This document shows positions 1 through 64,000 of a DNA stretch of 64,000 nt, piece by piece. Source of the DNA: Ignavibacteriota bacterium (GTDB lineage Bacteria > Bacteroidota > Ignavibacteria > UBA10030); contig CAVSHO010000011.1 of NCBI GenBank assembly GCA_963727825.1, forward strand, positions 128,001-192,000. Reading direction: 5' to 3'. Under the pieces are notes generated by a model. It worked only from the letters and a program-made list of their open reading frames with translations. It had not been told where the DNA came from and made no database searches. How positions within the stretch are numbered: the stretch's first letter is position 1; each line of letters opens with the position of its first letter. The position numbers were made by a program, and so were the translations under genes.

Positions 1-438
1 GGCTGAGGCAGTAATCATTTTATCCGATACACTGATATCATCGTAGGTGCTCAGAGCTTTGTCATAATTTTTTAACGCGAAGTAGGAATTTGCTAAATAC
101 AACTTCGCAATTTCACCTGCTTGTGTACTGCCATGCTCATCCACGATGGCTTGCAATCCTTGAGTGCCTTCTTGAGGAACGCCATTGACAGCAAGATCAT
201 ATCTTCCTTCATCGTAGTATTGCGTTACCTTGGCGAGCATAGCCGTTGCCTTTTCATTTGAATCAGCTCGACTTTTACTCCAGAGAAAACCGACAACTAC
301 AAGCCCTACAAGCCCGATTCCAACATAAGAAAGAATCTTTGTGTTTTCATCTATCCATTTACGCACTTCGAAGTATTTCGTTACAAGCTTATCTTCTTTG
401 ATTTCTCTTTTGGAAATTTTTTTCTGTGGTTTAAGCAT
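1..438 (-). CDS. Membrane-anchored TPR protein (YfgM/TPR_21-like), runs off the window start
   Basis: Own translation: MLKPQKKISKREIKEDKLVT..., one TM segment, then TPR-like AKLYLANSYFALKNYDKA. Confidence 0.7.
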   Translation of the reverse strand, partial: MLKPQKKISKREIKEDKLVTKYFEVRKWIDENTKILSYVGIGLVGLVVVGFLWSKSRADSNEKATAMLAKVTQYYDEGRYDLAVNGVPQEGTQGLQAIVDEHGSTQAGEIAKLYLANSYFALKNYDKALSTYDDISVSDKMITASA

Positions 439-476
439 GTCAATTCCTAAATCAGTTAATAAATTAATTATTTCTG

Positions 477-550
477 TGCGCCCGAGGCGATTCGAACGCC
501 TGGCCTACAGCTCCGGAGGCTGTCGCTCTATCCAGCTGAGCTACGGGCGC
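477..550 (-). tRNA. tRNA-Arg(CCG), intact
   Basis: Cloverleaf GCGCCCG...CGGGCGC-A, anticodon arm ACAGC-CT CCG GA-GCTGT, GTTCGAAT T-loop. Confidence 0.95.
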
Positions 551-768
551 AAGTTAAAATCCGTTATTTTCTACATTCGCCTTGTTCGAGTTGAGTGAAG
601 TTTCGTTTTTATTTCACTCTGCAAGTGCTTAAAAAAGTACTCAATCTGCCACGAATAAAAAACGCCGAGCGAAACGAGGCTTCCGGTCTCAAAACACTTG
701 GCGTTCTACTCTTTCGAGTAAATTTCTTTTTGTTATCTTCGGAAGCATGTTTCTTTAAGTTCGATATT

Positions 769-797
769 AATATACGAAAAGAGGGAGGAGAATACAA
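769..797 (-). promoter_or_regulatory. Element-supplied sigma70-like promoter for tRNA-Arg(CCG)
   Basis: TTGTAT-17bp-TATATT upstream of the leader conserved with island 2. Confidence 0.55.
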
Positions 798-997
798 GAG
801 GGTCTAATTGAGGCAATTGGACTCAGATAATTTCAAAAACTTACCTTTTTGTAACAATTCCTGATTAGAAAATTTCTTAAAACTTAGTTTTCCTCTTTTG
901 TTTTCAATACTTTTTCAATTTTGTTGCTGCTCAAAATATTTTTTTGTTTTAGCTGTCAAACGCTATTATATGGCTCCCTTTTAGATACTTCTCTGCT

Positions 998-1260
998 GTT
1001 TTCGTACTGTTTTTTGTGATTTTTCGTACTTTTTTTTCACTTTTTCGTACTTTTTTTTCAATGATAATCCATACTCTTTGTTCTCCATTCCTTATTAGGA
1101 ACTTTGACATTGACATTGCCTAAGGGAAAACGTGTCTAAGTCAAAGTGGTTAAGGAAAAAAGAGAGAGATAGACAAGAATTGTGTACCTATCTACTATCT
1201 TACTTTGACATTGACATCTTTCTGTATAGGGATTGTCAAAGTGTCGAAGTGTCAAAGTGA
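998..1260. repeat. Short iteron-like repeats, putative origin of island 1
   Basis: TTTTCGTACT x3; TTTGACATTGACAT x2 facing TGTCAAAG/TGTCGAAG x3, next to the helicase 3' end. Confidence 0.45.
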
Positions 1261-2596
1261 GTAATAGCCATTTTTCGTTTTTTTCAATATTCCAGTATCG
1301 TTAGCTTTCTTTAACAATCGGTCAATTGTGCGTTCATTTGTACTCTAATGGCTTGCATCGCTCCTGAATTTCCTTTCGTGAAAGCTCAGTTGCATCACCA
1401 AAGATGCTCTTAAAATCAATGCTTTCTTGTGCTGTCTGTGTTTCCATTGCAATATGTTCTCCTTCGTCTGTTTCACCTTCATCCTTGAACCACAGATTTT
1501 CTGGGTCAAGCGAAAGCAATCTACACTTTCTCATATCATCCGATATATGTCTTCCTTTTAGAGGTTTGATAATCCTTTTTCCCTCATTGGATGACGAACG
1601 TCTGATTTGTAATGTAGTGTCTGCGCTACCACCAAAAACATTGGAGCCTCTCATCTGGTCATTGTGCATACGTTGATATTGTGAACCTTTCTTGGTGTGA
1701 TGAACAATCAACACAGCAAGCCCGTATCTATCCCGTAGAGTCATGAATTGCCTCATCAATGCTTTCATCTGGGAACTGTCATTCTCATTTTTGTTGTCAT
1801 AGGTAAAGTAGAGGCAATCTACCACAATCAAGCAGGGTTTTTCTTGTTGGCAGGTCTCATTCAAGGTCTCCCAGCAATTATCAAGTGCAGGTACTTCTTT
1901 AGGAATAATTATGTTTGAAATATCGCCAAGAGCTGGGAGTCTATCGACCATCTTTTGCAATCTCCGTGCAAAATCAGGGAAAGACAACTCATTATTTAAA
2001 AACAATACTTTGCCATGCTTTTCAATATCGTATGAAAGCCATTGCTTAGCACCTACCGCAATAGAGAGAGCAAGATTCATTGCAAGCAAGCTTTTTCCAC
2101 AACCTTCTTCACCCATCAAGAAATTTACTGACATGTCAGAAATAAGATTTTTAATAAGGAACGATTCTTTTGGTATTTCCATCATGGCAATATCCAGAGC
2201 AGTAAAATTCTCGAATTGGAAACACTGATTGTCTTTTGAGTAGGAAGAATTCAAGAGAGTCGTATTTTTTTCTTCTGATTCAATAGCAATCGGCTTATGA
2301 TTCATCAATCTAATAGCCGCCTCCCTGAACCCTCCATTCAAGGGGACAGCGGTATATGTAATATCATTAATCACGCTTGTTTGCTCTGGAAGATGTTCCA
2401 AGCATGCTTTAATGTCTAAAAGTGTGCTTGGTTTCTTCATTTCATCGTTCAAAGATTCAAACAGTTTTCTGTATTCCGGTAATTCAAAAGCATCACTGTT
2501 AAACCCTTCAGGCAATTCTTCAAATGTAGAGGGCATAAGTAGTAAGGTTGCCAAAACCTGCCGTTCTGCCATTTCTCTCCGTTCCATCACACTCAT
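1252..2596 (-). CDS. AAA_25/RepA-type helicase with DnaB-like N-terminus; frameshift near 1338
   Basis: Walker A GEEGCGKS, Walker B LIVVD, IVHHTKK. ORF stops at 1334, but removing one A restores NERTIDRLLKKA...GYYSL to 1252. Confidence 0.75.
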
Positions 2597-3009
2597 TTGT
2601 GTACCTCAAACAAATCACCTTGACTGTGTAGTTGTTTCTCATAGTCCAAAGATTTCTTTTCCCCCCATAGGTCGAATGGAAGAAATACTTGGGTATCACC
2701 TGACTTTTCATATGTGAACACTTTCCCATAATTAAGGAGATACATTTTTGTTGTGAAGAGTTTCTGACCGCAATACTCGACACAAATCCATTTAAAATCG
2801 AAGCGTTGAAGCAATTCAAGATTCACACCAAGAGAATTGGTCTTCCGGTGCAAGTGTTTCTCCTTTCGTTTACAAAGGAATGTTCCTTCTCCAGCTTTGT
2901 CTAACTTGCCAACATAACGAGTCTCGAATGGTAAACGAAGTTCCACCGTCCAAATGCTCGATAATTTTGTTGGACTCAGGAAAATATTTTGTATATTGAA
3001 TTGTAGCAT
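2593..3009 (-). CDS. Conserved small island protein (homolog at 32144-32567)
   Basis: ORF overlapping the helicase start; visible similarity to the island 2 protein. Confidence 0.7.
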   Translation of the reverse strand: MLQFNIQNIFLSPTKLSSIWTVELRLPFETRYVGKLDKAGEGTFLCKRKEKHLHRKTNSLGVNLELLQRFDFKWICVEYCGQKLFTTKMYLLNYGKVFTYEKSGDTQVFLPFDLWGEKKSLDYEKQLHSQGDLFEVHK

Positions 3010-3265
3010 AACAAAGTCCTTTCTGGATTTTAACGGGCTGAATCAAGGTCTGAACTTGAACAGCCCGTTTTTGTTACCTCGACGGTAACAAAATAAAAAG
3101 CCAATAATGAGAAGAAGAACCGCCAAGTTCCTTCTCGCTATCGGCTTCAAAAAAGCATTTATTATGTAAGCGGTTCTTTTGCACGCTTACAATTTATATT
3201 AATATAGTTCTATTCTTTAGGAAGAACACTTCCAAAAAAGGGAAGAACGCTTCCCCAATATTCAA

Positions 3266-3877
3266 CTAATCAACAATCGGCTTTGCCTTTCTTTTTTCAT
3301 TTAAGTGTCTTTTGCGATATTGCTTCTCAAAACTATCTCTATTGAAACGATATTTCAGAGCAACTTCATCAAGCGCTGAAGTCTGCTTGTAACTCTTCGT
3401 ACTCACCAAATCATCTACCTCTTCAAAATGCTTAGTTTCAAATTTCAAATTTGCTACTGGTCTATTATGAAGAAGATTTTCCGTCTTTTCTATTCTTTCA
3501 ATAAAGAATTGTCTGAACTGTCTTCCGTCTTCCTCATTCGGAAAGTTTACTATTTCTCCAGCTTTGTTTGCGTGCCGACATTCATCTGCAAGGAATGCAA
3601 CCCCTCTTTCAAAACATTCTTCTGCGACAAAATGCAAATCGTAAATATTCCTAAATACAACGTTTCCATTTTTTTTTATCAAGACTAATGGTTTCGTACT
3701 ATCGACGTTATAAACGTGATAATCGACTTTCAATTTTTTTTTCCATGCTTTTTTTTTATCTAAAGAACGGATAAACCTAATAAGTTCACGACCATGCTCA
3801 TAAAGAATGTCCCAGGTTTTCGCATTAATATCTATTTCTCGAAATTCCTTAATATACTCGTCACTCCATTGTTTCAT
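3266..3877 (-). CDS. Hypothetical protein, possible C-terminal HTH
   Basis: 203-aa ORF with RBS; C-terminal ALDEVALKYRFNRDSFEKQY looks HTH-like. Confidence 0.55.
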   Translation of the reverse strand: MKQWSDEYIKEFREIDINAKTWDILYEHGRELIRFIRSLDKKKAWKKKLKVDYHVYNVDSTKPLVLIKKNGNVVFRNIYDLHFVAEECFERGVAFLADECRHANKAGEIVNFPNEEDGRQFRQFFIERIEKTENLLHNRPVANLKFETKHFEEVDDLVSTKSYKQTSALDEVALKYRFNRDSFEKQYRKRHLNEKRKAKPIVD

Positions 3878-4061
3878 TGCAAATTCCTTTCTTTATTTCC
3901 TTTTACCTTTTTCACCTTATTACAAAAACAGAAAGCCCCAAGCGTCCGGTATAGGCTTCGCCAAAAGCCTTTCTTAACGCTCAGGGCTATCAATCTTCTC
4001 AATGAAGAGAAGTAAATCCTGTATTTTGTGTTGGCGAATTTCTACCGGAGAAAAAAATAAA

Positions 4062-4781
4062 TCAATTTATTTTCTTATAAAGTTTTGAATCAATTACATC
4101 TGCGTTCAACCAACCAAAATCAGTATATTTAGTGGCAGATTCAGAATAATCAGTACGCTTAAAGTATGTATCATATCGGTTCCAATTCTTAATCCATCCA
4201 TGTAATTCTATTTTTGCTTCATTAAATTCGTTAGCACATAGAGTGTTTATAAGAGATAATTCATTCCTTCCGTTATACTTTTTGATTATCATTCTTGCTG
4301 TATCAGGATTCGTAGTAAAGTTATAAAGTTGGAATGCTTGAAGAATTTTTTCTCGTCTATCTTGATTTTCGTAAGATAAGGTTGATTCATTTGAATAATT
4401 GTTCGATAAATAATTATCCATATCAAATAGATAAGATTCATTGTTTAATGCAAATTCCAAAAGATAGTTGAGTCTGCGTATTTCATTCACATAAATTCTC
4501 CTAAGAGAATCTTGTCCATATTTTTCAAAGTAGATTAATTTTTGTTCTAACGAATCAATAAAATATCCTCCACGATGTGCTTCTGTAACCATAAAACGCT
4601 TTTGTGTCAATTGATTCTCATATATATCTCCAACATCAACTTTCTGAAACCATGTGATATTTTCATACAGCCATTGACCACCTTGTATCGCAAGTGAGAT
4701 GCAATATGCGATTGCAACCATACCGAGGAAGGAGAATATTAATATTTTTGCTTCCCTCATGTTCATCTTACTAAATGTCAT
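4062..4781 (-). CDS. Hypothetical membrane-anchored protein
   Basis: 239-aa ORF with an N-terminal hydrophobic helix. Confidence 0.6.
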   Translation of the reverse strand: MTFSKMNMREAKILIFSFLGMVAIAYCISLAIQGGQWLYENITWFQKVDVGDIYENQLTQKRFMVTEAHRGGYFIDSLEQKLIYFEKYGQDSLRRIYVNEIRRLNYLLEFALNNESYLFDMDNYLSNNYSNESTLSYENQDRREKILQAFQLYNFTTNPDTARMIIKKYNGRNELSLINTLCANEFNEAKIELHGWIKNWNRYDTYFKRTDYSESATKYTDFGWLNADVIDSKLYKKIN

Positions 4782-4809
4782 TTTCCCATTTTTGAGACAG
4801 CTTGTATTT

Positions 4810-5163
4810 CTAAAACCATCTGGTCACTAAAACACCGCTTGAATCATAGGTCATAGAGTTAGGCGTTATGCTAACATTAAATATTGTTGAAGAAGTACCA
4901 CCAGATTGTAGCGTGCCAACTTTCCACCCTATCATTGGGGTGGCATTCCATAATATATATATATTTGTAATTGGTATCGAAGCATTGTTTTTTACTAACC
5001 AGATATGTGCGCTTCCATCCAGCTTGGTTACCGTATCTCCTATACATGTAACTGTAATCGAGTAACCTGTTGTTGGCTTTTGCGCGTTAGTCTGCTCTAC
5101 TGGATTGCTCTTTTTACATCCAAGCAATAGTATTAATGGAATTACTAAATATAGGTGTTTCAT
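4810..5163 (-). CDS. Putative lipoprotein
   Basis: Signal peptide ending in lipobox LLLG-C, followed by KK. Confidence 0.7.
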   Translation of the reverse strand: MKHLYLVIPLILLLGCKKSNPVEQTNAQKPTTGYSITVTCIGDTVTKLDGSAHIWLVKNNASIPITNIYILWNATPMIGWKVGTLQSGGTSSTIFNVSITPNSMTYDSSGVLVTRWF

Positions 5164-5325
5164 AATATCTCTTAAAAATTAATGGTTCTGTATGTGGAAT
5201 TATACATATATATCTAAGAAAATCAATTAAACCCTCTTCAAATCACGTCACATTCTTCTATTAAGAAATAGAAAGCCGACCTCTTTGGGTCGCCTTGAAG
5301 CCTTAGCAATATTGCATTTGTCTTA

Positions 5326-6528
5326 CTATCTCAACAAAATCAGTTTTTTCGTTTCTGTAAATGAACAAGCTTGCAGACGATAGAAGTAGATACCACTCGA
5401 CATATTTGCAGCATTCCATTGACGCGAATAACTTCCTGCCGACATTTCTTCTGAGACGATAGTTGCAATTTCTCTTCCCATAATATCAAACACCTTCAAC
5501 GAGACAAAAGATTTTGATGGAAGATTAAATGAAATAGTTGTTGTAGGATTAAACGGGTTTGGATAGTTCTGGTCAAGACTGAAATGTGTCGGTAAGTCGG
5601 TGGAGAACCTCTCTACTGAGGTCATCTCTAACAACGGTCGTCTCCAAACGCCGAATAAATCAGTCCCAGCAAAGAGATTCGTGCCGCTTACGACAAGAGA
5701 CATGACACCATTGTAAGTAAGTCCTTGAGACTCCCAATTCCAGCTTGTGCCGTTATTAGTCGAAAGAAAGACGGCGTCGCCACCACAAGTCCCAGCAAAT
5801 AGATTTGTACCGGAGACAGCAAAAGCAGTGACAGGAAGAAGTTCCAATCTAAAACCGTTATTGACCGCAGTCCAGCTTGTGCCGTTGTTGGAAGAACGAT
5901 ACACACCACCATCGGTTCCTGCAAAGATATACGTGCTGGAGTTGGCAAGAACACGGACAGTCAAATTATTCAAACCAGTATTAACCGCAGTCCAACTCGT
6001 TCCGTTGTTAGTGGAAAGAAAGACGCCACCATTATTAGTCCCTGCAAAGAGATTCGTGCCGCTTACGGCAAGAGCATAGACAGTAGCATTAATTGTTCCG
6101 ACTTTAGTCCAGCTTGTGCCGTTGTTGGTGGAAAGGAAGACACCGCTACCTGCAGCAAAGAAATTTGAACCGGAAACGGCAAAACTCTGAACTCCATAAC
6201 CGTTTGGAATCCCATTGTTCACAGCGTTCCAACTTGTGCCATTGTTAGTGGAAAGAAAGACGCCACCGCCACCAGTCGCAGCAAAGAGTTTCGTGTCAAT
6301 AACGGCAAAAGCAAAAACGTTCGTTAATCCATCATTAATCCAGCTTGTACCGTTGTTGGTGGAAAGAAAGACGCCGTCGCCATAAGTCCCAGCAAATAGA
6401 TTTGTACCGGAGACGGCAAAAGCAGTGACATAAGTATTCGTGGAGACATGAATCCATTGGGAAAACGAAATATTCGGATTGATAAAGATAGCAAGTAGTA
6501 ACCAATAATGTCTTATTGAATTTTTCAT
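5326..6528 (-). CDS. Secreted BNR/Asp-box beta-propeller protein with T9SS type A C-terminal domain
   Basis: Start MKNSIRH; six S[TS]NNGTSW repeats; C-terminal QNYPNPFNP...GIYFYRL...KKLILLR. Confidence 0.88.
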   Translation of the reverse strand: MKNSIRHYWLLLAIFINPNISFSQWIHVSTNTYVTAFAVSGTNLFAGTYGDGVFLSTNNGTSWINDGLTNVFAFAVIDTKLFAATGGGGVFLSTNNGTSWNAVNNGIPNGYGVQSFAVSGSNFFAAGSGVFLSTNNGTSWTKVGTINATVYALAVSGTNLFAGTNNGGVFLSTNNGTSWTAVNTGLNNLTVRVLANSSTYIFAGTDGGVYRSSNNGTSWTAVNNGFRLELLPVTAFAVSGTNLFAGTCGGDAVFLSTNNGTSWNWESQGLTYNGVMSLVVSGTNLFAGTDLFGVWRRPLLEMTSVERFSTDLPTHFSLDQNYPNPFNPTTTISFNLPSKSFVSLKVFDIMGREIATIVSEEMSAGSYSRQWNAANMSSGIYFYRLQACSFTETKKLILLR

Positions 6529-6840
6529 ACGAAAGCTCCTTGCTATTATTGGTAAGAAGGCTGATAGGCATTTGTATTTTACTAAATACCAAAAATACAA
6601 GCAACTACTTTCAAGAGTGTACTTTTACAAAAAAAATATGAGTTATACACTTTCCGTATGAGGTGTATATTTATAGGCTTTACCCCTTGCTTATTAAAAT
6701 CTGGAGAGTTCTTTAACCCCTCCCCCTATTTTTTCAACTATATGCCGTTTAAAACATACCGCCTTTGGGGTTCGACGCTTTTCACTACTCACCCCAGTTA
6801 TTGCCATTATCTTTCCAAATTTGCATTAAGACTGACTTTC

Positions 6841-7927
6841 TCAGTTCATAGATACCGAAATCTTGTTCACCTCAGCATGTAGGCTCTCAGTCTGTAAATG
6901 GCTGTATATCTGAGTTGTTTTTACGTCTGAGTGTCCAAGCAAGTCTTTAATCACATATACAGAAGTACCATCCTGAGCAAGCCACGAAGCAAACGAGTGC
7001 CGGAGTGAATGAAAATGTATATCCTGATTGCTGAGGTTCGCAAGTCTCACATAGCGCTTGAACAAGTGTGTAATCCAATCGGCAAAGATTTGCTTGCCGT
7101 TCATTGTGAACACATAGCCGGAAGCATCTTTACCTTGTTTTGCTTGCAGAATGTAGAGAGCGGTATCGCTCAATGGTATTATTCTCATTCTACCGGCTTT
7201 TGTGCGAAAGGTTGGAGTGCTTTCGATGTATAGCAACTTCCGGCTGAGGTCAATACTATTCCATTTCAGGTTCACTAATTCCCCTCTACGTAGTCCGGTG
7301 CTCACAGCAAAGATAATGATTTCCTTCAACCAGCTTTCTTCAATCACACCTAACAATTTTTGAAATTCAAGTTTCGTGAGGAATGTCGGTTTATTCTCCG
7401 GTACCTTCACCAGTTGAATTTTGAATGGATTGCTTTCGAGTAGCTTCCACCTTACGGCTGTATTGAAGAAAGCCCTCAGCGTTCGGAGTTCGATATTTAC
7501 AGTTACCGGCCTCACAATTTTCTCTATCTCTGTTTTGTGTCCATCTTTAATCATTATTACCACCTTGACAGGCTTTTGTCTCTCTGTTTTGTATGCATCA
7601 AAATGCTGAGGTGTATAATTGGCAAGCGGAAAGTCTCCGATGTATTCTATAAAATTCCGGAGAGATGCCTTGTAGATTGCTACAGTGCCTTTAGAGAAGC
7701 TTCCTTCAGCATAGGCAAGGAAAGGTGCTGAGAAATTCAGATAAGAGCATATGCTTGGCTTTCTGCCTTCGTTCGTATTCATCACTTTTGAAAGTTTGAA
7801 GGAACTTGAGAGCATCGGTTTTGTATTGGCAATGAGTGGAAACCCGTTTCCTTTTCCCTTGTTCATTGAAATAGAAAAGGTAATACGTGCCATTGGAATG
7901 TTTGGAGAGGAACATCGGAAGCCCCAT
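6841..7927 (-). pseudogene. Tyrosine integrase, frameshifted near 7721-7723 (real lesion or assembly error)
   Basis: ORFs 7706-7927 and 6841-7893 together align end to end with the intact paralog at 28610; TGLRRGE, HSLRH, LLGH, TQIY. Confidence 0.85.
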
Positions 7928-8005
7928 TTTCTGAGGCAGAAGGTGCTTAAATAAGTACTTACGAAGAAAAGAAATGCAGAAATTGAAATGCTTTGAAGGA
8001 AATTT

Positions 8006-8060
8006 ACGCCTGGCCTACAGCTCCGGAGGCTGTCGCTCTATCCAGCTGAGCTACGGGCGC
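8006..8060 (-). repeat. att site: 5' 55 nt of tRNA-Arg(CCG)
   Basis: Identical to 496-550; ends at the first T of the T-loop. Confidence 0.93.
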
Positions 8061-8082
8061 AAGAATGCTGGTTCACTAATCT

Positions 8083-8111
8083 AATGTATTGAAGTTTTTA
8101 AAGAGATTCAA
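8083..8111 (-). promoter_or_regulatory. Probable original host tRNA promoter, now reading into the fragment and integrase
   Basis: TTGAAT-17bp-TACATT, 22 bp upstream of the fragment. Confidence 0.55.
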
Positions 8112-8126
8112 ATGATAGGCAAATCC

Positions 8127-8237
8127 TGTAGTGTCTCAATTTAATATTACTGGCGATTGATGTCAGGAGTTTCCTCCTGACATCCAACAGGATCGGTCAG
8201 GACGTAAGTCCTGACCGCACGAAACTGAGACACTACC
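8127..8237. mobile_element. 111-bp MITE with IS1-like ends
   Basis: Ends tGTAGTGTCTCAATTT / AAACTGAGACACTACC; 8-bp TSD GCAAATCC (8119-8126, 8238-8245); two internal hairpins. Confidence 0.75.
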
Positions 8238-8323
8238 GCAAATCCTGTTTGTTGTCTTCGTGGATTCCTATCAGAACAATCTCTGCTATTTTGTTTCCTG
8301 ATACTCTTACAACGCATAAGAGA

Positions 8324-9349
8324 TTATTTGCACATATCCAAAGTATCCTGAGAGACATGATAACCAAGTTCTGTCACTTTCAAGAAGTCTCTTATGGCAT
8401 CACTCTTTTGGTTAACTATCAAGTATGTTCGTCCTCTACCATAGTATGCATCTATATAATCCGGCTTTAGCTCAATTGCATGGGTAAAATCGGTATTGGC
8501 TCCCTGATAATCTTTAAGGTCAGACTTTGCTATCCCTCTGCTGTTGTAGGCCTCTGCGTAATTCGGTTTCAGCTCGATCGCATATGTGAACCCGGCAATT
8601 GCTCCCTGATAGTCGTTAAGCTTATATTTTGTGCGCCCATTATTAAAGTGTGCGTCTAGATAATCCGGTTTCAGCTTGACTGCTTCTGTGTAATCGCTAA
8701 CTGCGCCCTGATAGTCGTTAAGCTGAAACTTTGCGTTCCCCCTATTATTATACGCGTATGCATTATCCGGGCTTAGTGCAATTAATTCCGTGAAATCTGC
8801 AATCGCGCCTTGATAATCTTTAAGTTCAATCTTTGCTTTCCCTTTGTCAAGGTAAGCATGCAAATTCTCTGGGTTCAACTTGATTGTTTCGATGTAGTCA
8901 GCAATAGCTCCTTGATAATCTTTAAGTACGAACTTTGCATGTGCCATATTATAGTAAGCGAATACATCGTCTGGTTTTAAACCGACTGCTTTTACGAAAT
9001 CAGCAATCGCTCCTTGATAATCTTTAAGTACAGATTTTGCATATCCCCTGTTGTCGTAAGCTTCTACATAATCCGGTTTCAGTTTGATTGTCTCGGTGTA
9101 GTCGGCAATTGTTCCTTGATAGTCATTAAGGCTTGCCTTTGCTTGCGCTCTGCCGTAGAAGGCGTCGGCATAATCCGGTTTTAGATTAATCGCCTCGGTG
9201 AAATCGGCAATTGCTCCCTTATAGTCATTAAGTTCATATTTCTTGTTTGCACTCCCAAACCAATCGGTTGCACTATTCTTTGTCTGAGATAAAGATATGG
9301 CTTGGAGACATGAAACCATTAAGACAAAAACAATCATCTGCTTCTTCAT
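8324..9349 (-). CDS. Exported TPR repeat protein
   Basis: Signal peptide; eight 34-aa DYQGAIADF-type repeats plus a capping repeat. Confidence 0.9.
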   Translation of the reverse strand: MKKQMIVFVLMVSCLQAISLSQTKNSATDWFGSANKKYELNDYKGAIADFTEAINLKPDYADAFYGRAQAKASLNDYQGTIADYTETIKLKPDYVEAYDNRGYAKSVLKDYQGAIADFVKAVGLKPDDVFAYYNMAHAKFVLKDYQGAIADYIETIKLNPENLHAYLDKGKAKIELKDYQGAIADFTELIALSPDNAYAYNNRGNAKFQLNDYQGAVSDYTEAVKLKPDYLDAHFNNGRTKYKLNDYQGAIAGFTYAIELKPNYAEAYNSRGIAKSDLKDYQGANTDFTHAIELKPDYIDAYYGRGRTYLIVNQKSDAIRDFLKVTELGYHVSQDTLDMCK

Positions 9350-9531
9350 TTTTATCCTTTCGTTAATTTAATATTTCCTATTGCCACTAAGAAAAGGTGC
9401 CTTTTTCAATTAGTATTCCTTTTCTCTTTGCTTCTTAATTAGAAATGTTAACAATTCATCATATGATTGTCAACATACTTGAAAATTGGGTAGTGGTGTC
9501 TTTTCGATTTTTTTAAAGTTAGGTAAAATTT

Positions 9532-9780
9532 ATGGATAAAAATAAAAAATTAATGTTTCAAATGAGTGTTGCAATGCCCAAGGCTGAAGCTTTGAGTTTT
9601 GGCAGAACTATGCCCAAAGGTGACAAATACTATATTTACAAGACCAAAGAGAACCCAAGGGCAAGGGACGCGTTTCGGCGGGAAAGCTGGGTATTACTTA
9701 GAGATTTACAAAAAGGCGAAATTGTGACGAGTGGGAGCGCGTTATTTGCAGATAAAAGACAATTACGGACGGTGTCTTAA
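9532..9780 (+). CDS. Hypothetical passenger protein
   Basis: 82-aa ATG ORF just inside the left IR. Confidence 0.5.
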   Translation: MDKNKKLMFQMSVAMPKAEALSFGRTMPKGDKYYIYKTKENPRARDAFRRESWVLLRDLQKGEIVTSGSALFADKRQLRTVS

Positions 9781-9791
9781 TTTGAATCATA

Positions 9792-10538
9792 TTATAATCC
9801 TTTTTGTTGCCGTCTTTTTGCTTTTATTTTTACTTCTTCGGAGATTTGTACGCGAGTATCAGGCGCATTTTTAATTAGCTCAATATTTAGCTCGAATATT
9901 AATTCGTCAATGAGACGCTTTGGATTCCAACGATTAAGTGCTTTGTTAATAATAAAATTACTTAAGTCAAGCTCCGGAGATAATTTTTCTGCTATATATT
10001 CAGATAATTCTTTCTCATCGTTTGGGCTGATTTTTTGAATATTAGCGATGCGTTTTTTACACCAATCCAAAATAAATGGATTAAATATTTTACAGGGTAA
10101 TAGTAGCTCCGAGCCAACTCTTTTTGCTGCCCTCTCGAATATTTGATGTGTTTCTTCGTTTAAAAAGTTCTCATATTTGATTCTGTCTTCTATTGAATTA
10201 ATGCCTTCAAATATCGAAGAATGAATAATTGAATGTCCTACTTCTTCGGCTATCGTAAATTGAGCAGATTTGTTTGACATTATATAGTGGTTTGCATCAA
10301 TAAATATTTCTATCCGATTTTCCTTTAGATTTTTAAAACCAATCCCGTACAAACCAAACAATTGAAGATCGTCTATAATATTAATAGGAATTCGAGCGCG
10401 TTGGGATACAATTTCAATGTTTATTACGGGAACGTTTGGAAGAGTTAGCCACCCATGACTATCTAAAAAAGCTTCTGCGATCTCCCTACAATGCACATAT
10501 GTATAATTTATGGAGCGACAACTTTCAATACCGTTCAT
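9792..10538 (-). CDS. ImmA/IrrE-family (DUF955) metallopeptidase-like protein
   Basis: QFTIAEEVGHSIIH and ERAAKRVGSELLLP motifs; overlaps the upstream XRE gene. Confidence 0.75.
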   Translation of the reverse strand: MNGIESCRSINYTYVHCREIAEAFLDSHGWLTLPNVPVINIEIVSQRARIPINIIDDLQLFGLYGIGFKNLKENRIEIFIDANHYIMSNKSAQFTIAEEVGHSIIHSSIFEGINSIEDRIKYENFLNEETHQIFERAAKRVGSELLLPCKIFNPFILDWCKKRIANIQKISPNDEKELSEYIAEKLSPELDLSNFIINKALNRWNPKRLIDELIFELNIELIKNAPDTRVQISEEVKIKAKRRQQKGL

Positions 10539-10884
10539 TTATAAATGCTGTTACCTTCCGAATCTGTTCTTCTGTCATTTTTTTATTTGCCACTGTACGT
10601 AACAAAAGCGGAATTCCCACAATGTCTTTTATGTCTTTTGCAATATCTTTAGGAAATTGTTCGTTGTCTATAGATGCTTGATCCGCTAAGTTCTTTTTTT
10701 CTTCTATAGTCGCACCTATTCCGTCATTAATCGCATTTATCAATTCCGATTTTTGCGGTGGCGGGATCGTACATCTTTCAACCCGCGAAAGATATGCAAC
10801 GTCTATATCGCTATTATTTGCAAGTTCTCTTAGTGTTATTCCCTTTTGCGTGCGCAATTCGCGCAACATCTCACCATATTTCAT
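10525..10884 (-). CDS. XRE-family HTH transcriptional regulator
   Basis: LRELRTQKGITLRELA...YLSRVER. Confidence 0.88.
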   Translation of the reverse strand: MKYGEMLRELRTQKGITLRELANNSDIDVAYLSRVERCTIPPPQKSELINAINDGIGATIEEKKNLADQASIDNEQFPKDIAKDIKDIVGIPLLLRTVANKKMTEEQIRKVTAFINERY

Positions 10885-10972
10885 GGCGCCTTCTCCTCAT
10901 GAATGACCTTGTTGTAGTATTACTACAACATAGACAAAGGACGCCATATTGTCAAGAAAAATCCGAGCGTAC

Positions 10973-11473
10973 TTATTCTATCTTTTCCGTATCAACAACG
11001 GTTTTCTCAACTTCTCCACCGTTATTCTTTTTTTCTCGTTCTTTAACCTTATCTGGATAGCGTTCAGCAAGTCCATAGGCTTTTCCATCTTGAGTATCAA
11101 ACTGTACAAACTCTCTGTTTGAACCTAAATAAATAGCCATGTTTTTCAAACTATGTTTTGCTTTCCATGTAGACGGAAATTGAAAATCTCCCTTAGTCAA
11201 TCCGTCCAAGATTTCTTGAGCCGTAGAAGCCCGTCCAGTTTTGCGTAAGAATTCCTTTGTTGAGTCTAACATTGATTTACCGACGAATTCTCTTGGTGGC
11301 GGCTCATATTTACCAATACTGCTATTTGACTGCTCAACATCGATAAATTCCGGTGGTAATCCATTTAAAGCCATAAGTTGATTAATGGCTTTTTTAATTT
11401 CCACTTGACGAACGTCCAAGTTGAGTAATTCGTTGTGTAGTGAATCAATCGCTTTATCTAATTCGTTTGGCAT
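10973..11473 (-). CDS. Hypothetical protein, coiled coil plus possible winged helix
   Basis: 166-aa ORF with GGAGG RBS. Confidence 0.6.
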   Translation of the reverse strand: MPNELDKAIDSLHNELLNLDVRQVEIKKAINQLMALNGLPPEFIDVEQSNSSIGKYEPPPREFVGKSMLDSTKEFLRKTGRASTAQEILDGLTKGDFQFPSTWKAKHSLKNMAIYLGSNREFVQFDTQDGKAYGLAERYPDKVKEREKKNNGGEVEKTVVDTEKIE

Positions 11474-11939
11474 ATATCCTCCGTTTATGTTAAATACACT
11501 ATACGAAATATTTTATTATCTGTCAAGTACTATTTTCTATTATTTTTTATCTTGCCGATATGATAAAAATATTTTCGTTAACCTATTGACAAGATAACAA
11601 GAATATGTTATCTTGTAGTTGTGATGAGCAACGAAAAGATAAATAAAAACCCGCTACCGATTGCAGTCGATATACGGGTATAATAAACGAATTGCACAAA
11701 CTTTTTAAAGAAGAAAGGAGGTCAATGTGGTAACAATTTGGAGCGAGAGAATGCTTACCTTTGCCGGATTCATTTTCTGCGCTCGTGCTATAATATAGTA
11801 CAACCCGCTTTTAAGGCGGGTCTGCAAGTGCTACTAACACATGCAAACCCTAAATCAATGCCCGCGTGAACGGACAAAGACCCTATTTCAATATACGTTC
11901 ATTGCGGGAAAAAATCAAGATCAAACTTGGAGTACCACA

Positions 11940-12773
11940 ATGAACACTTTATCCCTCGAAAAGAAAATCTTAATCCTTAATTCCCTCATTGAAGGAAACT
12001 CAATCCGTTCTACAGAACGACTTACGGGCGTAACTAAAAAAGCAATTTTAAAATTACTTATTAAAGCCGGAGAGCAAGCAAAAGAAATCCTTGACACTCA
12101 GTTAGTAGGCATTCAATCAAGATTTGTACAGGTAGATGAAATTTGGACGTATGTAGGAAAGAAACAAAGACAACTTAGAGAAAATGATTCAAAAGAATTA
12201 GGCGATCAATATGTATTTGTAGCAATGGACGCAGAAACTAAACTTGTTCCTGCTTACAAAGTAGGAAAGCGAACGATTGAAACTACGCGCTCATTCATTA
12301 AAGATTTACAGTACAGAATAATCGCACGCTTTCAACTCTCTACCGATTCATTCAAGCCGTATTTTAATGTTGTAGATGAAATTTTCGGAACTGATATTGA
12401 CTACGGACAGATTCACAAAGAGTATAAAGAAGATGGAAAGGGCGAAAAGCGATATAGTCCGGCTCAGATAATACGTGTAATAATAAATCCCTTAATCGGA
12501 AGTCCAAGTATTAAACATATCTCAACAAGTTTTATCGAACGACAGAACTTAACAATGAGAATGCAAATGAGAAGATTCACGCGGCTTACAAATGCTTTCT
12601 CAAAGAAGTTAAGAAACCTTGAAAGTGCCGTTGCATTACATTTTTATCATTACAACTTTATGCGTATTCATCAATCATTGAGAGTAACACCTGCAATGCA
12701 AGCAAATGTAACTCATAGATTGTGGACATGGGAAGATTTATTATTCAGCACACAGATGGAAAAAGTTGCGTAA
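11940..12773 (+). CDS. IS1-family DDE transposase (single-ORF, ISMhu11-like group)
   Basis: EGNSIRSTERLTG HTH; VQVDEIWTYVGKK; STSFIERQNLTMR...RRFTRLTNAFSKK. Start at MNTL preferred over 11841. Confidence 0.85.
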   Translation: MNTLSLEKKILILNSLIEGNSIRSTERLTGVTKKAILKLLIKAGEQAKEILDTQLVGIQSRFVQVDEIWTYVGKKQRQLRENDSKELGDQYVFVAMDAETKLVPAYKVGKRTIETTRSFIKDLQYRIIARFQLSTDSFKPYFNVVDEIFGTDIDYGQIHKEYKEDGKGEKRYSPAQIIRVIINPLIGSPSIKHISTSFIERQNLTMRMQMRRFTRLTNAFSKKLRNLESAVALHFYHYNFMRIHQSLRVTPAMQANVTHRLWTWEDLLFSTQMEKVA

Positions 12774-12963
12774 CAAAACTACACAGAGGTCTCTATTGCG
12801 TTCGTGTCCGTGTGTCATTAAATTTGTAGCGTGGAAACATACTTCATATATTTATTAATACTTGGTTTTATTTATTTGGTTATAGATCACCTAAGACTGA
12901 AAAAGAAAGTATTGTTTTTTATCCGCTCAACAAATGTTTGCGGTGATGCGGTTCGTAAATATA

Positions 12964-13197
12964 TTAGGGATGATGCATGCTTGCCTTTAGAAGGGCGGCA
13001 AGATTAGCTTGATGTTTCAAGAAAGAATCGTTCACCCGTTTTGCTGCTTCTTTTCCGGTAAGGCGATATTCTTTAACGAGAAGGGGAATAATTTCATCAT
13101 AAAGAGCGAGGGCAAGTGCGTGTATATCATTAATGCCATAAATAATATTAGACTTTTCCTCGTCAGCAGTCTTTTTCATGCTCATAATTATCCTCAT
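12964..13197 (-). CDS. Hypothetical passenger protein
   Basis: 77-aa ORF inside the right part of the element. Confidence 0.4.
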   Translation of the reverse strand: MRIIMSMKKTADEEKSNIIYGINDIHALALALYDEIIPLLVKEYRLTGKEAAKRVNDSFLKHQANLAALLKASMHHP

Positions 13198-13494
13198 ATA
13201 AATAGTTGTTGCATTGGTGGGTTATTAACAGCGAAAGAAACCTAAAGAATCTATGAATCATAGTCAAGATAGAAATAGTTCCCAAAACATAGAGAGAACA
13301 AATCAAGATGGAGTCGAAAAGACCCCACTACCGAAAATTGCTTTTAAATCATGCGTCAATCACTCATATCTATATTTTATGCAACGATCTTAATTTGATA
13401 AGGCAGCGGAAAGCGTCATCCGGAACAATCCAACAAGTGAATAAGTAGCGAAACGAAGTTTTTGAAGCAATTCAATTAGTTTTAGAAAATAAAA

Positions 13495-14545
13495 TTAAAT
13501 CTTTTCGCTCTCTAAGATTGACTTAACCTTGCTCACGACAATTTCCGGTGTAATCGATAGCATACATTCAAACGTTTTTATAGGACAGACATCGCCGCCA
13601 TGGATTGAACACGGACGACATTTAAGCCCTTTCATTTCTACCACAACATCACGGCGTCCGCGAGGTGCGAAACCAAATTCCGGGACAGTTGCCCCAAAGA
13701 TTGCAACAACTGGAGTTCCCACTGCAACTGCAAGGTGCATCGGAGCACTGTCGTTTGAGATCAATACTCTGCAGCGACGAATCAACTCAGCAGACTGAAG
13801 CAGTGATAACTTGCCTGCAATATTAAAAACATTTTTTGTCTGTGCAATCTCCATAACTTCCTTGCACAATATTTCATCTTCTTTTCCGCCAACAAGAACG
13901 ACAGCAATGCTTTCCGAAGTAATTTGTTTGCATACGGCAGCGAATCTGTCTGCAGACCAGCGCTTGGTATTCCAGATCGTGCCAGGAGCTACTGCAACAA
14001 TATTCTTATATCGATTCAATACATAATCATTTATAATCGAATCGATAATTTGCTTATCCTGATTTGAAGGATAAAGCCAAGGCAGGCTGGTCGTAACAGT
14101 AGGAAGTTTCAAGGGACTCAGCAACGAAAGGTTTCGTTCAATTTCGTGAGACGAAGGATTATAGCGCACATTTTTCTTGAACAACAAACGTCCAGCGCTT
14201 TTATCGAACCCAATACTGATTGTTGGTTTCAACAACCAAGTTAATAGCGCGCTTCGTAAAGATCGATGAGGAACAATAACCAAATTATAATTCTGTAATC
14301 TGAGTTTTGTCCTCATCCGCCATAAACCTTTTATTCCTTTATCGCTTCCGCGTTTATCATACTGAATTATTTTGGAGATGGCGGGATGATTTTCAAATAT
14401 TTCCGCTGTTCTGGGAACTACAATTATATCAATCGAAGATTGTGGATAATTTAATTTAAGTGTCATGGATAAGAGGCAGTGTTAGAATTGCGTCACCAAT
14501 GAATGCTGTCTGAATAACTAAGATTTTATTAAATAACTCAGCCAC
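13495..14545 (-). CDS. waaF: Lipopolysaccharide heptosyltransferase II (GT9), frameshift near 14465
   Basis: APGTIWNTKRW and ISNDSAPMHLA motifs; the N-terminal KILVIQTAFIGDAILTLP lies upstream in another frame from a GTG at 14545. Confidence 0.82.
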
Positions 14546-15450
14546 TACAACGCCTCCACTCGATCCGGGACATGCTTCCACCGTTTATGCATCCACATCC
14601 ATTGTTCCGGGAATTGTCTTATAATTTGCTCGGTCATATGAACTTGTCGTTGAGTCAGTTCAAGAACATTTTTATCCGAGAAACCAACTAAGTCATCACT
14701 CGATACATATTCCAAGTGCATTTTATAATTTCCATCTTTCTGTCGCACGGCGCATCCTATGACAATCGGTGCACCTGTCTTTAAGCAGAAAACAGCCGGA
14801 CCTTCAAAGGTGGGCACTTGCCGGCCAAAAAATTCTACTGCGATACTTTCTTTCGGAGCTGTTTGATCAGCTACGAGCGCAATAATTCCTCCCTGATGAA
14901 GTGTCCGTATAATTTCACGAACACTCATTCCCATTGACACTACTCTAACTCCGAATAATTCACGCCACTGATTTATGAGACGATCAACAAGTGCATTTGA
15001 TTGAGACTTTGCAATTGCACATACTGGCTCATTAGTATATACTGAGATCGCATGAGCCGACAGCTCCCAACTGCCGAAATGGGCAGTGACAAAAACAATA
15101 CCCTTCTTTCTCTTCAGAAATTCCGTTAATACATCAAGATTATCAATGCTAACTCTTTGCTCGATTATTTCCTTTGTATAATTCGGCGACCAGAGTAATT
15201 CAACAAATGTCGCAGTGATATTTTGGAATGATTGAAGAGCAATTTGCTCCAGTCTTTTTTTATCCATTTCTGGAAATGCGTTGCGAAGATTTCTGAGTGC
15301 TACTTCTCTACGCGATTTCAATATCGGATATGCTAATCGGGCAAGTGCAAAGCCGGTCTTGTGAACAAGTTGTAACGGCAGTAATCTGACAACAAAACCG
15401 AGGCATTGGAAAAAGATATATTCAATAACGTACACTTTTTTTATAGGCAT
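14545..15450 (-). CDS. Lipid A biosynthesis acyltransferase (HtrB/LpxL family)
   Basis: AHFGSWE, LVADQ and PEQWMWMHKRWK motifs. Confidence 0.88.
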   Translation of the reverse strand: MPIKKVYVIEYIFFQCLGFVVRLLPLQLVHKTGFALARLAYPILKSRREVALRNLRNAFPEMDKKRLEQIALQSFQNITATFVELLWSPNYTKEIIEQRVSIDNLDVLTEFLKRKKGIVFVTAHFGSWELSAHAISVYTNEPVCAIAKSQSNALVDRLINQWRELFGVRVVSMGMSVREIIRTLHQGGIIALVADQTAPKESIAVEFFGRQVPTFEGPAVFCLKTGAPIVIGCAVRQKDGNYKMHLEYVSSDDLVGFSDKNVLELTQRQVHMTEQIIRQFPEQWMWMHKRWKHVPDRVEAL

Positions 15451-15499
15451 AACATTTTAATTAATTTTGTTCGACTAATGGTTATTCGTTTTTATCGAA

Positions 15500-15913
15500 T
15501 CATTCGCCCATTACTTTAACGATTACGCGTTTCCGCCGCTGGCCATCAAACTCGGCGTAATAGATTTGCTGCCATGGCCCGAAATCTAATTTTCCGTCTG
15601 TTACAGGAACAATTACTTCATGATGAATAAGGAGGCTTTTCAAATGCGAATCGCCATTCGATTCTCCTGTACGATGGTGATTGTATTCTTGATTAAATGG
15701 TGCGAGCTTTTCCAACCACGTATCAATATCTTGAATTAATCCTGATTCCGCATCGTTTACATAGACACCAGCTGTAATATGCATTGCCGATACGAGAATC
15801 ATTCCTTCTTTAATTCTACTCTTTGCAAGAATTTGTTCCACTTCAGAGGTTATGTTAATATACTCGCGGTGTTTTTTTGTGTTGAACCAGAGATATTCTG
15901 TGAAAGATTTCAT
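15500..15913 (-). CDS. yjbQ: YjbQ/UPF0047 family protein
   Basis: [33 protein letters not shown]. Confidence 0.9.
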
Positions 15914-15915
15914 AA

Positions 15916-17295
15916 TTATTCCTTTTCAGAAAACGGTTCCAGAGCCAGAAAGTCTAAAGGCAATATGGTTACGTTCAAACGCGAATTTTTGACTCTTATG
16001 ACGACACCTGAGAATTGATCCTGCCATATTTCAGATGCATCAACTGGCATCTGAATTTCCACTTCTTTCTTCTCATGAGCAAAGTTGACGATAATTAGAA
16101 CAGAGTCATTATCTGAAGAACGTAAGAAAGAAAATAGATAAGAGCTATCAGAATTCTTTACATTGCGATACGAACCATACTGCAATGCCGGATGGTTCCG
16201 GCGAAGTGTACATAAATATCCATATAATTTGCTGGATGAATTAAATTGTTTATTATTTTCAACTCCATTGTCATTGTAGAAAAGGGGTATACCCGGAAGA
16301 GTGAAGGCAAGAATTGAAATTGCTTTTTCCCCCTGCAAATTGGACTTCTCAATGCTCGCAGTATCTTCAATATATTCTCTATATTGTATGTTGCTGCGCA
16401 GGTGCAACGATCCTTTGGGGAATTTCAGGGATTCAGTGTTTAAAGAATCATTGATTATCGAAGCAGAAAGCTTACCATCGATGATGTCCGCAAATGCATT
16501 ATTTATATTCCATGAACAGGTTAGATCAAATGCCTTGATGTGGTGCTCTGGTCGCATACTTTCTGAAATCATAAGTACTGGCTTGATTTTGTCTAATTCG
16601 CATCGAGCAACATCCCAGAAGTCTGTTGGTATCAATTCCGCCGATCTGCACTGTAAACCATCTATGCCAATTTCCTGAATCCAGAATTTCATCATCGCAA
16701 TCATATACTTGCGTAACTCATGTTGATTGTAGTCTAGCTGCGCAACATCGTTCCTTTCAGAATTTGGTGCAACAATCGCGCCTTCTTCATTATGAACAAA
16801 CCAGTCAGGATGTTCCATCAAAAGCTGACTATCCCAAGCGGCTTGATTGGTAACAAGATTGATAATGATTTTCAATCCTTGTTGATGGGTTGTGTTAACT
16901 AACGATTTAAAATCTTCAAGTGTGCCAAATTCTGAGTTGACCGCATAAAAATCTTTTACAGCATCAGGGCTTCCAATTTCTCCACTCCTATTCAACTCAC
17001 CAATAGGGTGAATCGGCATCAGTGAGACAACGGTAATACCGAGCTTCTTTAATTCAGGAATTTGTGCTTCAAACGCTTTAAATGTTCCACCATTGGAAAA
17101 CGAATGAAGATCGACTTCATAAATGATCGCATTCTTTACCCAGTCTGCACTTAGGCGTGCGTCCAGTTCACTGAATTTCTTTTTCGTGCATCCAAAATAA
17201 GAAATTGAACTGCACACAAATACAATAATAATTGTGCTAAATAAAAATTTTTTATCCACAAAGACTTTTTTTATTCTTCTTAAATTAAAGCCCAT
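15916..17295 (-). CDS. GH13 alpha-amylase-fold protein with degenerate active site
   Basis: [24 protein letters not shown] framework; catalytic motifs altered. Confidence 0.8.
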
Positions 17296-17352
17296 CTCAA
17301 AAATGATTATGAGTCAGTCTGACAGCAAGGATTATTTTAAGATAGCTTATAG

Positions 17353-19584
17353 TTAAATCGTACCAAATCTATCTTGCACAAGCATTTTACCTGTTTCGGT
17401 TTTTTCAACTTTGATCCTACGGTTGATTGACGGAAATTCCTCGCCAGGATTCCAGTTTCCCATAGCTCCGCTGTTTGTATATTTATATTCTATCTCAGCA
17501 CCAACTGGTAACTGGATTTCAACCGCCCAAATACTGTCATCAGCAATTACATCTCCATGCGTGCCGTCATTATATAATCGCACCTTATTCGGAATCCAAC
17601 TTCCTAATTCTTCATGATTCCCAACAATGTAAAGATACTTACGAACATATATTTCACGGGCATCGCATTGAAAAAGCACAGTGATTAAATCCTGCTGACT
17701 TTGTGCCATCGTGCCTTGTGCTTGCCGAATCGTTTTTTGAGAAGAATCAAATGTGATTGGTTTGAATTCCCGCTTTGGCATTTTTCCACCGGCAAGTATT
17801 GCATACTTGTAGATATTTTGAAGATGGGTTATATACGCATGGTCAAATGGTTTATCACCAGCAGGCGCATTCTGCTCTGTACCATACCACCAGAACCAGT
17901 CTGAACCTTCTGCGGCGTACATTGATTCCCACGCTCTATATGCAAACCATGCCTTGGTATTTTTCTTTGGTGCGGGCTTCTTTGGATCTGGCTGAATAAT
18001 GCCGGAAACTTCTAAATCTTTTCGAGCAGTCAGTAAATATTCCCACGCCCTGTTTTCTTCATCTTCACCAATCCACGTATCATAGTTTGCATTAATCCAT
18101 GAACCTGGATAGAGCCATTCGATCTTTGGAAATGTTTCGACTGGATGGGCTGGGATATTTCTTTGCGGGTTACCATTAATATATTCGGTAACATTTGTTG
18201 TTACAACTTGCCGAGTTTCAAATAATTTGGATAGTTTTCGATAAAGTGCATTTTGAAAACTCTTGCCATCGTTATCGTAACGATACCATTCCCAAGCGTT
18301 CTCTCCATCAAGAATAACAGTCAATAATCGATCCTGCTCGCCTTCTTCTGGTACATACTTTAAGACTCCTCTGATAAAGTCGTCCGCCGCGTCTTCACCT
18401 TGATAATTTTTATAAACGAATCCAATTTTGTCGGATAATTCGGTCTCTCTAAAAACAATTACAACGGCATCTTTGACTTTCGAATCATGCTCCGGGAAAA
18501 CAGCATATGGATAAAAACAAGGATTTGCCCCTGTTTTTGAACGTTCAAGTATCTTCTGGTCTGTTGCTATCCATTTGATTCCTTGGTGAGCAAAAACCGG
18601 AATAACGTCGTGGGCTACCGAACCCTCACCAGGCCACATACCTGTCGGCTTTGTTCCGAATATCTTCTTGAACTCGCTTACCGCTTTCGCTACTTGTGCC
18701 TCAGCATCTTTTGGAAAATGGAATCTCAATGGCATAATATCATTTGGCTGGCACAGCTTGGCAAGATCTGAATCATAAATCAGTGGTAAAATGGGATGAT
18801 AATACGGCGTTGTCAGTATTTCAATCTGCCCTTTGTGTGTATTAGGATGGTACATCAACTTCCTATGAATTGGAATAATAGCGGCAAGAACTTTGAATGT
18901 TTCCGCAACAATACGATTGCAGATTTCCTCAGTGATTTTTTCTTTCAGAGTATATGTTCCGTTGGCATTTTTCTGAATAATATCTGTGAGATTGATCGAT
19001 ACACCTGTGGTAAGTTTCTGCGGCTGATCAAAAAAATCCGGATCAAACGATGCCAGGAAAAACCAGCACTTGATTTCACGAATCTCTTGTTCAGATAATC
19101 CATCCTTACCGACTTGAGAGTACTTTTCTCTTAAAGATTTATACTCCGGGAATCTTGAAATGATTATCTCGCTCACGCCGAATGCATTCCAGACATTCGT
19201 AAGTAAGTATCTATAATCTTGCTCATTGAACTGAGCAGTCGGTTTGAGTGCAAGATCAATCCACGGGTCTGTTTTTCCCCCATATTTTGCAAAATATCTC
19301 ACTGCGTTTACGCGATTCTTTTTCACATCCACAAATGGCGCCAAACGCTCCACATAATATGTTTGTAATTGTGATAGTAGTGATGAGGTCAAATTAACTG
19401 TAAAATGAATATTTGGATATTGCTCAAGTACCGCCGCCATGTCATAGTAATCCTTGGTTCCGTGTGTACGCACCCACGGGCCTTGAAGTTGATCCGATTC
19501 TGGATCAAGATATAAAGGCTGATGTTGATGCCAAATAATATTTAAATAGAGTGTTTTGCCAGTTTTTGGATATATGTCATTCAT
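17353..19584 (-). CDS. GH57 amylopullulanase-like enzyme with C-terminal CBM20-like domain
   Basis: WHQHQP, HPILPL, GMWPGEG, LDGENAWE, AEGSDWFWW; C-terminal VGNHEELGSW...EYKY. Confidence 0.88.
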   Translation of the reverse strand: MNDIYPKTGKTLYLNIIWHQHQPLYLDPESDQLQGPWVRTHGTKDYYDMAAVLEQYPNIHFTVNLTSSLLSQLQTYYVERLAPFVDVKKNRVNAVRYFAKYGGKTDPWIDLALKPTAQFNEQDYRYLLTNVWNAFGVSEIIISRFPEYKSLREKYSQVGKDGLSEQEIREIKCWFFLASFDPDFFDQPQKLTTGVSINLTDIIQKNANGTYTLKEKITEEICNRIVAETFKVLAAIIPIHRKLMYHPNTHKGQIEILTTPYYHPILPLIYDSDLAKLCQPNDIMPLRFHFPKDAEAQVAKAVSEFKKIFGTKPTGMWPGEGSVAHDVIPVFAHQGIKWIATDQKILERSKTGANPCFYPYAVFPEHDSKVKDAVVIVFRETELSDKIGFVYKNYQGEDAADDFIRGVLKYVPEEGEQDRLLTVILDGENAWEWYRYDNDGKSFQNALYRKLSKLFETRQVVTTNVTEYINGNPQRNIPAHPVETFPKIEWLYPGSWINANYDTWIGEDEENRAWEYLLTARKDLEVSGIIQPDPKKPAPKKNTKAWFAYRAWESMYAAEGSDWFWWYGTEQNAPAGDKPFDHAYITHLQNIYKYAILAGGKMPKREFKPITFDSSQKTIRQAQGTMAQSQQDLITVLFQCDAREIYVRKYLYIVGNHEELGSWIPNKVRLYNDGTHGDVIADDSIWAVEIQLPVGAEIEYKYTNSGAMGNWNPGEEFPSINRRIKVEKTETGKMLVQDRFGTI

Positions 19585-19701
19585 TATAAATACCTTGATT
19601 GAAGAATAACTTCTTTACATAATAAATAAGAACATCTCCAATTTCAATAACTGATAGGAAAATAGGAATGGCTAACTAAAATGAGCTATGTGTATCAATA
19701 G

Positions 19702-19735
19702 AAAAAGGCGTCGAGTTCTTCTTTCCCGACGCCTT
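19702..19735 (-). terminator. Rho-independent terminator after HU
   Basis: AAAGGCGTCG...CGACGCCTTT stem with flanking A/T tracts. Confidence 0.65.
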
Positions 19736-19759
19736 TATTTTTACATTCAAAAACTATTA

Positions 19760-20047
19760 TTAATGTTGAGCAAGGACAGCTTCTTTTGCAGCCTTCGCAA
19801 CACGGAACTTTACAACTGTTTTTGCAGGAATATTTATTTGCGCTCCAGTAGCTGGATTGCGTCCGATACGGGCTTTACGATCAACCAGAACCAATTTACC
19901 GATACCTGGTAAAGTAAAAGAGTTTTTTGCTTCCCGATACGCTAAAGCTGCAATCTCTTCTAATATCCCCACTGCATCTTTCTTCTTCAACTCAAACTTG
20001 CTTGCAAGATGAGCTGCAATCTGGCTTTTCGTCATTGCTTTTCCCAT
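19760..20047 (-). CDS. hup: HU family DNA-binding protein
   Basis: LPGIGKL...RKARIGRNPATG...IPAKTVVKF. Confidence 0.92.
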   Translation of the reverse strand: MGKAMTKSQIAAHLASKFELKKKDAVGILEEIAALAYREAKNSFTLPGIGKLVLVDRKARIGRNPATGAQINIPAKTVVKFRVAKAAKEAVLAQH

Positions 20048-20433
20048 AGGAGTCCCTTTTATAATGATTAATTATTTGTGATTTGTTTGGTAAACTACAA
20101 ATTTAACAAGCGAGAACCGATATTCATTCTACCCTATCAGACAATTCTTAGGGAAATATATGTTGTTTTTCAATCAAATGTCAACAAAAAAATTCATTTT
20201 CTTCAATGTTTTCAACTTGTTCCGTTTGTCGTAGTTTTTCAAATATTTTGAAAAGAAACCTAACTCGGAATTGTGAGCTCTATTTTAGATTTAGATACAC
20301 AAGAATGTTCTTTCATTTTAAATTACTTGATCTTAGTATTGCACTAATTTTGCTTAATTATCGGTTAAATTAACAAATCCGATTTTTTATTTTGAATCTT
20401 TTTGTTAATCTTTTCTATCATAATAAAATAATC

Positions 20434-20462
20434 TTGCTTCGCGAGACATTATCCAATAACTT
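20434..20462 (+). promoter_or_regulatory. Probable original host tRNA-Asp promoter
   Basis: TTGCTT-17bp-TAACTT upstream of the tRNA-Asp 5' fragments. Confidence 0.5.
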
Positions 20463-20479
20463 TATTAAGTAATAACAAC

Positions 20480-20515
20480 GAGGTCGTAGCTCAGTCCCGC
20501 CAGAAAGCGGCGGGA
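20480..20515 (+). repeat. tRNA-Asp 5' fragment (15 nt) fused to a TCCCGCC/GGCGGGA hairpin
   Basis: GAGGTCGTAGCTCAG + TCCCGCC-AGAAAGC-GGCGGGA. Confidence 0.75.
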
Positions 20516-20923
20516 TGTCGTGAACCAGAAAACGTTTCACTCCACTTGGTTTAATTTACATATCGAGGTCGAAGCTCAGCCTGGTTAGAGCGACTGCCTG
20601 TTACGAAATTGAATTCCTTTCATAATTCGTCAAAACCTGTAAAAAAATACAAATTGTATATGAGCTGTATGTAAGTTTTTTACCTTTTTACAATCAGATA
20701 CAGCTTATTTTTATCTTGCCGTAGTATCTTCTTTTCAACGAGTTCTTGGGCGAATAACTTCCAGCTTTTATGATAGCCAGCACTAAATAGTGTAGCCATC
20801 TGTGTGTCGTGCGATTTTCTTTAAGAGATTTTCCTTCATTTCTGCTTTAGTCATCGTAGTAACCTTTCAGCAAGTGTTTATTGATTAGTGAAACAACTTG
20901 CGGACGGACTTCGTTACTTGCAA

Positions 20924-21094
20924 TTTGCGTTTGTGTCCTCTAATATCTACCTTTCTACTGCCAACTTAATATCACTCGCAATACCAACGGAGAACCATCT
21001 TGAGGCATGCGATTTTATTCGTATTATTTCCTATTTCTGCATTTAAGCATTTTGAAAATTATCAACGTGGCAGCTTAGCCACCATCCATTAGAT
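20924..21094 (+). repeat. ~170-bp repeat, inverted copy of 24366-24535, containing an attC-like site
   Basis: Shared ATCACTCGCAATACCAACGGAGA and GCAGCTTAGC blocks; TACCAAC...(A/G)TT core span is 113 bp in both copies. Confidence 0.75.
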
Positions 21095-21118
21095 ATATAT
21101 TTTTGATTACTAATTACA

Positions 21119-21487
21119 ATGATTTGTAAATACGAATATAAAAACGGTATCTTATTCCAGATATTTCCCGATGTTCTAAATTTTCATGACATTCATCCAC
21201 TTTCAATGGAGATGGATACTATTTACAAAGAATATTCCATTATGCCCAATTGTCTTGTTAATCTCCAAGCAATGAAATATTTTCAGGGAGACTTCAATGC
21301 AGTAATTGATTTAGCAGAGCTGCGTGGAGCAAAGAAATTCCCAAATCAAATAAAATCAGCATTATTAGTTTCAAATGATTTGCAATTAGGATTTGCCCGG
21401 ATGTATCAGACACTCAGCAAAAATCCACAAATAACGACAGAAATATTTAGGGATGAGCTAAAAGCTATTGAATGGTTAAGAATCTAA
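21119..21487 (+). CDS. Hypothetical cassette protein (STAS/SpoIIAA-like)
   Basis: KSALLVSNDLQLGFARMYQ...IFRDELKAIEWL resembles SpoIIAA-like small proteins. Confidence 0.6.
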   Translation: MICKYEYKNGILFQIFPDVLNFHDIHPLSMEMDTIYKEYSIMPNCLVNLQAMKYFQGDFNAVIDLAELRGAKKFPNQIKSALLVSNDLQLGFARMYQTLSKNPQITTEIFRDELKAIEWLRI

Positions 21488-21754
21488 TAATACTTCCCTG
21501 ACTGGCGGCTCAAGTTGAATACAAGAAAAATAGAAAGCCCAATATCTAACAGTATTGGGCTTTTCACTATAATAACGTAACCAGAATAAATTTATTGTAA
21601 CTCAGCCAGCGCTTGTTTTAACTATGAATCTTTTAACGATTGAGCAACGGCATAGCTTATACTGTTATCTAACATAGGCGATCCACGCTCATTCAGTCAG
21701 ATTAAGCATCTTGTTAAACAACATGTAATATAAATCTTTGTATACTAACCTAAA

Positions 21755-22021
21755 CTATTTCGCATCCGGTTCTTCTTGTTCTTTATCGTCTTTTTCCGCA
21801 AACCGTTCGATGAAATGGAAGAGATGGTAAGGACGTAGTATAAGATATAACCCGATGACAAGCTGAACACCAAAATGAATGATGGTATATTCATTTTGAA
21901 TAGATTGTGCTTTGTAATATCCAAGCCAGACGAAAATGATATTACATAATGATACAACGGCTCCAACCAATTGCCATACTCCCAAGAGACGAACACCAAC
22001 GACAAAAATATCTTTTCTCAT
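21755..22021 (-). CDS. Small two-TM cassette protein
   Basis: AGGAG RBS, two hydrophobic segments, acidic tail; follows a GTTAGGC core. Confidence 0.7.
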   Translation of the reverse strand: MRKDIFVVGVRLLGVWQLVGAVVSLCNIIFVWLGYYKAQSIQNEYTIIHFGVQLVIGLYLILRPYHLFHFIERFAEKDDKEQEEPDAK

Positions 22022-22069
22022 TTTGGTTCTCCTAATAGAATGGATTTATGTCTTTTGTTAATTTATGCG

Positions 22070-22226
22070 GCCTAACGTCCGTTGGCTAATCCACCGCACT
22101 GATAATTTTCAAATTGCACTAAACGAACCAAGTTCATTCATTGCACTTTCATATATGAAATAAATTTCTGAGTGTAATGCAAAATGCACCTACGCTCGTT
22201 CGGTTAGCTTGAGCGCTCGGTTAGGC
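22070..22226 (-). other. attC-like recombination site
   Basis: GCCTAAC...GTTAGGC; its inverse core TTATGCCTAAC complements the cassette start GTTAGGCATAA over 11/11 nt. Confidence 0.72.
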
Positions 22227-22330
22227 ATAACGGCGCTCAGGGCTTGATTTAAGCGTTCTTTGACAAATAATTAATTATTTCCTTGACAAAGTTAATAATA
22301 ATAATATATTTGTAGTGTGTTTGTTTTAAA

Positions 22331-22386
22331 GACCCGCTCAACAAACGTTCCCCTGGGAACTTCCGAGAGGATAGTTAGAGCGGGTT
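22331..22386. ncRNA. Candidate DUF3800-associated structured RNA
   Basis: Closing stem GACCCGCTC/GAGCGGGTT around two small hairpins; TTGACA-16-TATATT on + at 22283-22310. Confidence 0.45.
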
Positions 22387-23118
22387 TTGTTTTGTATATA
22401 CAACCCGATTAAAAATGTCTTGTATAAAAGATATTTTACTTTTTATTATATCATAATATTTTCTATCCGACCTCTCAAAAACTCCAGAAACCGCCCATCC
22501 GATATAGTCTGCAATTTGTAGCGCTGAATGACTATAATAGGGATTATGATAAAACTCTAATTTAGGATTGACTGTTATGCCGTATTTATTAAAAAATTCA
22601 ACTTTCAATCTTTCTATTTCTGCGTTTAAGTTTTTTTGAATGCCCAATTTTTTATCTTTTCTTGAAAGCACTATGTCACAATATTCGTGGGTATGTAATA
22701 TCCTTTTAAGTAACTCTCCGCACATTCCGTTATAAAATAGCTCTGGATTTCTTAGGTAACCTTCATAGGCTTTTAATTTTTCAGCCACAAGTATTAATGA
22801 TTTAAAATCGGACATAGAAGCTATTTCTTTAAAAAATATGTCTCTAAATATTACAGGGTCGTTAGAGGCGTGAAGAACTTCTAAGGAATCTCTCATTGTG
22901 ATATGGGGAATAATGTCAGCAGAGGTTAAACATTTTAACTTAAATTTAAGTACTTGCTCTTGAAGAATTATTGGAGTAGAGGTGGTAACAATGGAGATAA
23001 CTAAAAATTTGGATGTTTGATTAGTGGTAACAAGGTTTACCCCGCTTTTGGCAATAATTTCAGGTCTGCCCGATTCATCTAAGAAAATGTATTGCTTACC
23101 ACTTTTAGGTTCTTTCAT
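22375..23118 (-). CDS. DUF3800 domain protein (cassette)
   Basis: N-terminal YIFLDESG and C-terminal LQIADY (QxxD) motifs. Confidence 0.82.
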   Translation of the reverse strand: MKEPKSGKQYIFLDESGRPEIIAKSGVNLVTTNQTSKFLVISIVTTSTPIILQEQVLKFKLKCLTSADIIPHITMRDSLEVLHASNDPVIFRDIFFKEIASMSDFKSLILVAEKLKAYEGYLRNPELFYNGMCGELLKRILHTHEYCDIVLSRKDKKLGIQKNLNAEIERLKVEFFNKYGITVNPKLEFYHNPYYSHSALQIADYIGWAVSGVFERSDRKYYDIIKSKISFIQDIFNRVVYTKQNPL

Positions 23119-23134
23119 CCTCTCTCACCTTTAT

Positions 23135-23269
23135 GCCTAACGGACGGGTGCTAAGCTGCCGCGTTGATAATGTTCAATATGCACCCAAGAAAGTGAGTTC
23201 ATGCCGTAAAAGAAATTATTAAGACTGAGAACCTATGCCCACTCGCATTTTAAATAGCCGATGTTGGCA
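23135..23269 (-). other. attC-like recombination site
   Basis: TGCCAAC 4 nt after the stop codon, then GCAGCTTAGCACCCGTCC-GTTAGGC, RBS and the next ATG. Confidence 0.68.
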
Positions 23270-23273
23270 GTAG

Positions 23274-24341
23274 TTAATTATTTCTTATTATTAATATCAA
23301 ATCTGCCGCATCTTTCATTTCTGCTTTGTTAGGTTCTTTAATAATCAGTGGTTTTACGATAATGTTCTTTTGTTCTATGTTTGCCAATAAATCCCACATA
23401 ATCTCATGATATAAAATAATTATAGCCTGTTCTTTATCTTTGAAGTTGTATTTTTTTATGATTTCATTAAATGAAATATTTGAAATTGTATTATCACATA
23501 TCTTAATTGATATTTGTTTTGAAAGCTGATATAATTTGTCCTGATTATTCTCGTCTATTATAGGAATTGTAACTTTACCTTGTTCATCAAATATATTATT
23601 CTTTCCATAAGCTTCCATAACTCTTGTGTCAGTCACCTTGCCTGACAATCTGATGTTTTTTAATAATAATTTTAGTAAATCATCGTCATAAAAAGATTTC
23701 ATCAATTTATATGGAGCACCATTAGTTATAGAAATAGTAACAGAGCTGTCAGTCTCCGTGTTTGTCCCATATTTTAAATTGCGCTGAGATGCTAATATCC
23801 AGAAATAACCAGTCCAAGGAGAAATATTGTCCTTTGAATCTAATGGTCTTATTATTTTCTTTTCTTCAAATTCTTTCCAAATCAAACCATCAAGAACGTA
23901 TGAAAATGTGATTGAAAAGGCGTTTTGAGAACGACCAATTGAATTTAAATATGAAACTATATCTTTTATATCTTTTTCAATAAGAGGTATTATTTTATCA
24001 GCTATCTGTTTTGATTGGATTCTCAACTGATTGGTTTGATTTTCATCAAGAATAGGAATGTTTGAATAATATTTATTATTTTCTTGCCGAATAAGATTAT
24101 AAATCTTCAATAACTTTAATTGGCTGTCCGTATATGGTATATGAAGGCTGTCTAAACCTTTTTTGCTTAATCCGTTAGAGAATAACATTGTCAATTGCAA
24201 ATTATTATCACGTGATATTACCCATTGCGGGGTCTCCCTACCAGAACAATAACAGGTCATATCATAATTATTAGGATTTATTTGACCCATTAATTCTCCG
24301 CAATAGAGTATCATATTTAAAATTAGTAATTTGTGTTTCAT
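23274..24341 (-). CDS. Hypothetical exported protein (cassette)
   Basis: Start MKHKLLIL (signal-like) 25 nt after a GTTGGTG core. Confidence 0.7.
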   Translation of the reverse strand: MKHKLLILNMILYCGELMGQINPNNYDMTCYCSGRETPQWVISRDNNLQLTMLFSNGLSKKGLDSLHIPYTDSQLKLLKIYNLIRQENNKYYSNIPILDENQTNQLRIQSKQIADKIIPLIEKDIKDIVSYLNSIGRSQNAFSITFSYVLDGLIWKEFEEKKIIRPLDSKDNISPWTGYFWILASQRNLKYGTNTETDSSVTISITNGAPYKLMKSFYDDDLLKLLLKNIRLSGKVTDTRVMEAYGKNNIFDEQGKVTIPIIDENNQDKLYQLSKQISIKICDNTISNISFNEIIKKYNFKDKEQAIIILYHEIMWDLLANIEQKNIIVKPLIIKEPNKAEMKDAADLILIIRNN

Positions 24342-24365
24342 TGTGTCTGTTTTTTTAAAAATTAC

Positions 24366-24535
24366 CACCAACGTCCTGGTGCTAAGCTGCGGCGCTGATA
24401 GCTTTCCAATTGAATGAATTTAGAAACAGAAATTAGTACAAATAAAATCATATGCTTCAATATAGCTCTCCGTTGGTATTGCGAGTGATTTTAAGTAGCG
24501 GTAGAAAGTTAGGTATTAGAGAAGAAAAACGCAAA
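24366..24535 (-). repeat. ~170-bp repeat with attC/attI-like site heading the cassette array
   Basis: Inverted, diverged copy of 20924-21094; TACCAAC...GTTGGTG. Confidence 0.75.
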
Positions 24536-24573
24536 CTAAAGATATAAGAAAGGTTGTAAGATATGAACCAGAG

Positions 24574-25623
24574 TTAGAACTGTATCTTATTTACAGAAGA
24601 AACGAGAGTGCTTGGCAACAAGTGGCTATACGTATTCGCTGTAAGATTGACACTGCTATGCCCCAGTATCTTTTGAATCTCAAATATAGAAACTCCGCTG
24701 GCACATAGTAATGAAGCAGCTGAGTGTCTCGTAGAGTGAAAATGTAAATCTTCATTCAGTTCTGCATCTCTCACACACTTCTTAAAGTATCTGCTCACGT
24801 AACTTGCCTCGTATTTATATGTGCCCTTGTTGAAAACATACTCTCCCATTTGTGCTCGTTTCTGTAATACAGATTTAACCAAGTCGTGCATCGGCACTAT
24901 TCTATTTTTGCCAGTCTTTGTTTGAAAAAGTTCATCGTTTATAATTTGAATGACCGATGCCTGGAAATCTATTTGATGCCATCTTAAATTCACAATTTCC
25001 GAAAGTCTTAGCCCAGTGAGACAAGCAACAAGATACAAGTGTTTTAAAGTATCATTCTTTACGACAGCCAGCAACTTCTCAATATCTCCCTTTTTCATAA
25101 ACGATATTCTCCGTTCGGCTTGTTTCACTTGTTGTGAATGTCTAAACGGATTCTTTAGCAGATATCCATTATTCACAGCGCATTGAAAAACTGACTTCAT
25201 AGCCCGATAATACATATTGACAGTAGTTGCGCTTTTCTTTTTCTGCAGGCAGTGGTTTTTGAATCGTTCAACGTCTTCCAAAGTGTATTGACTCAACAAC
25301 TTGTCACCAGTCGCGGCAAGAAAATATCTCTGCGCTGAATTGTGTATCTCAACTGTTTTGAATCGTAACAGACTAGATTTGAGTGATAAATACAAGCCGT
25401 AAAAAGAAGAAAGCGTGTGCATCACTGACATTGGTTCAACTGTATCTACTTTTTCATTTCTTATAAATGAAAGTGCGTCATTTTTCTTTTTACAGTGAGT
25501 AGATTTCCATTGAATCTTGCCGGTAGAATTTTTAATACCATAATAGTAAATCTTATTTTCAGAGCGTCTATTAAAATAAACCTTTGACATTATGAACTCC
25601 TTTCGTGATTGAAAAGAGCCCAT
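24574..25623 (-). CDS. Tyrosine integrase (phage/island type; start may be the MSKV ATG at 25590)
   Basis: TGLRLSE, HSTRH, ILGH, NTYSH; N-terminal arm-binding-like domain resembles the other two integrases. Confidence 0.9.
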   Translation of the reverse strand: MGSFQSRKEFIMSKVYFNRRSENKIYYYGIKNSTGKIQWKSTHCKKKNDALSFIRNEKVDTVEPMSVMHTLSSFYGLYLSLKSSLLRFKTVEIHNSAQRYFLAATGDKLLSQYTLEDVERFKNHCLQKKKSATTVNMYYRAMKSVFQCAVNNGYLLKNPFRHSQQVKQAERRISFMKKGDIEKLLAVVKNDTLKHLYLVACLTGLRLSEIVNLRWHQIDFQASVIQIINDELFQTKTGKNRIVPMHDLVKSVLQKRAQMGEYVFNKGTYKYEASYVSRYFKKCVRDAELNEDLHFHSTRHSAASLLCASGVSIFEIQKILGHSSVNLTANTYSHLLPSTLVSSVNKIQF

Positions 25624-25675
25624 ATACGGTGTATATAAACTGTATATCTTTTACGAGAGATTCAGAAAATCAAAC

Positions 25676-25704
25676 TTGAAATAGAAGTCTAAAACCATTA
25701 TATT
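25676..25704 (+). promoter_or_regulatory. Element-supplied promoter for tRNA-Asp
   Basis: TTGAAA-17bp-TATATT, 15 bp before the tRNA. Confidence 0.55.
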
Positions 25705-25719
25705 ATCTTATAATTTAAC

Positions 25720-25794
25720 GGGGTCGTAGCTCAGCTTGGTTAGAGCGCCTGCCTGTCACGCAGGAGGTCGCGAGTTCGATCCTCGTCGGCCCCG
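25720..25794 (+). tRNA. tRNA-Asp(GTC)
   Basis: Cloverleaf; CCTGC-CT GTC AC-GCAGG; G discriminator. Confidence 0.95.
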
Positions 25795-25855
25795 CAGAAA
25801 TGGAAAACCCCTTTATGGGGTTTTTTCATTTCTGTACCAGACACGAGAATGTGTC

Positions 25856-26365
25856 TCGCCTGTCCCGCCGCTTTTGGGCGGGATCGGCCCCGCAATAAAA
25901 GCCTATCTTATGATGGGCTTTTATTTTTACTATATGTCTCATTACACGTATATCATCCAAAGTCAAACAACCGATACATTCTACATCGGCTCAACACATA
26001 ATCCTTCCCTACGGCTTCAGCATCACAATAATGGATGGACAAAGTCTACCAAGTCCGGTATTCCTTGGAAATTAGTTTATCTCGAAGAACATCTCACAAA
26101 ATCCGACGCTATGCATCGTGAATATGAAATCAAGCGAATGAAAAGCCGTGTTTACATCGAGGGACTTATTCGGCACGCAGGAGGTCGTCCCGATGCAACG
26201 TAGTTGTATCGGGAATCCTCGTCGGCTCCGCATAATAAAAAATCCCCAAATGGGGATTTTTTATTATGTAATAGCCATAAGTTTGTTCATCGCCTGTCCC
26301 GTTAATCGCCAGATTGACGGGATCGACCCCGTAAAAAACGAGGGTTTTTAACACCCTCGTTTTGT
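25856..26365 (+). repeat. Three tRNA-Asp 3'-fragment/hairpin/terminator units
   Basis: Units at 25856-25894, 26174-26232 and 26290-26333, each with a TCCCG...CGGGA hairpin, a tRNA acceptor end and a terminator-like stem. Confidence 0.8.
25934..26203 (+). CDS. Small standalone GIY-YIG nuclease (YhbQ/UPF0213-like), 89 aa
   Basis: YTYIIQS...FYIGST...RLQHHNNG...TK...PWKLVY.E...AMHREYEIK. Confidence 0.88.
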   Translation: MSHYTYIIQSQTTDTFYIGSTHNPSLRLQHHNNGWTKSTKSGIPWKLVYLEEHLTKSDAMHREYEIKRMKSRVYIEGLIRHAGGRPDAT

Positions 26366-26498
26366 TTTATATAAGACCGTCAGTCAATACTCATTTTTAA
26401 ATGGAAACAATGCATCCTTGGAAATTTGTTGAATCCATGAGACAGGAGCAATCAGCAATGTTGAAAGTCCCTATCAAATTTGTACAATAATTCCGATC

Positions 26499-28038
26499 CT
26501 AATCCAACTCTAACATCACTACACATTTTGCCGGCAGGTTGACGTTGAGTATCCCTTTCTGTAAATGAGCTCCGGAAAAAGGCTTTATACTCACTTCTTC
26601 GGGCTTCCCAAAATCGTTATATGCATTCATTTTTTCAGCAGTAATGATTTCTCCGGAAACATTTTTCATTGAGGTGCCGAGTAATTCACAGCTTAGTTTC
26701 TTTTCTTTCACCGGATCTAAATTTGTTATGCTGATGTGTATCTTTCCGTTTTTATCCTTAGACGCTGAAACACTTAACGATTGTATTTTATCGGTTCCGT
26801 TAGAGTATTCTTCACTTATTAATTTGATAGGAAGCATTGTTGCTTCCTGATGCACTGAATACATTTTGAAGACATAATAGGTTGGAGTTAATACTATTTT
26901 GTCACCTTTCGTCAGGATTACAGACTGCAAGACATTTACCATTTGGGCAATGTTTGCCATCCTGACGCGGTCGCAATGGTTATTGAAAATATTCAGATAG
27001 AGCCCAGCCGTCACGGCATCGCGCAGCGTGTTTTGCTGATACAGAAAAGCCGGATTGTCGCCCGGTTCTGTATCGAACCAGTTTCCCCATTCATCTGCAG
27101 TTAATGCAATTTTCTTTTCTGGGTCATAACGATCCATAATTGCAGAATGCTGATTCAGGTTTTCATCAACGACCACAGTCTTTTGCATCGGTACTGAACC
27201 ATTCACTCTCGTCAAAATTGACCGCTGACCCTTTCTTTGTCCAGTTATGGCAGATCGTATAATAATGATAAGAATATCCCTGAATGAGATCGCTGTATTT
27301 TTTTGTGGCTTTCATAACGGTCTCTGTCCAATTGAGATCATCCGAAGTACCGCCTGATAGAATTTTGAATTTGCCCGGACAGAAAGTGGAAAATTGTTTA
27401 AAAATATTTGAATAAAACTCTGGGGTCATATTACCACCGCATCCCCAGGTCTCATTTCCAATTCCCCAGAATTTCACTTTCCATGGCTCGCTTCGCCCAT
27501 TGATACGGCGCAGGTTCGCCATCGGACTGTCGTTGTTAGAATTTACATATTCCACCCAATCACGTGCTTCTTTTATCGTTCCACTACCAACATTGATGGA
27601 AAGGTACGGTTCGGCACCGAGTAATTCACAAAAATCTAAAAATTCATGTGTACCAAAGCTATTATCTTCTACAACTCCACCCCAGGTAGTATTGACGAAC
27701 TTCGGCCTTTTTTCGACTGGACCAATACCGTCCATCCAATGATATGTATCAGCAAAGCATCCTCCAGGCCAGCGAACAACAGGAACGTGGATGGCTTTCA
27801 GAGCATCCAGAACATCATTGCGAATACCGCGCGTATTGGGTATTGGTGAATTTTTACCTACCCAAATTCCGCCATAAATACATCGGCCTAAATGTTCTGT
27901 AAAATGTCCGTAAATATATTTGCTGATTGTTATTTTGCCAGAATCAGCATTTACAATCAAAGTATTCGTCGATTGCTGTGCATTAACTTTCAATGTAATA
28001 ATGAGGATGAGACAGCATAGAGTGATAATCTTTTTCAT
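26499..28038 (-). CDS. abfA: GH51 alpha-L-arabinofuranosidase, frameshift near 27190
   Basis: YGHFTEHLG, RWPGGCFAD and WGIGNE in one ORF; DEWGNW and MANIAQMVNVLQ in the next frame. Confidence 0.85.
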
Positions 28039-28173
28039 TATGTCTATATCTCCGTATTCAAAATTCATATAGATAGTATGGATTTTATCCTAATTGTAAA
28101 TATACATAACATATTAAAATCTTCCTATTAATTCTTAGACTTTTCTGAATTTGAAACGATAAAAATCAGTTTC

Positions 28174-28202
28174 TTGCTTCCGTTTTCATCGTTTCGTATA
28201 TT
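28174..28202 (+). promoter_or_regulatory. Probable original host promoter of tRNA-Arg(ACG)
   Basis: TTGCTT-17bp-TATATT. Confidence 0.55.
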
Positions 28203-28224
28203 AGTACATAATTAAGTAAATAAT

Positions 28225-28462
28225 TTTGCACCCATAGTTCGAAAATTGCCTGCGAATGCATTTTATGAGCAGAAGCAATTTTCAGAATCTCCCGCTTTTC
28301 AGGATTCCGCTTTTGAAGCGGGATTCAAAAAGCGGAACCGCCGGTATTTGGCGGGACTTAATAATATTGTATTAGTTTGCACCCATAGCTTCCAAATCGG
28401 CCTGCGAGTGCAACGAGCAGCAGCCGATTTGAGAATCCCGTTGAACGAAGTGATAACGGGAT
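28225..28462 (+). repeat. Two tRNA-Arg(ACG) 5'-fragment units fused to nested hairpins
   Basis: TTTGCACCCATAG at 28225 and 28376, each followed by a hairpin, AGAAT and a TCCCG...CGGGA stem. Confidence 0.78.
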
Positions 28463-28609
28463 CTTAATTTGATCTTTGCACCCATAGCTCAATTGGATAG
28501 AGCGGCAGCCTACGGAGCTGTAGGTTGGGGGTAAAAAGCTTTCAAAACATTTCAATTTCTACATTTCCTTCCTTCGTGGGTACTAATTTGGTGACCTTCT
28601 GCCTCAGAA

Positions 28610-29692
28610 ATGGGGTTTCCAATGTTCCTCTCCAAACATTCCAACGGTACCTATTATCTGTATTATTCCAACGAACAAGGCAAGAGAAAAAAGGTATCTA
28701 CTCATTGCCAATATAAAACCGATGCGCTCCAGTTTCTGCAATCGTTCAAAAGTGATGAACACGAACGGAGACAAAAAGCAAAGCATAAACTACTTTCAGA
28801 ACTCCAGAATGATTTTCTTCCTTATGCAGATGCTAACTTTAGCAAGGGAACGGTAGATATTTACAAAGCAGCACTAAAGAACTTTGTTTGCATTGTCGGT
28901 GATTTACCACTTTCATCATACACTCCTCAGCACTTCGATACTTACAAAACAGAGAGACAAAAACCTGTCAAGGTGGTAACGGTCAAAGATGGACATAAAG
29001 CAGAGACAGAGAAGATTGTAAAGCCAGTAACTGTAAACATCGAACTCCGGACGTTGAGGGCTTTCTTCAACACAGCTGTAAGGTGGAGACTACTCGAAAG
29101 CAATCCATTCAAAATTCAACTCGTAAAGATACCGGAGAATAAGCCAACATTCCTCACAAAGGAAGAATTTCAAAAGCTTCTTAATGTGATTGAAGAACAT
29201 TGGTTGAAGGAAATCATTATCTTTGCAGTAAGCACCGGATTGCGTAGAGGCGAATTAGTGAACCTAAAATGGAATTGTATAGACCTCAGCCGAAAGTTGC
29301 TGTATATCGAAAGCACTCCCACGTTTCGCACGAAGTCCGGTAAAATGAGAATAATACCGTTGAACGATACAGCTCTCTACATATTGCAAGCAAAGCAAGG
29401 AAAAGATACTTCTGAATATGTTTTTTCGATGAACGGCAAGCAAATCTTTGCCGATTGGATTACGCACTTGTTCAAGCGGTATGTGAGACTTGCGAACCTC
29501 AGCAATCAGGATATACATTTTCATTCACTCCGGCACTCGTTTGCTTCTTGGCTTGCTCAGGACGGTACTTCTGTTTATGTGATTAAAGACTTGCTCGGAC
29601 ATTCAGACGTAAAAACAACTCAGATATATAGCCATTTACAACCTGAGAGTTTACATAAAGAAGTGAATAGGATTTCGATACTTATGAATTGA
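28610..29692 (+). CDS. Tyrosine integrase, intact; close paralog of the island 1 integrase
   Basis: R-H-R-H-Y catalytic motifs; long identical stretches with 6841-7927. Confidence 0.93.
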   Translation: MGFPMFLSKHSNGTYYLYYSNEQGKRKKVSTHCQYKTDALQFLQSFKSDEHERRQKAKHKLLSELQNDFLPYADANFSKGTVDIYKAALKNFVCIVGDLPLSSYTPQHFDTYKTERQKPVKVVTVKDGHKAETEKIVKPVTVNIELRTLRAFFNTAVRWRLLESNPFKIQLVKIPENKPTFLTKEEFQKLLNVIEEHWLKEIIIFAVSTGLRRGELVNLKWNCIDLSRKLLYIESTPTFRTKSGKMRIIPLNDTALYILQAKQGKDTSEYVFSMNGKQIFADWITHLFKRYVRLANLSNQDIHFHSLRHSFASWLAQDGTSVYVIKDLLGHSDVKTTQIYSHLQPESLHKEVNRISILMN

Positions 29693-29732
29693 ATGTGTTT
29701 TGAATAATAAATAAAAGAGCGTCGGTAGTGTC

Positions 29733-29882
29733 TTAATTTGGATGTGATGGAGGTGGAAAAATATCATCAATTAATGGTCTAAGCACATATCCAGCGGCAA
29801 GACCAACAATAAGTAATTGTCCACCCGATGGAAGAAAAAAGAATATAATAACGAGAATAATAAATATTACCATTTTTGCCAT
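29733..29882 (-). CDS. Small membrane protein (49 aa)
   Basis: GGAG RBS before MAKMVIFIIL...; two hydrophobic segments. Confidence 0.5.
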   Translation of the reverse strand: MAKMVIFIILVIIFFFLPSGGQLLIVGLAAGYVLRPLIDDIFPPPSHPN

Positions 29883-30151
29883 TTTAATTTCTCCATAGAC
29901 ACTATTATGCGGCTTTCTTATTTTATCGTTTGACAACCAGCAACTCAAACTGACGCAGACCACATTGAAGGTACTGACTGCTGTTGGCAATGGCAATGAA
30001 TAAATATCATCAATCATAACACAGATGGCTCAATACGACTAGGAACAATTCAATTGTTTGTTGGGATTATTGGGATTTTTAAGAAAAACAACATCCATTA
30101 ATACCATCAAGATGGTAGTATCAGATTAGGTACAATGCGAGTGTTTTATCT

Positions 30152-30763
30152 TTACCCAAAATTATTTCTTAATATTTTAATAAAATATCCAAGAAAGTTA
30201 CCAGATAGCTTTCTTTCTTTCCATTGACTAAGTCCTGCGTTAAATGCTTCTTTTATTTTACCTTCTTCATACTTATCAATTACGTTAGAGAAGAATTTTC
30301 TAAAAGCGAATTCATCAAATTCTACTGCTTCTATTTTTAATATTTCCACCATTTGATCGATAATAACATTATTTCCATTATTAACATTATTGTTTGTCAC
30401 CGTTTTGTTCTCCGTCTGCTCTCCGTTCTGCTCTCCACCAATTTGATACCGTTTCCAATTTCGTATTGATATTATTGTGGTTACGTTATCAATTTTGGTA
30501 TCCACCATTTGCCGTGTTTCGAGATACGTAAGAAATTTTCTCACTGTTTTGAAATCCCATTTCCACCTATCCGCGAGAGATAATTGAGAATAGCATAATT
30601 CACCTGGCGTAATATGGATTTCATTACCGCGAATAATTACCATGTGCTCCCTATGGCTTGCCAATAATAGTAAATCTATCCAGGCTTGCAATCGTGTAAA
30701 ACGTTCGCTGAAATAAAGATCGTTCTCCATTATCTGGCGATGTAATTTTATATATCCTTGCAT
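30152..30763 (-). CDS. Phage-type replication initiator / replisome organizer
   Basis: GYIKLHRQI...AWIDLLLLA...LADRWKW...IRNWKRYQ; internal iteron-like GGAGAGCAGA-type repeats near 30408-30440. Confidence 0.8.
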   Translation of the reverse strand: MQGYIKLHRQIMENDLYFSERFTRLQAWIDLLLLASHREHMVIIRGNEIHITPGELCYSQLSLADRWKWDFKTVRKFLTYLETRQMVDTKIDNVTTIISIRNWKRYQIGGEQNGEQTENKTVTNNNVNNGNNVIIDQMVEILKIEAVEFDEFAFRKFFSNVIDKYEEGKIKEAFNAGLSQWKERKLSGNFLGYFIKILRNNFG

Positions 30764-30767
30764 AAAA

Positions 30768-32123
30768 TCAGACGAGGTATTGTTTAGGTGACCAAGATTT
30801 AGATTGATAATCTCGAATTTCGGTTTCTTTCAAAGTTAAGGTTTCTGGGTTAAATAATAGACCAACTTTGTTATTTGTCAAATTCAAATTACGTCCCCAT
30901 TCTACAAATAGCTCGATATAAGATGGTTCTTCTTCAATCGGCTTCCATAAAAATATTCCGCAATCAGCATCATTAAAAAGTCTACCTGTGTCTCTGATGT
31001 CGGATGGAGAGGGTTTCCTATCAATCCTCATTCCTATTTGTTTACTTAAAACAGCCGCGATAAGAATTATTGGAATAGATAAATCAGTGGCTAGACCCTT
31101 CAACCTGCTAACAAAGGCATTAATCTCGTTTACTCTGTCCTTATTTGCGACCTCAATTAATTGCAAATAATCAATGATGAGTAATTTTATTTTTTTCTCA
31201 TGAAACATCTTTTGTGCAATAATAAATACTTTCTCTGGATTTGCTGAACCATCCCGAATAATCAAATCTTTCCCTTTTGATGTTTCTTGGAACTGGAGTA
31301 AACGGGTCAGACGATCCATAGGGTTCTGACCACTATGTACTCCTGCATATCGTTTTGCAATGTCAACGGCACGCATTTCCATTGAAATAATTCCAACAGA
31401 ATGTCCCTGAGTTGAGTTATAATATCCAATTTGGTTAGATAAAAAAGATTTGCCAATTTTGGCTTCAGCTGCAATACAATATAGACTACCCTGTTCAAAG
31501 CCATGAATGATTTTATCCAGCTTTGATATACCAGATGGAAGTCTTACAATTTCACCTGTAATCTCTTTCTCTGTTTCGTTGATCGCTTCGATAGTAGCAT
31601 CATCAAGGGTTATATATCCTTTCAGATCATGATCTTTCACGGCAAAGGAAATTAATTCTTGTGTTGCTAATTCAATTATAGTGCTAATTTCTTTCCCATC
31701 ATTTATCTCTTTATTGATATGGAGAAGTAATGTCCTCAATTGTGTTTTTCGAGCTTCCTCTTGAAGAAAACGACAATTAGCTGATAAGCTATTATGAACA
31801 CCTTCCTTTGTAATAAGTGTCGAGAGTTCAACGCTTCGTAGAACTAGATACTCCAGAACCTGTCGTTCATCAATAAATTCAGGATATATTTTTAAGTAGT
31901 GAGACAACATCAAACTATTCTGTTGTAAATAATTTTGTACTTCAATAAGATTAACTTCTTTTTGTAGTTCTACTAAGGCTTTGCACACTCCAAAGAGAAT
32001 AGCACAATCGTGTTGCAGAAAATCTGTTTCATTAATAACCGTATCAGCTTTAAGTACCGATGAGTTACCCTTGTAGAGTAACTCACCGATAATTTCTTCT
32101 TCAACTAGCTTTCTTGTGATCAT
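30768..32123 (-). CDS. DnaB-like replicative helicase (element-borne)
   Basis: SGISKLD, AEAKIGKS, ISMEM, LIIDYLQLI, PSDIRDTG. Confidence 0.85.
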   Translation of the reverse strand: MITRKLVEEEIIGELLYKGNSSVLKADTVINETDFLQHDCAILFGVCKALVELQKEVNLIEVQNYLQQNSLMLSHYLKIYPEFIDERQVLEYLVLRSVELSTLITKEGVHNSLSANCRFLQEEARKTQLRTLLLHINKEINDGKEISTIIELATQELISFAVKDHDLKGYITLDDATIEAINETEKEITGEIVRLPSGISKLDKIIHGFEQGSLYCIAAEAKIGKSFLSNQIGYYNSTQGHSVGIISMEMRAVDIAKRYAGVHSGQNPMDRLTRLLQFQETSKGKDLIIRDGSANPEKVFIIAQKMFHEKKIKLLIIDYLQLIEVANKDRVNEINAFVSRLKGLATDLSIPIILIAAVLSKQIGMRIDRKPSPSDIRDTGRLFNDADCGIFLWKPIEEEPSYIELFVEWGRNLNLTNNKVGLLFNPETLTLKETEIRDYQSKSWSPKQYLV

Positions 32124-32143
32124 ATATATCCTTGGAATTGTTA

Positions 32144-32567
32144 TCAGGTACTGAAAGAAATTTCTATAGTTGTACTTACAGTTGGAGATAAGGGTTTATT
32201 CGGTTGTTCTTCTGTAGATATTTCTATCCCAAATTCAGATATTGAAAGGAATATCTGGCGTTCGAGATGGTTATCTTTGAAGTGAAGGAACTTCCCTTTT
32301 TCTAGTATATGTATTCTCGTTGTAACAAGCGGTTTAGAAAAGGGGATATGTACTACAACAAACTTAAATGTACCTGTACTTCATCAAGTCATAATTAAAA
32401 CCGTAACTACCTCCAAATTGCCGGTACTTATGCCGATCCGGATTGCGTTCACAGTAAAACGCAATACCCTGAATGCGTCCTAAAATCCGATGACTTTTAT
32501 ATTTTTTATCAGGTAGTAAAAGATGGACTGTTCCATTGGGAGCAATTCTAATATTAGATGTAAACAT
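32144..32567 (-). CDS. Homolog of 2593-3009, frameshift near 32375
   Basis: Removing one base extends the 67-aa ORF with GTFKFVVVHIPFSKPLVTTRIHILEKGK...RQIFLSISEFG. Confidence 0.65.
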
Positions 32568-32731
32568 TGTATAACTCCTAAAAATAGAAAACCGCTGAAG
32601 GGAAATTATGATGAAAAACCCTCAACGGTCTCTTATTTCCAATATGTAAGTATTTTAGTATCATAATTTATTTTGATACAAGATACTTCCACGAGGAAGA
32701 CTTAACTATTTTATAAATAAATTTAAGTTTT

Positions 32732-33334
32732 TTAAGTTTGTTTCCTCTTCTTTTTATATCCTGTTAATGAGGCGTATTGTCTCAGTTTATGATACATAGG
32801 ATTTTTATCTTTGAATTCCTCTTTAGAAGGCATATCTGAAGGGCATAATTCTAATCCAATATTATGTAGAACTACAGCGGGGATTGTTTTTCCCTTAACG
32901 AGATGTCTTTTTTCACATGCAGTCTTGAATTTATCTATAAAGTCGTCTTGATCTATTATATCAGAATTAGTTTTATTTTTGTTTGCATCATTTGACGATG
33001 GAACGGTAAGAATGCCGGATAATGAAGGTTCGATAGAAGACTGTATTTGTATTTTCTCATCTTCCTTACGTCGAAGTTTTTCAAAAGCGTATTCTTTTGC
33101 CCTTACTTCCGATAATTTTTCTTCATGTTCAAGTAATTTCAATTTATGTATCAACTGCATTTTTTTCTCTTCAAGCTTAGGTATTTCTGGATTTACAAAT
33201 GGACTTTGGCGCTTCTTTTCGATTTCATCATCTATTGCTGAAATCTTAGCCAGAATTGATTTATTTTCATCATCGCCATCCATAATTAAATCTTTACGAT
33301 TGAAAATTAAATCATTAAATTTAATCTTTTTCAT
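32732..33334 (-). CDS. Hypothetical coiled-coil protein
   Basis: 200-aa ORF in the same position as 3266-3877 in island 1. Confidence 0.6.
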   Translation of the reverse strand: MKKIKFNDLIFNRKDLIMDGDDENKSILAKISAIDDEIEKKRQSPFVNPEIPKLEEKKMQLIHKLKLLEHEEKLSEVRAKEYAFEKLRRKEDEKIQIQSSIEPSLSGILTVPSSNDANKNKTNSDIIDQDDFIDKFKTACEKRHLVKGKTIPAVVLHNIGLELCPSDMPSKEEFKDKNPMYHKLRQYASLTGYKKKRKQT

Positions 33335-33337
33335 AGA

Positions 33338-33925
33338 CTAAAAATCTTTCTTCAAGTATTCGTTGGCTATTCTCATATTTTGATAATTAATTTTAAGCCC
33401 ATAATTCACGCCTCCTGGAAATACTTCCAGAAATATTGCACAAGTGTCTTTCCCTTTATTGACAAAGCACCATTGAGCCTCAGTTGTCTCTCGATCAATA
33501 ATATTCAATTCTTGGCAACTATCGCTTTTGAAAAGTGCAACGTCTACTTCTGGTTTCCCATATTTCTTGGAAATTGCGCTCTTAATCGACCACAACTTCC
33601 GGATAAAATATTCGCATTTAATATCGTCAAGAAATACCATGCCAGCAAAAAAACTTTTGTTATGAAAATAAATTGCAAATTGATTGACTTTTTCACTCGC
33701 AAACATGCCGCCATAAAAAACCATTATTTCCTTATTGCTTTTTACAGTATCAAAATGGACACCGTCCCGTTTAAGCATTTTCGATTTAACAGTTTCTGAG
33801 TTGTCGCCCCACCTCAAATCAAGAAATCCATTAAGCGTCTTTCCTTGATCTTGTGCTACTAGTTCTTGATTAGTTAAGAATTCCCCCAAAAATAATATTG
33901 AAATTAGAAAAATAATCTTGTTCAT
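33338..33925 (-). CDS. Hypothetical exported protein
   Basis: AGGAGG RBS, signal peptide, GFLDLRWG...KKYGKP. Confidence 0.7.
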   Translation of the reverse strand: MNKIIFLISILFLGEFLTNQELVAQDQGKTLNGFLDLRWGDNSETVKSKMLKRDGVHFDTVKSNKEIMVFYGGMFASEKVNQFAIYFHNKSFFAGMVFLDDIKCEYFIRKLWSIKSAISKKYGKPEVDVALFKSDSCQELNIIDRETTEAQWCFVNKGKDTCAIFLEVFPGGVNYGLKINYQNMRIANEYLKKDF

Positions 33926-34294
33926 ATAAAGTTACCTCCTACAAAATGGTATTAAGCACAAGAATATTTATTGTGCAAATATACTAACTTCTTTAATAAA
34001 ATTTTGAGAAAAATATTTGTCGACTATTATTTAGAGCTCTATACCCCCTAAATGTCCCTCTACCCCCCGTCGTTATCTGAGTAATTTTCATTTTTGATAT
34101 TTTAAATATACAGATATTCAAGATAGAGTATACTTTTGAAGCGATCATTAAGAGCATTAATTGTCTTCATATCCATCAACTAAAGCAATCATTGAATTAT
34201 GGTTTATACCCTATACACGAAGTTGGATGAAAGAAAAAAATATTCTGACGGTGACGAACTAAAAGGACAGGGATAAACCTCATATAAGCTCCAC

Positions 34295-34323
34295 TTGCCT
34301 TCCGTTTCTTTGTTTTGTAAATT
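34295..34323 (+). promoter_or_regulatory. Element-supplied promoter for tRNA-Arg(ACG)
   Basis: TTGCCT-17bp-TAAATT, in the position equivalent to 769-797. Confidence 0.55.
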
Positions 34324-34330
34324 GACATTG

Positions 34331-34499
34331 ACTTAAAGAAACATGCTTCCCAAGATAGTAAAAAGAAATTTACTCGAAAGAGTAGAACCTCAAGTGTTTG
34401 GGAATTGGAAGCTCCGTTTCGCTTGAGGTTTCTTATTCGTGGCATTGGTGACTATTTTGGGCACTGACAGAGTGAAATAAAATCGAAACTTCACTCAAC
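34331..34499 (+). repeat. Conserved tRNA leader shared with island 1 (590-760, minus strand)
   Basis: ACTTAAAGAAACATGCTTCC, AAAAAGAAATTTACTCGAAAGAGTAGAAC and CGAAACTTCACTCAAC are identical in both islands. Confidence 0.85.
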
Positions 34500-34538
34500 A
34501 CGATAGAAGAAATTGTCGAAAAAAGATTGTTTTCTTTT

Positions 34539-34612
34539 GCACCCATAGCTCAATTGGATAGAGCGGCAGCCTACGGAGCTGTAGGTTGGGGGTTCGACTC
34601 CCTCTGGGTGCA
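34539..34612 (+). tRNA. tRNA-Arg(ACG)
   Basis: Cloverleaf; GCAGC-CT ACG GA-GCTGT; followed by a terminator at 34618-34644. Confidence 0.95.
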
Positions 34613-34651
34613 CATAAAAAAGCTCTGAACTCACAGGGCTTTTTCTTTGTT

Positions 34652-36481
34652 TTATTCTAGCACGATTCTCATCTGGCAAGATTCACAATCAAACTCCAGA
34701 CGATATTTATTCCTTGTATCCTCCAAAAATAATGGTTCTGCATCGGAGATATTTTTACCTGTACAAAGACCATATTGGAAACGTAAACAGTGCTTCATCG
34801 TCATCACTGTCTTTCCCTTAGTTACATTTTGAAGCTCAAATGCATTTTCAATATTTTCTACACCATGCCTACGATAGAATGCCTCCGCCTTCTTATTTGC
34901 AACATTTGCCATATAATCTAAATGCGCTTCCGGATACGGTTCATTGTTGGGTTGAATAAATGAAATTTTTCTGTTGTATAGTTTCAATCGTGATTCTTCC
35001 AATTGGCGTATTCCTTCACGCCGCATTTCATTAAGTATACTGATGGGAAGAAAATATGGTTGATTCCAAACCACATTCATTTCTTCGCAAATAAAAATCG
35101 TATCACCTAATTTTGTAAGTTGGTGGTGAACAGTTTCCTCTGCCTGATTTTTGCTTTTTGCAGGTTTTTTTTCATAAGCTCGATCAATTTTTATTTTAAC
35201 GCCATTTTCATCTTCAATGTAAACGGTAAAGCCATCATTTGATTCAATAAATTGCATTTTCACTGCAATTAAGCGCTTTGTTTTATCTGCTTGAAGTTCC
35301 TTTGCAAATACATAATCATAATTGCGATAAATCATTGTTCCAACTTCAAGCCCATCGATTTCAGAAGGAAATATTTTCTTTCCTTCTATCTTATTTATAT
35401 TTGTGCCCAACAAATCATTCTGCGCATTGAAAAAACAGATCCCATCTCCATTATGCAGCGTTTCTTCCGTCTCCAGAATAAAGCAATTTCGTTCTATCTG
35501 TTTCACCTTTCCTAAATATGCACCGGTGGATTTCGGTGTGTATGGAGAAAGGATATCTTTAGTCCGACGTTGAATGAAATGTTCAGTAAATCCGCGATTG
35601 AATGTTTTAAATAAATTTGGTTGAAATGTTATCATTGTTTTCCCGGTCGATGCCCGGGCAAGCGAACCATCCTTTTCTATTATCTCATCAATTCTTTGTC
35701 TGTAGAATGCCGTAACATTTTTAACATAGTTGATGTCTTTCAAGCGTCCTTCAATCTTAAATGAAGACACGCCTGCATCAATCAAATCGCGAAGATATTC
35801 AGAAAGATTTAAATCCTTGAGTGAGAGCAGATATTTATTCTGTTCAATTATGTTTCCTGAATTATCTTTAAGCGTGTAAGGCAAACGACATGGCTGTGCA
35901 CATTCGCCGCGGTTTGCGCTTCTCCCTTGCGTTGCCTGACTGAGATAGCATTGTCCGCTGAAACTGACGCACAATGCACCGTGGATGAAAAACTCTAAAT
36001 CTATATTTGTATTCGACCTAATTTCGCGCAATTGTTTCAGCGATAATTCTCGCGCTAATATAACACGCTGGAATCCAACTTTCTCAAGAAATTGAATCTT
36101 CTTCAACGAATAATTGTGCGTTTGTGTGCTGGCAAACAACGGAAGCGGCGGCAAGTCAAGTTCCAATAATCCCATATCCTGAATGATTAGAGCATCTGCA
36201 CCTGCCTCATATACAGATCGAGCAAGAGCAAGCGCCTCGTCTAATTCATCATCATACAAAATCGTATTCAGCGTAATATAAACTTTTGACCAATAGCGAT
36301 GTGCATAGTTCACAAGTTTAGCTATGTCATCTAACGAATTACCTGCAGCAGTGCGCGCACCAAACTTTGGTGCACCAATATATACTGCATCTGCGCCGTG
36401 ATTAATTGCAGCTATGCCCGTTGCTAAATTTTTAGCCGGAGAGAGAAGTTCTATACGACGGTTGCGTTCTTTATTATTCAT
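34652..36481 (-). CDS. rlhA: Peptidase U32 family with DUF3656 (RlhA-like 23S rRNA hydroxylase)
   Basis: ELLSPA, GADAVYIG, HGALCVSFSGQC, ANRGECAQPCR, FKIEGR; long C-terminal extension. Confidence 0.75.
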   Translation of the reverse strand: MNNKERNRRIELLSPAKNLATGIAAINHGADAVYIGAPKFGARTAAGNSLDDIAKLVNYAHRYWSKVYITLNTILYDDELDEALALARSVYEAGADALIIQDMGLLELDLPPLPLFASTQTHNYSLKKIQFLEKVGFQRVILARELSLKQLREIRSNTNIDLEFFIHGALCVSFSGQCYLSQATQGRSANRGECAQPCRLPYTLKDNSGNIIEQNKYLLSLKDLNLSEYLRDLIDAGVSSFKIEGRLKDINYVKNVTAFYRQRIDEIIEKDGSLARASTGKTMITFQPNLFKTFNRGFTEHFIQRRTKDILSPYTPKSTGAYLGKVKQIERNCFILETEETLHNGDGICFFNAQNDLLGTNINKIEGKKIFPSEIDGLEVGTMIYRNYDYVFAKELQADKTKRLIAVKMQFIESNDGFTVYIEDENGVKIKIDRAYEKKPAKSKNQAEETVHHQLTKLGDTIFICEEMNVVWNQPYFLPISILNEMRREGIRQLEESRLKLYNRKISFIQPNNEPYPEAHLDYMANVANKKAEAFYRRHGVENIENAFELQNVTKGKTVMTMKHCLRFQYGLCTGKNISDAEPLFLEDTRNKYRLEFDCESCQMRIVLE

Positions 36482-36585
36482 TCAGCAATTTCCTATATAG
36501 TAAGGTAGATAAACTTCTCCTTCCCCTCAAATTGATAGCGCAGAAAAACTTCCGTATATTTCAAATAAAATAATAGGAGAATTTT

Positions 36586-37641
36586 TTGCAGAATCGCGAT
36601 AATAAGGAATGGATTCCAACAAATCCTGACTATGATCCCAACAAACCAATGCAGGTCGGCGGACAAGCAGTTATTGAAGGTGTAATGATGCGCGCGCCTG
36701 GTTCAGTTGCCACGGCAGTGCGACGGGCAAATGGACAAATCGTAGTTCAACATCAGGAATATAAATCGGTTACGGAAAAATATAAATGGCTGAATGTGCC
36801 AATCTTGCGTGGTGCAGTTGGGCTTATCGATATGATGTATCTCGGCATGAAAACACTCAACTTTTCTGCCGAGATTGCAATGCTTGATGTTGAGACTGAA
36901 GAGACAAAGAAAAATGGTAAAACAGGTGAAAATAATTCTGAGAATAAAACTAAACCTCAGTCAAAGTTAGCACTTGTAGCAACGCTTGTATTTGCACTCG
37001 CTCTTGGAATAGGTGTTTTCTTTATCGTCCCGTTATATCTTACAACCAAAGTATTCGCAATTGAACAAACTGCAATGATGTTCAACCTCGTGGCTGGCGC
37101 TATTCGCATTACGATCTTGCTTCTTTATATGGCTGGTATTTCATTGATGAAAGATATCCAGCAGCTTTTTCGTTATCACGGCGCGGAACATAAATCTGTA
37201 TTCGCGTATGAATTGAAAGGCTCACTCGTCCCAGAGTCCGTGGTAAAATACAGTCGTTTTCATCCTCGGTGCGGCACAAGTTTTTTACTTATCGTTGCAT
37301 TTGTCGCAATTCTTTCCTTCAGTCTTCTTGATGCATTCTTACTGATCTTTATTGGCAAGATCACATTGTCAATCCGTCTGTTGACGCATTTGCCTTTTAT
37401 CCCCGTCGTTGGCGGTTTGGCATATGAAATTATTAGATTTTCTGCAAAGCATGGAACAACTTGGTGGGGTAAAACATTGATCGCGCCTGGACTTTGGCTT
37501 CAACATATTACAACGAAGGAGCCTACCGAGCCGCAAATAGAAGTTGCTTTGGTAGCACTCAAATGTGCTTTAGGTCAAGAAGATCCAAACAAATATATTC
37601 TACAACCCGGTCCCGCAGTGGTTTCTTCAACCAAAGCATAA
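36586..37641 (+). CDS. DUF1385 membrane protein
   Basis: [26 protein letters not shown]; usual neighbour of prfA. Confidence 0.9.
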
Positions 37642-37648
37642 TATTGTT

Positions 37649-38719
37649 ATGATTGATAAGTTAGAAAAAATATTTCAGCGGTACGATGAAGTCAGCAAAT
37701 TGATGAGCGATCCGGCAATTGTTGCTGATCAGCAAAAAAGTCGAGAATTAGGAAAAGAATTTCATTCTTTGGAAATGGTTGTAAAAGCTGGGATTCGTTA
37801 TAAAAAGGTTTATCACGATTTCAACGGAAGCAAAGAGTTATTGGATTCTACAAGCGATCCAGAAATGAAATCGCTTGCACAGGAAGAATACGATCGGCTT
37901 AAGGTGGAATTAGCCCGGCTTGAAGAAGAAATGAAGATGTTGCTGATTCCTTCTGATCCGAACGATTCGAAAAATTTTATTATGGAAATTCGTGCAGGCA
38001 CCGGTGGCGAGGAAGCTGCAATATTTGCTGCAGATTTGTATAGAATGTACACGCGCTATTCGGAAAGGAAAAGTTGGAAAGTCGAGATAATGGATTGGAA
38101 TGAAACAGGCAAAGGCGGCTTTAAAGAAATTGTCTTTGCAGTATCTGGCGAAGGCGCATATGGAGAAATGAAATATGAAAGCGGTGTGCATCGGGTCCAG
38201 CGTGTGCCGGAAACAGAAGCACAAGGGCGTGTGCATACTTCAGCGGCATCCGTAGTTGTGCTGCCTGAAGTTGAAGATGTAGAAATAGACATCAACCCGG
38301 CTGATCTTCAAATTGACACATATCGCTCGGGCGGCAAAGGCGGGCAGAATGTAAATAAAGTTGAAACAGCAGTACGTATTACGCACAAACCAAGCGGAAT
38401 TATTGTTGCCTGCCAACAAGAGCGCTCGCAATTTCAAAATCGTGAACGAGCGATGAAAATGCTGCGCGCTAAATTATACGAGATGAAACTTGAAGAGCAA
38501 ACAAAATCTACCGCGGCGCAGCGAAAGTCGATGGTGAAGAGCGGTGATAGAAGTGATAAAATCCGAACATATAATTTTCCGCAAAACCGGCTAACCGATC
38601 ATCGCATCGGATATACAATTTATAGCTTGGACCGCGTGATTGATGGTGACTTAGATGCATTAATCGAGCAATTGCGGATAGCCGATCGCGCTGAAAAACT
38701 ACAAAACGCAACGGCATAA
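37649..38719 (+). CDS. prfA: Peptide chain release factor 1
   Basis: GGQ motif, PET recognition loop (RVPETE), RTYNFPQNR. Confidence 0.96.
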
Positions 38720-38725
38720 TTTTGC

Positions 38726-39196
38726 CTATCGTTTTTTTTGAAAAGTTCTCTTCTTTGCAAAAAACTCTTTTAGTAATGATTCGCTTTCCTTATCGCAAAT
38801 TCCTCCTACAACATGAACGCTATGATTCAGCCGTGGATCTTCGACAATATTATACAATGTTCCGCAAGACCCGGCTTTTGGATCATACGAACTGAATACA
38901 AGTGTCGGAATGCGAGCAAGAACAATAGCGCCTGCACACATCGGGCAAGGTTCTAACGTCACATAAAGCGTGCAATTCTCTAATCTTCGCGAATGCATAT
39001 AATTTGAAGCAGCAGTAATTGCAATCATTTCGGCGTGAGCAGTGGGATCTTGCAGTAGTTCTATCTGATTATATCCCCTGCCGATAATCTCCCCTTTATG
39101 CACAACGATTGCCCCCACCGGCACTTCATTTGCATCGAAGGCGCGCTGCGCTTCTTGAATCGCTGTTTTCATCCATTGCGCATGCGGCGTCATCAT
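38726..39196 (-). CDS. tadA: tRNA adenosine(34) deaminase
   Basis: [19 protein letters not shown]. Confidence 0.92.
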
Positions 39197-39310
39197 AAAT
39201 ACTTTATAGTGCTATCGTGATTGCTTAGCTGATACGGTTTGTAGGAAATGTTCTAACTAACAGCGCTTCTTGACGCTATATCGCCAGCTTGTGAATCAAT
39301 AGATTGCGCA

Positions 39311-39820
39311 TTATACGTGTTCAACTTTTGAGAAATCCGATAATGCTGCAATTATCCGATTCACTTCTTCACCAATTGTATCAAGTTGGCGCATTATTTT
39401 CAGATTGCCTGCAGCAGCTTTATGTGCAGATCCGAGTGTGAGCACAATAATTGATAGCGGGTTATTAATGTGATGCTGTATACCACGAGCTACTTCGTGC
39501 AGTGTTTTAAGCTGTGTTTGCTGAAGCTGCATTTCTCGTTCAGCAATGAGTCTTTGCTCTTCGCTTTCGTGCAGTTTTGTCCTGATTTCAATAACATTCA
39601 CCAATGCTACAGCAAGAAGCCACAAAAATGGAAAGGCGTCAAAACTGTCAATTATATTCTCAATAAATAATGAAGTATGGAAGGTAATGTACTTCACTCT
39701 GATAAAATAATGTATGATGCAAAATAATAGATAGCCGTAAATGAATAACCCAGAAAGAACCGCTGGGTATTTTATGCAAAAATTTTTCACCTTTTCATAA
39801 ATCTTTTTGATGGGGTTCAT
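39311..39820 (-). CDS. Membrane protein with HisKA-like dimerization domain and no ATPase domain
   Basis: Two TM helices, coiled coil, QHHINNPL; possible frameshift at the 3' end. Confidence 0.7.
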   Translation of the reverse strand: MNPIKKIYEKVKNFCIKYPAVLSGLFIYGYLLFCIIHYFIRVKYITFHTSLFIENIIDSFDAFPFLWLLAVALVNVIEIRTKLHESEEQRLIAEREMQLQQTQLKTLHEVARGIQHHINNPLSIIVLTLGSAHKAAAGNLKIMRQLDTIGEEVNRIIAALSDFSKVEHV

Positions 39821-39887
39821 CTGAAGTACTCCCCGAATATTGTTCGATGGATATTGATAATTTCAACCAAACTAATTTAAGATATTG

Positions 39888-39961
39888 TGCACCCGGAGGG
39901 AGTCGAACCCCCAACCCTCAGATCCGAAGTCTGATGCTCTATCCAATTGAGCTACGGGTGC
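39888..39961 (-). tRNA. tRNA-Arg(TCG)
   Basis: Cloverleaf; TCAGA-CT TCG GA-TCTGA. Confidence 0.93.
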
Positions 39962-40197
39962 ATTAGCACACAAGACAAAATCCATTATTTGTTATTAAGA
40001 TTGAACCATGTGCATACCTTAATACAGATCCCGCCATAAAATGTTATGATTCTAAAAAATGCTGCTATTCGATATAAAACACATCGCAGATAATTTCCGA
40101 ATTACATGTGCAAATCAATATTTCCTAGTGCGCTAATAATTTACAAAACAAACCCACATCTTGCAACAATACAACTATTCTACATATTTCTGATAAT

Positions 40198-42030
40198 TTA
40201 TAGGTTAAGAAGTTGGATAATGTCGAATCTCTTCATTCTGGAAAGTTCAACTTTGAGTTCCTTGCGTTTATCTTTGTCATAGAGAAAGAAAAAGAGCTGC
40301 TGAATTTTCTTTTCCTTTATCGAACGCGGTATATTTATTTTTTCCAAAGTGTAAGGATCGAACCCAGTATAGAACATCACTGAAGCAAGTGTCATGGGTG
40401 TTGGCGTAAAATCCTGAACCTGTTCTAGCTTGATATTCAGTTTTTGCATTTGGACAGAAATATCGGCCATATCATCAAGCCCGCTCGCCGGTAGGCTCGA
40501 AATAAAATATGGGATCAATTGCTGGTTTAATCCATATTCCCGGCAAATTCCTAGGAATCGGTTATATAAATTAATGAATAAATCAAAGGAAGGTTTGCGC
40601 AAGAGTTTTAAAACTTTCTCCGAAGTATGTTCCGGGGCAACTTTTAATCTCCCAGAAACATGATGGAGAACAAGCTCCTTGAAATATTCGAGCGACGAAG
40701 GATTGATAGGCTTATTCTTTTTATCGAGAATAAGATCATACCTGATCCCGCTTCCAACCGTAATTTTTTTAATGCCTTTCACCTTCCTTGACTCTTTATA
40801 CAATTCGATGAGAGGAGTGCAATCGGCATCTAAATTCTTGCATAGAATAGGGTACAAACACGATGGTCGTTTGCATGCGGCACATTGTTTAGAGTTAATG
40901 CCACTCATCATGTACATATTTGCTGAAGGACCGCCTAAATCGGTAATGTGGCCTTTAAAAGATGGAGCAACGGCAATAGTTTTCAATTCTTTCAGTATAG
41001 AAGCCTGTGAGCGGCTTGAAATAAACTTTCCTTGATGAGCAGAAATTGTACAGAACGAACATCCTCCAAAACATCCTCGATGAATCGTGACAGAATCTTT
41101 GATCATTTCATACGCCGGGATCAGCTCTTTTCTATTATATCTTGGATGCGGCCGGCGAGTGAACGGCAGATTATAAATACTGTCGATTTCTGTTTGCGAG
41201 AGCACCGGAAACGGTGGATTGACTATGATGTATACATCCCCAATTTTTTCAGCAAGAGGCCGTTGTTCAATTTTATTTGATTCCTCTTCGATCATCACAA
41301 AATTGCGGGCAAATGCTTTCTTGCTTATCACACATTCTTCATAAGATGCAAGCGAAACTATTTTATCATTTCGTGTGAATGGAAATTCTTTTGTGCAAAA
41401 AGTCGTTTGGGGAATTTGTGTTATGCTTTCAATGTTTTCGCCGTTGCTTAATCTGCCAGCTATTGCGACAACAGCTTTTTCTGCCATTCCATAAGCAATC
41501 AAATCTGCGCTTGAATCGATTAATATGGAAGGCCTCAAAGAGTCGCTCCAATAATCATAATGCGTAAGGCGGCGAAGCGAAGCTTCAATACCCCCAATAA
41601 TTAAGGGAACATGAGGATAAAGCGATTTCAGTATTTTTGAATAGATTTGTACTGCATAATCGGGCCTCTGCCCTGCTTTATCTCCGGGAGTAAATGCATC
41701 GTTTGAACGGAGGCGTTTGTTTGCTGTGTAATGATTCACCATGGAATCCATATTCCCCGATGTAACTCCGAAAAACAACCTGGGCACTCCCATTTTTTTA
41801 AAGTCCCTAAGATCATCGCGCCAATTAGGTTGCGGAACAATGGCGACTTTATATCCTGCTTTTTCTAGTATTCGAGCAATAATCGCTGCACCAAATGCCG
41901 GATGGTCAACAAATGCATCTCCTGTAAATATAATAACGTCGGCTTGTTCCCAACCGAGTTCTTGCATTTCTTTTAGAGAAGTGGGAAAGGTGTTCCCTTT
42001 TTTATTTACTTGAGTCCAATTACTTTTCAT
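40198..42030 (-). CDS. ygiQ: YgiQ-family radical SAM protein
   Basis: GDAFVDHP, GNMDSMVNHYT, RGCFGGCSFC, QVQDFTPTP. Confidence 0.9.
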   Translation of the reverse strand: MKSNWTQVNKKGNTFPTSLKEMQELGWEQADVIIFTGDAFVDHPAFGAAIIARILEKAGYKVAIVPQPNWRDDLRDFKKMGVPRLFFGVTSGNMDSMVNHYTANKRLRSNDAFTPGDKAGQRPDYAVQIYSKILKSLYPHVPLIIGGIEASLRRLTHYDYWSDSLRPSILIDSSADLIAYGMAEKAVVAIAGRLSNGENIESITQIPQTTFCTKEFPFTRNDKIVSLASYEECVISKKAFARNFVMIEEESNKIEQRPLAEKIGDVYIIVNPPFPVLSQTEIDSIYNLPFTRRPHPRYNRKELIPAYEMIKDSVTIHRGCFGGCSFCTISAHQGKFISSRSQASILKELKTIAVAPSFKGHITDLGGPSANMYMMSGINSKQCAACKRPSCLYPILCKNLDADCTPLIELYKESRKVKGIKKITVGSGIRYDLILDKKNKPINPSSLEYFKELVLHHVSGRLKVAPEHTSEKVLKLLRKPSFDLFINLYNRFLGICREYGLNQQLIPYFISSLPASGLDDMADISVQMQKLNIKLEQVQDFTPTPMTLASVMFYTGFDPYTLEKINIPRSIKEKKIQQLFFFLYDKDKRKELKVELSRMKRFDIIQLLNL

Positions 42031-42286
42031 TTTTCTATTTATAGTCTCTGATTTTGCATTATTTAATAATGTACGTTATTAATTTTTTTCTTGCTTAGAA
42101 TGGAGACATCTACTAAGAAAAATAAATATTATCTCAACGGCATAGTGTATCGTCGACCAAAGGGCAGTAATCAACAGTTGTCAGATTTTTTTTTAATTTA
42201 GGTGAAGAAGGATCGAAAGGAGGTTTTATGCTAAAGTAGGTTAGAGAAATCTTATTAATCACAGCCATCTCACTGATATTTGAATG

Positions 42287-42691
42287 CTACCATTCCTTCA
42301 GGCTCAATGTCACCGTTCTTCCTAAACGTATACCTGATATTACGGTGCAAGAAATATTCTGATCTGTTTCGATCACTTTGCCATGTCCGATAACTACATT
42401 CTTTGGAATTCCATCAGATAGGTCAACTATACCAAAACTTGTACCTTTCTCGCTTGACACTTGAATTAAAAGCTTCGTCTTCGCCGGCATCGGTTTGTTA
42501 ATGGATGCCATGATCTTCCAATTGTTGGAATAGGTCGACAGGTTATAGTGTTGCTCTACCATTTTACTGTGAAAAGCGAGGAATCGATTGGAACCATTGT
42601 TCACCGAAATGAAACCTAAGAGCCTTATTTCATATGCACCGAGTGATGCTATTGACAGGAAGAATACAAGCACTAATAAACATTTTCGCAT
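42287..42691 (-). CDS. Exported fimbrial-like protein, paralog 1 of 3
   Basis: Signal peptide; mature domain nearly identical to the next two genes. Confidence 0.7.
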   Translation of the reverse strand: MRKCLLVLVFFLSIASLGAYEIRLLGFISVNNGSNRFLAFHSKMVEQHYNLSTYSNNWKIMASINKPMPAKTKLLIQVSSEKGTSFGIVDLSDGIPKNVVIGHGKVIETDQNISCTVISGIRLGRTVTLSLKEW

Positions 42692-43242
42692 TTTTTAAAT
42701 CCCTCCATTCATCACTATATGTATTCCTGATAACCATTAAGATTGCCTGTGATGGAAATATCGGAAATCGGCTTCATTTCAAATGTGACCGATTGTGTAA
42801 TGCTATTATTACTACTTTGTGAGCGTAGTTTAACAGATGTTGTGACTACTAGTAGGAAAAGGACTATGACACTAAGTATTTTCACCTGTATTGATTCTAA
42901 AATTTCTAACGAATAAACAGGGGAAATGGTTCCTGTACTTAAGAATGTATGGTCTTTATATGCTCATAGATAATTGAACTTTTATAATTGAATTGCATGT
43001 TATAATGATACATTGTTGTGTCATCGAGCTTTTGGGGGTAACGTTTATCCTATAATTAATGGGATTCTTAATAAAAAAAATCACACTGGCATATAGATTG
43101 ACTAATATTCCTTGTTCCTATTTAATCAGTTAATAGGAATTAAATCGACGTTGGATGCAGAACAAATCTATGGAGACGTGTACAGAGATACGTAGTTTAT
43201 AGAAGTCTTATTTCCTACTGCCATTATGCTGATATTTGAGTG

Positions 43243-43704
43243 CTACCATTCCTTCAGGCTCAATGTCACTGTTCTTCCTAAACATGTACCTGATATAACG
43301 GTGCAAGAAATATTCTGATCTGTTTCGACCACTTTACCATTTCCGATAACTACATTCTTTGGAATTCCATCAGATAGGTCAACTATACCAAAACTTGTAC
43401 CTTTCTCGCTTGACACTTGAATTAAAAGCTTCGTCTTCGCCGGCATCGGTTCGTCAATGGATGCAATGATCTTCCAATTATTGGAATAGGTTGACAGGTT
43501 ATAGTGTCGCACTACCCTTTTACTATGAAAAGCAAAGAATCGATTGGAACCATTATTCACTGAAATGAAACCTAAAGGCTTTATTTCAAAAGCACCGAGT
43601 GATGCAATGGTTATCATTATAGCCAATAGGAAAAGGACTATGGTAATAGGACTTTTCAACCTCCACCCTGTGTAATCTTTAACAAAAAGATTTTTTATAG
43701 TCAA
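43243..43704 (-). CDS. Exported fimbrial-like protein, paralog 2 of 3 (different N-terminus)
   Basis: Same mature domain, unrelated leader, TTG start uncertain. Confidence 0.62.
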   Translation of the reverse strand: MTIKNLFVKDYTGWRLKSPITIVLFLLAIMITIASLGAFEIKPLGFISVNNGSNRFFAFHSKRVVRHYNLSTYSNNWKIIASIDEPMPAKTKLLIQVSSEKGTSFGIVDLSDGIPKNVVIGNGKVVETDQNISCTVISGTCLGRTVTLSLKEW

Positions 43705-43832
43705 GTACTTTTTTATTTAAATTCTATTAAAACATCCTCGCAATCCAGCCCGCCTGCTGCGGGCAGGCGTACGCGGGAGTCTAATGTTCTAGATACCTTC
43801 TGACTTTGCCGGGACGGGAATGACGCCACAAA

Positions 43833-43856
43833 CGGCGGGGTATTAAACCCGAAAAA
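43833..43856. repeat. 24-bp repeat also at 50496-50519, within REP-like palindrome clusters
   Basis: CGGCGGGGTATTAAACCCGAAAAA exact in both places; related GTCATTCC/GGAATGAC palindromes near 44794 and 48360. Confidence 0.65.
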
Positions 43857-43942
43857 GAACAAATCTATTGAGGCGTGTAAAGAGATAAATCGTAGTTTAG
43901 AGAAGTCTTATATCCTGCTGCCACTATGCTGATATTTGAGTG

Positions 43943-44347
43943 TTACCATTCCTTTAAGTTTAATGTCACCGTTCTTCCTAAACGTGTACCAGATATAACG
44001 GTGCAAGAAATATTCTGATCTGTTTCGACCACATTGCCATTTCCGATAACTACATTCTTTGGAGTCCCATCCGACAGGTCAACTATGCCAAGACTTGTAC
44101 CTTTCTTGCTTGACACTTGAATTAAAAGCTTTGTTTTCGCCGGCATTGGCTCATCAATGGATGCTATGATCTTCCAATTATTGGAATAGGTCGACAGGTT
44201 ATAGTGCCGCTCCACCATTTTACTATGAAAAGCGAGGAATCGATTGGAACCATTATTCACCGATATGAAACCTAAGGGCTTCATTTCATAAGCGCCGATC
44301 GATGCAATTGACACGAAGAATACAAGTGCTAATAGACATTGTCGCAT
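43943..44347 (-). CDS. Exported fimbrial-like protein, paralog 3 of 3
   Basis: MRQCLL start matches the MRKCLL start of paralog 1. Confidence 0.7.
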   Translation of the reverse strand: MRQCLLALVFFVSIASIGAYEMKPLGFISVNNGSNRFLAFHSKMVERHYNLSTYSNNWKIIASIDEPMPAKTKLLIQVSSKKGTSLGIVDLSDGTPKNVVIGNGNVVETDQNISCTVISGTRLGRTVTLNLKEW

Positions 44348-44979
44348 TTTTTTAAATCCTAACTGGTATTTTGTATTTATATTTGAATGCATGGTTTTCA
44401 TTTACGAAGTGAATAGTTCACTTTGGATGCCATACAGACCAACCCTGACTTGTTTTTATGGGTTCTGTTAAACTATTGGAAACAAAGGAGTTAGGGCGTA
44501 GACAAAAAACAGCAGATTTTATCTTAGGTGTAAAAAATTGAATTTTCTACAATGGTGATTCTGAGAATACAATTGATATCTATGAAAGAATCAGGATGGT
44601 AACAAAATAGGTAGATTGAGTGGAGTTTATTGCTGAACAAAATTGGAATTGTGGCAGAAGTCCATTGCGTTTTCTCTGGCACTCAAAACGTCAAAAAACT
44701 GCTATAACGGAGTTATAATGCCAAACGAAGATATGTAGTAGGAGAGTAAAAAGATTTATTCCCTACTATGTTCAATATCCAGACACTTGTGTGGTCATTC
44801 CGGCGTTCCGAAGGAATCACTTTGTGAAAAGCCGGAATCCAGTAAATGAATACCAGCATACGTTGGCATAACAAACATCTCACTGCTTATAGCAAGGATT
44901 ATTTATTTGGTAATTGCAAAAACCGGTGGAATATTATCGGACGAAGAGAAAACTACTCATGTGTTTCATCTTCTGTTTT

Positions 44980-47900
44980 TCATTTTTCCTCGAGGAGATT
45001 GTTCAATGCTTTTAAGCGAGATTCTACATTACGAGCATGGACATTATCAGGATACTGTTCATTGAGAGTCTGATAAGTGTTTCGGGCTTTTTCTCGCTCA
45101 CCTGTCTGCTCGTACGATCTGCCCAACATATAGTACGCATCAGGTTTTTTATTTGACGAATTAATAGCAATAACTTTTTGGAAATGCTCTATCGCGTTAT
45201 TATAATCACGGGTAGCATAATTGCATTCACCCATCCAATACTCACAATTACCGACGAGAGATGTTTCAATTCCCATCTCAATTAGACTGTTAAATTTCAC
45301 AAATGCCTCTTCGTACTTCTTCTCGCGGAACAGTGAAACTGCATCGGCATATTCTTCACGAAGCAAGGAATCACTATTTGCCTTCGATTCTGGCTGCGGC
45401 TCGGTCTCAGCTATTTCTTTATGAAGAGAAGTATCGATACCTTCATTCTGAGTTGGAATTGCTATCTGTTCCGTATATTCTTTGAGAATGGTGGAATCAG
45501 TTTTTTCTCTCTTCCCAGGCATAGAAATAATGAACTTTCTGACGGTATCTCTGGCTATGACTTTTGTCGTATCCATTTCTTGAACAGGTTTTGTAGTTTT
45601 TAACAGGCTTTCGCATACAATGACAAGGTCTTCAACTATATCCCCTTGCTTCGAGTGATGCACAGTAACAGGAAGCGGCCCGTTCTGCTGGATTGCTTGA
45701 AGAAATTTAAGTTGCTCGGGATCGACCGCAAGTGTGTAGCTCCCCGGCGCTACAGCCATTGCGTAGAATCCCCCATCAGCAAATGTGCGAAGCGTATCGC
45801 CGAAATTTCCTTTGGTGGCACGCATAATTACTCGGCTTCCACTGAGTGGAGTACGCATTCCATCCCTTTCTAAATAGACATTTCCAGAAATTGTCCCGGC
45901 GCGATAGAATGGGATTTCAATTCTCCTCATTTGATTCGGATCAACGACAAAAGAGAACTTATCGATTGTCGGCACTAAATTAGGATCGATCTGTTGTCTG
46001 TCGACCTCTAAATTGTAACGGAAGTAACTTTCCAGCTGCGTTACCCGGATAATACTGTCCCTACCAAGCTCGATCTTGCCCATTCCGTCTACTTTAATTC
46101 CGTTCGCGGGAATGAGCTCATCTCCGGCATCGTACTTACCGTTATAGTTGTTATCGACAAACAATAATACATCAATGCCCCCTTTACCGATCTGTTCGCG
46201 ATTTGATAGGAACGCCGTGCCGCGGTCAAGTGCCACTGAGCCATAAATTGATTGGCGGGAAGTACTGCTTTCATGTGAGAAGAAATCGAAGACCGAAGAT
46301 GTTCGCGTAAAATTTAGGTCCATAATCAGGCCAGCCTCAAACGAAGTAGTGTGGATTGCAAAGTTGCGCTCATATCCCAGATTGAATTGGAAGATCTGCA
46401 TAAATGTTTTAGAAAATTGGAGGCTCGCGTCCTGAAGGGTCCTGGCTTGCAAATCGTATATTGCCTGGCCACGCAGGAGAAATGCCTGCAGGAAATTTGG
46501 AAGAAACGATGAGCGAGGCAGCGTGTACATAAGCGTTGTTGTGAAGAGACCGTTACCGGCTAAGTTCAATGGACTTACATCAGTGCCAACTGTTACTTCA
46601 CTATAGCTCATCAGCAGCTGCATATTGGTAAACTGGGTTGAAAGATCGAATCGAGTTGACAAATGTTTTCCCGACACAGCATCCGTGTAGTCCTCGGAGA
46701 TCCTGAATCCGGTGCCGGCAGAGATAAACGCGAGAGGCAAGGAGAGAGCCAGGCTTGCATTCTGCTGCGGCGATGTGCCGATAAGCGTATCATTCAATAC
46801 ATATTTTGCGTACGAGGCAAACACGCCGGCGTTGGAGGCAAATAAAGCATTCGCATTCAAGAGGTAATACGCATTCGGCGCTACATTGACATTGAAAATG
46901 TACTGGGAAAACAAGCGGGATGAAAATCCAAAATTATATATCGGTTTCTGGAGACCGGTATTATCGCTGCGCTCGAGGCCGCCGTTGAGCGTTAGCCAGT
47001 TCGCAGCGCCATAGAGTAAATTTGCATTTCCATAATACGCATTATTCGTCGATACTGTATTATTATCCACTTTTCCTGCTTGTACATTGTAACTAAGAAT
47101 CCCCTTTGGTACAAACGAGAATGGTATCTGAATTTGTTTCTCACTAACATTTATATCACCATATTTGGAAAACGTTTTAACTGTAATTTTCTCTGTTCCG
47201 TACGTAAGCGGAAATTGAAATCGGTAGTAGCCCGCCGCGTTAGCTTTCTGAAAAGCAACCAGGCGGTCATTAAGGTACAATTCAACCTCGGACTGGGGAT
47301 CGGTGAATCCATCAACGACATAATTATCAAACATTACACGAGGTTCGACGGGCTCATTTGATAAGGCAATGCCGTTGACTCTCGGAATAAAATTGCTGCC
47401 GGTCGTAATCTGACCTGCCGTGAACGAGCTAAAATAGTTATTCCCCCGTACAACGTAACGCCAGTGGAGGTCGTCTACAGAAGCGGACTGCCCCGTTGTA
47501 CCAATCAGGCTACCCTGAATATCCCCTCCAGCCACTTCACCCCCGCCAGTGAGCGTATAATTCGTTCCCTGTGACGAGAATTTGTCTAACGAAGTAGATA
47601 TGTTGTAGTCTAGGACGGAGCCACCGAGGACTGAACGATCGAGAGCATAACGCAGCGGATATTTCACCGACGGGCCGAAGTCGCTTCCTACTTCCGAGCG
47701 TGCCAACGCTGCCTTCTTGCGAACGAGCGCAGGTAATTCCTTGGACGTCTCGCCGATAATCTGAAGACGGTTAATATTGACTGTGCTGCTGATACCAAAG
47801 ATTTCTTCGAATTTTTCAGTAGATATGTAAATATCCATCTCCCCTTTGAACATCTCTTCCAGCGTCAGTACATATACTTTATCTCCAAGGGAAATCTCAT

Positions 47901-48237
47901 GCCTGACCGGATTGATTGTCATTGGTATTGCAGAGGAGATATATGTCCCTTTAATGATATATTGTCCCTCGATGGTATAATACACTTCAAAGATATTAAA
48001 CAATTCTATAATAGGAAGATAGATTTTGTCATTCTTAATTGCGACTGATATGTTATAGCTGCCCAATTCCTTGAGAGTGTACCCAAATATTACTTCATCA
48101 TATTGGGAGGCTTGCTGCGATAGCGATTGGGATGGAACAAGAAAATAGAATAAAAAAAATATACTAAGCGTTAATAGCAGATTTCGCACAACGCCATTAT
48201 GGTTTTTTGATGGGATGAACTCACATTCCAGCGACAC
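44980..48237 (-). CDS. Usher-like outer-membrane protein with C-terminal CpoB/YbgF-like TPR domain
   Basis: SVLDYN, EVELYLNDRLV, beta-rich core, FVDNNYNGKYD; TPR tail YWMGECNY...AYYMLGRSYE. Confidence 0.65.
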   Translation of the reverse strand: MSLECEFIPSKNHNGVVRNLLLTLSIFFLFYFLVPSQSLSQQASQYDEVIFGYTLKELGSYNISVAIKNDKIYLPIIELFNIFEVYYTIEGQYIIKGTYISSAIPMTINPVRHEISLGDKVYVLTLEEMFKGEMDIYISTEKFEEIFGISSTVNINRLQIIGETSKELPALVRKKAALARSEVGSDFGPSVKYPLRYALDRSVLGGSVLDYNISTSLDKFSSQGTNYTLTGGGEVAGGDIQGSLIGTTGQSASVDDLHWRYVVRGNNYFSSFTAGQITTGSNFIPRVNGIALSNEPVEPRVMFDNYVVDGFTDPQSEVELYLNDRLVAFQKANAAGYYRFQFPLTYGTEKITVKTFSKYGDINVSEKQIQIPFSFVPKGILSYNVQAGKVDNNTVSTNNAYYGNANLLYGAANWLTLNGGLERSDNTGLQKPIYNFGFSSRLFSQYIFNVNVAPNAYYLLNANALFASNAGVFASYAKYVLNDTLIGTSPQQNASLALSLPLAFISAGTGFRISEDYTDAVSGKHLSTRFDLSTQFTNMQLLMSYSEVTVGTDVSPLNLAGNGLFTTTLMYTLPRSSFLPNFLQAFLLRGQAIYDLQARTLQDASLQFSKTFMQIFQFNLGYERNFAIHTTSFEAGLIMDLNFTRTSSVFDFFSHESSTSRQSIYGSVALDRGTAFLSNREQIGKGGIDVLLFVDNNYNGKYDAGDELIPANGIKVDGMGKIELGRDSIIRVTQLESYFRYNLEVDRQQIDPNLVPTIDKFSFVVDPNQMRRIEIPFYRAGTISGNVYLERDGMRTPLSGSRVIMRATKGNFGDTLRTFADGGFYAMAVAPGSYTLAVDPEQLKFLQAIQQNGPLPVTVHHSKQGDIVEDLVIVCESLLKTTKPVQEMDTTKVIARDTVRKFIISMPGKREKTDSTILKEYTEQIAIPTQNEGIDTSLHKEIAETEPQPESKANSDSLLREEYADAVSLFREKKYEEAFVKFNSLIEMGIETSLVGNCEYWMGECNYATRDYNNAIEHFQKVIAINSSNKKPDAYYMLGRSYEQTGEREKARNTYQTLNEQYPDNVHARNVESRLKALNNLLEEK

Positions 48238-48494
48238 TTTATTCCTAAAAAAAACTTCCTCTTTGAGGGTGTTTTCATGTACCCTATAGCGTTGTTACCA
48301 TCCCGATTGTTTATAACAATCGGGATTTTTTAGATTTTTACTTAAAATCGATAAATAAGATTCCCGCTTACGCGGGAATGACAATCTATCGGACAACCTT
48401 AAAAAGGAAAATGAATTGAAAATTTCTTTTTTTACAGATGAATCTGCTATATAACAATAGTTACATGTACGTTCTGTTATGATGCCGCAATGGA

Positions 48495-49343
48495 TCATTG
48501 CAAATTCACGGCCACTTCTTTAGTCACAGGTTGGGCTTGCAACAAATCTTCCGTCGCAACATCCGACCGCTTGGTTTCAAATGTCAGAAGAAGTTTATAC
48601 TTACCCTTTGCCACTTTTGAAAGGTCAAGGTCTATTTTGTTTTTCATGCGAAAATAAATTGATGCTGTCGCCTCGGACAAAGCTACCTTTTCATTTGCAG
48701 CAGAAAACAATTCTGCCTTCATACTGCCGACGTAAGGCGCGTTGCCAGTACGCTCCACATCCGCAACAACAGTTAGCTTATTGTCCTTCAATGCTGTATT
48801 AACATCGTGTACGATCAGGCCGGTAGAGACATTCCCTTTCCTGTAGAAAACAGGAAATATCTGGTCAAACTTGAAATTGACTTGTGCCGTGATTGCATCG
48901 GTTACTTTTTTCCCGATGTCGGGCGTTTTCTGAGCCGACGTTACCTTAACTCTGGAAAAAAAGAAAGCATCCTTAACAGAACTCTTCGTGCGCACTTGCA
49001 ACCTAACAGTTTGTTCTTGTTTAGCATTCAAAATAAAACTTCTTGGATAAGCACGGACCATTGGATTTAGCGCGTACGTTTTTGCAGCAACCGTATCGTT
49101 GTAATTCATTACGGCATTGCCCATACTGTCAGCATCGGTATATCCAAATGCAAAGCTTATGCTCACTTCTTGAGGAGCTGCAGAATTGTTTGTGATATAC
49201 ATATTCCCGATCCCGCTCTTGGAATCAATAAAGAGAATCGAGGGCGCTACGGTTACCTGGGCAAAAAGCATTTCTGTCCCCAGGAATATTATGGGTATCA
49301 GGAAGACAAATAATCTGGAACTGCAACACGACAGGCGTTTCAT
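48495..49343 (-). CDS. Periplasmic pilus-assembly chaperone-like protein
   Basis: Signal peptide; YPRSFILNAKQEQTVRL and VERTGNA match PapD-like patterns. Confidence 0.65.
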   Translation of the reverse strand: MKRLSCCSSRLFVFLIPIIFLGTEMLFAQVTVAPSILFIDSKSGIGNMYITNNSAAPQEVSISFAFGYTDADSMGNAVMNYNDTVAAKTYALNPMVRAYPRSFILNAKQEQTVRLQVRTKSSVKDAFFFSRVKVTSAQKTPDIGKKVTDAITAQVNFKFDQIFPVFYRKGNVSTGLIVHDVNTALKDNKLTVVADVERTGNAPYVGSMKAELFSAANEKVALSEATASIYFRMKNKIDLDLSKVAKGKYKLLLTFETKRSDVATEDLLQAQPVTKEVAVNLQ

Positions 49344-49432
49344 TCTGATATTTTCCCCTTTCTTAAAGAATTTATAATCCTAGAGAGAACGTAAATGTCA
49401 CTCATTCAGGAAATAAGCAACATAATAACAAA

Positions 49433-49460
49433 CAGAAAGCCCTGACGTAAGGGCTTCCTG
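49433..49460 (-). terminator. Hairpin/terminator after the putative major pilin
   Basis: AAGCCCT-loop-AGGGCTT stem. Confidence 0.5.
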
Positions 49461-49509
49461 TTTATAACATTCTAATAAAGCAATAACTAATGATAATTGC
49501 AACGATTTT

Positions 49510-50022
49510 CTATTTGTATTCGACTGAAAAAGTCGATGCGCCTGTGAATGCACCCAGATCCGTACCTGTTGTCATGGTTCCTCCAACCCACAGAGAATAA
49601 TTGTTACTACTCGGTACCACGTCAGCACCAGAACTCAATAAACTAGCGTTTGCTAGTGAACTAGGGTCACCATAAACAGTGAGTGCCAACGACAAGGTTT
49701 TTCCTCCTGGACCGTTGAGCGTAATAGGTGATTGCCAACTTACTAAAACATCTGTATTTGCTCCAGTGATTGTAACCGTGCCAGCGGCAGCTTGGGAACC
49801 TAAATATGCGTTATTGGTTGAAGTTTTGGGATCGAGAACAACCGACCTGCTTGCCGGAACGTTACCAAACGCTATGTCGGTTTTAGCAATCGATAAAGCT
49901 GATATAACAGTCGCATTAGCATTGACATTGGTACTAACATTAGTCTGTGCCTGCATATTGCCGGCGACTAAAATCACCAGAATTGCTACTAAAAGGGTGG
50001 ATGTAAAAATATTGCGTAACAT
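49510..50022 (-). CDS. DUF4402-like putative major pilin
   Basis: GGAGG RBS; ANATVISALSI...IAFG; LWVGG...GAFTG...VEY. Confidence 0.7.
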   Translation of the reverse strand: MLRNIFTSTLLVAILVILVAGNMQAQTNVSTNVNANATVISALSIAKTDIAFGNVPASRSVVLDPKTSTNNAYLGSQAAAGTVTITGANTDVLVSWQSPITLNGPGGKTLSLALTVYGDPSSLANASLLSSGADVVPSSNNYSLWVGGTMTTGTDLGAFTGASTFSVEYK

Positions 50023-50104
50023 ATGTACCTCCATTAAATTATTTGTTTATTTATTGTGTATTAATTTTGTTTATTGCTTCTATTAATTTCTTTCTTTACT
50101 TATC

Positions 50105-50120
50105 TCAATCTCCGTGCCAA
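50105..50120 (-). promoter_or_regulatory. Sigma54-type promoter for the putative major pilin
   Basis: TTGGCACGGAGATTGA (GG-N10-GA). Confidence 0.6.
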
Positions 50121-50661
50121 CATAAATTCCCGCTTTTTTCAACGATTTTCAAGCATTTAAAAAACTATTATGTCCATAATGAGATTGCTGACTCATATTG
50201 AGAATTTTGATATTTACTGTAAACACGCGATATTCTCAAAAAACCAATATTCTCAATATATTTCAGTATCATAATGATACATAATTGTTATATACTTATT
50301 CTTATAATGGTATTTTACAATATTTTAAGGTTTTTAAAATACACATTTATTGATCGATTAGCAAATGATGTTACAAACCATACTGTCTTTTCTTAGTGTC
50401 CGAAATATGGGGTAAGGATCACCGAAACAAGTGGCGCTGTACACCATGGCGCCAAAGGCGCTCATTCGGCATGACAATCTATAATACGACGCAAGCGGCG
50501 GGGTATTAAACCCGAAAAATAATGAAACCATTAACAAATATTGTTTTAGAAGAATATACTATGGGACAGTTTCTTCGAAGTTCAGAGATTAAAAAGTCGA
50601 ATTATCAAAAGGATTTTATAGCTATTTGTTGCTGGATTAATCTATAGAAGAATGGGTCTTT

Positions 50662-51254
50662 TTACAAATACTCGAGAGTTATAATCGAGACAGGCAATTT
50701 ACCATTATTACTTATTGTAGCTTTCTGATGATGGACTAAGAAAAATGTATACGCGACAAAAAGTGGGTCAATAGCTTTCATCGAGCGCTTTAAAAGATTA
50801 TTATTTCTTAATCTAAATTGCACAAAATTTCCGTCTGTGATTATCGCCCGATTGAAATAAGTTGTCCCATCATTTAAATATCCGCAGTTAATTCGCATCG
50901 GATAGACACTCTGTTCATTCTTTTGAGACAATCCGGGCTTGTAAAACTCAGAAGAACAGTAATATTTTCATAAGCTGAGATAGAGAATCCAAAATCGAGG
51001 CTAACGATATCTTCATTACCAGGTTTTGCTGATGCCAATTCATTCAAATGTGTTATATCTTCTGCAAACAAAGTTCTCAAGTTATCATCCATCCTAGTAA
51101 TATTTACAGATGGTAAAACATTTAGCTTGACCTTCATCAAAGGCGTTATTTGTGCCTGACTCTCTCCCGACAGCCCGACGATCAATGCCATTGCGACTAC
51201 CGCAGTTCCGATTATGCGAGCATGGAAGCTATGCCATCTTTGATTCGTCATAGC
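50662..51254 (-). CDS. Pilin-like protein split by a frameshift near 50932
   Basis: Signal-peptide ORF (from MTNQ) overlaps an ORF ending ITLEYL, the same terminal motif as its neighbours. Confidence 0.55.
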
Positions 51255-51258
51255 TATA

Positions 51259-51873
51259 TTATGGATATGTTGAGTAATTAACAGAGACACTTATTGTTCC
51301 AGTATAATATCCCGCATTCACATTGCCCACAGGCCCTAACTTTCCATACAGAAATATATATGCCGTTGCAGAGGGAGCTGTATATCCACCGTGTGCAGGA
51401 GTTGGGGGCGGTGCAGGTACACCCGCAGTCCTTCGAAGCATCGGAAGTGTTATTGCGGAAAATCCTGCAGGGACTTCAACAGCACTCGTCTTTGCCGTGG
51501 CCGCATCGCTACTTCCAAGATTTGAATAGGCGAAGTTACAGGTGAACGGTATCTGGCTGCTCGCTCCTGCAGTCATGTACATAGGAGCGGATATTGTTAC
51601 CGTAATATCCCTCGTCGCATCACCTACAATTGTAATATACTGAGTTTCGTTGTCGGTCAATGTGATAGTGACTGTTGCACTGCTGTTGCTAACAATTTCC
51701 GGTTGCTTATCATTAAAGTTCAAAGTAGCACCATTACTTGCGACCAGAGAAATGCCCACAGAAGTTGTATAGGCACCAAAATTTATTTTTTGTGCAACTC
51801 CAAAGCTGATCACAAACACACTCAATAGTATCAGCATTCCCCATCGTTTCAGTATGTGTGTAAGCGAGATCAT
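51259..51873 (-). CDS. Pilin-like exported protein
   Basis: Signal peptide; YIFLYG...AGYYTGTISVSVNY. Confidence 0.65.
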   Translation of the reverse strand: MISLTHILKRWGMLILLSVFVISFGVAQKINFGAYTTSVGISLVASNGATLNFNDKQPEIVSNSSATVTITLTDNETQYITIVGDATRDITVTISAPMYMTAGASSQIPFTCNFAYSNLGSSDAATAKTSAVEVPAGFSAITLPMLRRTAGVPAPPPTPAHGGYTAPSATAYIFLYGKLGPVGNVNAGYYTGTISVSVNYSTYP

Positions 51874-52373
51874 AAAATGTACTCTACATCGATTTTCAGT
51901 TCCATTGTGTAATTACCGGGCATAATGTCTTCAAGGCCTGAAAGTTGTCCTCCCACCCACAGATAATACTCTCCCCTATCACTCAGCTTGACTTCATTCT
52001 GCGTGAGAAGGATCGATTCCTTCTGGATATTATAAGTATTTCCGCTGACATTGTAGGTGAAGAAAAGTTGCGATTGGCCGTTTTCGTGCCGCAGAATCGA
52101 TTGTTTTTCATTTGTAATCCGCACGAGACTGTTCGGAGAGCCGACGATTTTTATCATTCCAGAATGCAAGTCTCTTTGTGGGTCAATATTGAGATCTGTC
52201 GGCGAGAGATTGCCAACTTCAAATTCCAGGTCCTTCATCACAATCAGATCTACATTGCCAACAACATTTGCGGAGGCAGTGATCCTTGCCACAACCTGAT
52301 CCGTATTTTGTGCTTCTGCAATGTACCCGATAAGCAAGCTGATCGCAAGTAAATATGTCAAATATTTTATCAT
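51870..52373 (-). CDS. DUF4402-like pilin
   Basis: ITASANVV; YLWVGG...PGNYT...IDVEY. Confidence 0.68.
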   Translation of the reverse strand: MIKYLTYLLAISLLIGYIAEAQNTDQVVARITASANVVGNVDLIVMKDLEFEVGNLSPTDLNIDPQRDLHSGMIKIVGSPNSLVRITNEKQSILRHENGQSQLFFTYNVSGNTYNIQKESILLTQNEVKLSDRGEYYLWVGGQLSGLEDIMPGNYTMELKIDVEYIL

Positions 52374-55300
52374 TTAAGTACAACCATTTTTTTAGTTTGT
52401 GTTTTTTCTGCCGCGGTCATCCTGCAGAAATATACGCCGCTGGCAACATTTGATGCATTCCACACCACGAGATGATTCCCGGCTGAGTATTCCTGATCAG
52501 TCACAGTGGCGACTTGCTGGCCCAGGATATTGAATACCCGGATCGTTACGCGCGTTTGTGCTGGAATTGAAAAAGTAATGTTCGTCGTCGGGTTAAACGG
52601 GTTCGGATAGTTCTGTGCCAGTTGAGGAGTAGTCGGAAAATATCCTGACAAACTATTGTTTGCCGAGACAACCAGACGGAAACGGGACTCTGAAGCGCTG
52701 CTCTTCGCTAATTTGGCAGCGGGAACTGTCTGCACGACAGGCTGTGGTAATGCATGTAATGATTGACGATTCGATGCAACACCAGATCCCTTTTGTAAAA
52801 GACTACTGCTCGACGATATCAAGTCGGCTGGTGTAGTGTACTGGAATGTCAGGTCGCCCGCTTCTATCATTGAGGCCGCTGTCCCGGAGACATCGTCCAT
52901 AAGAAAGATGTTCCAGCCAACAGGAAGCTGTCCGTTCAAATTCCAACTAAGTGTAAATGAGCCGTTAAACGGTTGACCACCAACTGTCCCGCCAACGTAC
53001 AACGGAAGTGTGAACGGTTGAACAAAACCTGTATCGGGTAAATTCTGGATTTGCATAGCGGGCTGGCCCGTTCCGGCAACAGAGTAAAGTATTAAATAAT
53101 TATCAGAGAGCGGAACCAAACTGAACGCATCGTACGGATCGTATGTTATCTTTCCGCTGGGGCTGAACATCAAGTACGCTTGCGTTTGAAGCCCATTAGC
53201 TGAGAGCTCTAATTCGAGAACAGGCGCCGAATCATTGATACCCAAACTTTTCTTGTCGGATGTGTTTTTTGCAAGTGAGGCCGGCTTCGCGATGCTCGTG
53301 CTTTTCTTCCCGGCAGAATCCGGCGAGACAGATGCCAACGTGCCTTTACCTGCAGATTTCTTTCCGAGGAAGTTGCCCCCTGTCGCTTTCACTCTATTGT
53401 CGCATTTCAGTGAGGGACTGGCGGCGTTTGCTTTCACCCAGAATGCTTGAAATGGTGTTATCAATCCACCTGTAATATTTCCCGTTGAGCCATTCCAATA
53501 TTTGTAGTTGCTCGTGGCTGGATCCCAAATATAAATTGTTCCATCAATGTTCGTCTTTGTCCACCCTGACCCCGCATTCCAATTGATCGTGGAAGGAGTC
53601 GGGTTGCCGACCAGGTTCCAACCTCCATCGATAGAGTCGATATCTGTAAAAGTTTTGCTTTTTGATGTATCATTGGAACCTACCGGCGTCGCAGTGACGC
53701 CAAAATCGAATGCCGAGGTTAGCAGATTCTCCGTACCTGTGGCAGTCATCGTTAGCGGAAGGACATCGCTGTAATTGCTGGCTATATCAGGTCTGAGCGC
53801 ACCATTAAATACATAGTACATGTATCCCCTTCCCAACTTAACGGCAACGGAATCCATTCTCCACGCCTGCAACGATGTGCCCTGACTCGTTTCATCCCAC
53901 CACAGCAGATTGGGTTGCAGAGAGGGATAACTCGATCCCGTAAAGCCCTGTGTGACGAAGGGTGCTGCAAACATTGAACTGACTGTTACGCTATCGGGAG
54001 CGGCGAGCATGCGCCATCCTTCGGTTCCGGTTATCGTGTACATCACCTGAAGTGTAGGTGCACTGCTGCTGAGGTTGATATAGTTCGATCCTTCATTGAT
54101 AATTATTTTTCCTGCGGAAATAGAAGCGCCGGATTCGATTTTGAGATTTGAACCGGAACCGATATATACATTGTTGGTCACACTAAAACTATTATTATTA
54201 TCAAACGATCCACCATTGTCTACTATTAAACTCGTAATTGTTACACTGGTGTTTAAAGTGTCTGCAAAATTATTGCTGATATGTACCGTATCAATTGACA
54301 TCGGCACCCTATAATTCCAGGTAGCAGCGTTACTCCAATCTCCGCTTGCAATTGAGGTAATTAGAAGAGGCATAATATTTATGCCACCTATTGTAAAGAA
54401 ATGATTATCGAGGTTTACGAGTGTCGAAGTGGCAACCGTACCCGAAGTCTGTCCATTGTCAGTAACAACCTGACCGACAGCATTCCAAGGAATAAGCCAT
54501 TCGACCACCCTTGTAAGAGCGCGTGTTGATGCCGAGCTGCTCATTCCTGTGTATTGGTCCCAGCTTAAAACAACATTTGCGCTTCCACCTGATGGACCAA
54601 TAATATTCCAATATTCATTATTCACAACTGATTGTAATGGAGATACCATCTGTGTAGTGTTATATCCAGCGGTTGTAGGATCCTTATCAAAAAATTGTGC
54701 CGTCCAAGTTTGTGTTCCTGAAGTAGAAGTGCTATTTACTGAAACATATCCAATCCGGTTTCGGCTTGAGGAATTTGCATCTCCAACCGGAAATTGGAAC
54801 GATGAGCCATTAATTATTTTCTTACTTAGCGGCCCGTTTACAAATGAATTATCGCTTCCACCAACAACAGCACTTGAACTTGTATTGGTAATAGTCAGGA
54901 TATTGTTGGCAATGTTATTAAAATTAATGTTTCCCAATGTCAGCAGAAGCTGATCGCTTATATCAACAGTTCCGGTATTAATAGTTAGTCCCGCAGCATT
55001 ATTTATTTCGAGGTCATAGAATGTCTCTTTCATAGAATTACCAGACATCAAAATACTTTGTGCTGCCGAACCGCTGAAATGCACAGCACCTGTTCCAGCA
55101 GTAAAGCCAGCAATACTCGTGTTTTGATCAATCCAGTTTCCAAGAACGAAAAGGTCTTTATTGTATAGAGTATTATCCAATCTGCTGCCATCAGAAATTG
55201 TTATGTTGCCATTTATCTTTGTATCAACGCTACTGATGTACTTTTTGCCGGTTCCTGAGAATATTACTTGTTGATAAGGTTTATTTATATTTCCCGGATT

Positions 55301-58300
55301 TAAAGGCATTGTGCCATCAGTGTTCCCATAAAACTCAACAGTACTTGGTAAGTTCGCAAGAAATAAATCGTACGATCCGCCTGGGAATATGAATATAGCA
55401 CTGCCAGTAGGTGACATACGTATTTTTCCTGTACCTGATACCTGCCCGATATTATTAGATACCGTATTCGTTGCATCGAGCACTCCTTCGATATCTACTG
55501 AAGATGCAAGCGCTCCATTAACGCTAATAGTTACAGTGTGGGGAGCATTTATAACAACCGAGTGGCCATTTGGGACAAAGGAAGGAGACCAAACTGTTGC
55601 ATCATTCCAATTTCCTGATTTTGTGCTATATAATATCGGTAATGAAATAAATTGATCTCCAATCGTATACGATCCATCTAAGAGCGAAGTGCTGCTAAAA
55701 GAAAATGTTGGAGAACTTATTGTTCCTGGTGTAACAGTTGTCCATGCGGCTGTAGAATTATCGCACCGTTCAATATTCGCAGGACTTCCAGTTACATCAG
55801 CGGGGATGTACGTGTACGAATGCGTTACATTATAAGTTGATGGCGAAAAGCCTGTTGTTACCACCTTCCAATAGTAATTCAAATAATTTGAATAGTTTGC
55901 AGGATTAATTGATGGGTGTAAATCATCTATTGGAATGACGTTTATGGTTGCTCCTGCCGCATTAGTATTGGCGGTAAAGTTATATGTGCAGGGAGTGTAT
56001 TTTCCATTAGCACCTATAGGATAAGTAAACGATGAAGCGCCGTTCGGGAATATCTTTGTAACTCCTATATCACCTAATACACCATTAAGAATAACATGGT
56101 TTGTTCCACTGGCACCTACAATTATAACGCTTTGCCCAAAAGTCAAAGAATAATTATCGATGTATAAATTACCATTAGTAAACTTGAGCTGACCGTTAAT
56201 CGTCGAATTGTCGGTCATATTAACGCCATGCCCGCTGTTGTTGATTTCAATGTTACCGAAAATTCCGCTTCCGCTGCCTGTCATCCCCTGGTTGGCTGTT
56301 CCCTTAAAAATCATTCCACCGCTTGTTGAAGAACTGTAGTGAGTAGCGTTGTTGTTAACATTATTCAATAAGGTTATTGTATTTCCATTGTCGTTCAACG
56401 TGCCGGAGCTTAATGTCAAATCACCGTTAATGGTGATATTGCTGCTGCTTAATGATATGCTATGCCCGGCAGCAGTGGAGACATCCAAATTAGCGAAGTT
56501 AGTAATATTAGAAGGAGAAGTTGTGCCGGTTATGGTTTGGTCAGTGCTTCCTACAAAACCGGTGGATTGCGTAAGCACCTGAGTTTGATAACCACCGACA
56601 TTGAGTCCAACAGTAGATGTTGTATTGTTATTTATCAAATTCCCGCCGATAGTGACATTAAGTCCATTAGTATTATAATAACTTGATGTTCCACCGATAG
56701 TCAAACTTCCGACAAGAGTTAATGGATATATTTCCTGTATTGCCGATGATTTTGTCGTCGCTTCGAGTGTAAGGTTTCCTATAGAACATGAAGATTGGAA
56801 ATAGAACAATGTACTAGCAGGTGTAACACCCGAATATCCAAACTGTATCGTGCCACCGGTGACATTTTCAATGTCGGGATCTAAATACAAATCATAAGGA
56901 GAGCTATTATTGATATCATTGGCAATTATGATCGTGCCATTGCTCACGGTAAACTTGCTTCCGCCATTTAGTACTTCAAACACGGCTCTTGACGTACTAG
57001 CATTTTTACCACCTATGGTAACGGTCCCACCTGTTTGTGTATAATTCAATGAACCAGAGGTGGTTCCTGTTCCGCGCCTTATTTGTGAATAGACATTGAG
57101 AGATCCGCCTGAGATAATAATTTCAGGAGTGCCTGCCGAAGCATAGACAGTATTAAAAGCATTGGCAGATGCTGATGCTATAGCTGGGCCAATATTGACT
57201 GCTCCTGCAATTATTTCCAACCGGCCAACAAGAGATAAATCAGCTGCCGCAGCACCAGTGGCTATATTAAATGTACCTCCATTCGCAGAAAGACATGCCG
57301 TGCTCGGTATTGAGAAACCGCCTACAGAAAGAGGCATTGTCACGTTTGAAGTTAATCTGAACGTCCCGTTCTGCAAATTAAGACCGCCACCGCCCATTTG
57401 AAAACCTGTAGGATCGACATTAACATTTAAGATAGAATCTTTTGATGTGCCTTTATTGACTGTTATGCCGTATAAGCGTGTTCGTGTCGGTGTAGAAGTA
57501 CTGGTAAGAGATTTACTTAATGAACCTGTAAAAATAAGAGTACAATAATAATTATCATTAGTCGGATAGTTCGAGTCTAAATCAAATGTTCCGTTATTAA
57601 TTATGTTTCCATAAACTGTTAAAGTGTTTGCTACTGAATTACCACCATTTCTAACTTGCAGCACTCCACCGGACGCAATGTTAATATCGTTATCGGCAAT
57701 TACGTACTCGGCAAGATTGTTCTGGTATTGTAATATTCCGTACTGATTTATATTGATATTACCTTTTACTTCTATAGTTGTTGAGCTTGCACCGGCGTTA
57801 ATCTGCGTTATGCAATTTGATGTGCCGCCCCCGGATGAACATCCCGCTGTCAAATTATTATAAATCGTCAAGTTTGAATTAGGCAAAATTATATTCGATG
57901 CATTATAAGGTGAAGTAATAAGATTATAGTACCCGGTAATATTCGCTGTACCTCCACCGGGCAAAGTATACGTTGTCGGTAATGTAAGTGTCCCTGCGGC
58001 AGCCTGATAATATTCCACCGTCCCACCGGAAGGTCCTAAGAAATTTCCCCAGTCGCCAGCAGGGAAATATGTTGAGCTGGCAATTCTCAATGTTCCACTA
58101 CCCGTAGAAATTGAGCCGAAACTATGTCCATTTATAATTCCTAAATCGAGTGTTGAACCGGATTCAATAGTTAAGCTGCTTGAAGAAGCTGCTACTGGAG
58201 TTGTAACTGTGTAAGGACTGCAAATGATTACCAGAGTACCAGCGGTAGGTGTGCCACCACCACCAATGCCGCCTCTTGTTGTGGACCAAGTATTAGCATT

Positions 58301-61300
58301 ATTCCAAGGACCACTCACAACACTATATAAAGTAGGGATGGCACCAAATGCTGTAGCAGGATCACCGGCTGTATATTCTCCGTCAGCAATACTTGTATTA
58401 TAGGTGACCTGGTTTGTAGTGGTATTCACTCCACTTGTAGTTAATGAACTCCAGCTTGAACCATTATAAAGGGCAGGAACATAATTTCCTTCAGTGCCGG
58501 CTACAAAATAATTAGATGCGGCATAATCGTAATAATAAATATTGATAACCGAACTGGCCGGAATACCTGTGAAGCCAGTACTGGTTGCCTTCCAGTAGCA
58601 AGTTAAAGCATTATTAGAACCTTGCGCTAACGGATGCCTTCCATTAACAGGGTGTGTTGTTACCGTTCCATAGGCAGTTGGCGCAGTAGTGAATTGTATC
58701 GAGTGCGGCATATAATAGTATGTTGCATTCGTATAAAAACCAAACGGAAAAACAAAAGCCAATGTATTGGCATAAGTTTTACTTACCCCTCCGTCGGAAA
58801 GCAAGCCGCTGGTTTGAATCATCTTGTTATTGTTAAAAGTCGTACCAATATTTACATCGGAATAAACCATAGAATTTGCGCCTAATGCAAGGCGATAGCT
58901 GCCAATATTAAGTATATTCCACACGCCTGTTGTTGTACCAGCCAATCTTAAATTACCTGTAACAGCCATATTAGCTGTAGCAGTAACAGAACCGCCCGTT
59001 TTATTTAATGTCAGGTTATTGAAAATTCCTGCTCCGTTTCCACTCAGCGTTTGCGCTGCGGTACCAGTCAGAATTATAGCGCCTGTACTGACTCGGCTTA
59101 TGTGTGTTCCGCTATTAATAATATTTCCGTATACAGTGACAGTTTCGCCGCTGTCATTCAGAACCGAGTTCTGATCTATAAAGAGCGCACCGTTCACAAT
59201 CACATTATTATTAATAATTGAGGTAAGGGATGAGTTTGTAATAGTAAGATTGTTCAGTCCACCTGTAATGGTTCCTACATTATTGAAAGCTTGAGCGCCT
59301 GTACTGTTAAATGTTGTTGTCGAAGTCGTACTAGGCGTGTACGTGCCTCCTGACGAAATAGTAAAATTATGTCCCACGTTCAGACTAATAGTACTTGTGT
59401 TCAAGTTTAATACAGAAAGGTTGCCAATGGTTAGATCATGCAAGACACTAAGGCTCGAACCTGGTGTATTCCATTGAACAGTTGTAGTCCCTGTTCCAGT
59501 CCGGTTTGATATATTCACATTATAAAATGGGACTGTTGAATTTGCCGTGTAGACGGTAGCAGAGCTTGGTACGTTAATATTTATTGTTCCACCGGTAACA
59601 TTATAATTTCCTGCTTGAGATTCAATATCCATAATTTGGAAATCTGTAGTACCACCAGAAAAAGTATTATTCGTAAAATTGATTGTTCCCCCGCTCATAG
59701 TAAAGGAAGAATTTACATTACTAAGTCCAAACATCGGCCCTGCATGGTTTTCTCCCAGTAATTGGAAGTTCGCTGTTCCACCTGTTTGTATATAACTCAT
59801 CTGATTAGTGCCACCTGTGGAAGTCCATACCTGACTAGCAACCAATGTGCCGGTTCCTTCGATCATAATTACAGGTGTTCCTAATGTTCCTAAAACCATA
59901 CCGGCTGCATCGCCCATAGAAAACGAACCCCCACTTAGACGCAATGTGCCGTACAATGTAGCCGCCTGATAGCCGGTTCCATTAACGCCTGATAAAGTGG
60001 TTGAAACAGTAGCGCCATTAACCCATAATTCAGCAGTAGGTATAATATTAAAGTCTTGTCCGCCTTCTGTTAGAGATGGGACGTTAATATTTGCATCGAG
60101 CTTCAGCGTACCATAATGAATAAAGAGCGCCTTATAATATGCTCCATATCCAAAGCCCTCTGGTTGACCATCAAACTGGTTATTACCCTGGTTATTGGGA
60201 GCGTAAAGAGCAAAATTACTCGTACTGGAAGAATTGACTTCTAATGTATAGGTCTTGTCTGTTCCTTTTTCTACGATAAGTCTGAAAAAGTCTGTTGTTC
60301 CATTACAAGTGACAGTATTGTTTGTTGCACCATGGAAGAAAACCTGAACATCGCCACAATTTGTTCCGCCCCAGGCCGTCGTTGTAAGTATATAGTATGC
60401 ACTACTGTCCGGTGATGGCAACCCTGTAAAACGAATAGAACCATTATTCACCAAATTGCCGTATAGTGATAATGTGTGGACACCAGAATAAGTTACGGGA
60501 AGTGCCGGCACCGCAGTCGGATTAGGAATTCCGTGCGCAGTTGCAAAATTATTTACCCTGACATTGCATCCGGCATCGACAGTAAAATCTCCATAGACAG
60601 TCATGTTGATAAGGCTATCTGAAGGTGTCAAATTGCCAAAATAGAGTGTCTGGGTTCCCGACGAATAATTTTTTACACTCAAATTTCCATTAATAGTATA
60701 TGTTATAGGGCCAGCGTTGTTGCTAAAGAAGTAAGAACTGATTGCACTCGTAGTATTATTTGAAATTATCAAATTGTTGTACGTAAAGGGAGACGGAGTA
60801 GCGGGGGGGATGCTGACACCATTAAGATTGTAGAACTCTATCGTTCCACCGCCGCTTGCAACAAAACTCGTATAAGTTCCACCGGGGAAAGTATTAGAAC
60901 TAAGCTTTATTTTCCCTTGTCCTGATACCGTTCCAAAATTATGTCCGGTAGTGGACCCAATGTCAAGAATGCCCCCTGAATTAACTGTGAGTGTATTTAC
61001 TTGTTTAGTATTCGCGCTGATAGAAATTGTTCGGCCATTGAGAATGGTAACGATATCTGAATTTGCTGGAACACCGGAATTTATCAACGTTGTACCTGAA
61101 GGATCTGATGTCCAGGAAGATGCATTGTTCCAATCGCCCGATTGATACGAATAATATGTATTCGAAGTTGACGGTGCAGAAGAGCCGGCGGTCCACTTTC
61201 CTGAAATCGATGCAGCCGATGCACCGGATGTGTCTGTTCCAAATGGATTAGCAGCAAGTGCTGTGTGTGTGCCAGGTGCTGATACCCAGGATGATCCGCC

Positions 61301-64000
61301 GTTATACCAGGTATCATATAGCGATCGTCCACCGGGCGCTTCGGCATTATTATATGTAAATCTTAATTTCGTGTTTATAGCTGAGTATCCAGCGCTGATC
61401 GTGAGTGTCCAATACTTGCTTAAAGTATTTGCGCCTTGATTCACAGTAGTTGCACTGATTTGGAGATTTCCGGTACCGGTTGCGGTAAAACCACCGATGG
61501 TAAGATCCAAAGGATCATAATACCCGCCTGACCCGACAGGATAAACGATGCCAATACCAGTACCGCCGGTTCCGCCTGCTTTTTGTAAATAACCGGTGCC
61601 ACTGGTTTGAATCATGGCTGTGGTACTATATGATCCTGCAATGGCATTTGCGGCTTGATTGCTTAGAAGTAAATTATAGTTGCCGATGGTTAAAACGCCG
61701 GAAGTCAGAGTCAAGGTACTGGAAACTGTGAGCGTGCAAGCCAGAACAACAGACATGCCGCTTGTCTGATTCAGTGTAAGATTGTTAAACGTCTGACTTG
61801 CTGCCGTTCCGTTAATGTTTTGCGAGCCAGTGCCATCGAAGACAACCGTTCCGGTTCCGTATGTAAACGTCCCACCGTTGTTCGTCCAGTCACCGGCGAT
61901 ATTGTGTGTAAATGCGCCACTTGTGAATGTTGTCCCCGATCCTATCACAACATTTCCACCGATAGTCAAACCGACAACTCCCGTTGTTGTTGCAGTGCCG
62001 CTTAATGTCAGATTGCCACCGATCGCAGTGGTGCCGGTTTGTAGAGTCTTAGCACCACTGTTACTGAGGGTGAGATTATAATAATTAGTATTAATAACTG
62101 TCTGTGTACCTGCATATCCGTAATTAACTGTATTTCCAGTTGCTGTGGCAATAAAATCCGCAGCTGGAATACCTGGAGTCCCTGTAAAATTAATATTTAT
62201 GGTGCCAGTGGTTCCATTAGTTAAGGTGCCTGTGCCAGATTGAGCTAATGCCGTTGTGACGGTTAATGTTCCATTGTTCGTATATGTACCGCTCACCGTG
62301 ACGCTCGGAATTGAAATGGGATTTGTTCCACCAATCGTTTTTGTGGCACCAGAGAATGTTTGCACACCCGTGCTGGCGGTGTATGTTCCGTTATTTGTGA
62401 GACTCCCCGCAATACCAACAACCGCTGCTCCATTTTCAGTTAATGTACCGTATATCGTAACATCGGAACTAAAGGTAAGTGCTTCTGCCACGCTTTCTGT
62501 AAAATTACCCCCACTATTAATAGTCACTGCGCCAGTAAATGTCTTTGTGCCGGTTGTAGAAGTTATTGAGAGTGTTCCGCTCATTCCTCCACCGACGGTG
62601 GTTGTACCGTTTACTGTCAAATTGAAACCTGCCACAGTAAATGTCGTTCCATCTCCAATAACAAGACTTCCGACGGTCAAACCAACGACTGTTGTCGCAG
62701 ATGCAGTTCCACTCAACGTCAAAGCACCGCTAATCGTTATCGTACCGGTTTGCAATGTTTTCGCACTGGTGTTGCTTAATGTTAAATTGTAATAATTAGT
62801 ATTAATAACTGTTTGTGTACCTGCATATCCGTAATTAACTGTATTTCCATTTGTTGTGGCAATAAAATCCGCAGCTGGAATACCTGGAGTCCCTGTAAAA
62901 TTAATATTTATGGTGCCGGCGGCTCCGTTAGTTAATGTGCCTGTGCCAGATTGAGCTAATGCTGTTGTGACGGTTAAAGTTCCATTGTTCGTATATGTAC
63001 CGCTCACCGTGACGCTCGGAATTGAAATGGTACTCGTTCCACCAATTGTTTTCAATGAACCAGAAAATGTATGCACACCCGTGTTTGCAGTGAACGTTCC
63101 GTTGTCTGTGAAATTACCGGCAACACTGACAGTCGCTGCCACGGATTCCGTTAGTGTGCCGCCGCTGTTTATGGTAATATCCGAACCAAATGTGACCGCG
63201 GCAACAGTACCACTCAATGTTATAGAACCGCCATTATTGATAGTTACAGCGCCTGTAAAGGTATATGTATGGTTCTGAGTAATAGATATTGGGCCGCTTA
63301 CAGAAGCAGTGCCACCCACACTAAAATTGAAATTTCCAATCGTGAGCGTCGTGCCGGAGCCGACGTTAAGATTGCCGCCGACAGCCAAATTGGACGTAGT
63401 AGTTGTCGATACTGTACCACTCAGAGTCATATTCCCGTTGATCGCTGTCGTATTGTTCTGCAGAACATCTGTTCCGCTTCCGCTTAATGTAAGATTATAA
63501 TAAGTCGTAGAATTAATCGTTTGTGATGCACCACTGTAATTAACCGTTCCGGCTGTATTGGCAGTAAGAGTGGTAATTGTAGGTACGGTGTTATCGCTAA
63601 TGTTAAGTGTACCAGTGTTGGTAAGAGCAGTAATTGTGCCCGAACTGACAAGGTTAGTTGTGCCAGAGTTGGTAATACCAGCAATAGTGCCAGTGCCATT
63701 GAGATTAAGCGTACCAGTGTTTGTAAAATTAGCAAGAGCTGTACTAATTGCACCAGAACCACTGATAGCTGTTGTTCCTGCATTTGTAAGAGTGGTAACT
63801 GAGCAAGTTCCACCAATATTCAGTGTGCCTGTCGAACTATTGCTCATTGTACCTGTACCAGCTAACGCTGTGCCAACAGTCAATGTTGCATTGTTTGTGT
63901 ACGTGCCGTTAACTGTGACGCTTGGGATGGAAATCGCATTTGTTCCGTTAATAGTCTTTGTCGTTCCGGAAAATGTATGCACACCTGTGCTGGCGGTGTA
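52370..64000 (-). CDS. Giant T9SS type A-sorted adhesin-like protein (>3870 aa, 5' end outside the window)
   Basis: G/T/N-rich repeats; SGDWN...W modules; GWNLVGNP; C-terminal QNYPNPFNP...KKMVVLK; frame open to the window end. Confidence 0.88.
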   Translation of the reverse strand, partial: YTASTGVHTFSGTTKTINGTNAISIPSVTVNGTYTNNATLTVGTALAGTGTMSNSSTGTLNIGGTCSVTTLTNAGTTAISGSGAISTALANFTNTGTLNLNGTGTIAGITNSGTTNLVSSGTITALTNTGTLNISDNTVPTITTLTANTAGTVNYSGASQTINSTTYYNLTLSGSGTDVLQNNTTAINGNMTLSGTVSTTTTSNLAVGGNLNVGSGTTLTIGNFNFSVGGTASVSGPISITQNHTYTFTGAVTINNGGSITLSGTVAAVTFGSDITINSGGTLTESVAATVSVAGNFTDNGTFTANTGVHTFSGSLKTIGGTSTISIPSVTVSGTYTNNGTLTVTTALAQSGTGTLTNGAAGTININFTGTPGIPAADFIATTNGNTVNYGYAGTQTVINTNYYNLTLSNTSAKTLQTGTITISGALTLSGTASATTVVGLTVGSLVIGDGTTFTVAGFNLTVNGTTTVGGGMSGTLSITSTTGTKTFTGAVTINSGGNFTESVAEALTFSSDVTIYGTLTENGAAVVGIAGSLTNNGTYTASTGVQTFSGATKTIGGTNPISIPSVTVSGTYTNNGTLTVTTALAQSGTGTLTNGTTGTININFTGTPGIPAADFIATATGNTVNYGYAGTQTVINTNYYNLTLSNSGAKTLQTGTTAIGGNLTLSGTATTTGVVGLTIGGNVVIGSGTTFTSGAFTHNIAGDWTNNGGTFTYGTGTVVFDGTGSQNINGTAASQTFNNLTLNQTSGMSVVLACTLTVSSTLTLTSGVLTIGNYNLLLSNQAANAIAGSYSTTAMIQTSGTGYLQKAGGTGGTGIGIVYPVGSGGYYDPLDLTIGGFTATGTGNLQISATTVNQGANTLSKYWTLTISAGYSAINTKLRFTYNNAEAPGGRSLYDTWYNGGSSWVSAPGTHTALAANPFGTDTSGASAASISGKWTAGSSAPSTSNTYYSYQSGDWNNASSWTSDPSGTTLINSGVPANSDIVTILNGRTISISANTKQVNTLTVNSGGILDIGSTTGHNFGTVSGQGKIKLSSNTFPGGTYTSFVASGGGTIEFYNLNGVSIPPATPSPFTYNNLIISNNTTSAISSYFFSNNAGPITYTINGNLSVKNYSSGTQTLYFGNLTPSDSLINMTVYGDFTVDAGCNVRVNNFATAHGIPNPTAVPALPVTYSGVHTLSLYGNLVNNGSIRFTGLPSPDSSAYYILTTTAWGGTNCGDVQVFFHGATNNTVTCNGTTDFFRLIVEKGTDKTYTLEVNSSSTSNFALYAPNNQGNNQFDGQPEGFGYGAYYKALFIHYGTLKLDANINVPSLTEGGQDFNIIPTAELWVNGATVSTTLSGVNGTGYQAATLYGTLRLSGGSFSMGDAAGMVLGTLGTPVIMIEGTGTLVASQVWTSTGGTNQMSYIQTGGTANFQLLGENHAGPMFGLSNVNSSFTMSGGTINFTNNTFSGGTTDFQIMDIESQAGNYNVTGGTININVPSSATVYTANSTVPFYNVNISNRTGTGTTTVQWNTPGSSLSVLHDLTIGNLSVLNLNTSTISLNVGHNFTISSGGTYTPSTTSTTTFNSTGAQAFNNVGTITGGLNNLTITNSSLTSIINNNVIVNGALFIDQNSVLNDSGETVTVYGNIINSGTHISRVSTGAIILTGTAAQTLSGNGAGIFNNLTLNKTGGSVTATANMAVTGNLRLAGTTTGVWNILNIGSYRLALGANSMVYSDVNIGTTFNNNKMIQTSGLLSDGGVSKTYANTLAFVFPFGFYTNATYYYMPHSIQFTTAPTAYGTVTTHPVNGRHPLAQGSNNALTCYWKATSTGFTGIPASSVINIYYYDYAASNYFVAGTEGNYVPALYNGSSWSSLTTSGVNTTTNQVTYNTSIADGEYTAGDPATAFGAIPTLYSVVSGPWNNANTWSTTRGGIGGGGTPTAGTLVIICSPYTVTTPVAASSSSLTIESGSTLDLGIINGHSFGSISTGSGTLRIASSTYFPAGDWGNFLGPSGGTVEYYQAAAGTLTLPTTYTLPGGGTANITGYYNLITSPYNASNIILPNSNLTIYNNLTAGCSSGGGTSNCITQINAGASSTTIEVKGNININQYGILQYQNNLAEYVIADNDINIASGGVLQVRNGGNSVANTLTVYGNIINNGTFDLDSNYPTNDNYYCTLIFTGSLSKSLTSTSTPTRTRLYGITVNKGTSKDSILNVNVDPTGFQMGGGGLNLQNGTFRLTSNVTMPLSVGGFSIPSTACLSANGGTFNIATGAAAADLSLVGRLEIIAGAVNIGPAIASASANAFNTVYASAGTPEIIISGGSLNVYSQIRRGTGTTSGSLNYTQTGGTVTIGGKNASTSRAVFEVLNGGSKFTVSNGTIIIANDINNSSPYDLYLDPDIENVTGGTIQFGYSGVTPASTLFYFQSSCSIGNLTLEATTKSSAIQEIYPLTLVGSLTIGGTSSYYNTNGLNVTIGGNLINNNTTSTVGLNVGGYQTQVLTQSTGFVGSTDQTITGTTSPSNITNFANLDVSTAAGHSISLSSSNITINGDLTLSSGTLNDNGNTITLLNNVNNNATHYSSSTSGGMIFKGTANQGMTGSGSGIFGNIEINNSGHGVNMTDNSTINGQLKFTNGNLYIDNYSLTFGQSVIIVGASGTNHVILNGVLGDIGVTKIFPNGASSFTYPIGANGKYTPCTYNFTANTNAAGATINVIPIDDLHPSINPANYSNYLNYYWKVVTTGFSPSTYNVTHSYTYIPADVTGSPANIERCDNSTAAWTTVTPGTISSPTFSFSSTSLLDGSYTIGDQFISLPILYSTKSGNWNDATVWSPSFVPNGHSVVINAPHTVTISVNGALASSVDIEGVLDATNTVSNNIGQVSGTGKIRMSPTGSAIFIFPGGSYDLFLANLPSTVEFYGNTDGTMPLNPGNINKPYQQVIFSGTGKKYISSVDTKINGNITISDGSRLDNTLYNKDLFVLGNWIDQNTSIAGFTAGTGAVHFSGSAAQSILMSGNSMKETFYDLEINNAAGLTINTGTVDISDQLLLTLGNINFNNIANNILTITNTSSSAVVGGSDNSFVNGPLSKKIINGSSFQFPVGDANSSSRNRIGYVSVNSTSTSGTQTWTAQFFDKDPTTAGYNTTQMVSPLQSVVNNEYWNIIGPSGGSANVVLSWDQYTGMSSSASTRALTRVVEWLIPWNAVGQVVTDNGQTSGTVATSTLVNLDNHFFTIGGINIMPLLITSIASGDWSNAATWNYRVPMSIDTVHISNNFADTLNTSVTITSLIVDNGGSFDNNNSFSVTNNVYIGSGSNLKIESGASISAGKIIINEGSNYINLSSSAPTLQVMYTITGTEGWRMLAAPDSVTVSSMFAAPFVTQGFTGSSYPSLQPNLLWWDETSQGTSLQAWRMDSVAVKLGRGYMYYVFNGALRPDIASNYSDVLPLTMTATGTENLLTSAFDFGVTATPVGSNDTSKSKTFTDIDSIDGGWNLVGNPTPSTINWNAGSGWTKTNIDGTIYIWDPATSNYKYWNGSTGNITGGLITPFQAFWVKANAASPSLKCDNRVKATGGNFLGKKSAGKGTLASVSPDSAGKKSTSIAKPASLAKNTSDKKSLGINDSAPVLELELSANGLQTQAYLMFSPSGKITYDPYDAFSLVPLSDNYLILYSVAGTGQPAMQIQNLPDTGFVQPFTLPLYVGGTVGGQPFNGSFTLSWNLNGQLPVGWNIFLMDDVSGTAASMIEAGDLTFQYTTPADLISSSSSLLQKGSGVASNRQSLHALPQPVVQTVPAAKLAKSSASESRFRLVVSANNSLSGYFPTTPQLAQNYPNPFNPTTNITFSIPAQTRVTIRVFNILGQQVATVTDQEYSAGNHLVVWNASNVASGVYFCRMTAAEKTQTKKMVVLK
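62030..63095 (-). repeat. 711-bp-period internal tandem repeat in the adhesin
   Basis: Identical blocks at 62081/62792 and 62281/62992. Confidence 0.8.

Follow-up and report, generated by a model that had tools for sequence, protein, structure and literature searches.

tRNA genes and the islands upstream of them

In the window, a 64,000-nucleotide stretch of an Ignavibacteriota bacterium contig, ARAGORN identified tRNA-Arg(CCG), tRNA-Asp(GTC) and tRNA-Arg(ACG), and a further gene, tRNA-Arg(TCG) at 39887-39961, that was unoccupied by an island. At the first three, an island containing one tyrosine integrase gene (int) was located 5' of the intact tRNA gene. Each island was bracketed by the full tDNA and a cognate 5' fragment in the same orientation, with the fragment 5' of the tDNA; the fragments were exact at the Arg sites and diverged at Asp. 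The Arg-CCG island contained the following features.

476-550, minus strand: rebuilt intact tRNA-Arg(CCG) (ARAGORN; Rfam tRNA, 67.3 bits)
496-553, minus strand: attR copy of the 58-nt identity block (exact repeat)
623-642, minus strand: putative P-arm arm-type sites, a pair of 8-nt direct repeats whose starts are 12 bp apart (read from the sequence)
654-761, minus strand: structured RNA with a GNRA hairpin, a pseudoknot and a terminator-like stem plus U-run (covariance model R1, 120.5 bits, E 1.4e-20; consensus structure; covariation)
769-797, minus strand: element promoter TTGTAT-17-TATATT, 218 nt 5' of the tRNA, aimed at the RNA and the tRNA
1334-6600, minus strand: cargo (Pfam, PHROGs), with a primase/helicase-like AAA_25 protein (1334-2596), four ORFs of unknown family and a T9SS-tailed BNR-repeat protein (5326-6600)
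6841-7927, minus strand: tyrosine integrase, frameshifted (PF00589 at 6841-7893, E 2.5e-35)
7928-8005, minus strand: spacer (P' arm), 78 nt, with two arm-type repeats (7941-7960) and a GAAA-loop hairpin right before the start codon
8006-8063, minus strand: displaced tRNA-Arg(CCG) 5' fragment, nt 1-55 plus 3 nt (attL) (exact 58-nt repeat; Rfam tRNA, 34 bits)
8083-8111, minus strand: likely displaced host promoter TTGAAT-17-TACATT, 22 nt before the fragment (pattern scan)

A second candidate for the displaced host promoter, TTGAGA-16-TATCAT, was found at 8139-8112. The int gene had a +1 frameshift near 7716, an extra base compared with the Arg-ACG copy, and translation from 7927 ended after 73 codons. 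Because its int is frameshifted, this island may be fixed in place. The Asp island was organised differently.

20434-20462, plus strand: possible native tRNA-Asp promoter TTGCTT-17-TAACTT, ahead of the Asp fragments and of the form seen in the native tRNA promoters of the loci
20565-20605, plus strand: decayed tRNA-Asp 5' fragment, nt 1-41, at the far end of the island (91% over nt 3-37)
21119-24371, no strand assigned: cargo (Pfam), with a DUF7793-like ORF, a DUF3800 protein and a 365-aa ORF of unknown family
24574-25623, minus strand: tyrosine integrase, divergent from the tRNA (PF00589, E 6.4e-32)
25676-25704, plus strand: island-side promoter TTGAAA-17-TATATT, 15 nt before tRNA-Asp (sigma-70 scan, 10/12 matches)
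25720-25795, plus strand: rebuilt intact tRNA-Asp(GTC) (ARAGORN; Rfam tRNA)

The Asp fragment had 5 mismatches in 41 positions (by eye) and ended within the anticodon loop. The GC content of the island was 0.31-0.35, compared with about 0.39 in the flanks, and its integrase was 35% identical to the Arg-ACG integrase (BLASTP). The Arg-ACG island contained the following features.

28174-28202, plus strand: displaced native host promoter of tRNA-Arg(ACG), TTGCTT-17-TATATT (identical promoter at the empty site of a relative)
28225-28474, plus strand: two "mini-fragment" units, each tRNA nt -3 to 12 followed by two hairpins, between the native promoter and the 55-nt fragment
28475-28532, plus strand: displaced tRNA-Arg(ACG) 5' fragment, nt 1-55 plus 3 nt (attL) (exact 58-nt repeat; Rfam tRNA, 32 bits)
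28533-28609, plus strand: spacer (P' arm), 77 nt, with two arm-type repeats (28578-28597) and a hairpin before the start codon
28610-29692, plus strand: intact tyrosine integrase (PF00589, E 3.6e-38; 2261 relatives)
29733-33925, minus strand: cargo (Pfam, PHROGs), with a DnaD-like helicase loader (30152-30763), a DnaB-like helicase (30768-32123) and three ORFs of unknown family
34295-34323, plus strand: element promoter TTGCCT-17-TAAATT, 215 nt 5' of the tRNA
34330-34437, plus strand: structured RNA with a terminator-like end (R1, 119.4 bits; fold z-score -2.39; covariation)
34447-34466, plus strand: putative P-arm arm-type sites, a pair of 8-nt direct repeats whose starts are 12 bp apart, matching the pair at 28578-28597 (read from the sequence)
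34536-34613, plus strand: attR identity block and rebuilt intact tRNA-Arg(ACG), the gene itself at 34539-34613 (ARAGORN; exact repeat; Rfam tRNA)

A repeat search showed the two exact 58-nt direct repeats to be 496-553 = 8006-8063 and 28475-28532 = 34536-34593, each holding tRNA nt 1-55 and 3 upstream bases. As the original prediction had it, all three islands rebuild the 5' part of the tRNA, with a decayed 41-nt fragment at Asp, and both Arg fragments end at nt 55. The three regions are small integrative elements placed by a tyrosine integrase into tRNA genes with 5' polarity, a layout that is known and uncommon. The 5' portion of the tRNA is contained in attP: nt 1-55 in the two related Arg elements and about nt 1-40 in the Asp element. 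Once the element is integrated, the intact tRNA consists of an element 5' part and a host 3' part with element DNA upstream, and the host promoter is left with a dead 5' fragment.

Although their target tRNAs differ, the two Arg elements have in common int (87% identity), the 78-nt spacer and a 176-nt right-end block (84%). The motif pair at 623-642 of the Arg-CCG element was found again at 7941-7960, adjoining int, and the arm-type motif varied in step from one Arg element to the other. These repeats are putative binding sites of the integrase.

Promoter displacement at Arg-ACG and, probably, at Arg-CCG

The Arg-ACG site was empty in a syntenic relative (L064), where TTGCTT-17-TATATT lay 27 nt before the tRNA. 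The empty site corresponded to the DNA left of the fragment joined to that right of the tRNA, not to the intervening DNA, and both the mini-fragment units and the 176-nt block 5' of the rebuilt tRNA-Arg(ACG) were missing from it. The predicted promoter swap is real at Arg-ACG, because the native promoter of L064 matches the DNA upstream of the fragment, not that upstream of the rebuilt tRNA. The same comparison, available for Arg-ACG only, also answered whether the element promoter could be native host sequence: the element block was missing and the native promoter differed.

The empty site bears on whether ordinary 3'-restoring islands have been misread, the element then lying on the opposite side of each repeat and native DNA preceding the intact tRNA. 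Restoration of the 3' end is the rule, as in 3760 of the 3919 islands of Islander (PMC4383910), and an intact tRNA lay directly 5' of int in 28/80 relatives of this integrase. However, the duplicated pieces are 5' parts (nt 1-55), the right-end block is common to elements in different tRNAs, and the match of the L064 site to the outer DNA alone refutes this explanation at Arg-ACG. We consider it extremely improbable overall.

The displaced host promoter at both Arg sites had been predicted to point through the fragment into int. The geometry was found, with int co-oriented downstream and its ATG 77 nt past the fragment at Arg-ACG (28533-28609) and 78 nt at Arg-CCG (8005-7928), but the Arg-ACG promoter lies about 275 nt before the fragment. 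No terminator was predicted between host promoter and int in either Arg island, and the leader between them gave fold z-scores of +0.08 and +1.89, no better than shuffles. In the integrated state the path of the host tRNA promoter would run into int. Host-promoter drive of int is inapplicable at Asp, because int sits at the other end and is divergent.

Read-through from the host promoter would fit the geometry of the Arg islands and has a published precedent in ICEKp1, in which int is driven by the host tRNA promoter (PMC13023037). In ICEKp1, ICEclc and ICEEc1, the integrated int is described as lying downstream of the host tRNA promoter, a far-end promoter faces int after excision, and leader stem-loops attenuate expression (PMC13023037). 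Judged from the DNA sequence, the integrated-state geometry was matched at both Arg islands and not at Asp. Those elements restore the 3' end and have a full tRNA before int, whereas here the int transcript would begin with only part of a tRNA (nt 1-55). Unlike in that group, the far-end promoter here also faces the rebuilt host tRNA. In the excised state, int would be faced by the element's own promoter and leader; such a far-end promoter is present in the Arg elements, but a terminator-like hairpin comes after it.

The islands could instead be decayed, immobile relics, with an int-promoter geometry that has no present function and tRNA copies that may be redundant in the genome, of which 64 kb are in view. 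In favour of this are the frameshift in the Arg-CCG int, the decay of the Asp fragment and the frequent occurrence of relics such as tandem remnants and mini-fragments. L064 carried an orthologue of the Asp int with 79% nucleotide identity, about as divergent as the host flanks (73-78%), which suggests long residence; the TTGAAA-17-TATATT motif was also present there, 16 nt before tRNA-Asp, and no tRNA-Asp fragment was found in L064. Against this, each Arg repeat pair matches at 100% across its 58 nt, int is intact in the Arg-ACG island, and the Arg-ACG site varies between genomes, being empty in L064 and holding a tandem with a remnant in L001; both states point to ongoing turnover. Decay to relics is an improbable account.

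A structured RNA between the predicted element promoter and the tRNA

A 17-bp-spaced promoter motif was present ahead of each rebuilt tRNA, as predicted, but those of the Arg elements were 215-218 nt away. The sigma-70 scan called a promoter near the rebuilt tRNA only at Asp; none was called at the two Arg sites, where the distal promoters also remained uncalled. On the host side, TTGNNN-17-TANNNT occurred within 80 nt upstream in 6/22 5'-type and 9/27 3'-type cases, compared with 2.2% of random windows. Such a motif was found within 80 nt on 0/10 element sides, and at 102-232 nt upstream (16-18 bp spacer) on 10/10.

The predicted Arg element promoter would first drive a structured RNA of about 108 nt, and a terminator-like hairpin lies about 100 nt before the tRNA. 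An equivalent promoter was present in 7/7 seed elements of the RNA module. The consensus fold showed compensatory change in 8/20 pairs. In the alignment (A7), 89% of cells were paired and 21/27 pairs varied on both sides, counts inflated by fitting to the hairpins of the model; the pseudoknot helix, which was not fitted, was 77% paired. Cells with changes on both sides numbered 50, compared with 14.9 in shuffles, and 0/500 shuffles reached this value. Over 1.3 Mb, covariance model R1 gave 12 matches; apart from one weak match, they lay at the right ends of elements or at tandem junctions.

Rfam returned only tRNA matches over positions 1-45000 and the RNA fitted no family at gathering score; at E up to 10, the best overlapping match was HrrF (16 bits, gathering score 77). 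The terminator scan did not call the end hairpin, the loop of which exceeds the 3-8 nt that the scan permits. The conserved promoter, the covarying stems and the G+C-rich stem followed by a U-run are features of a leader or small RNA that ends in an intrinsic terminator.

The arrangement of the Arg attP resembles that of P4. In P4-type tRNA islands, attP lies just 5' of int, and int is co-oriented with the tRNA. The order here was promoter, RNA of about 108 nt with the terminator-like hairpin, two arm-type repeats, tRNA-sense core, two arm-type repeats and int. P4-type elements carry the 3' part of the tRNA, whereas the islands here carry the 5' part.

In the integrated state, only promoters inside the element could transcribe the rebuilt tRNA. 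Most likely, transcription would start at the distal promoter and read through the structured leader, and RNase P would process the transcript. The element promoter as a plain tRNA promoter was rejected; the structured RNA with its terminator-like end intervenes, and the module also occurs in the 3'-type element L004.

The distal promoter and RNA could also form a self-contained element gene, such as a copy-control, immunity or int-regulating small RNA ending at its own hairpin, with the tRNA transcribed from a weak, unrecognised proximal promoter overlapping the arm-type sites. The hairpin and U-run resemble a full intrinsic terminator, and in the 3'-restoring element L004 the same module lies 5' of a displaced pseudo-copy; since that tRNA copy is dead, the module is not there for the tRNA. 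In addition, both Arg elements have a weak TTGAGT/TTGGTG-17-CAGAGT motif past the terminator. However, the -10 box of this candidate is poor, it is not conserved in L029, L028 or L002, and no element side had a canonical promoter within 80 nt of the tRNA. We regard a self-contained RNA gene as rather unlikely. Against read-through, a strong terminator-like hairpin stands between the element promoter and the tRNA; transcription may pass poorly beyond it, and a proximal promoter may have escaped recognition.

The proposal that element control of the tRNA stabilises the element was unsupported. Precise excision would rejoin the native promoter and the tRNA and restore the native gene, and the layout therefore penalises imprecise loss only.

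Polarity of tRNA restoration in the integrase family

Residues R212, H305, R308, H331 and Y340, of catalytic type, were invariant in an alignment of 24 integrase sequences. The best phage and plasmid matches to this integrase had less than 30% identity. Among 80 related loci, a 5' fragment in sense lay just ahead of int in 20 and an intact tRNA in 28, and a divergent intact tRNA was found in 4 more, giving a 5' layout in 20 to 24/80; these categories were assigned from BLAST comparisons with a library limited to 70 tRNAs, in which fragments of other tRNAs would be missed.

In 8/20 of the 5'-fragment loci, an intact tRNA was located 6.6-10.4 kb downstream; the identity blocks stopped at nt 54-59, 66 or 37, and the far tRNA had 7/7 acceptor pairs in 8/8. 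L004, L014 and L033 showed the opposite polarity: the intact copy was beside int, and in the far copy (nt 4/9 to 75) the acceptor 5' strand was defective or absent. Within 10 kb, 25/28 of the loci in which int follows an intact tRNA yielded no far fragment, and acceptor pairing was poor in 2/28 (L054 and L055).

An integrase phylogeny with att mapping, the check originally suggested, was run on related loci, and 5' restoration did not hold as a property of an integrase clade. The polarities were interspersed on the tree: no fewer than 13 changes are required for the 5' type, and well-supported branches force 8 of these. L004 (3' type) was the sister of L029 (5' type) with a support of 99.

An element with "reversed target orientation" was reportedly described by Zhao and Williams in 2002. 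In Islander, 159/3919 islands have a 5' tDNA fragment (PMC4383910), compared with 3/3 islands in the window and the 20 to 24/80 related loci here. As far as they are described, these islands and the Zhao and Williams element resemble ours in the tyrosine integrase, the tRNA target, the position of the island 5' of the regenerated gene and the displaced 5' fragment; in them, as here, the upstream sequence must come from the element. The dusA-specific integrases, compared by description and not by sequence, target a protein-coding gene and belong to another integrase family.

The pTN3-like integrases of Thermococcales use the 5' half of a tRNA gene as attB, and an element promoter expresses the recombinant tRNA (PMC8371274). 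The islands here are similar in targeting the 5' tRNA part and in providing an element promoter for the tRNA, in our case a predicted one. The pTN3-like integrases are archaeal and "suicidal", with att inside the int gene, whereas here the hosts are bacterial and int is whole, starting 77-78 nt past the fragment. Identity with this SSV-type group was rejected on the evidence of the unsplit int ORF at 28610-29692, which starts 77 nt beyond the fragment.

The structural account, comprising 5'-restoring integration, promoter displacement and labile polarity, is in our view probably correct. The regulatory steps, read-through into the tRNA and host-promoter drive of int, are predicted from the sequence and are put forward tentatively, with somewhat more doubt than confidence. 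The long tRNA-like segment of attP, centred on the anticodon arm, could reach either end of the gene. In this integrase family the 5' layout is frequent and often reversed, and the choice between 5' and 3' restoration, as read from the tree and the att sites, is evolutionarily labile.

The three islands and their target tRNA genes

Four tRNA genes were identified in the window with ARAGORN:

476-550, minus strand, tRNA-Arg-CCG
25720-25795, plus strand, tRNA-Asp-GTC
34539-34613, plus strand, tRNA-Arg-ACG
39887-39961, minus strand, tRNA-Arg-TCG

According to the original prediction, the islands at Arg-CCG, Asp and Arg-ACG rebuild the 5' part of the target tRNA and lie upstream of the intact gene, and the repeats and tRNA calls agreed with this. 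Exact 58-nt direct repeats were found at Arg-CCG (496-553 and 8006-8063) and at Arg-ACG (28475-28532 and 34536-34593). Both consisted of tRNA nt 1-55 plus 3 bases upstream, which confirmed that the two Arg fragments, the displaced 5' pieces of the tRNA, end at nt 55; the Rfam tRNA model scored them at 34 and 32 bits. Both Arg intervals were situated upstream of the intact tRNA gene, and the tyrosine integrase gene (int) was located 77-78 nt past the fragment in the same orientation as the tRNA, as expected from the predicted distance of about 78 nt. At the Asp site, a diverged 5' piece (20565-20605, approximately nt 1-41, with 91% identity across nt 3-37) was located 5.1 kb upstream of tRNA-Asp, and int (24574-25623) adjoined the intact tRNA-Asp in divergent orientation. 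The GC content was lower, at 0.31-0.36, within all three island intervals.

The int genes of the window belong to the Phage_integrase family. The Arg-CCG and Arg-ACG integrases were 87% identical to each other, and the Asp integrase was 35% identical to both. Relative to its Arg-ACG paralogue, the Arg-CCG int contained one extra base near 7716, giving a stop after 73 codons, which may reflect a pseudogene or an assembly error. Protein P0006, encoded on a 5974-nt contig and 100% identical over 80% of int, was considered as a circular form and set aside as a frameshifted, uninformative copy. The cargo of the islands consisted overall of replication modules and unknowns, with a DnaB-like helicase and a DnaD-like loader at Arg-ACG, an AAA_25 primase/helicase-like protein and a T9SS-tailed BNR protein at Arg-CCG, and a DUF3800 protein at Asp. 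No virion genes were recognised in the three islands, which are probably small self-replicating integrative elements. The product of the BNR gene (5326-6600) was a secreted protein of BNR/sortilin-like repeats that carried a C-terminal T9SS sorting domain, and the gene contained internal DNA repeats with a period of about 111-126 nt.

Other features were observed around the islands. The region 9792-12773, which lies between the Arg-CCG island and core genes, contained a gene pair encoding an HTH protein (10525-10884) and an M78/ImmA-like peptidase (9792-10538) as well as an IS1-like transposase (11841-12773), and may be a further mobile region. Downstream of tRNA-Asp, a GIY-YIG nuclease ORF (25934-26203) ran at its 3' end into a copy of tRNA-Asp nt 38-51, and after it came a copy of tRNA-Asp nt 60-76 with a terminator (26215-26262, 73% identical to 25779-25826). 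Two more pieces consisting of a hairpin and a tRNA 3' end were found near 25860-25895 and 26290-26335, and the region 25796-26340 looks like a tiny 3'-side insertion at tRNA-Asp, or its relics. Two overlapping ORFs (27166-28068 and 26499-27215) made up an alpha-L-arabinofuranosidase gene (26499-28068) that is likely frameshifted. At 42273-44228 a 300-nt repeat occurred in three direct copies, with identities of 89-94% and spacings of 956 and 700 nt.

Restoration polarity across the integrase family

A total of 2261 integrase relatives were found in the database, the named ones coming from Ignavibacteriota or Bacteroidota metagenome-assembled genomes. In phage and plasmid collections no close relative was found, the best matches being 27-29% identical. 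One genome per species was scanned with a 24-integrase alignment and 80 loci, mostly from Ignavibacteriota, were kept. The sequence just upstream of int was classified by BLAST against 70 tRNAs from the loci and the window, together with acceptor-stem checks.

Table. Sequence just upstream of int in the 80 loci.
Sense 5' fragment (layout of the window Arg islands): 20
Sense intact tRNA: 28
Antisense 3' fragment (classical anticodon-loop layout): 18
Antisense intact tRNA (as at the window Asp site): 4
No recognisable tRNA sequence: 10

Among the 20 loci of the first class, eight also had the intact tRNA, 6.6-10.4 kb downstream. The identity blocks of these eight loci ended at nt 54, 55, 56, 57, 58, 59, 66 or 37, and all eight far tRNAs had 7/7 acceptor pairs. 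Where an intact sense tRNA preceded int, 7/7 acceptor pairs were found in 26 of the 28 loci, the remaining two having 5 (L054) and 4 (L055). Three of these 28 loci (L004, L014 and L033) carried a far copy spanning nt 4 or 9 to nt 75; its acceptor stem was defective in L004 and L033 and its first 8 nt were unrelated in L014, so these three elements are of the 3'-restoring type. No far copy was found within 10 kb in the other 25. A second, distant integrase-like gene (25% identity) was observed in L040 (19090-19971) and L004 (9374-9830), ending about 160 nt upstream of tRNA-Lys and reading towards it, so that the tRNA-Lys loci of these genomes appear to have an element on either side.

The original prediction had taken 5' restoration to be a property of the integrase clade. 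Since 5'-fragment islands make up only 159 of 3919 in Islander (PMC4383910), the 5' layout is enriched in this family; it is not fixed, as it required at least 13 changes on a maximum-likelihood tree of 83 integrases, with well-supported branches forcing 8 of these. The two window Arg integrases grouped with L001 and L003 in a clade of four that was entirely of the 5' type, nested in a clade of nine of which eight were 5'-type, and the 3'-type L004 was sister to the 5'-type L029 with a support of 99.

These layouts suggest that attP would hold a long tRNA-sense core, approximately nt 9-55, which could be extended to either the 3' or the 5' end of the gene, with the position of int after the core unchanged. 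Polarity may thus be a property of the extent of attP homology rather than of the enzyme. In addition, pairs of 8-nt direct repeats, 12 bp apart, were found downstream of the structured RNA described below and between the fragment and int. The repeat sequence changed in step between the two Arg elements, and the pairs are putative arm-type integrase sites.

Predicted promoters of the rebuilt tRNAs and of int

The original prediction also included a promoter swap at the target tRNA, which an empty site allowed us to examine at Arg-ACG. Locus L064 (RPQN01000023.1) shared synteny with the window to either side of the Asp and Arg-ACG genes, and its tRNA-Arg-ACG contained no island. TTGCTT-17-TATATT was located 27 nt upstream of this tRNA, and this native promoter was 97% identical over 32 nt to window positions 28174-28202, upstream of the fragment. 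The 176-nt block preceding the rebuilt tRNA-Arg-ACG (34330-34505) was missing from L064. Counterparts with 84% identity preceded the rebuilt tRNA-Arg-CCG (760-586) and occurred in three other elements. The leader of the rebuilt gene is therefore not native host sequence, and the swap at Arg-ACG was borne out. At the Asp locus, L064 carried an orthologous Asp integrase (79% nucleotide identity) with different cargo, and a search there for a far-end tRNA-Asp fragment detected none.

The native tRNA promoter in these genomes has the form TTGNNN-17-TANNNT. Within 80 nt upstream, this pattern was found on the host side in 6/22 cases before 5' fragments and 9/27 before int-proximal tRNAs (3' type), on the element side in 0/10 cases before rebuilt tRNAs, and in 2.2% of random 80-nt windows of the loci. 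A TTGNNN/TANNNT-type motif with a 16-18 bp spacer was present further away, at 102-232 nt upstream, on all ten element sides. A 17-bp-spaced promoter had been predicted ahead of each rebuilt tRNA. This was correct for the exceptional Asp site, where TTGAAA-17-TATATT lies 15 nt before tRNA-Asp in both the window and L064, but at the Arg sites the motif is distal, 218 nt (Arg-CCG) and 215 nt (Arg-ACG) upstream of the tRNA, with a structured RNA between. A generic promoter scan gave no call at either Arg site. Generic -35/-10 match scores did not separate rebuilt (mean 8.0) from native (7.95) or shuffled sequences (7.6) and were superseded by the family-specific pattern.

At both Arg sites the host promoter, fragment and int were co-oriented. 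No terminator was predicted between the host promoter and int, and the RNA of fragment plus spacer folded no more stably than shuffles. This geometry matches that of ICEKp1, in which int is driven from the host tRNA promoter in the integrated state and from a far-end promoter once the element is excised (PMC13023037); here, a truncated tRNA would head the int transcript. The Arg sites offer a natural test of ICEKp1-type promoter switching in a new form. The proposed expression of int from the host promoter has to be qualified, because the Arg-ACG native promoter lies about 275 nt from the fragment, with two mini-fragment units between, and the Arg-CCG int is broken; at Asp it cannot apply. The proposal that control of the tRNA promoter stabilises the element is weak, because precise excision rebuilds the native gene and the tRNA would be lost only by imprecise deletion.

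The mini-fragment units, in which the neighbouring tRNA's first 12-15 nt are followed by two hairpins, were observed at window positions 28225-28474 and 20477-20560 and in L019 (about 1160-1275), L009 (about 7290-7510) and L001 (about 9700-9860). At occupied sites they lay between the native promoter and the tRNA or fragment, and they were absent from the empty Arg-ACG site of L064. The first stem of the Arg units covaried across four genomes. The units may be leader repeats, miniature non-autonomous elements or scars left by earlier integrations; their spacers showed no similarity to the right ends of current-type elements, and an origin as relics of these was rejected. Immediately before the int start codon (conserved MFLSK), a short hairpin was observed at window positions 28598-28621 and 7938-7915 and in L001, L002, L004, L029 and L043. 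Its loop was mostly GAAA, its stems covaried between elements, and it may be a translational or attenuation element.

A structured RNA linked to attP

A conserved module of about 108 nt was found downstream of the promoter in seven elements. RNAalifold predicted a 5-bp hairpin with a GNRA loop, followed by a long stem and a U-run, and a pseudoknot pairing the 5' strand with the terminator loop was added to the model. With the pseudoknot, 88% of cells were paired in the seven seeds, with 18 double changes compared with 6.8 in shuffles (0/500 reached this value); when the pairing partners were slid, paired cells dropped to 34-52%. A covariance-model search of the window and the 80 loci gave 12 hits. 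In the resulting alignment, which was fitted to the hairpins with the pseudoknot left unfitted, 89% of cells were paired and both sides had changed in 21 of 27 pairs, with 50 such cells compared with 14.9 in shuffles (0/500). The fold z-scores of the window copies were -2.39 (Arg-ACG) and -1.39 (Arg-CCG). Alternative folds are possible, because in the minimum-energy fold of the Arg-CCG copy a long-range helix replaces the terminator stem.

A trans-acting antisense role, with the terminator loop pairing with the int translation start, was suggested by a 7-nt word common to the window elements. In L002 and L043, the loop covaried with the 5' strand of the RNA itself rather than with the int leader, and the internal pseudoknot is therefore preferred. 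A small ORF in the conserved block, 19-27 codons long in the window, was rejected, as it stopped after 7 codons in L003. No Rfam family matched the RNA, and literature on Ignavibacteria islands and attP-linked RNA yielded nothing on this system, which does not establish that it is unpublished.

The module also occurred in the 3'-type L004, about 100 nt before the displaced pseudo-copy, and at tandem junctions of L001, L028 and L060, and is thus a constant part of the attP left arm rather than a tRNA-specific device. In the tandem at the Arg-ACG site of L001 (8330-11029), a remnant fragment and the int start preceded the RNA module, which was followed by a second fragment with a full int.

Taken as a whole, these features could describe a polarity-free integrase family whose attP combines the long tRNA-like core, a promoter and the pseudoknotted, terminator-ended RNA as a switchable leader, gating the tRNA when integrated in the 5' mode and int when excised. 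We regard this complete reading as rather unlikely; if true, a mobile element would place an essential tRNA under the control of its own riboregulator. Follow-up is most worthwhile for the polarity switching and for the RNA linked to attP. The covarying, terminator-ended RNA is a concrete candidate for a regulatory RNA carried by mobile elements. Restoration of the 5' end, at about 4% of mapped tRNA islands, is usually regarded as a rare oddity, yet the 5' layout is common within this one bacterial integrase family and switches often with 3' restoration while the geometry of attP and int stays constant, a lability that bears on island-finding software and on integrases as tools.
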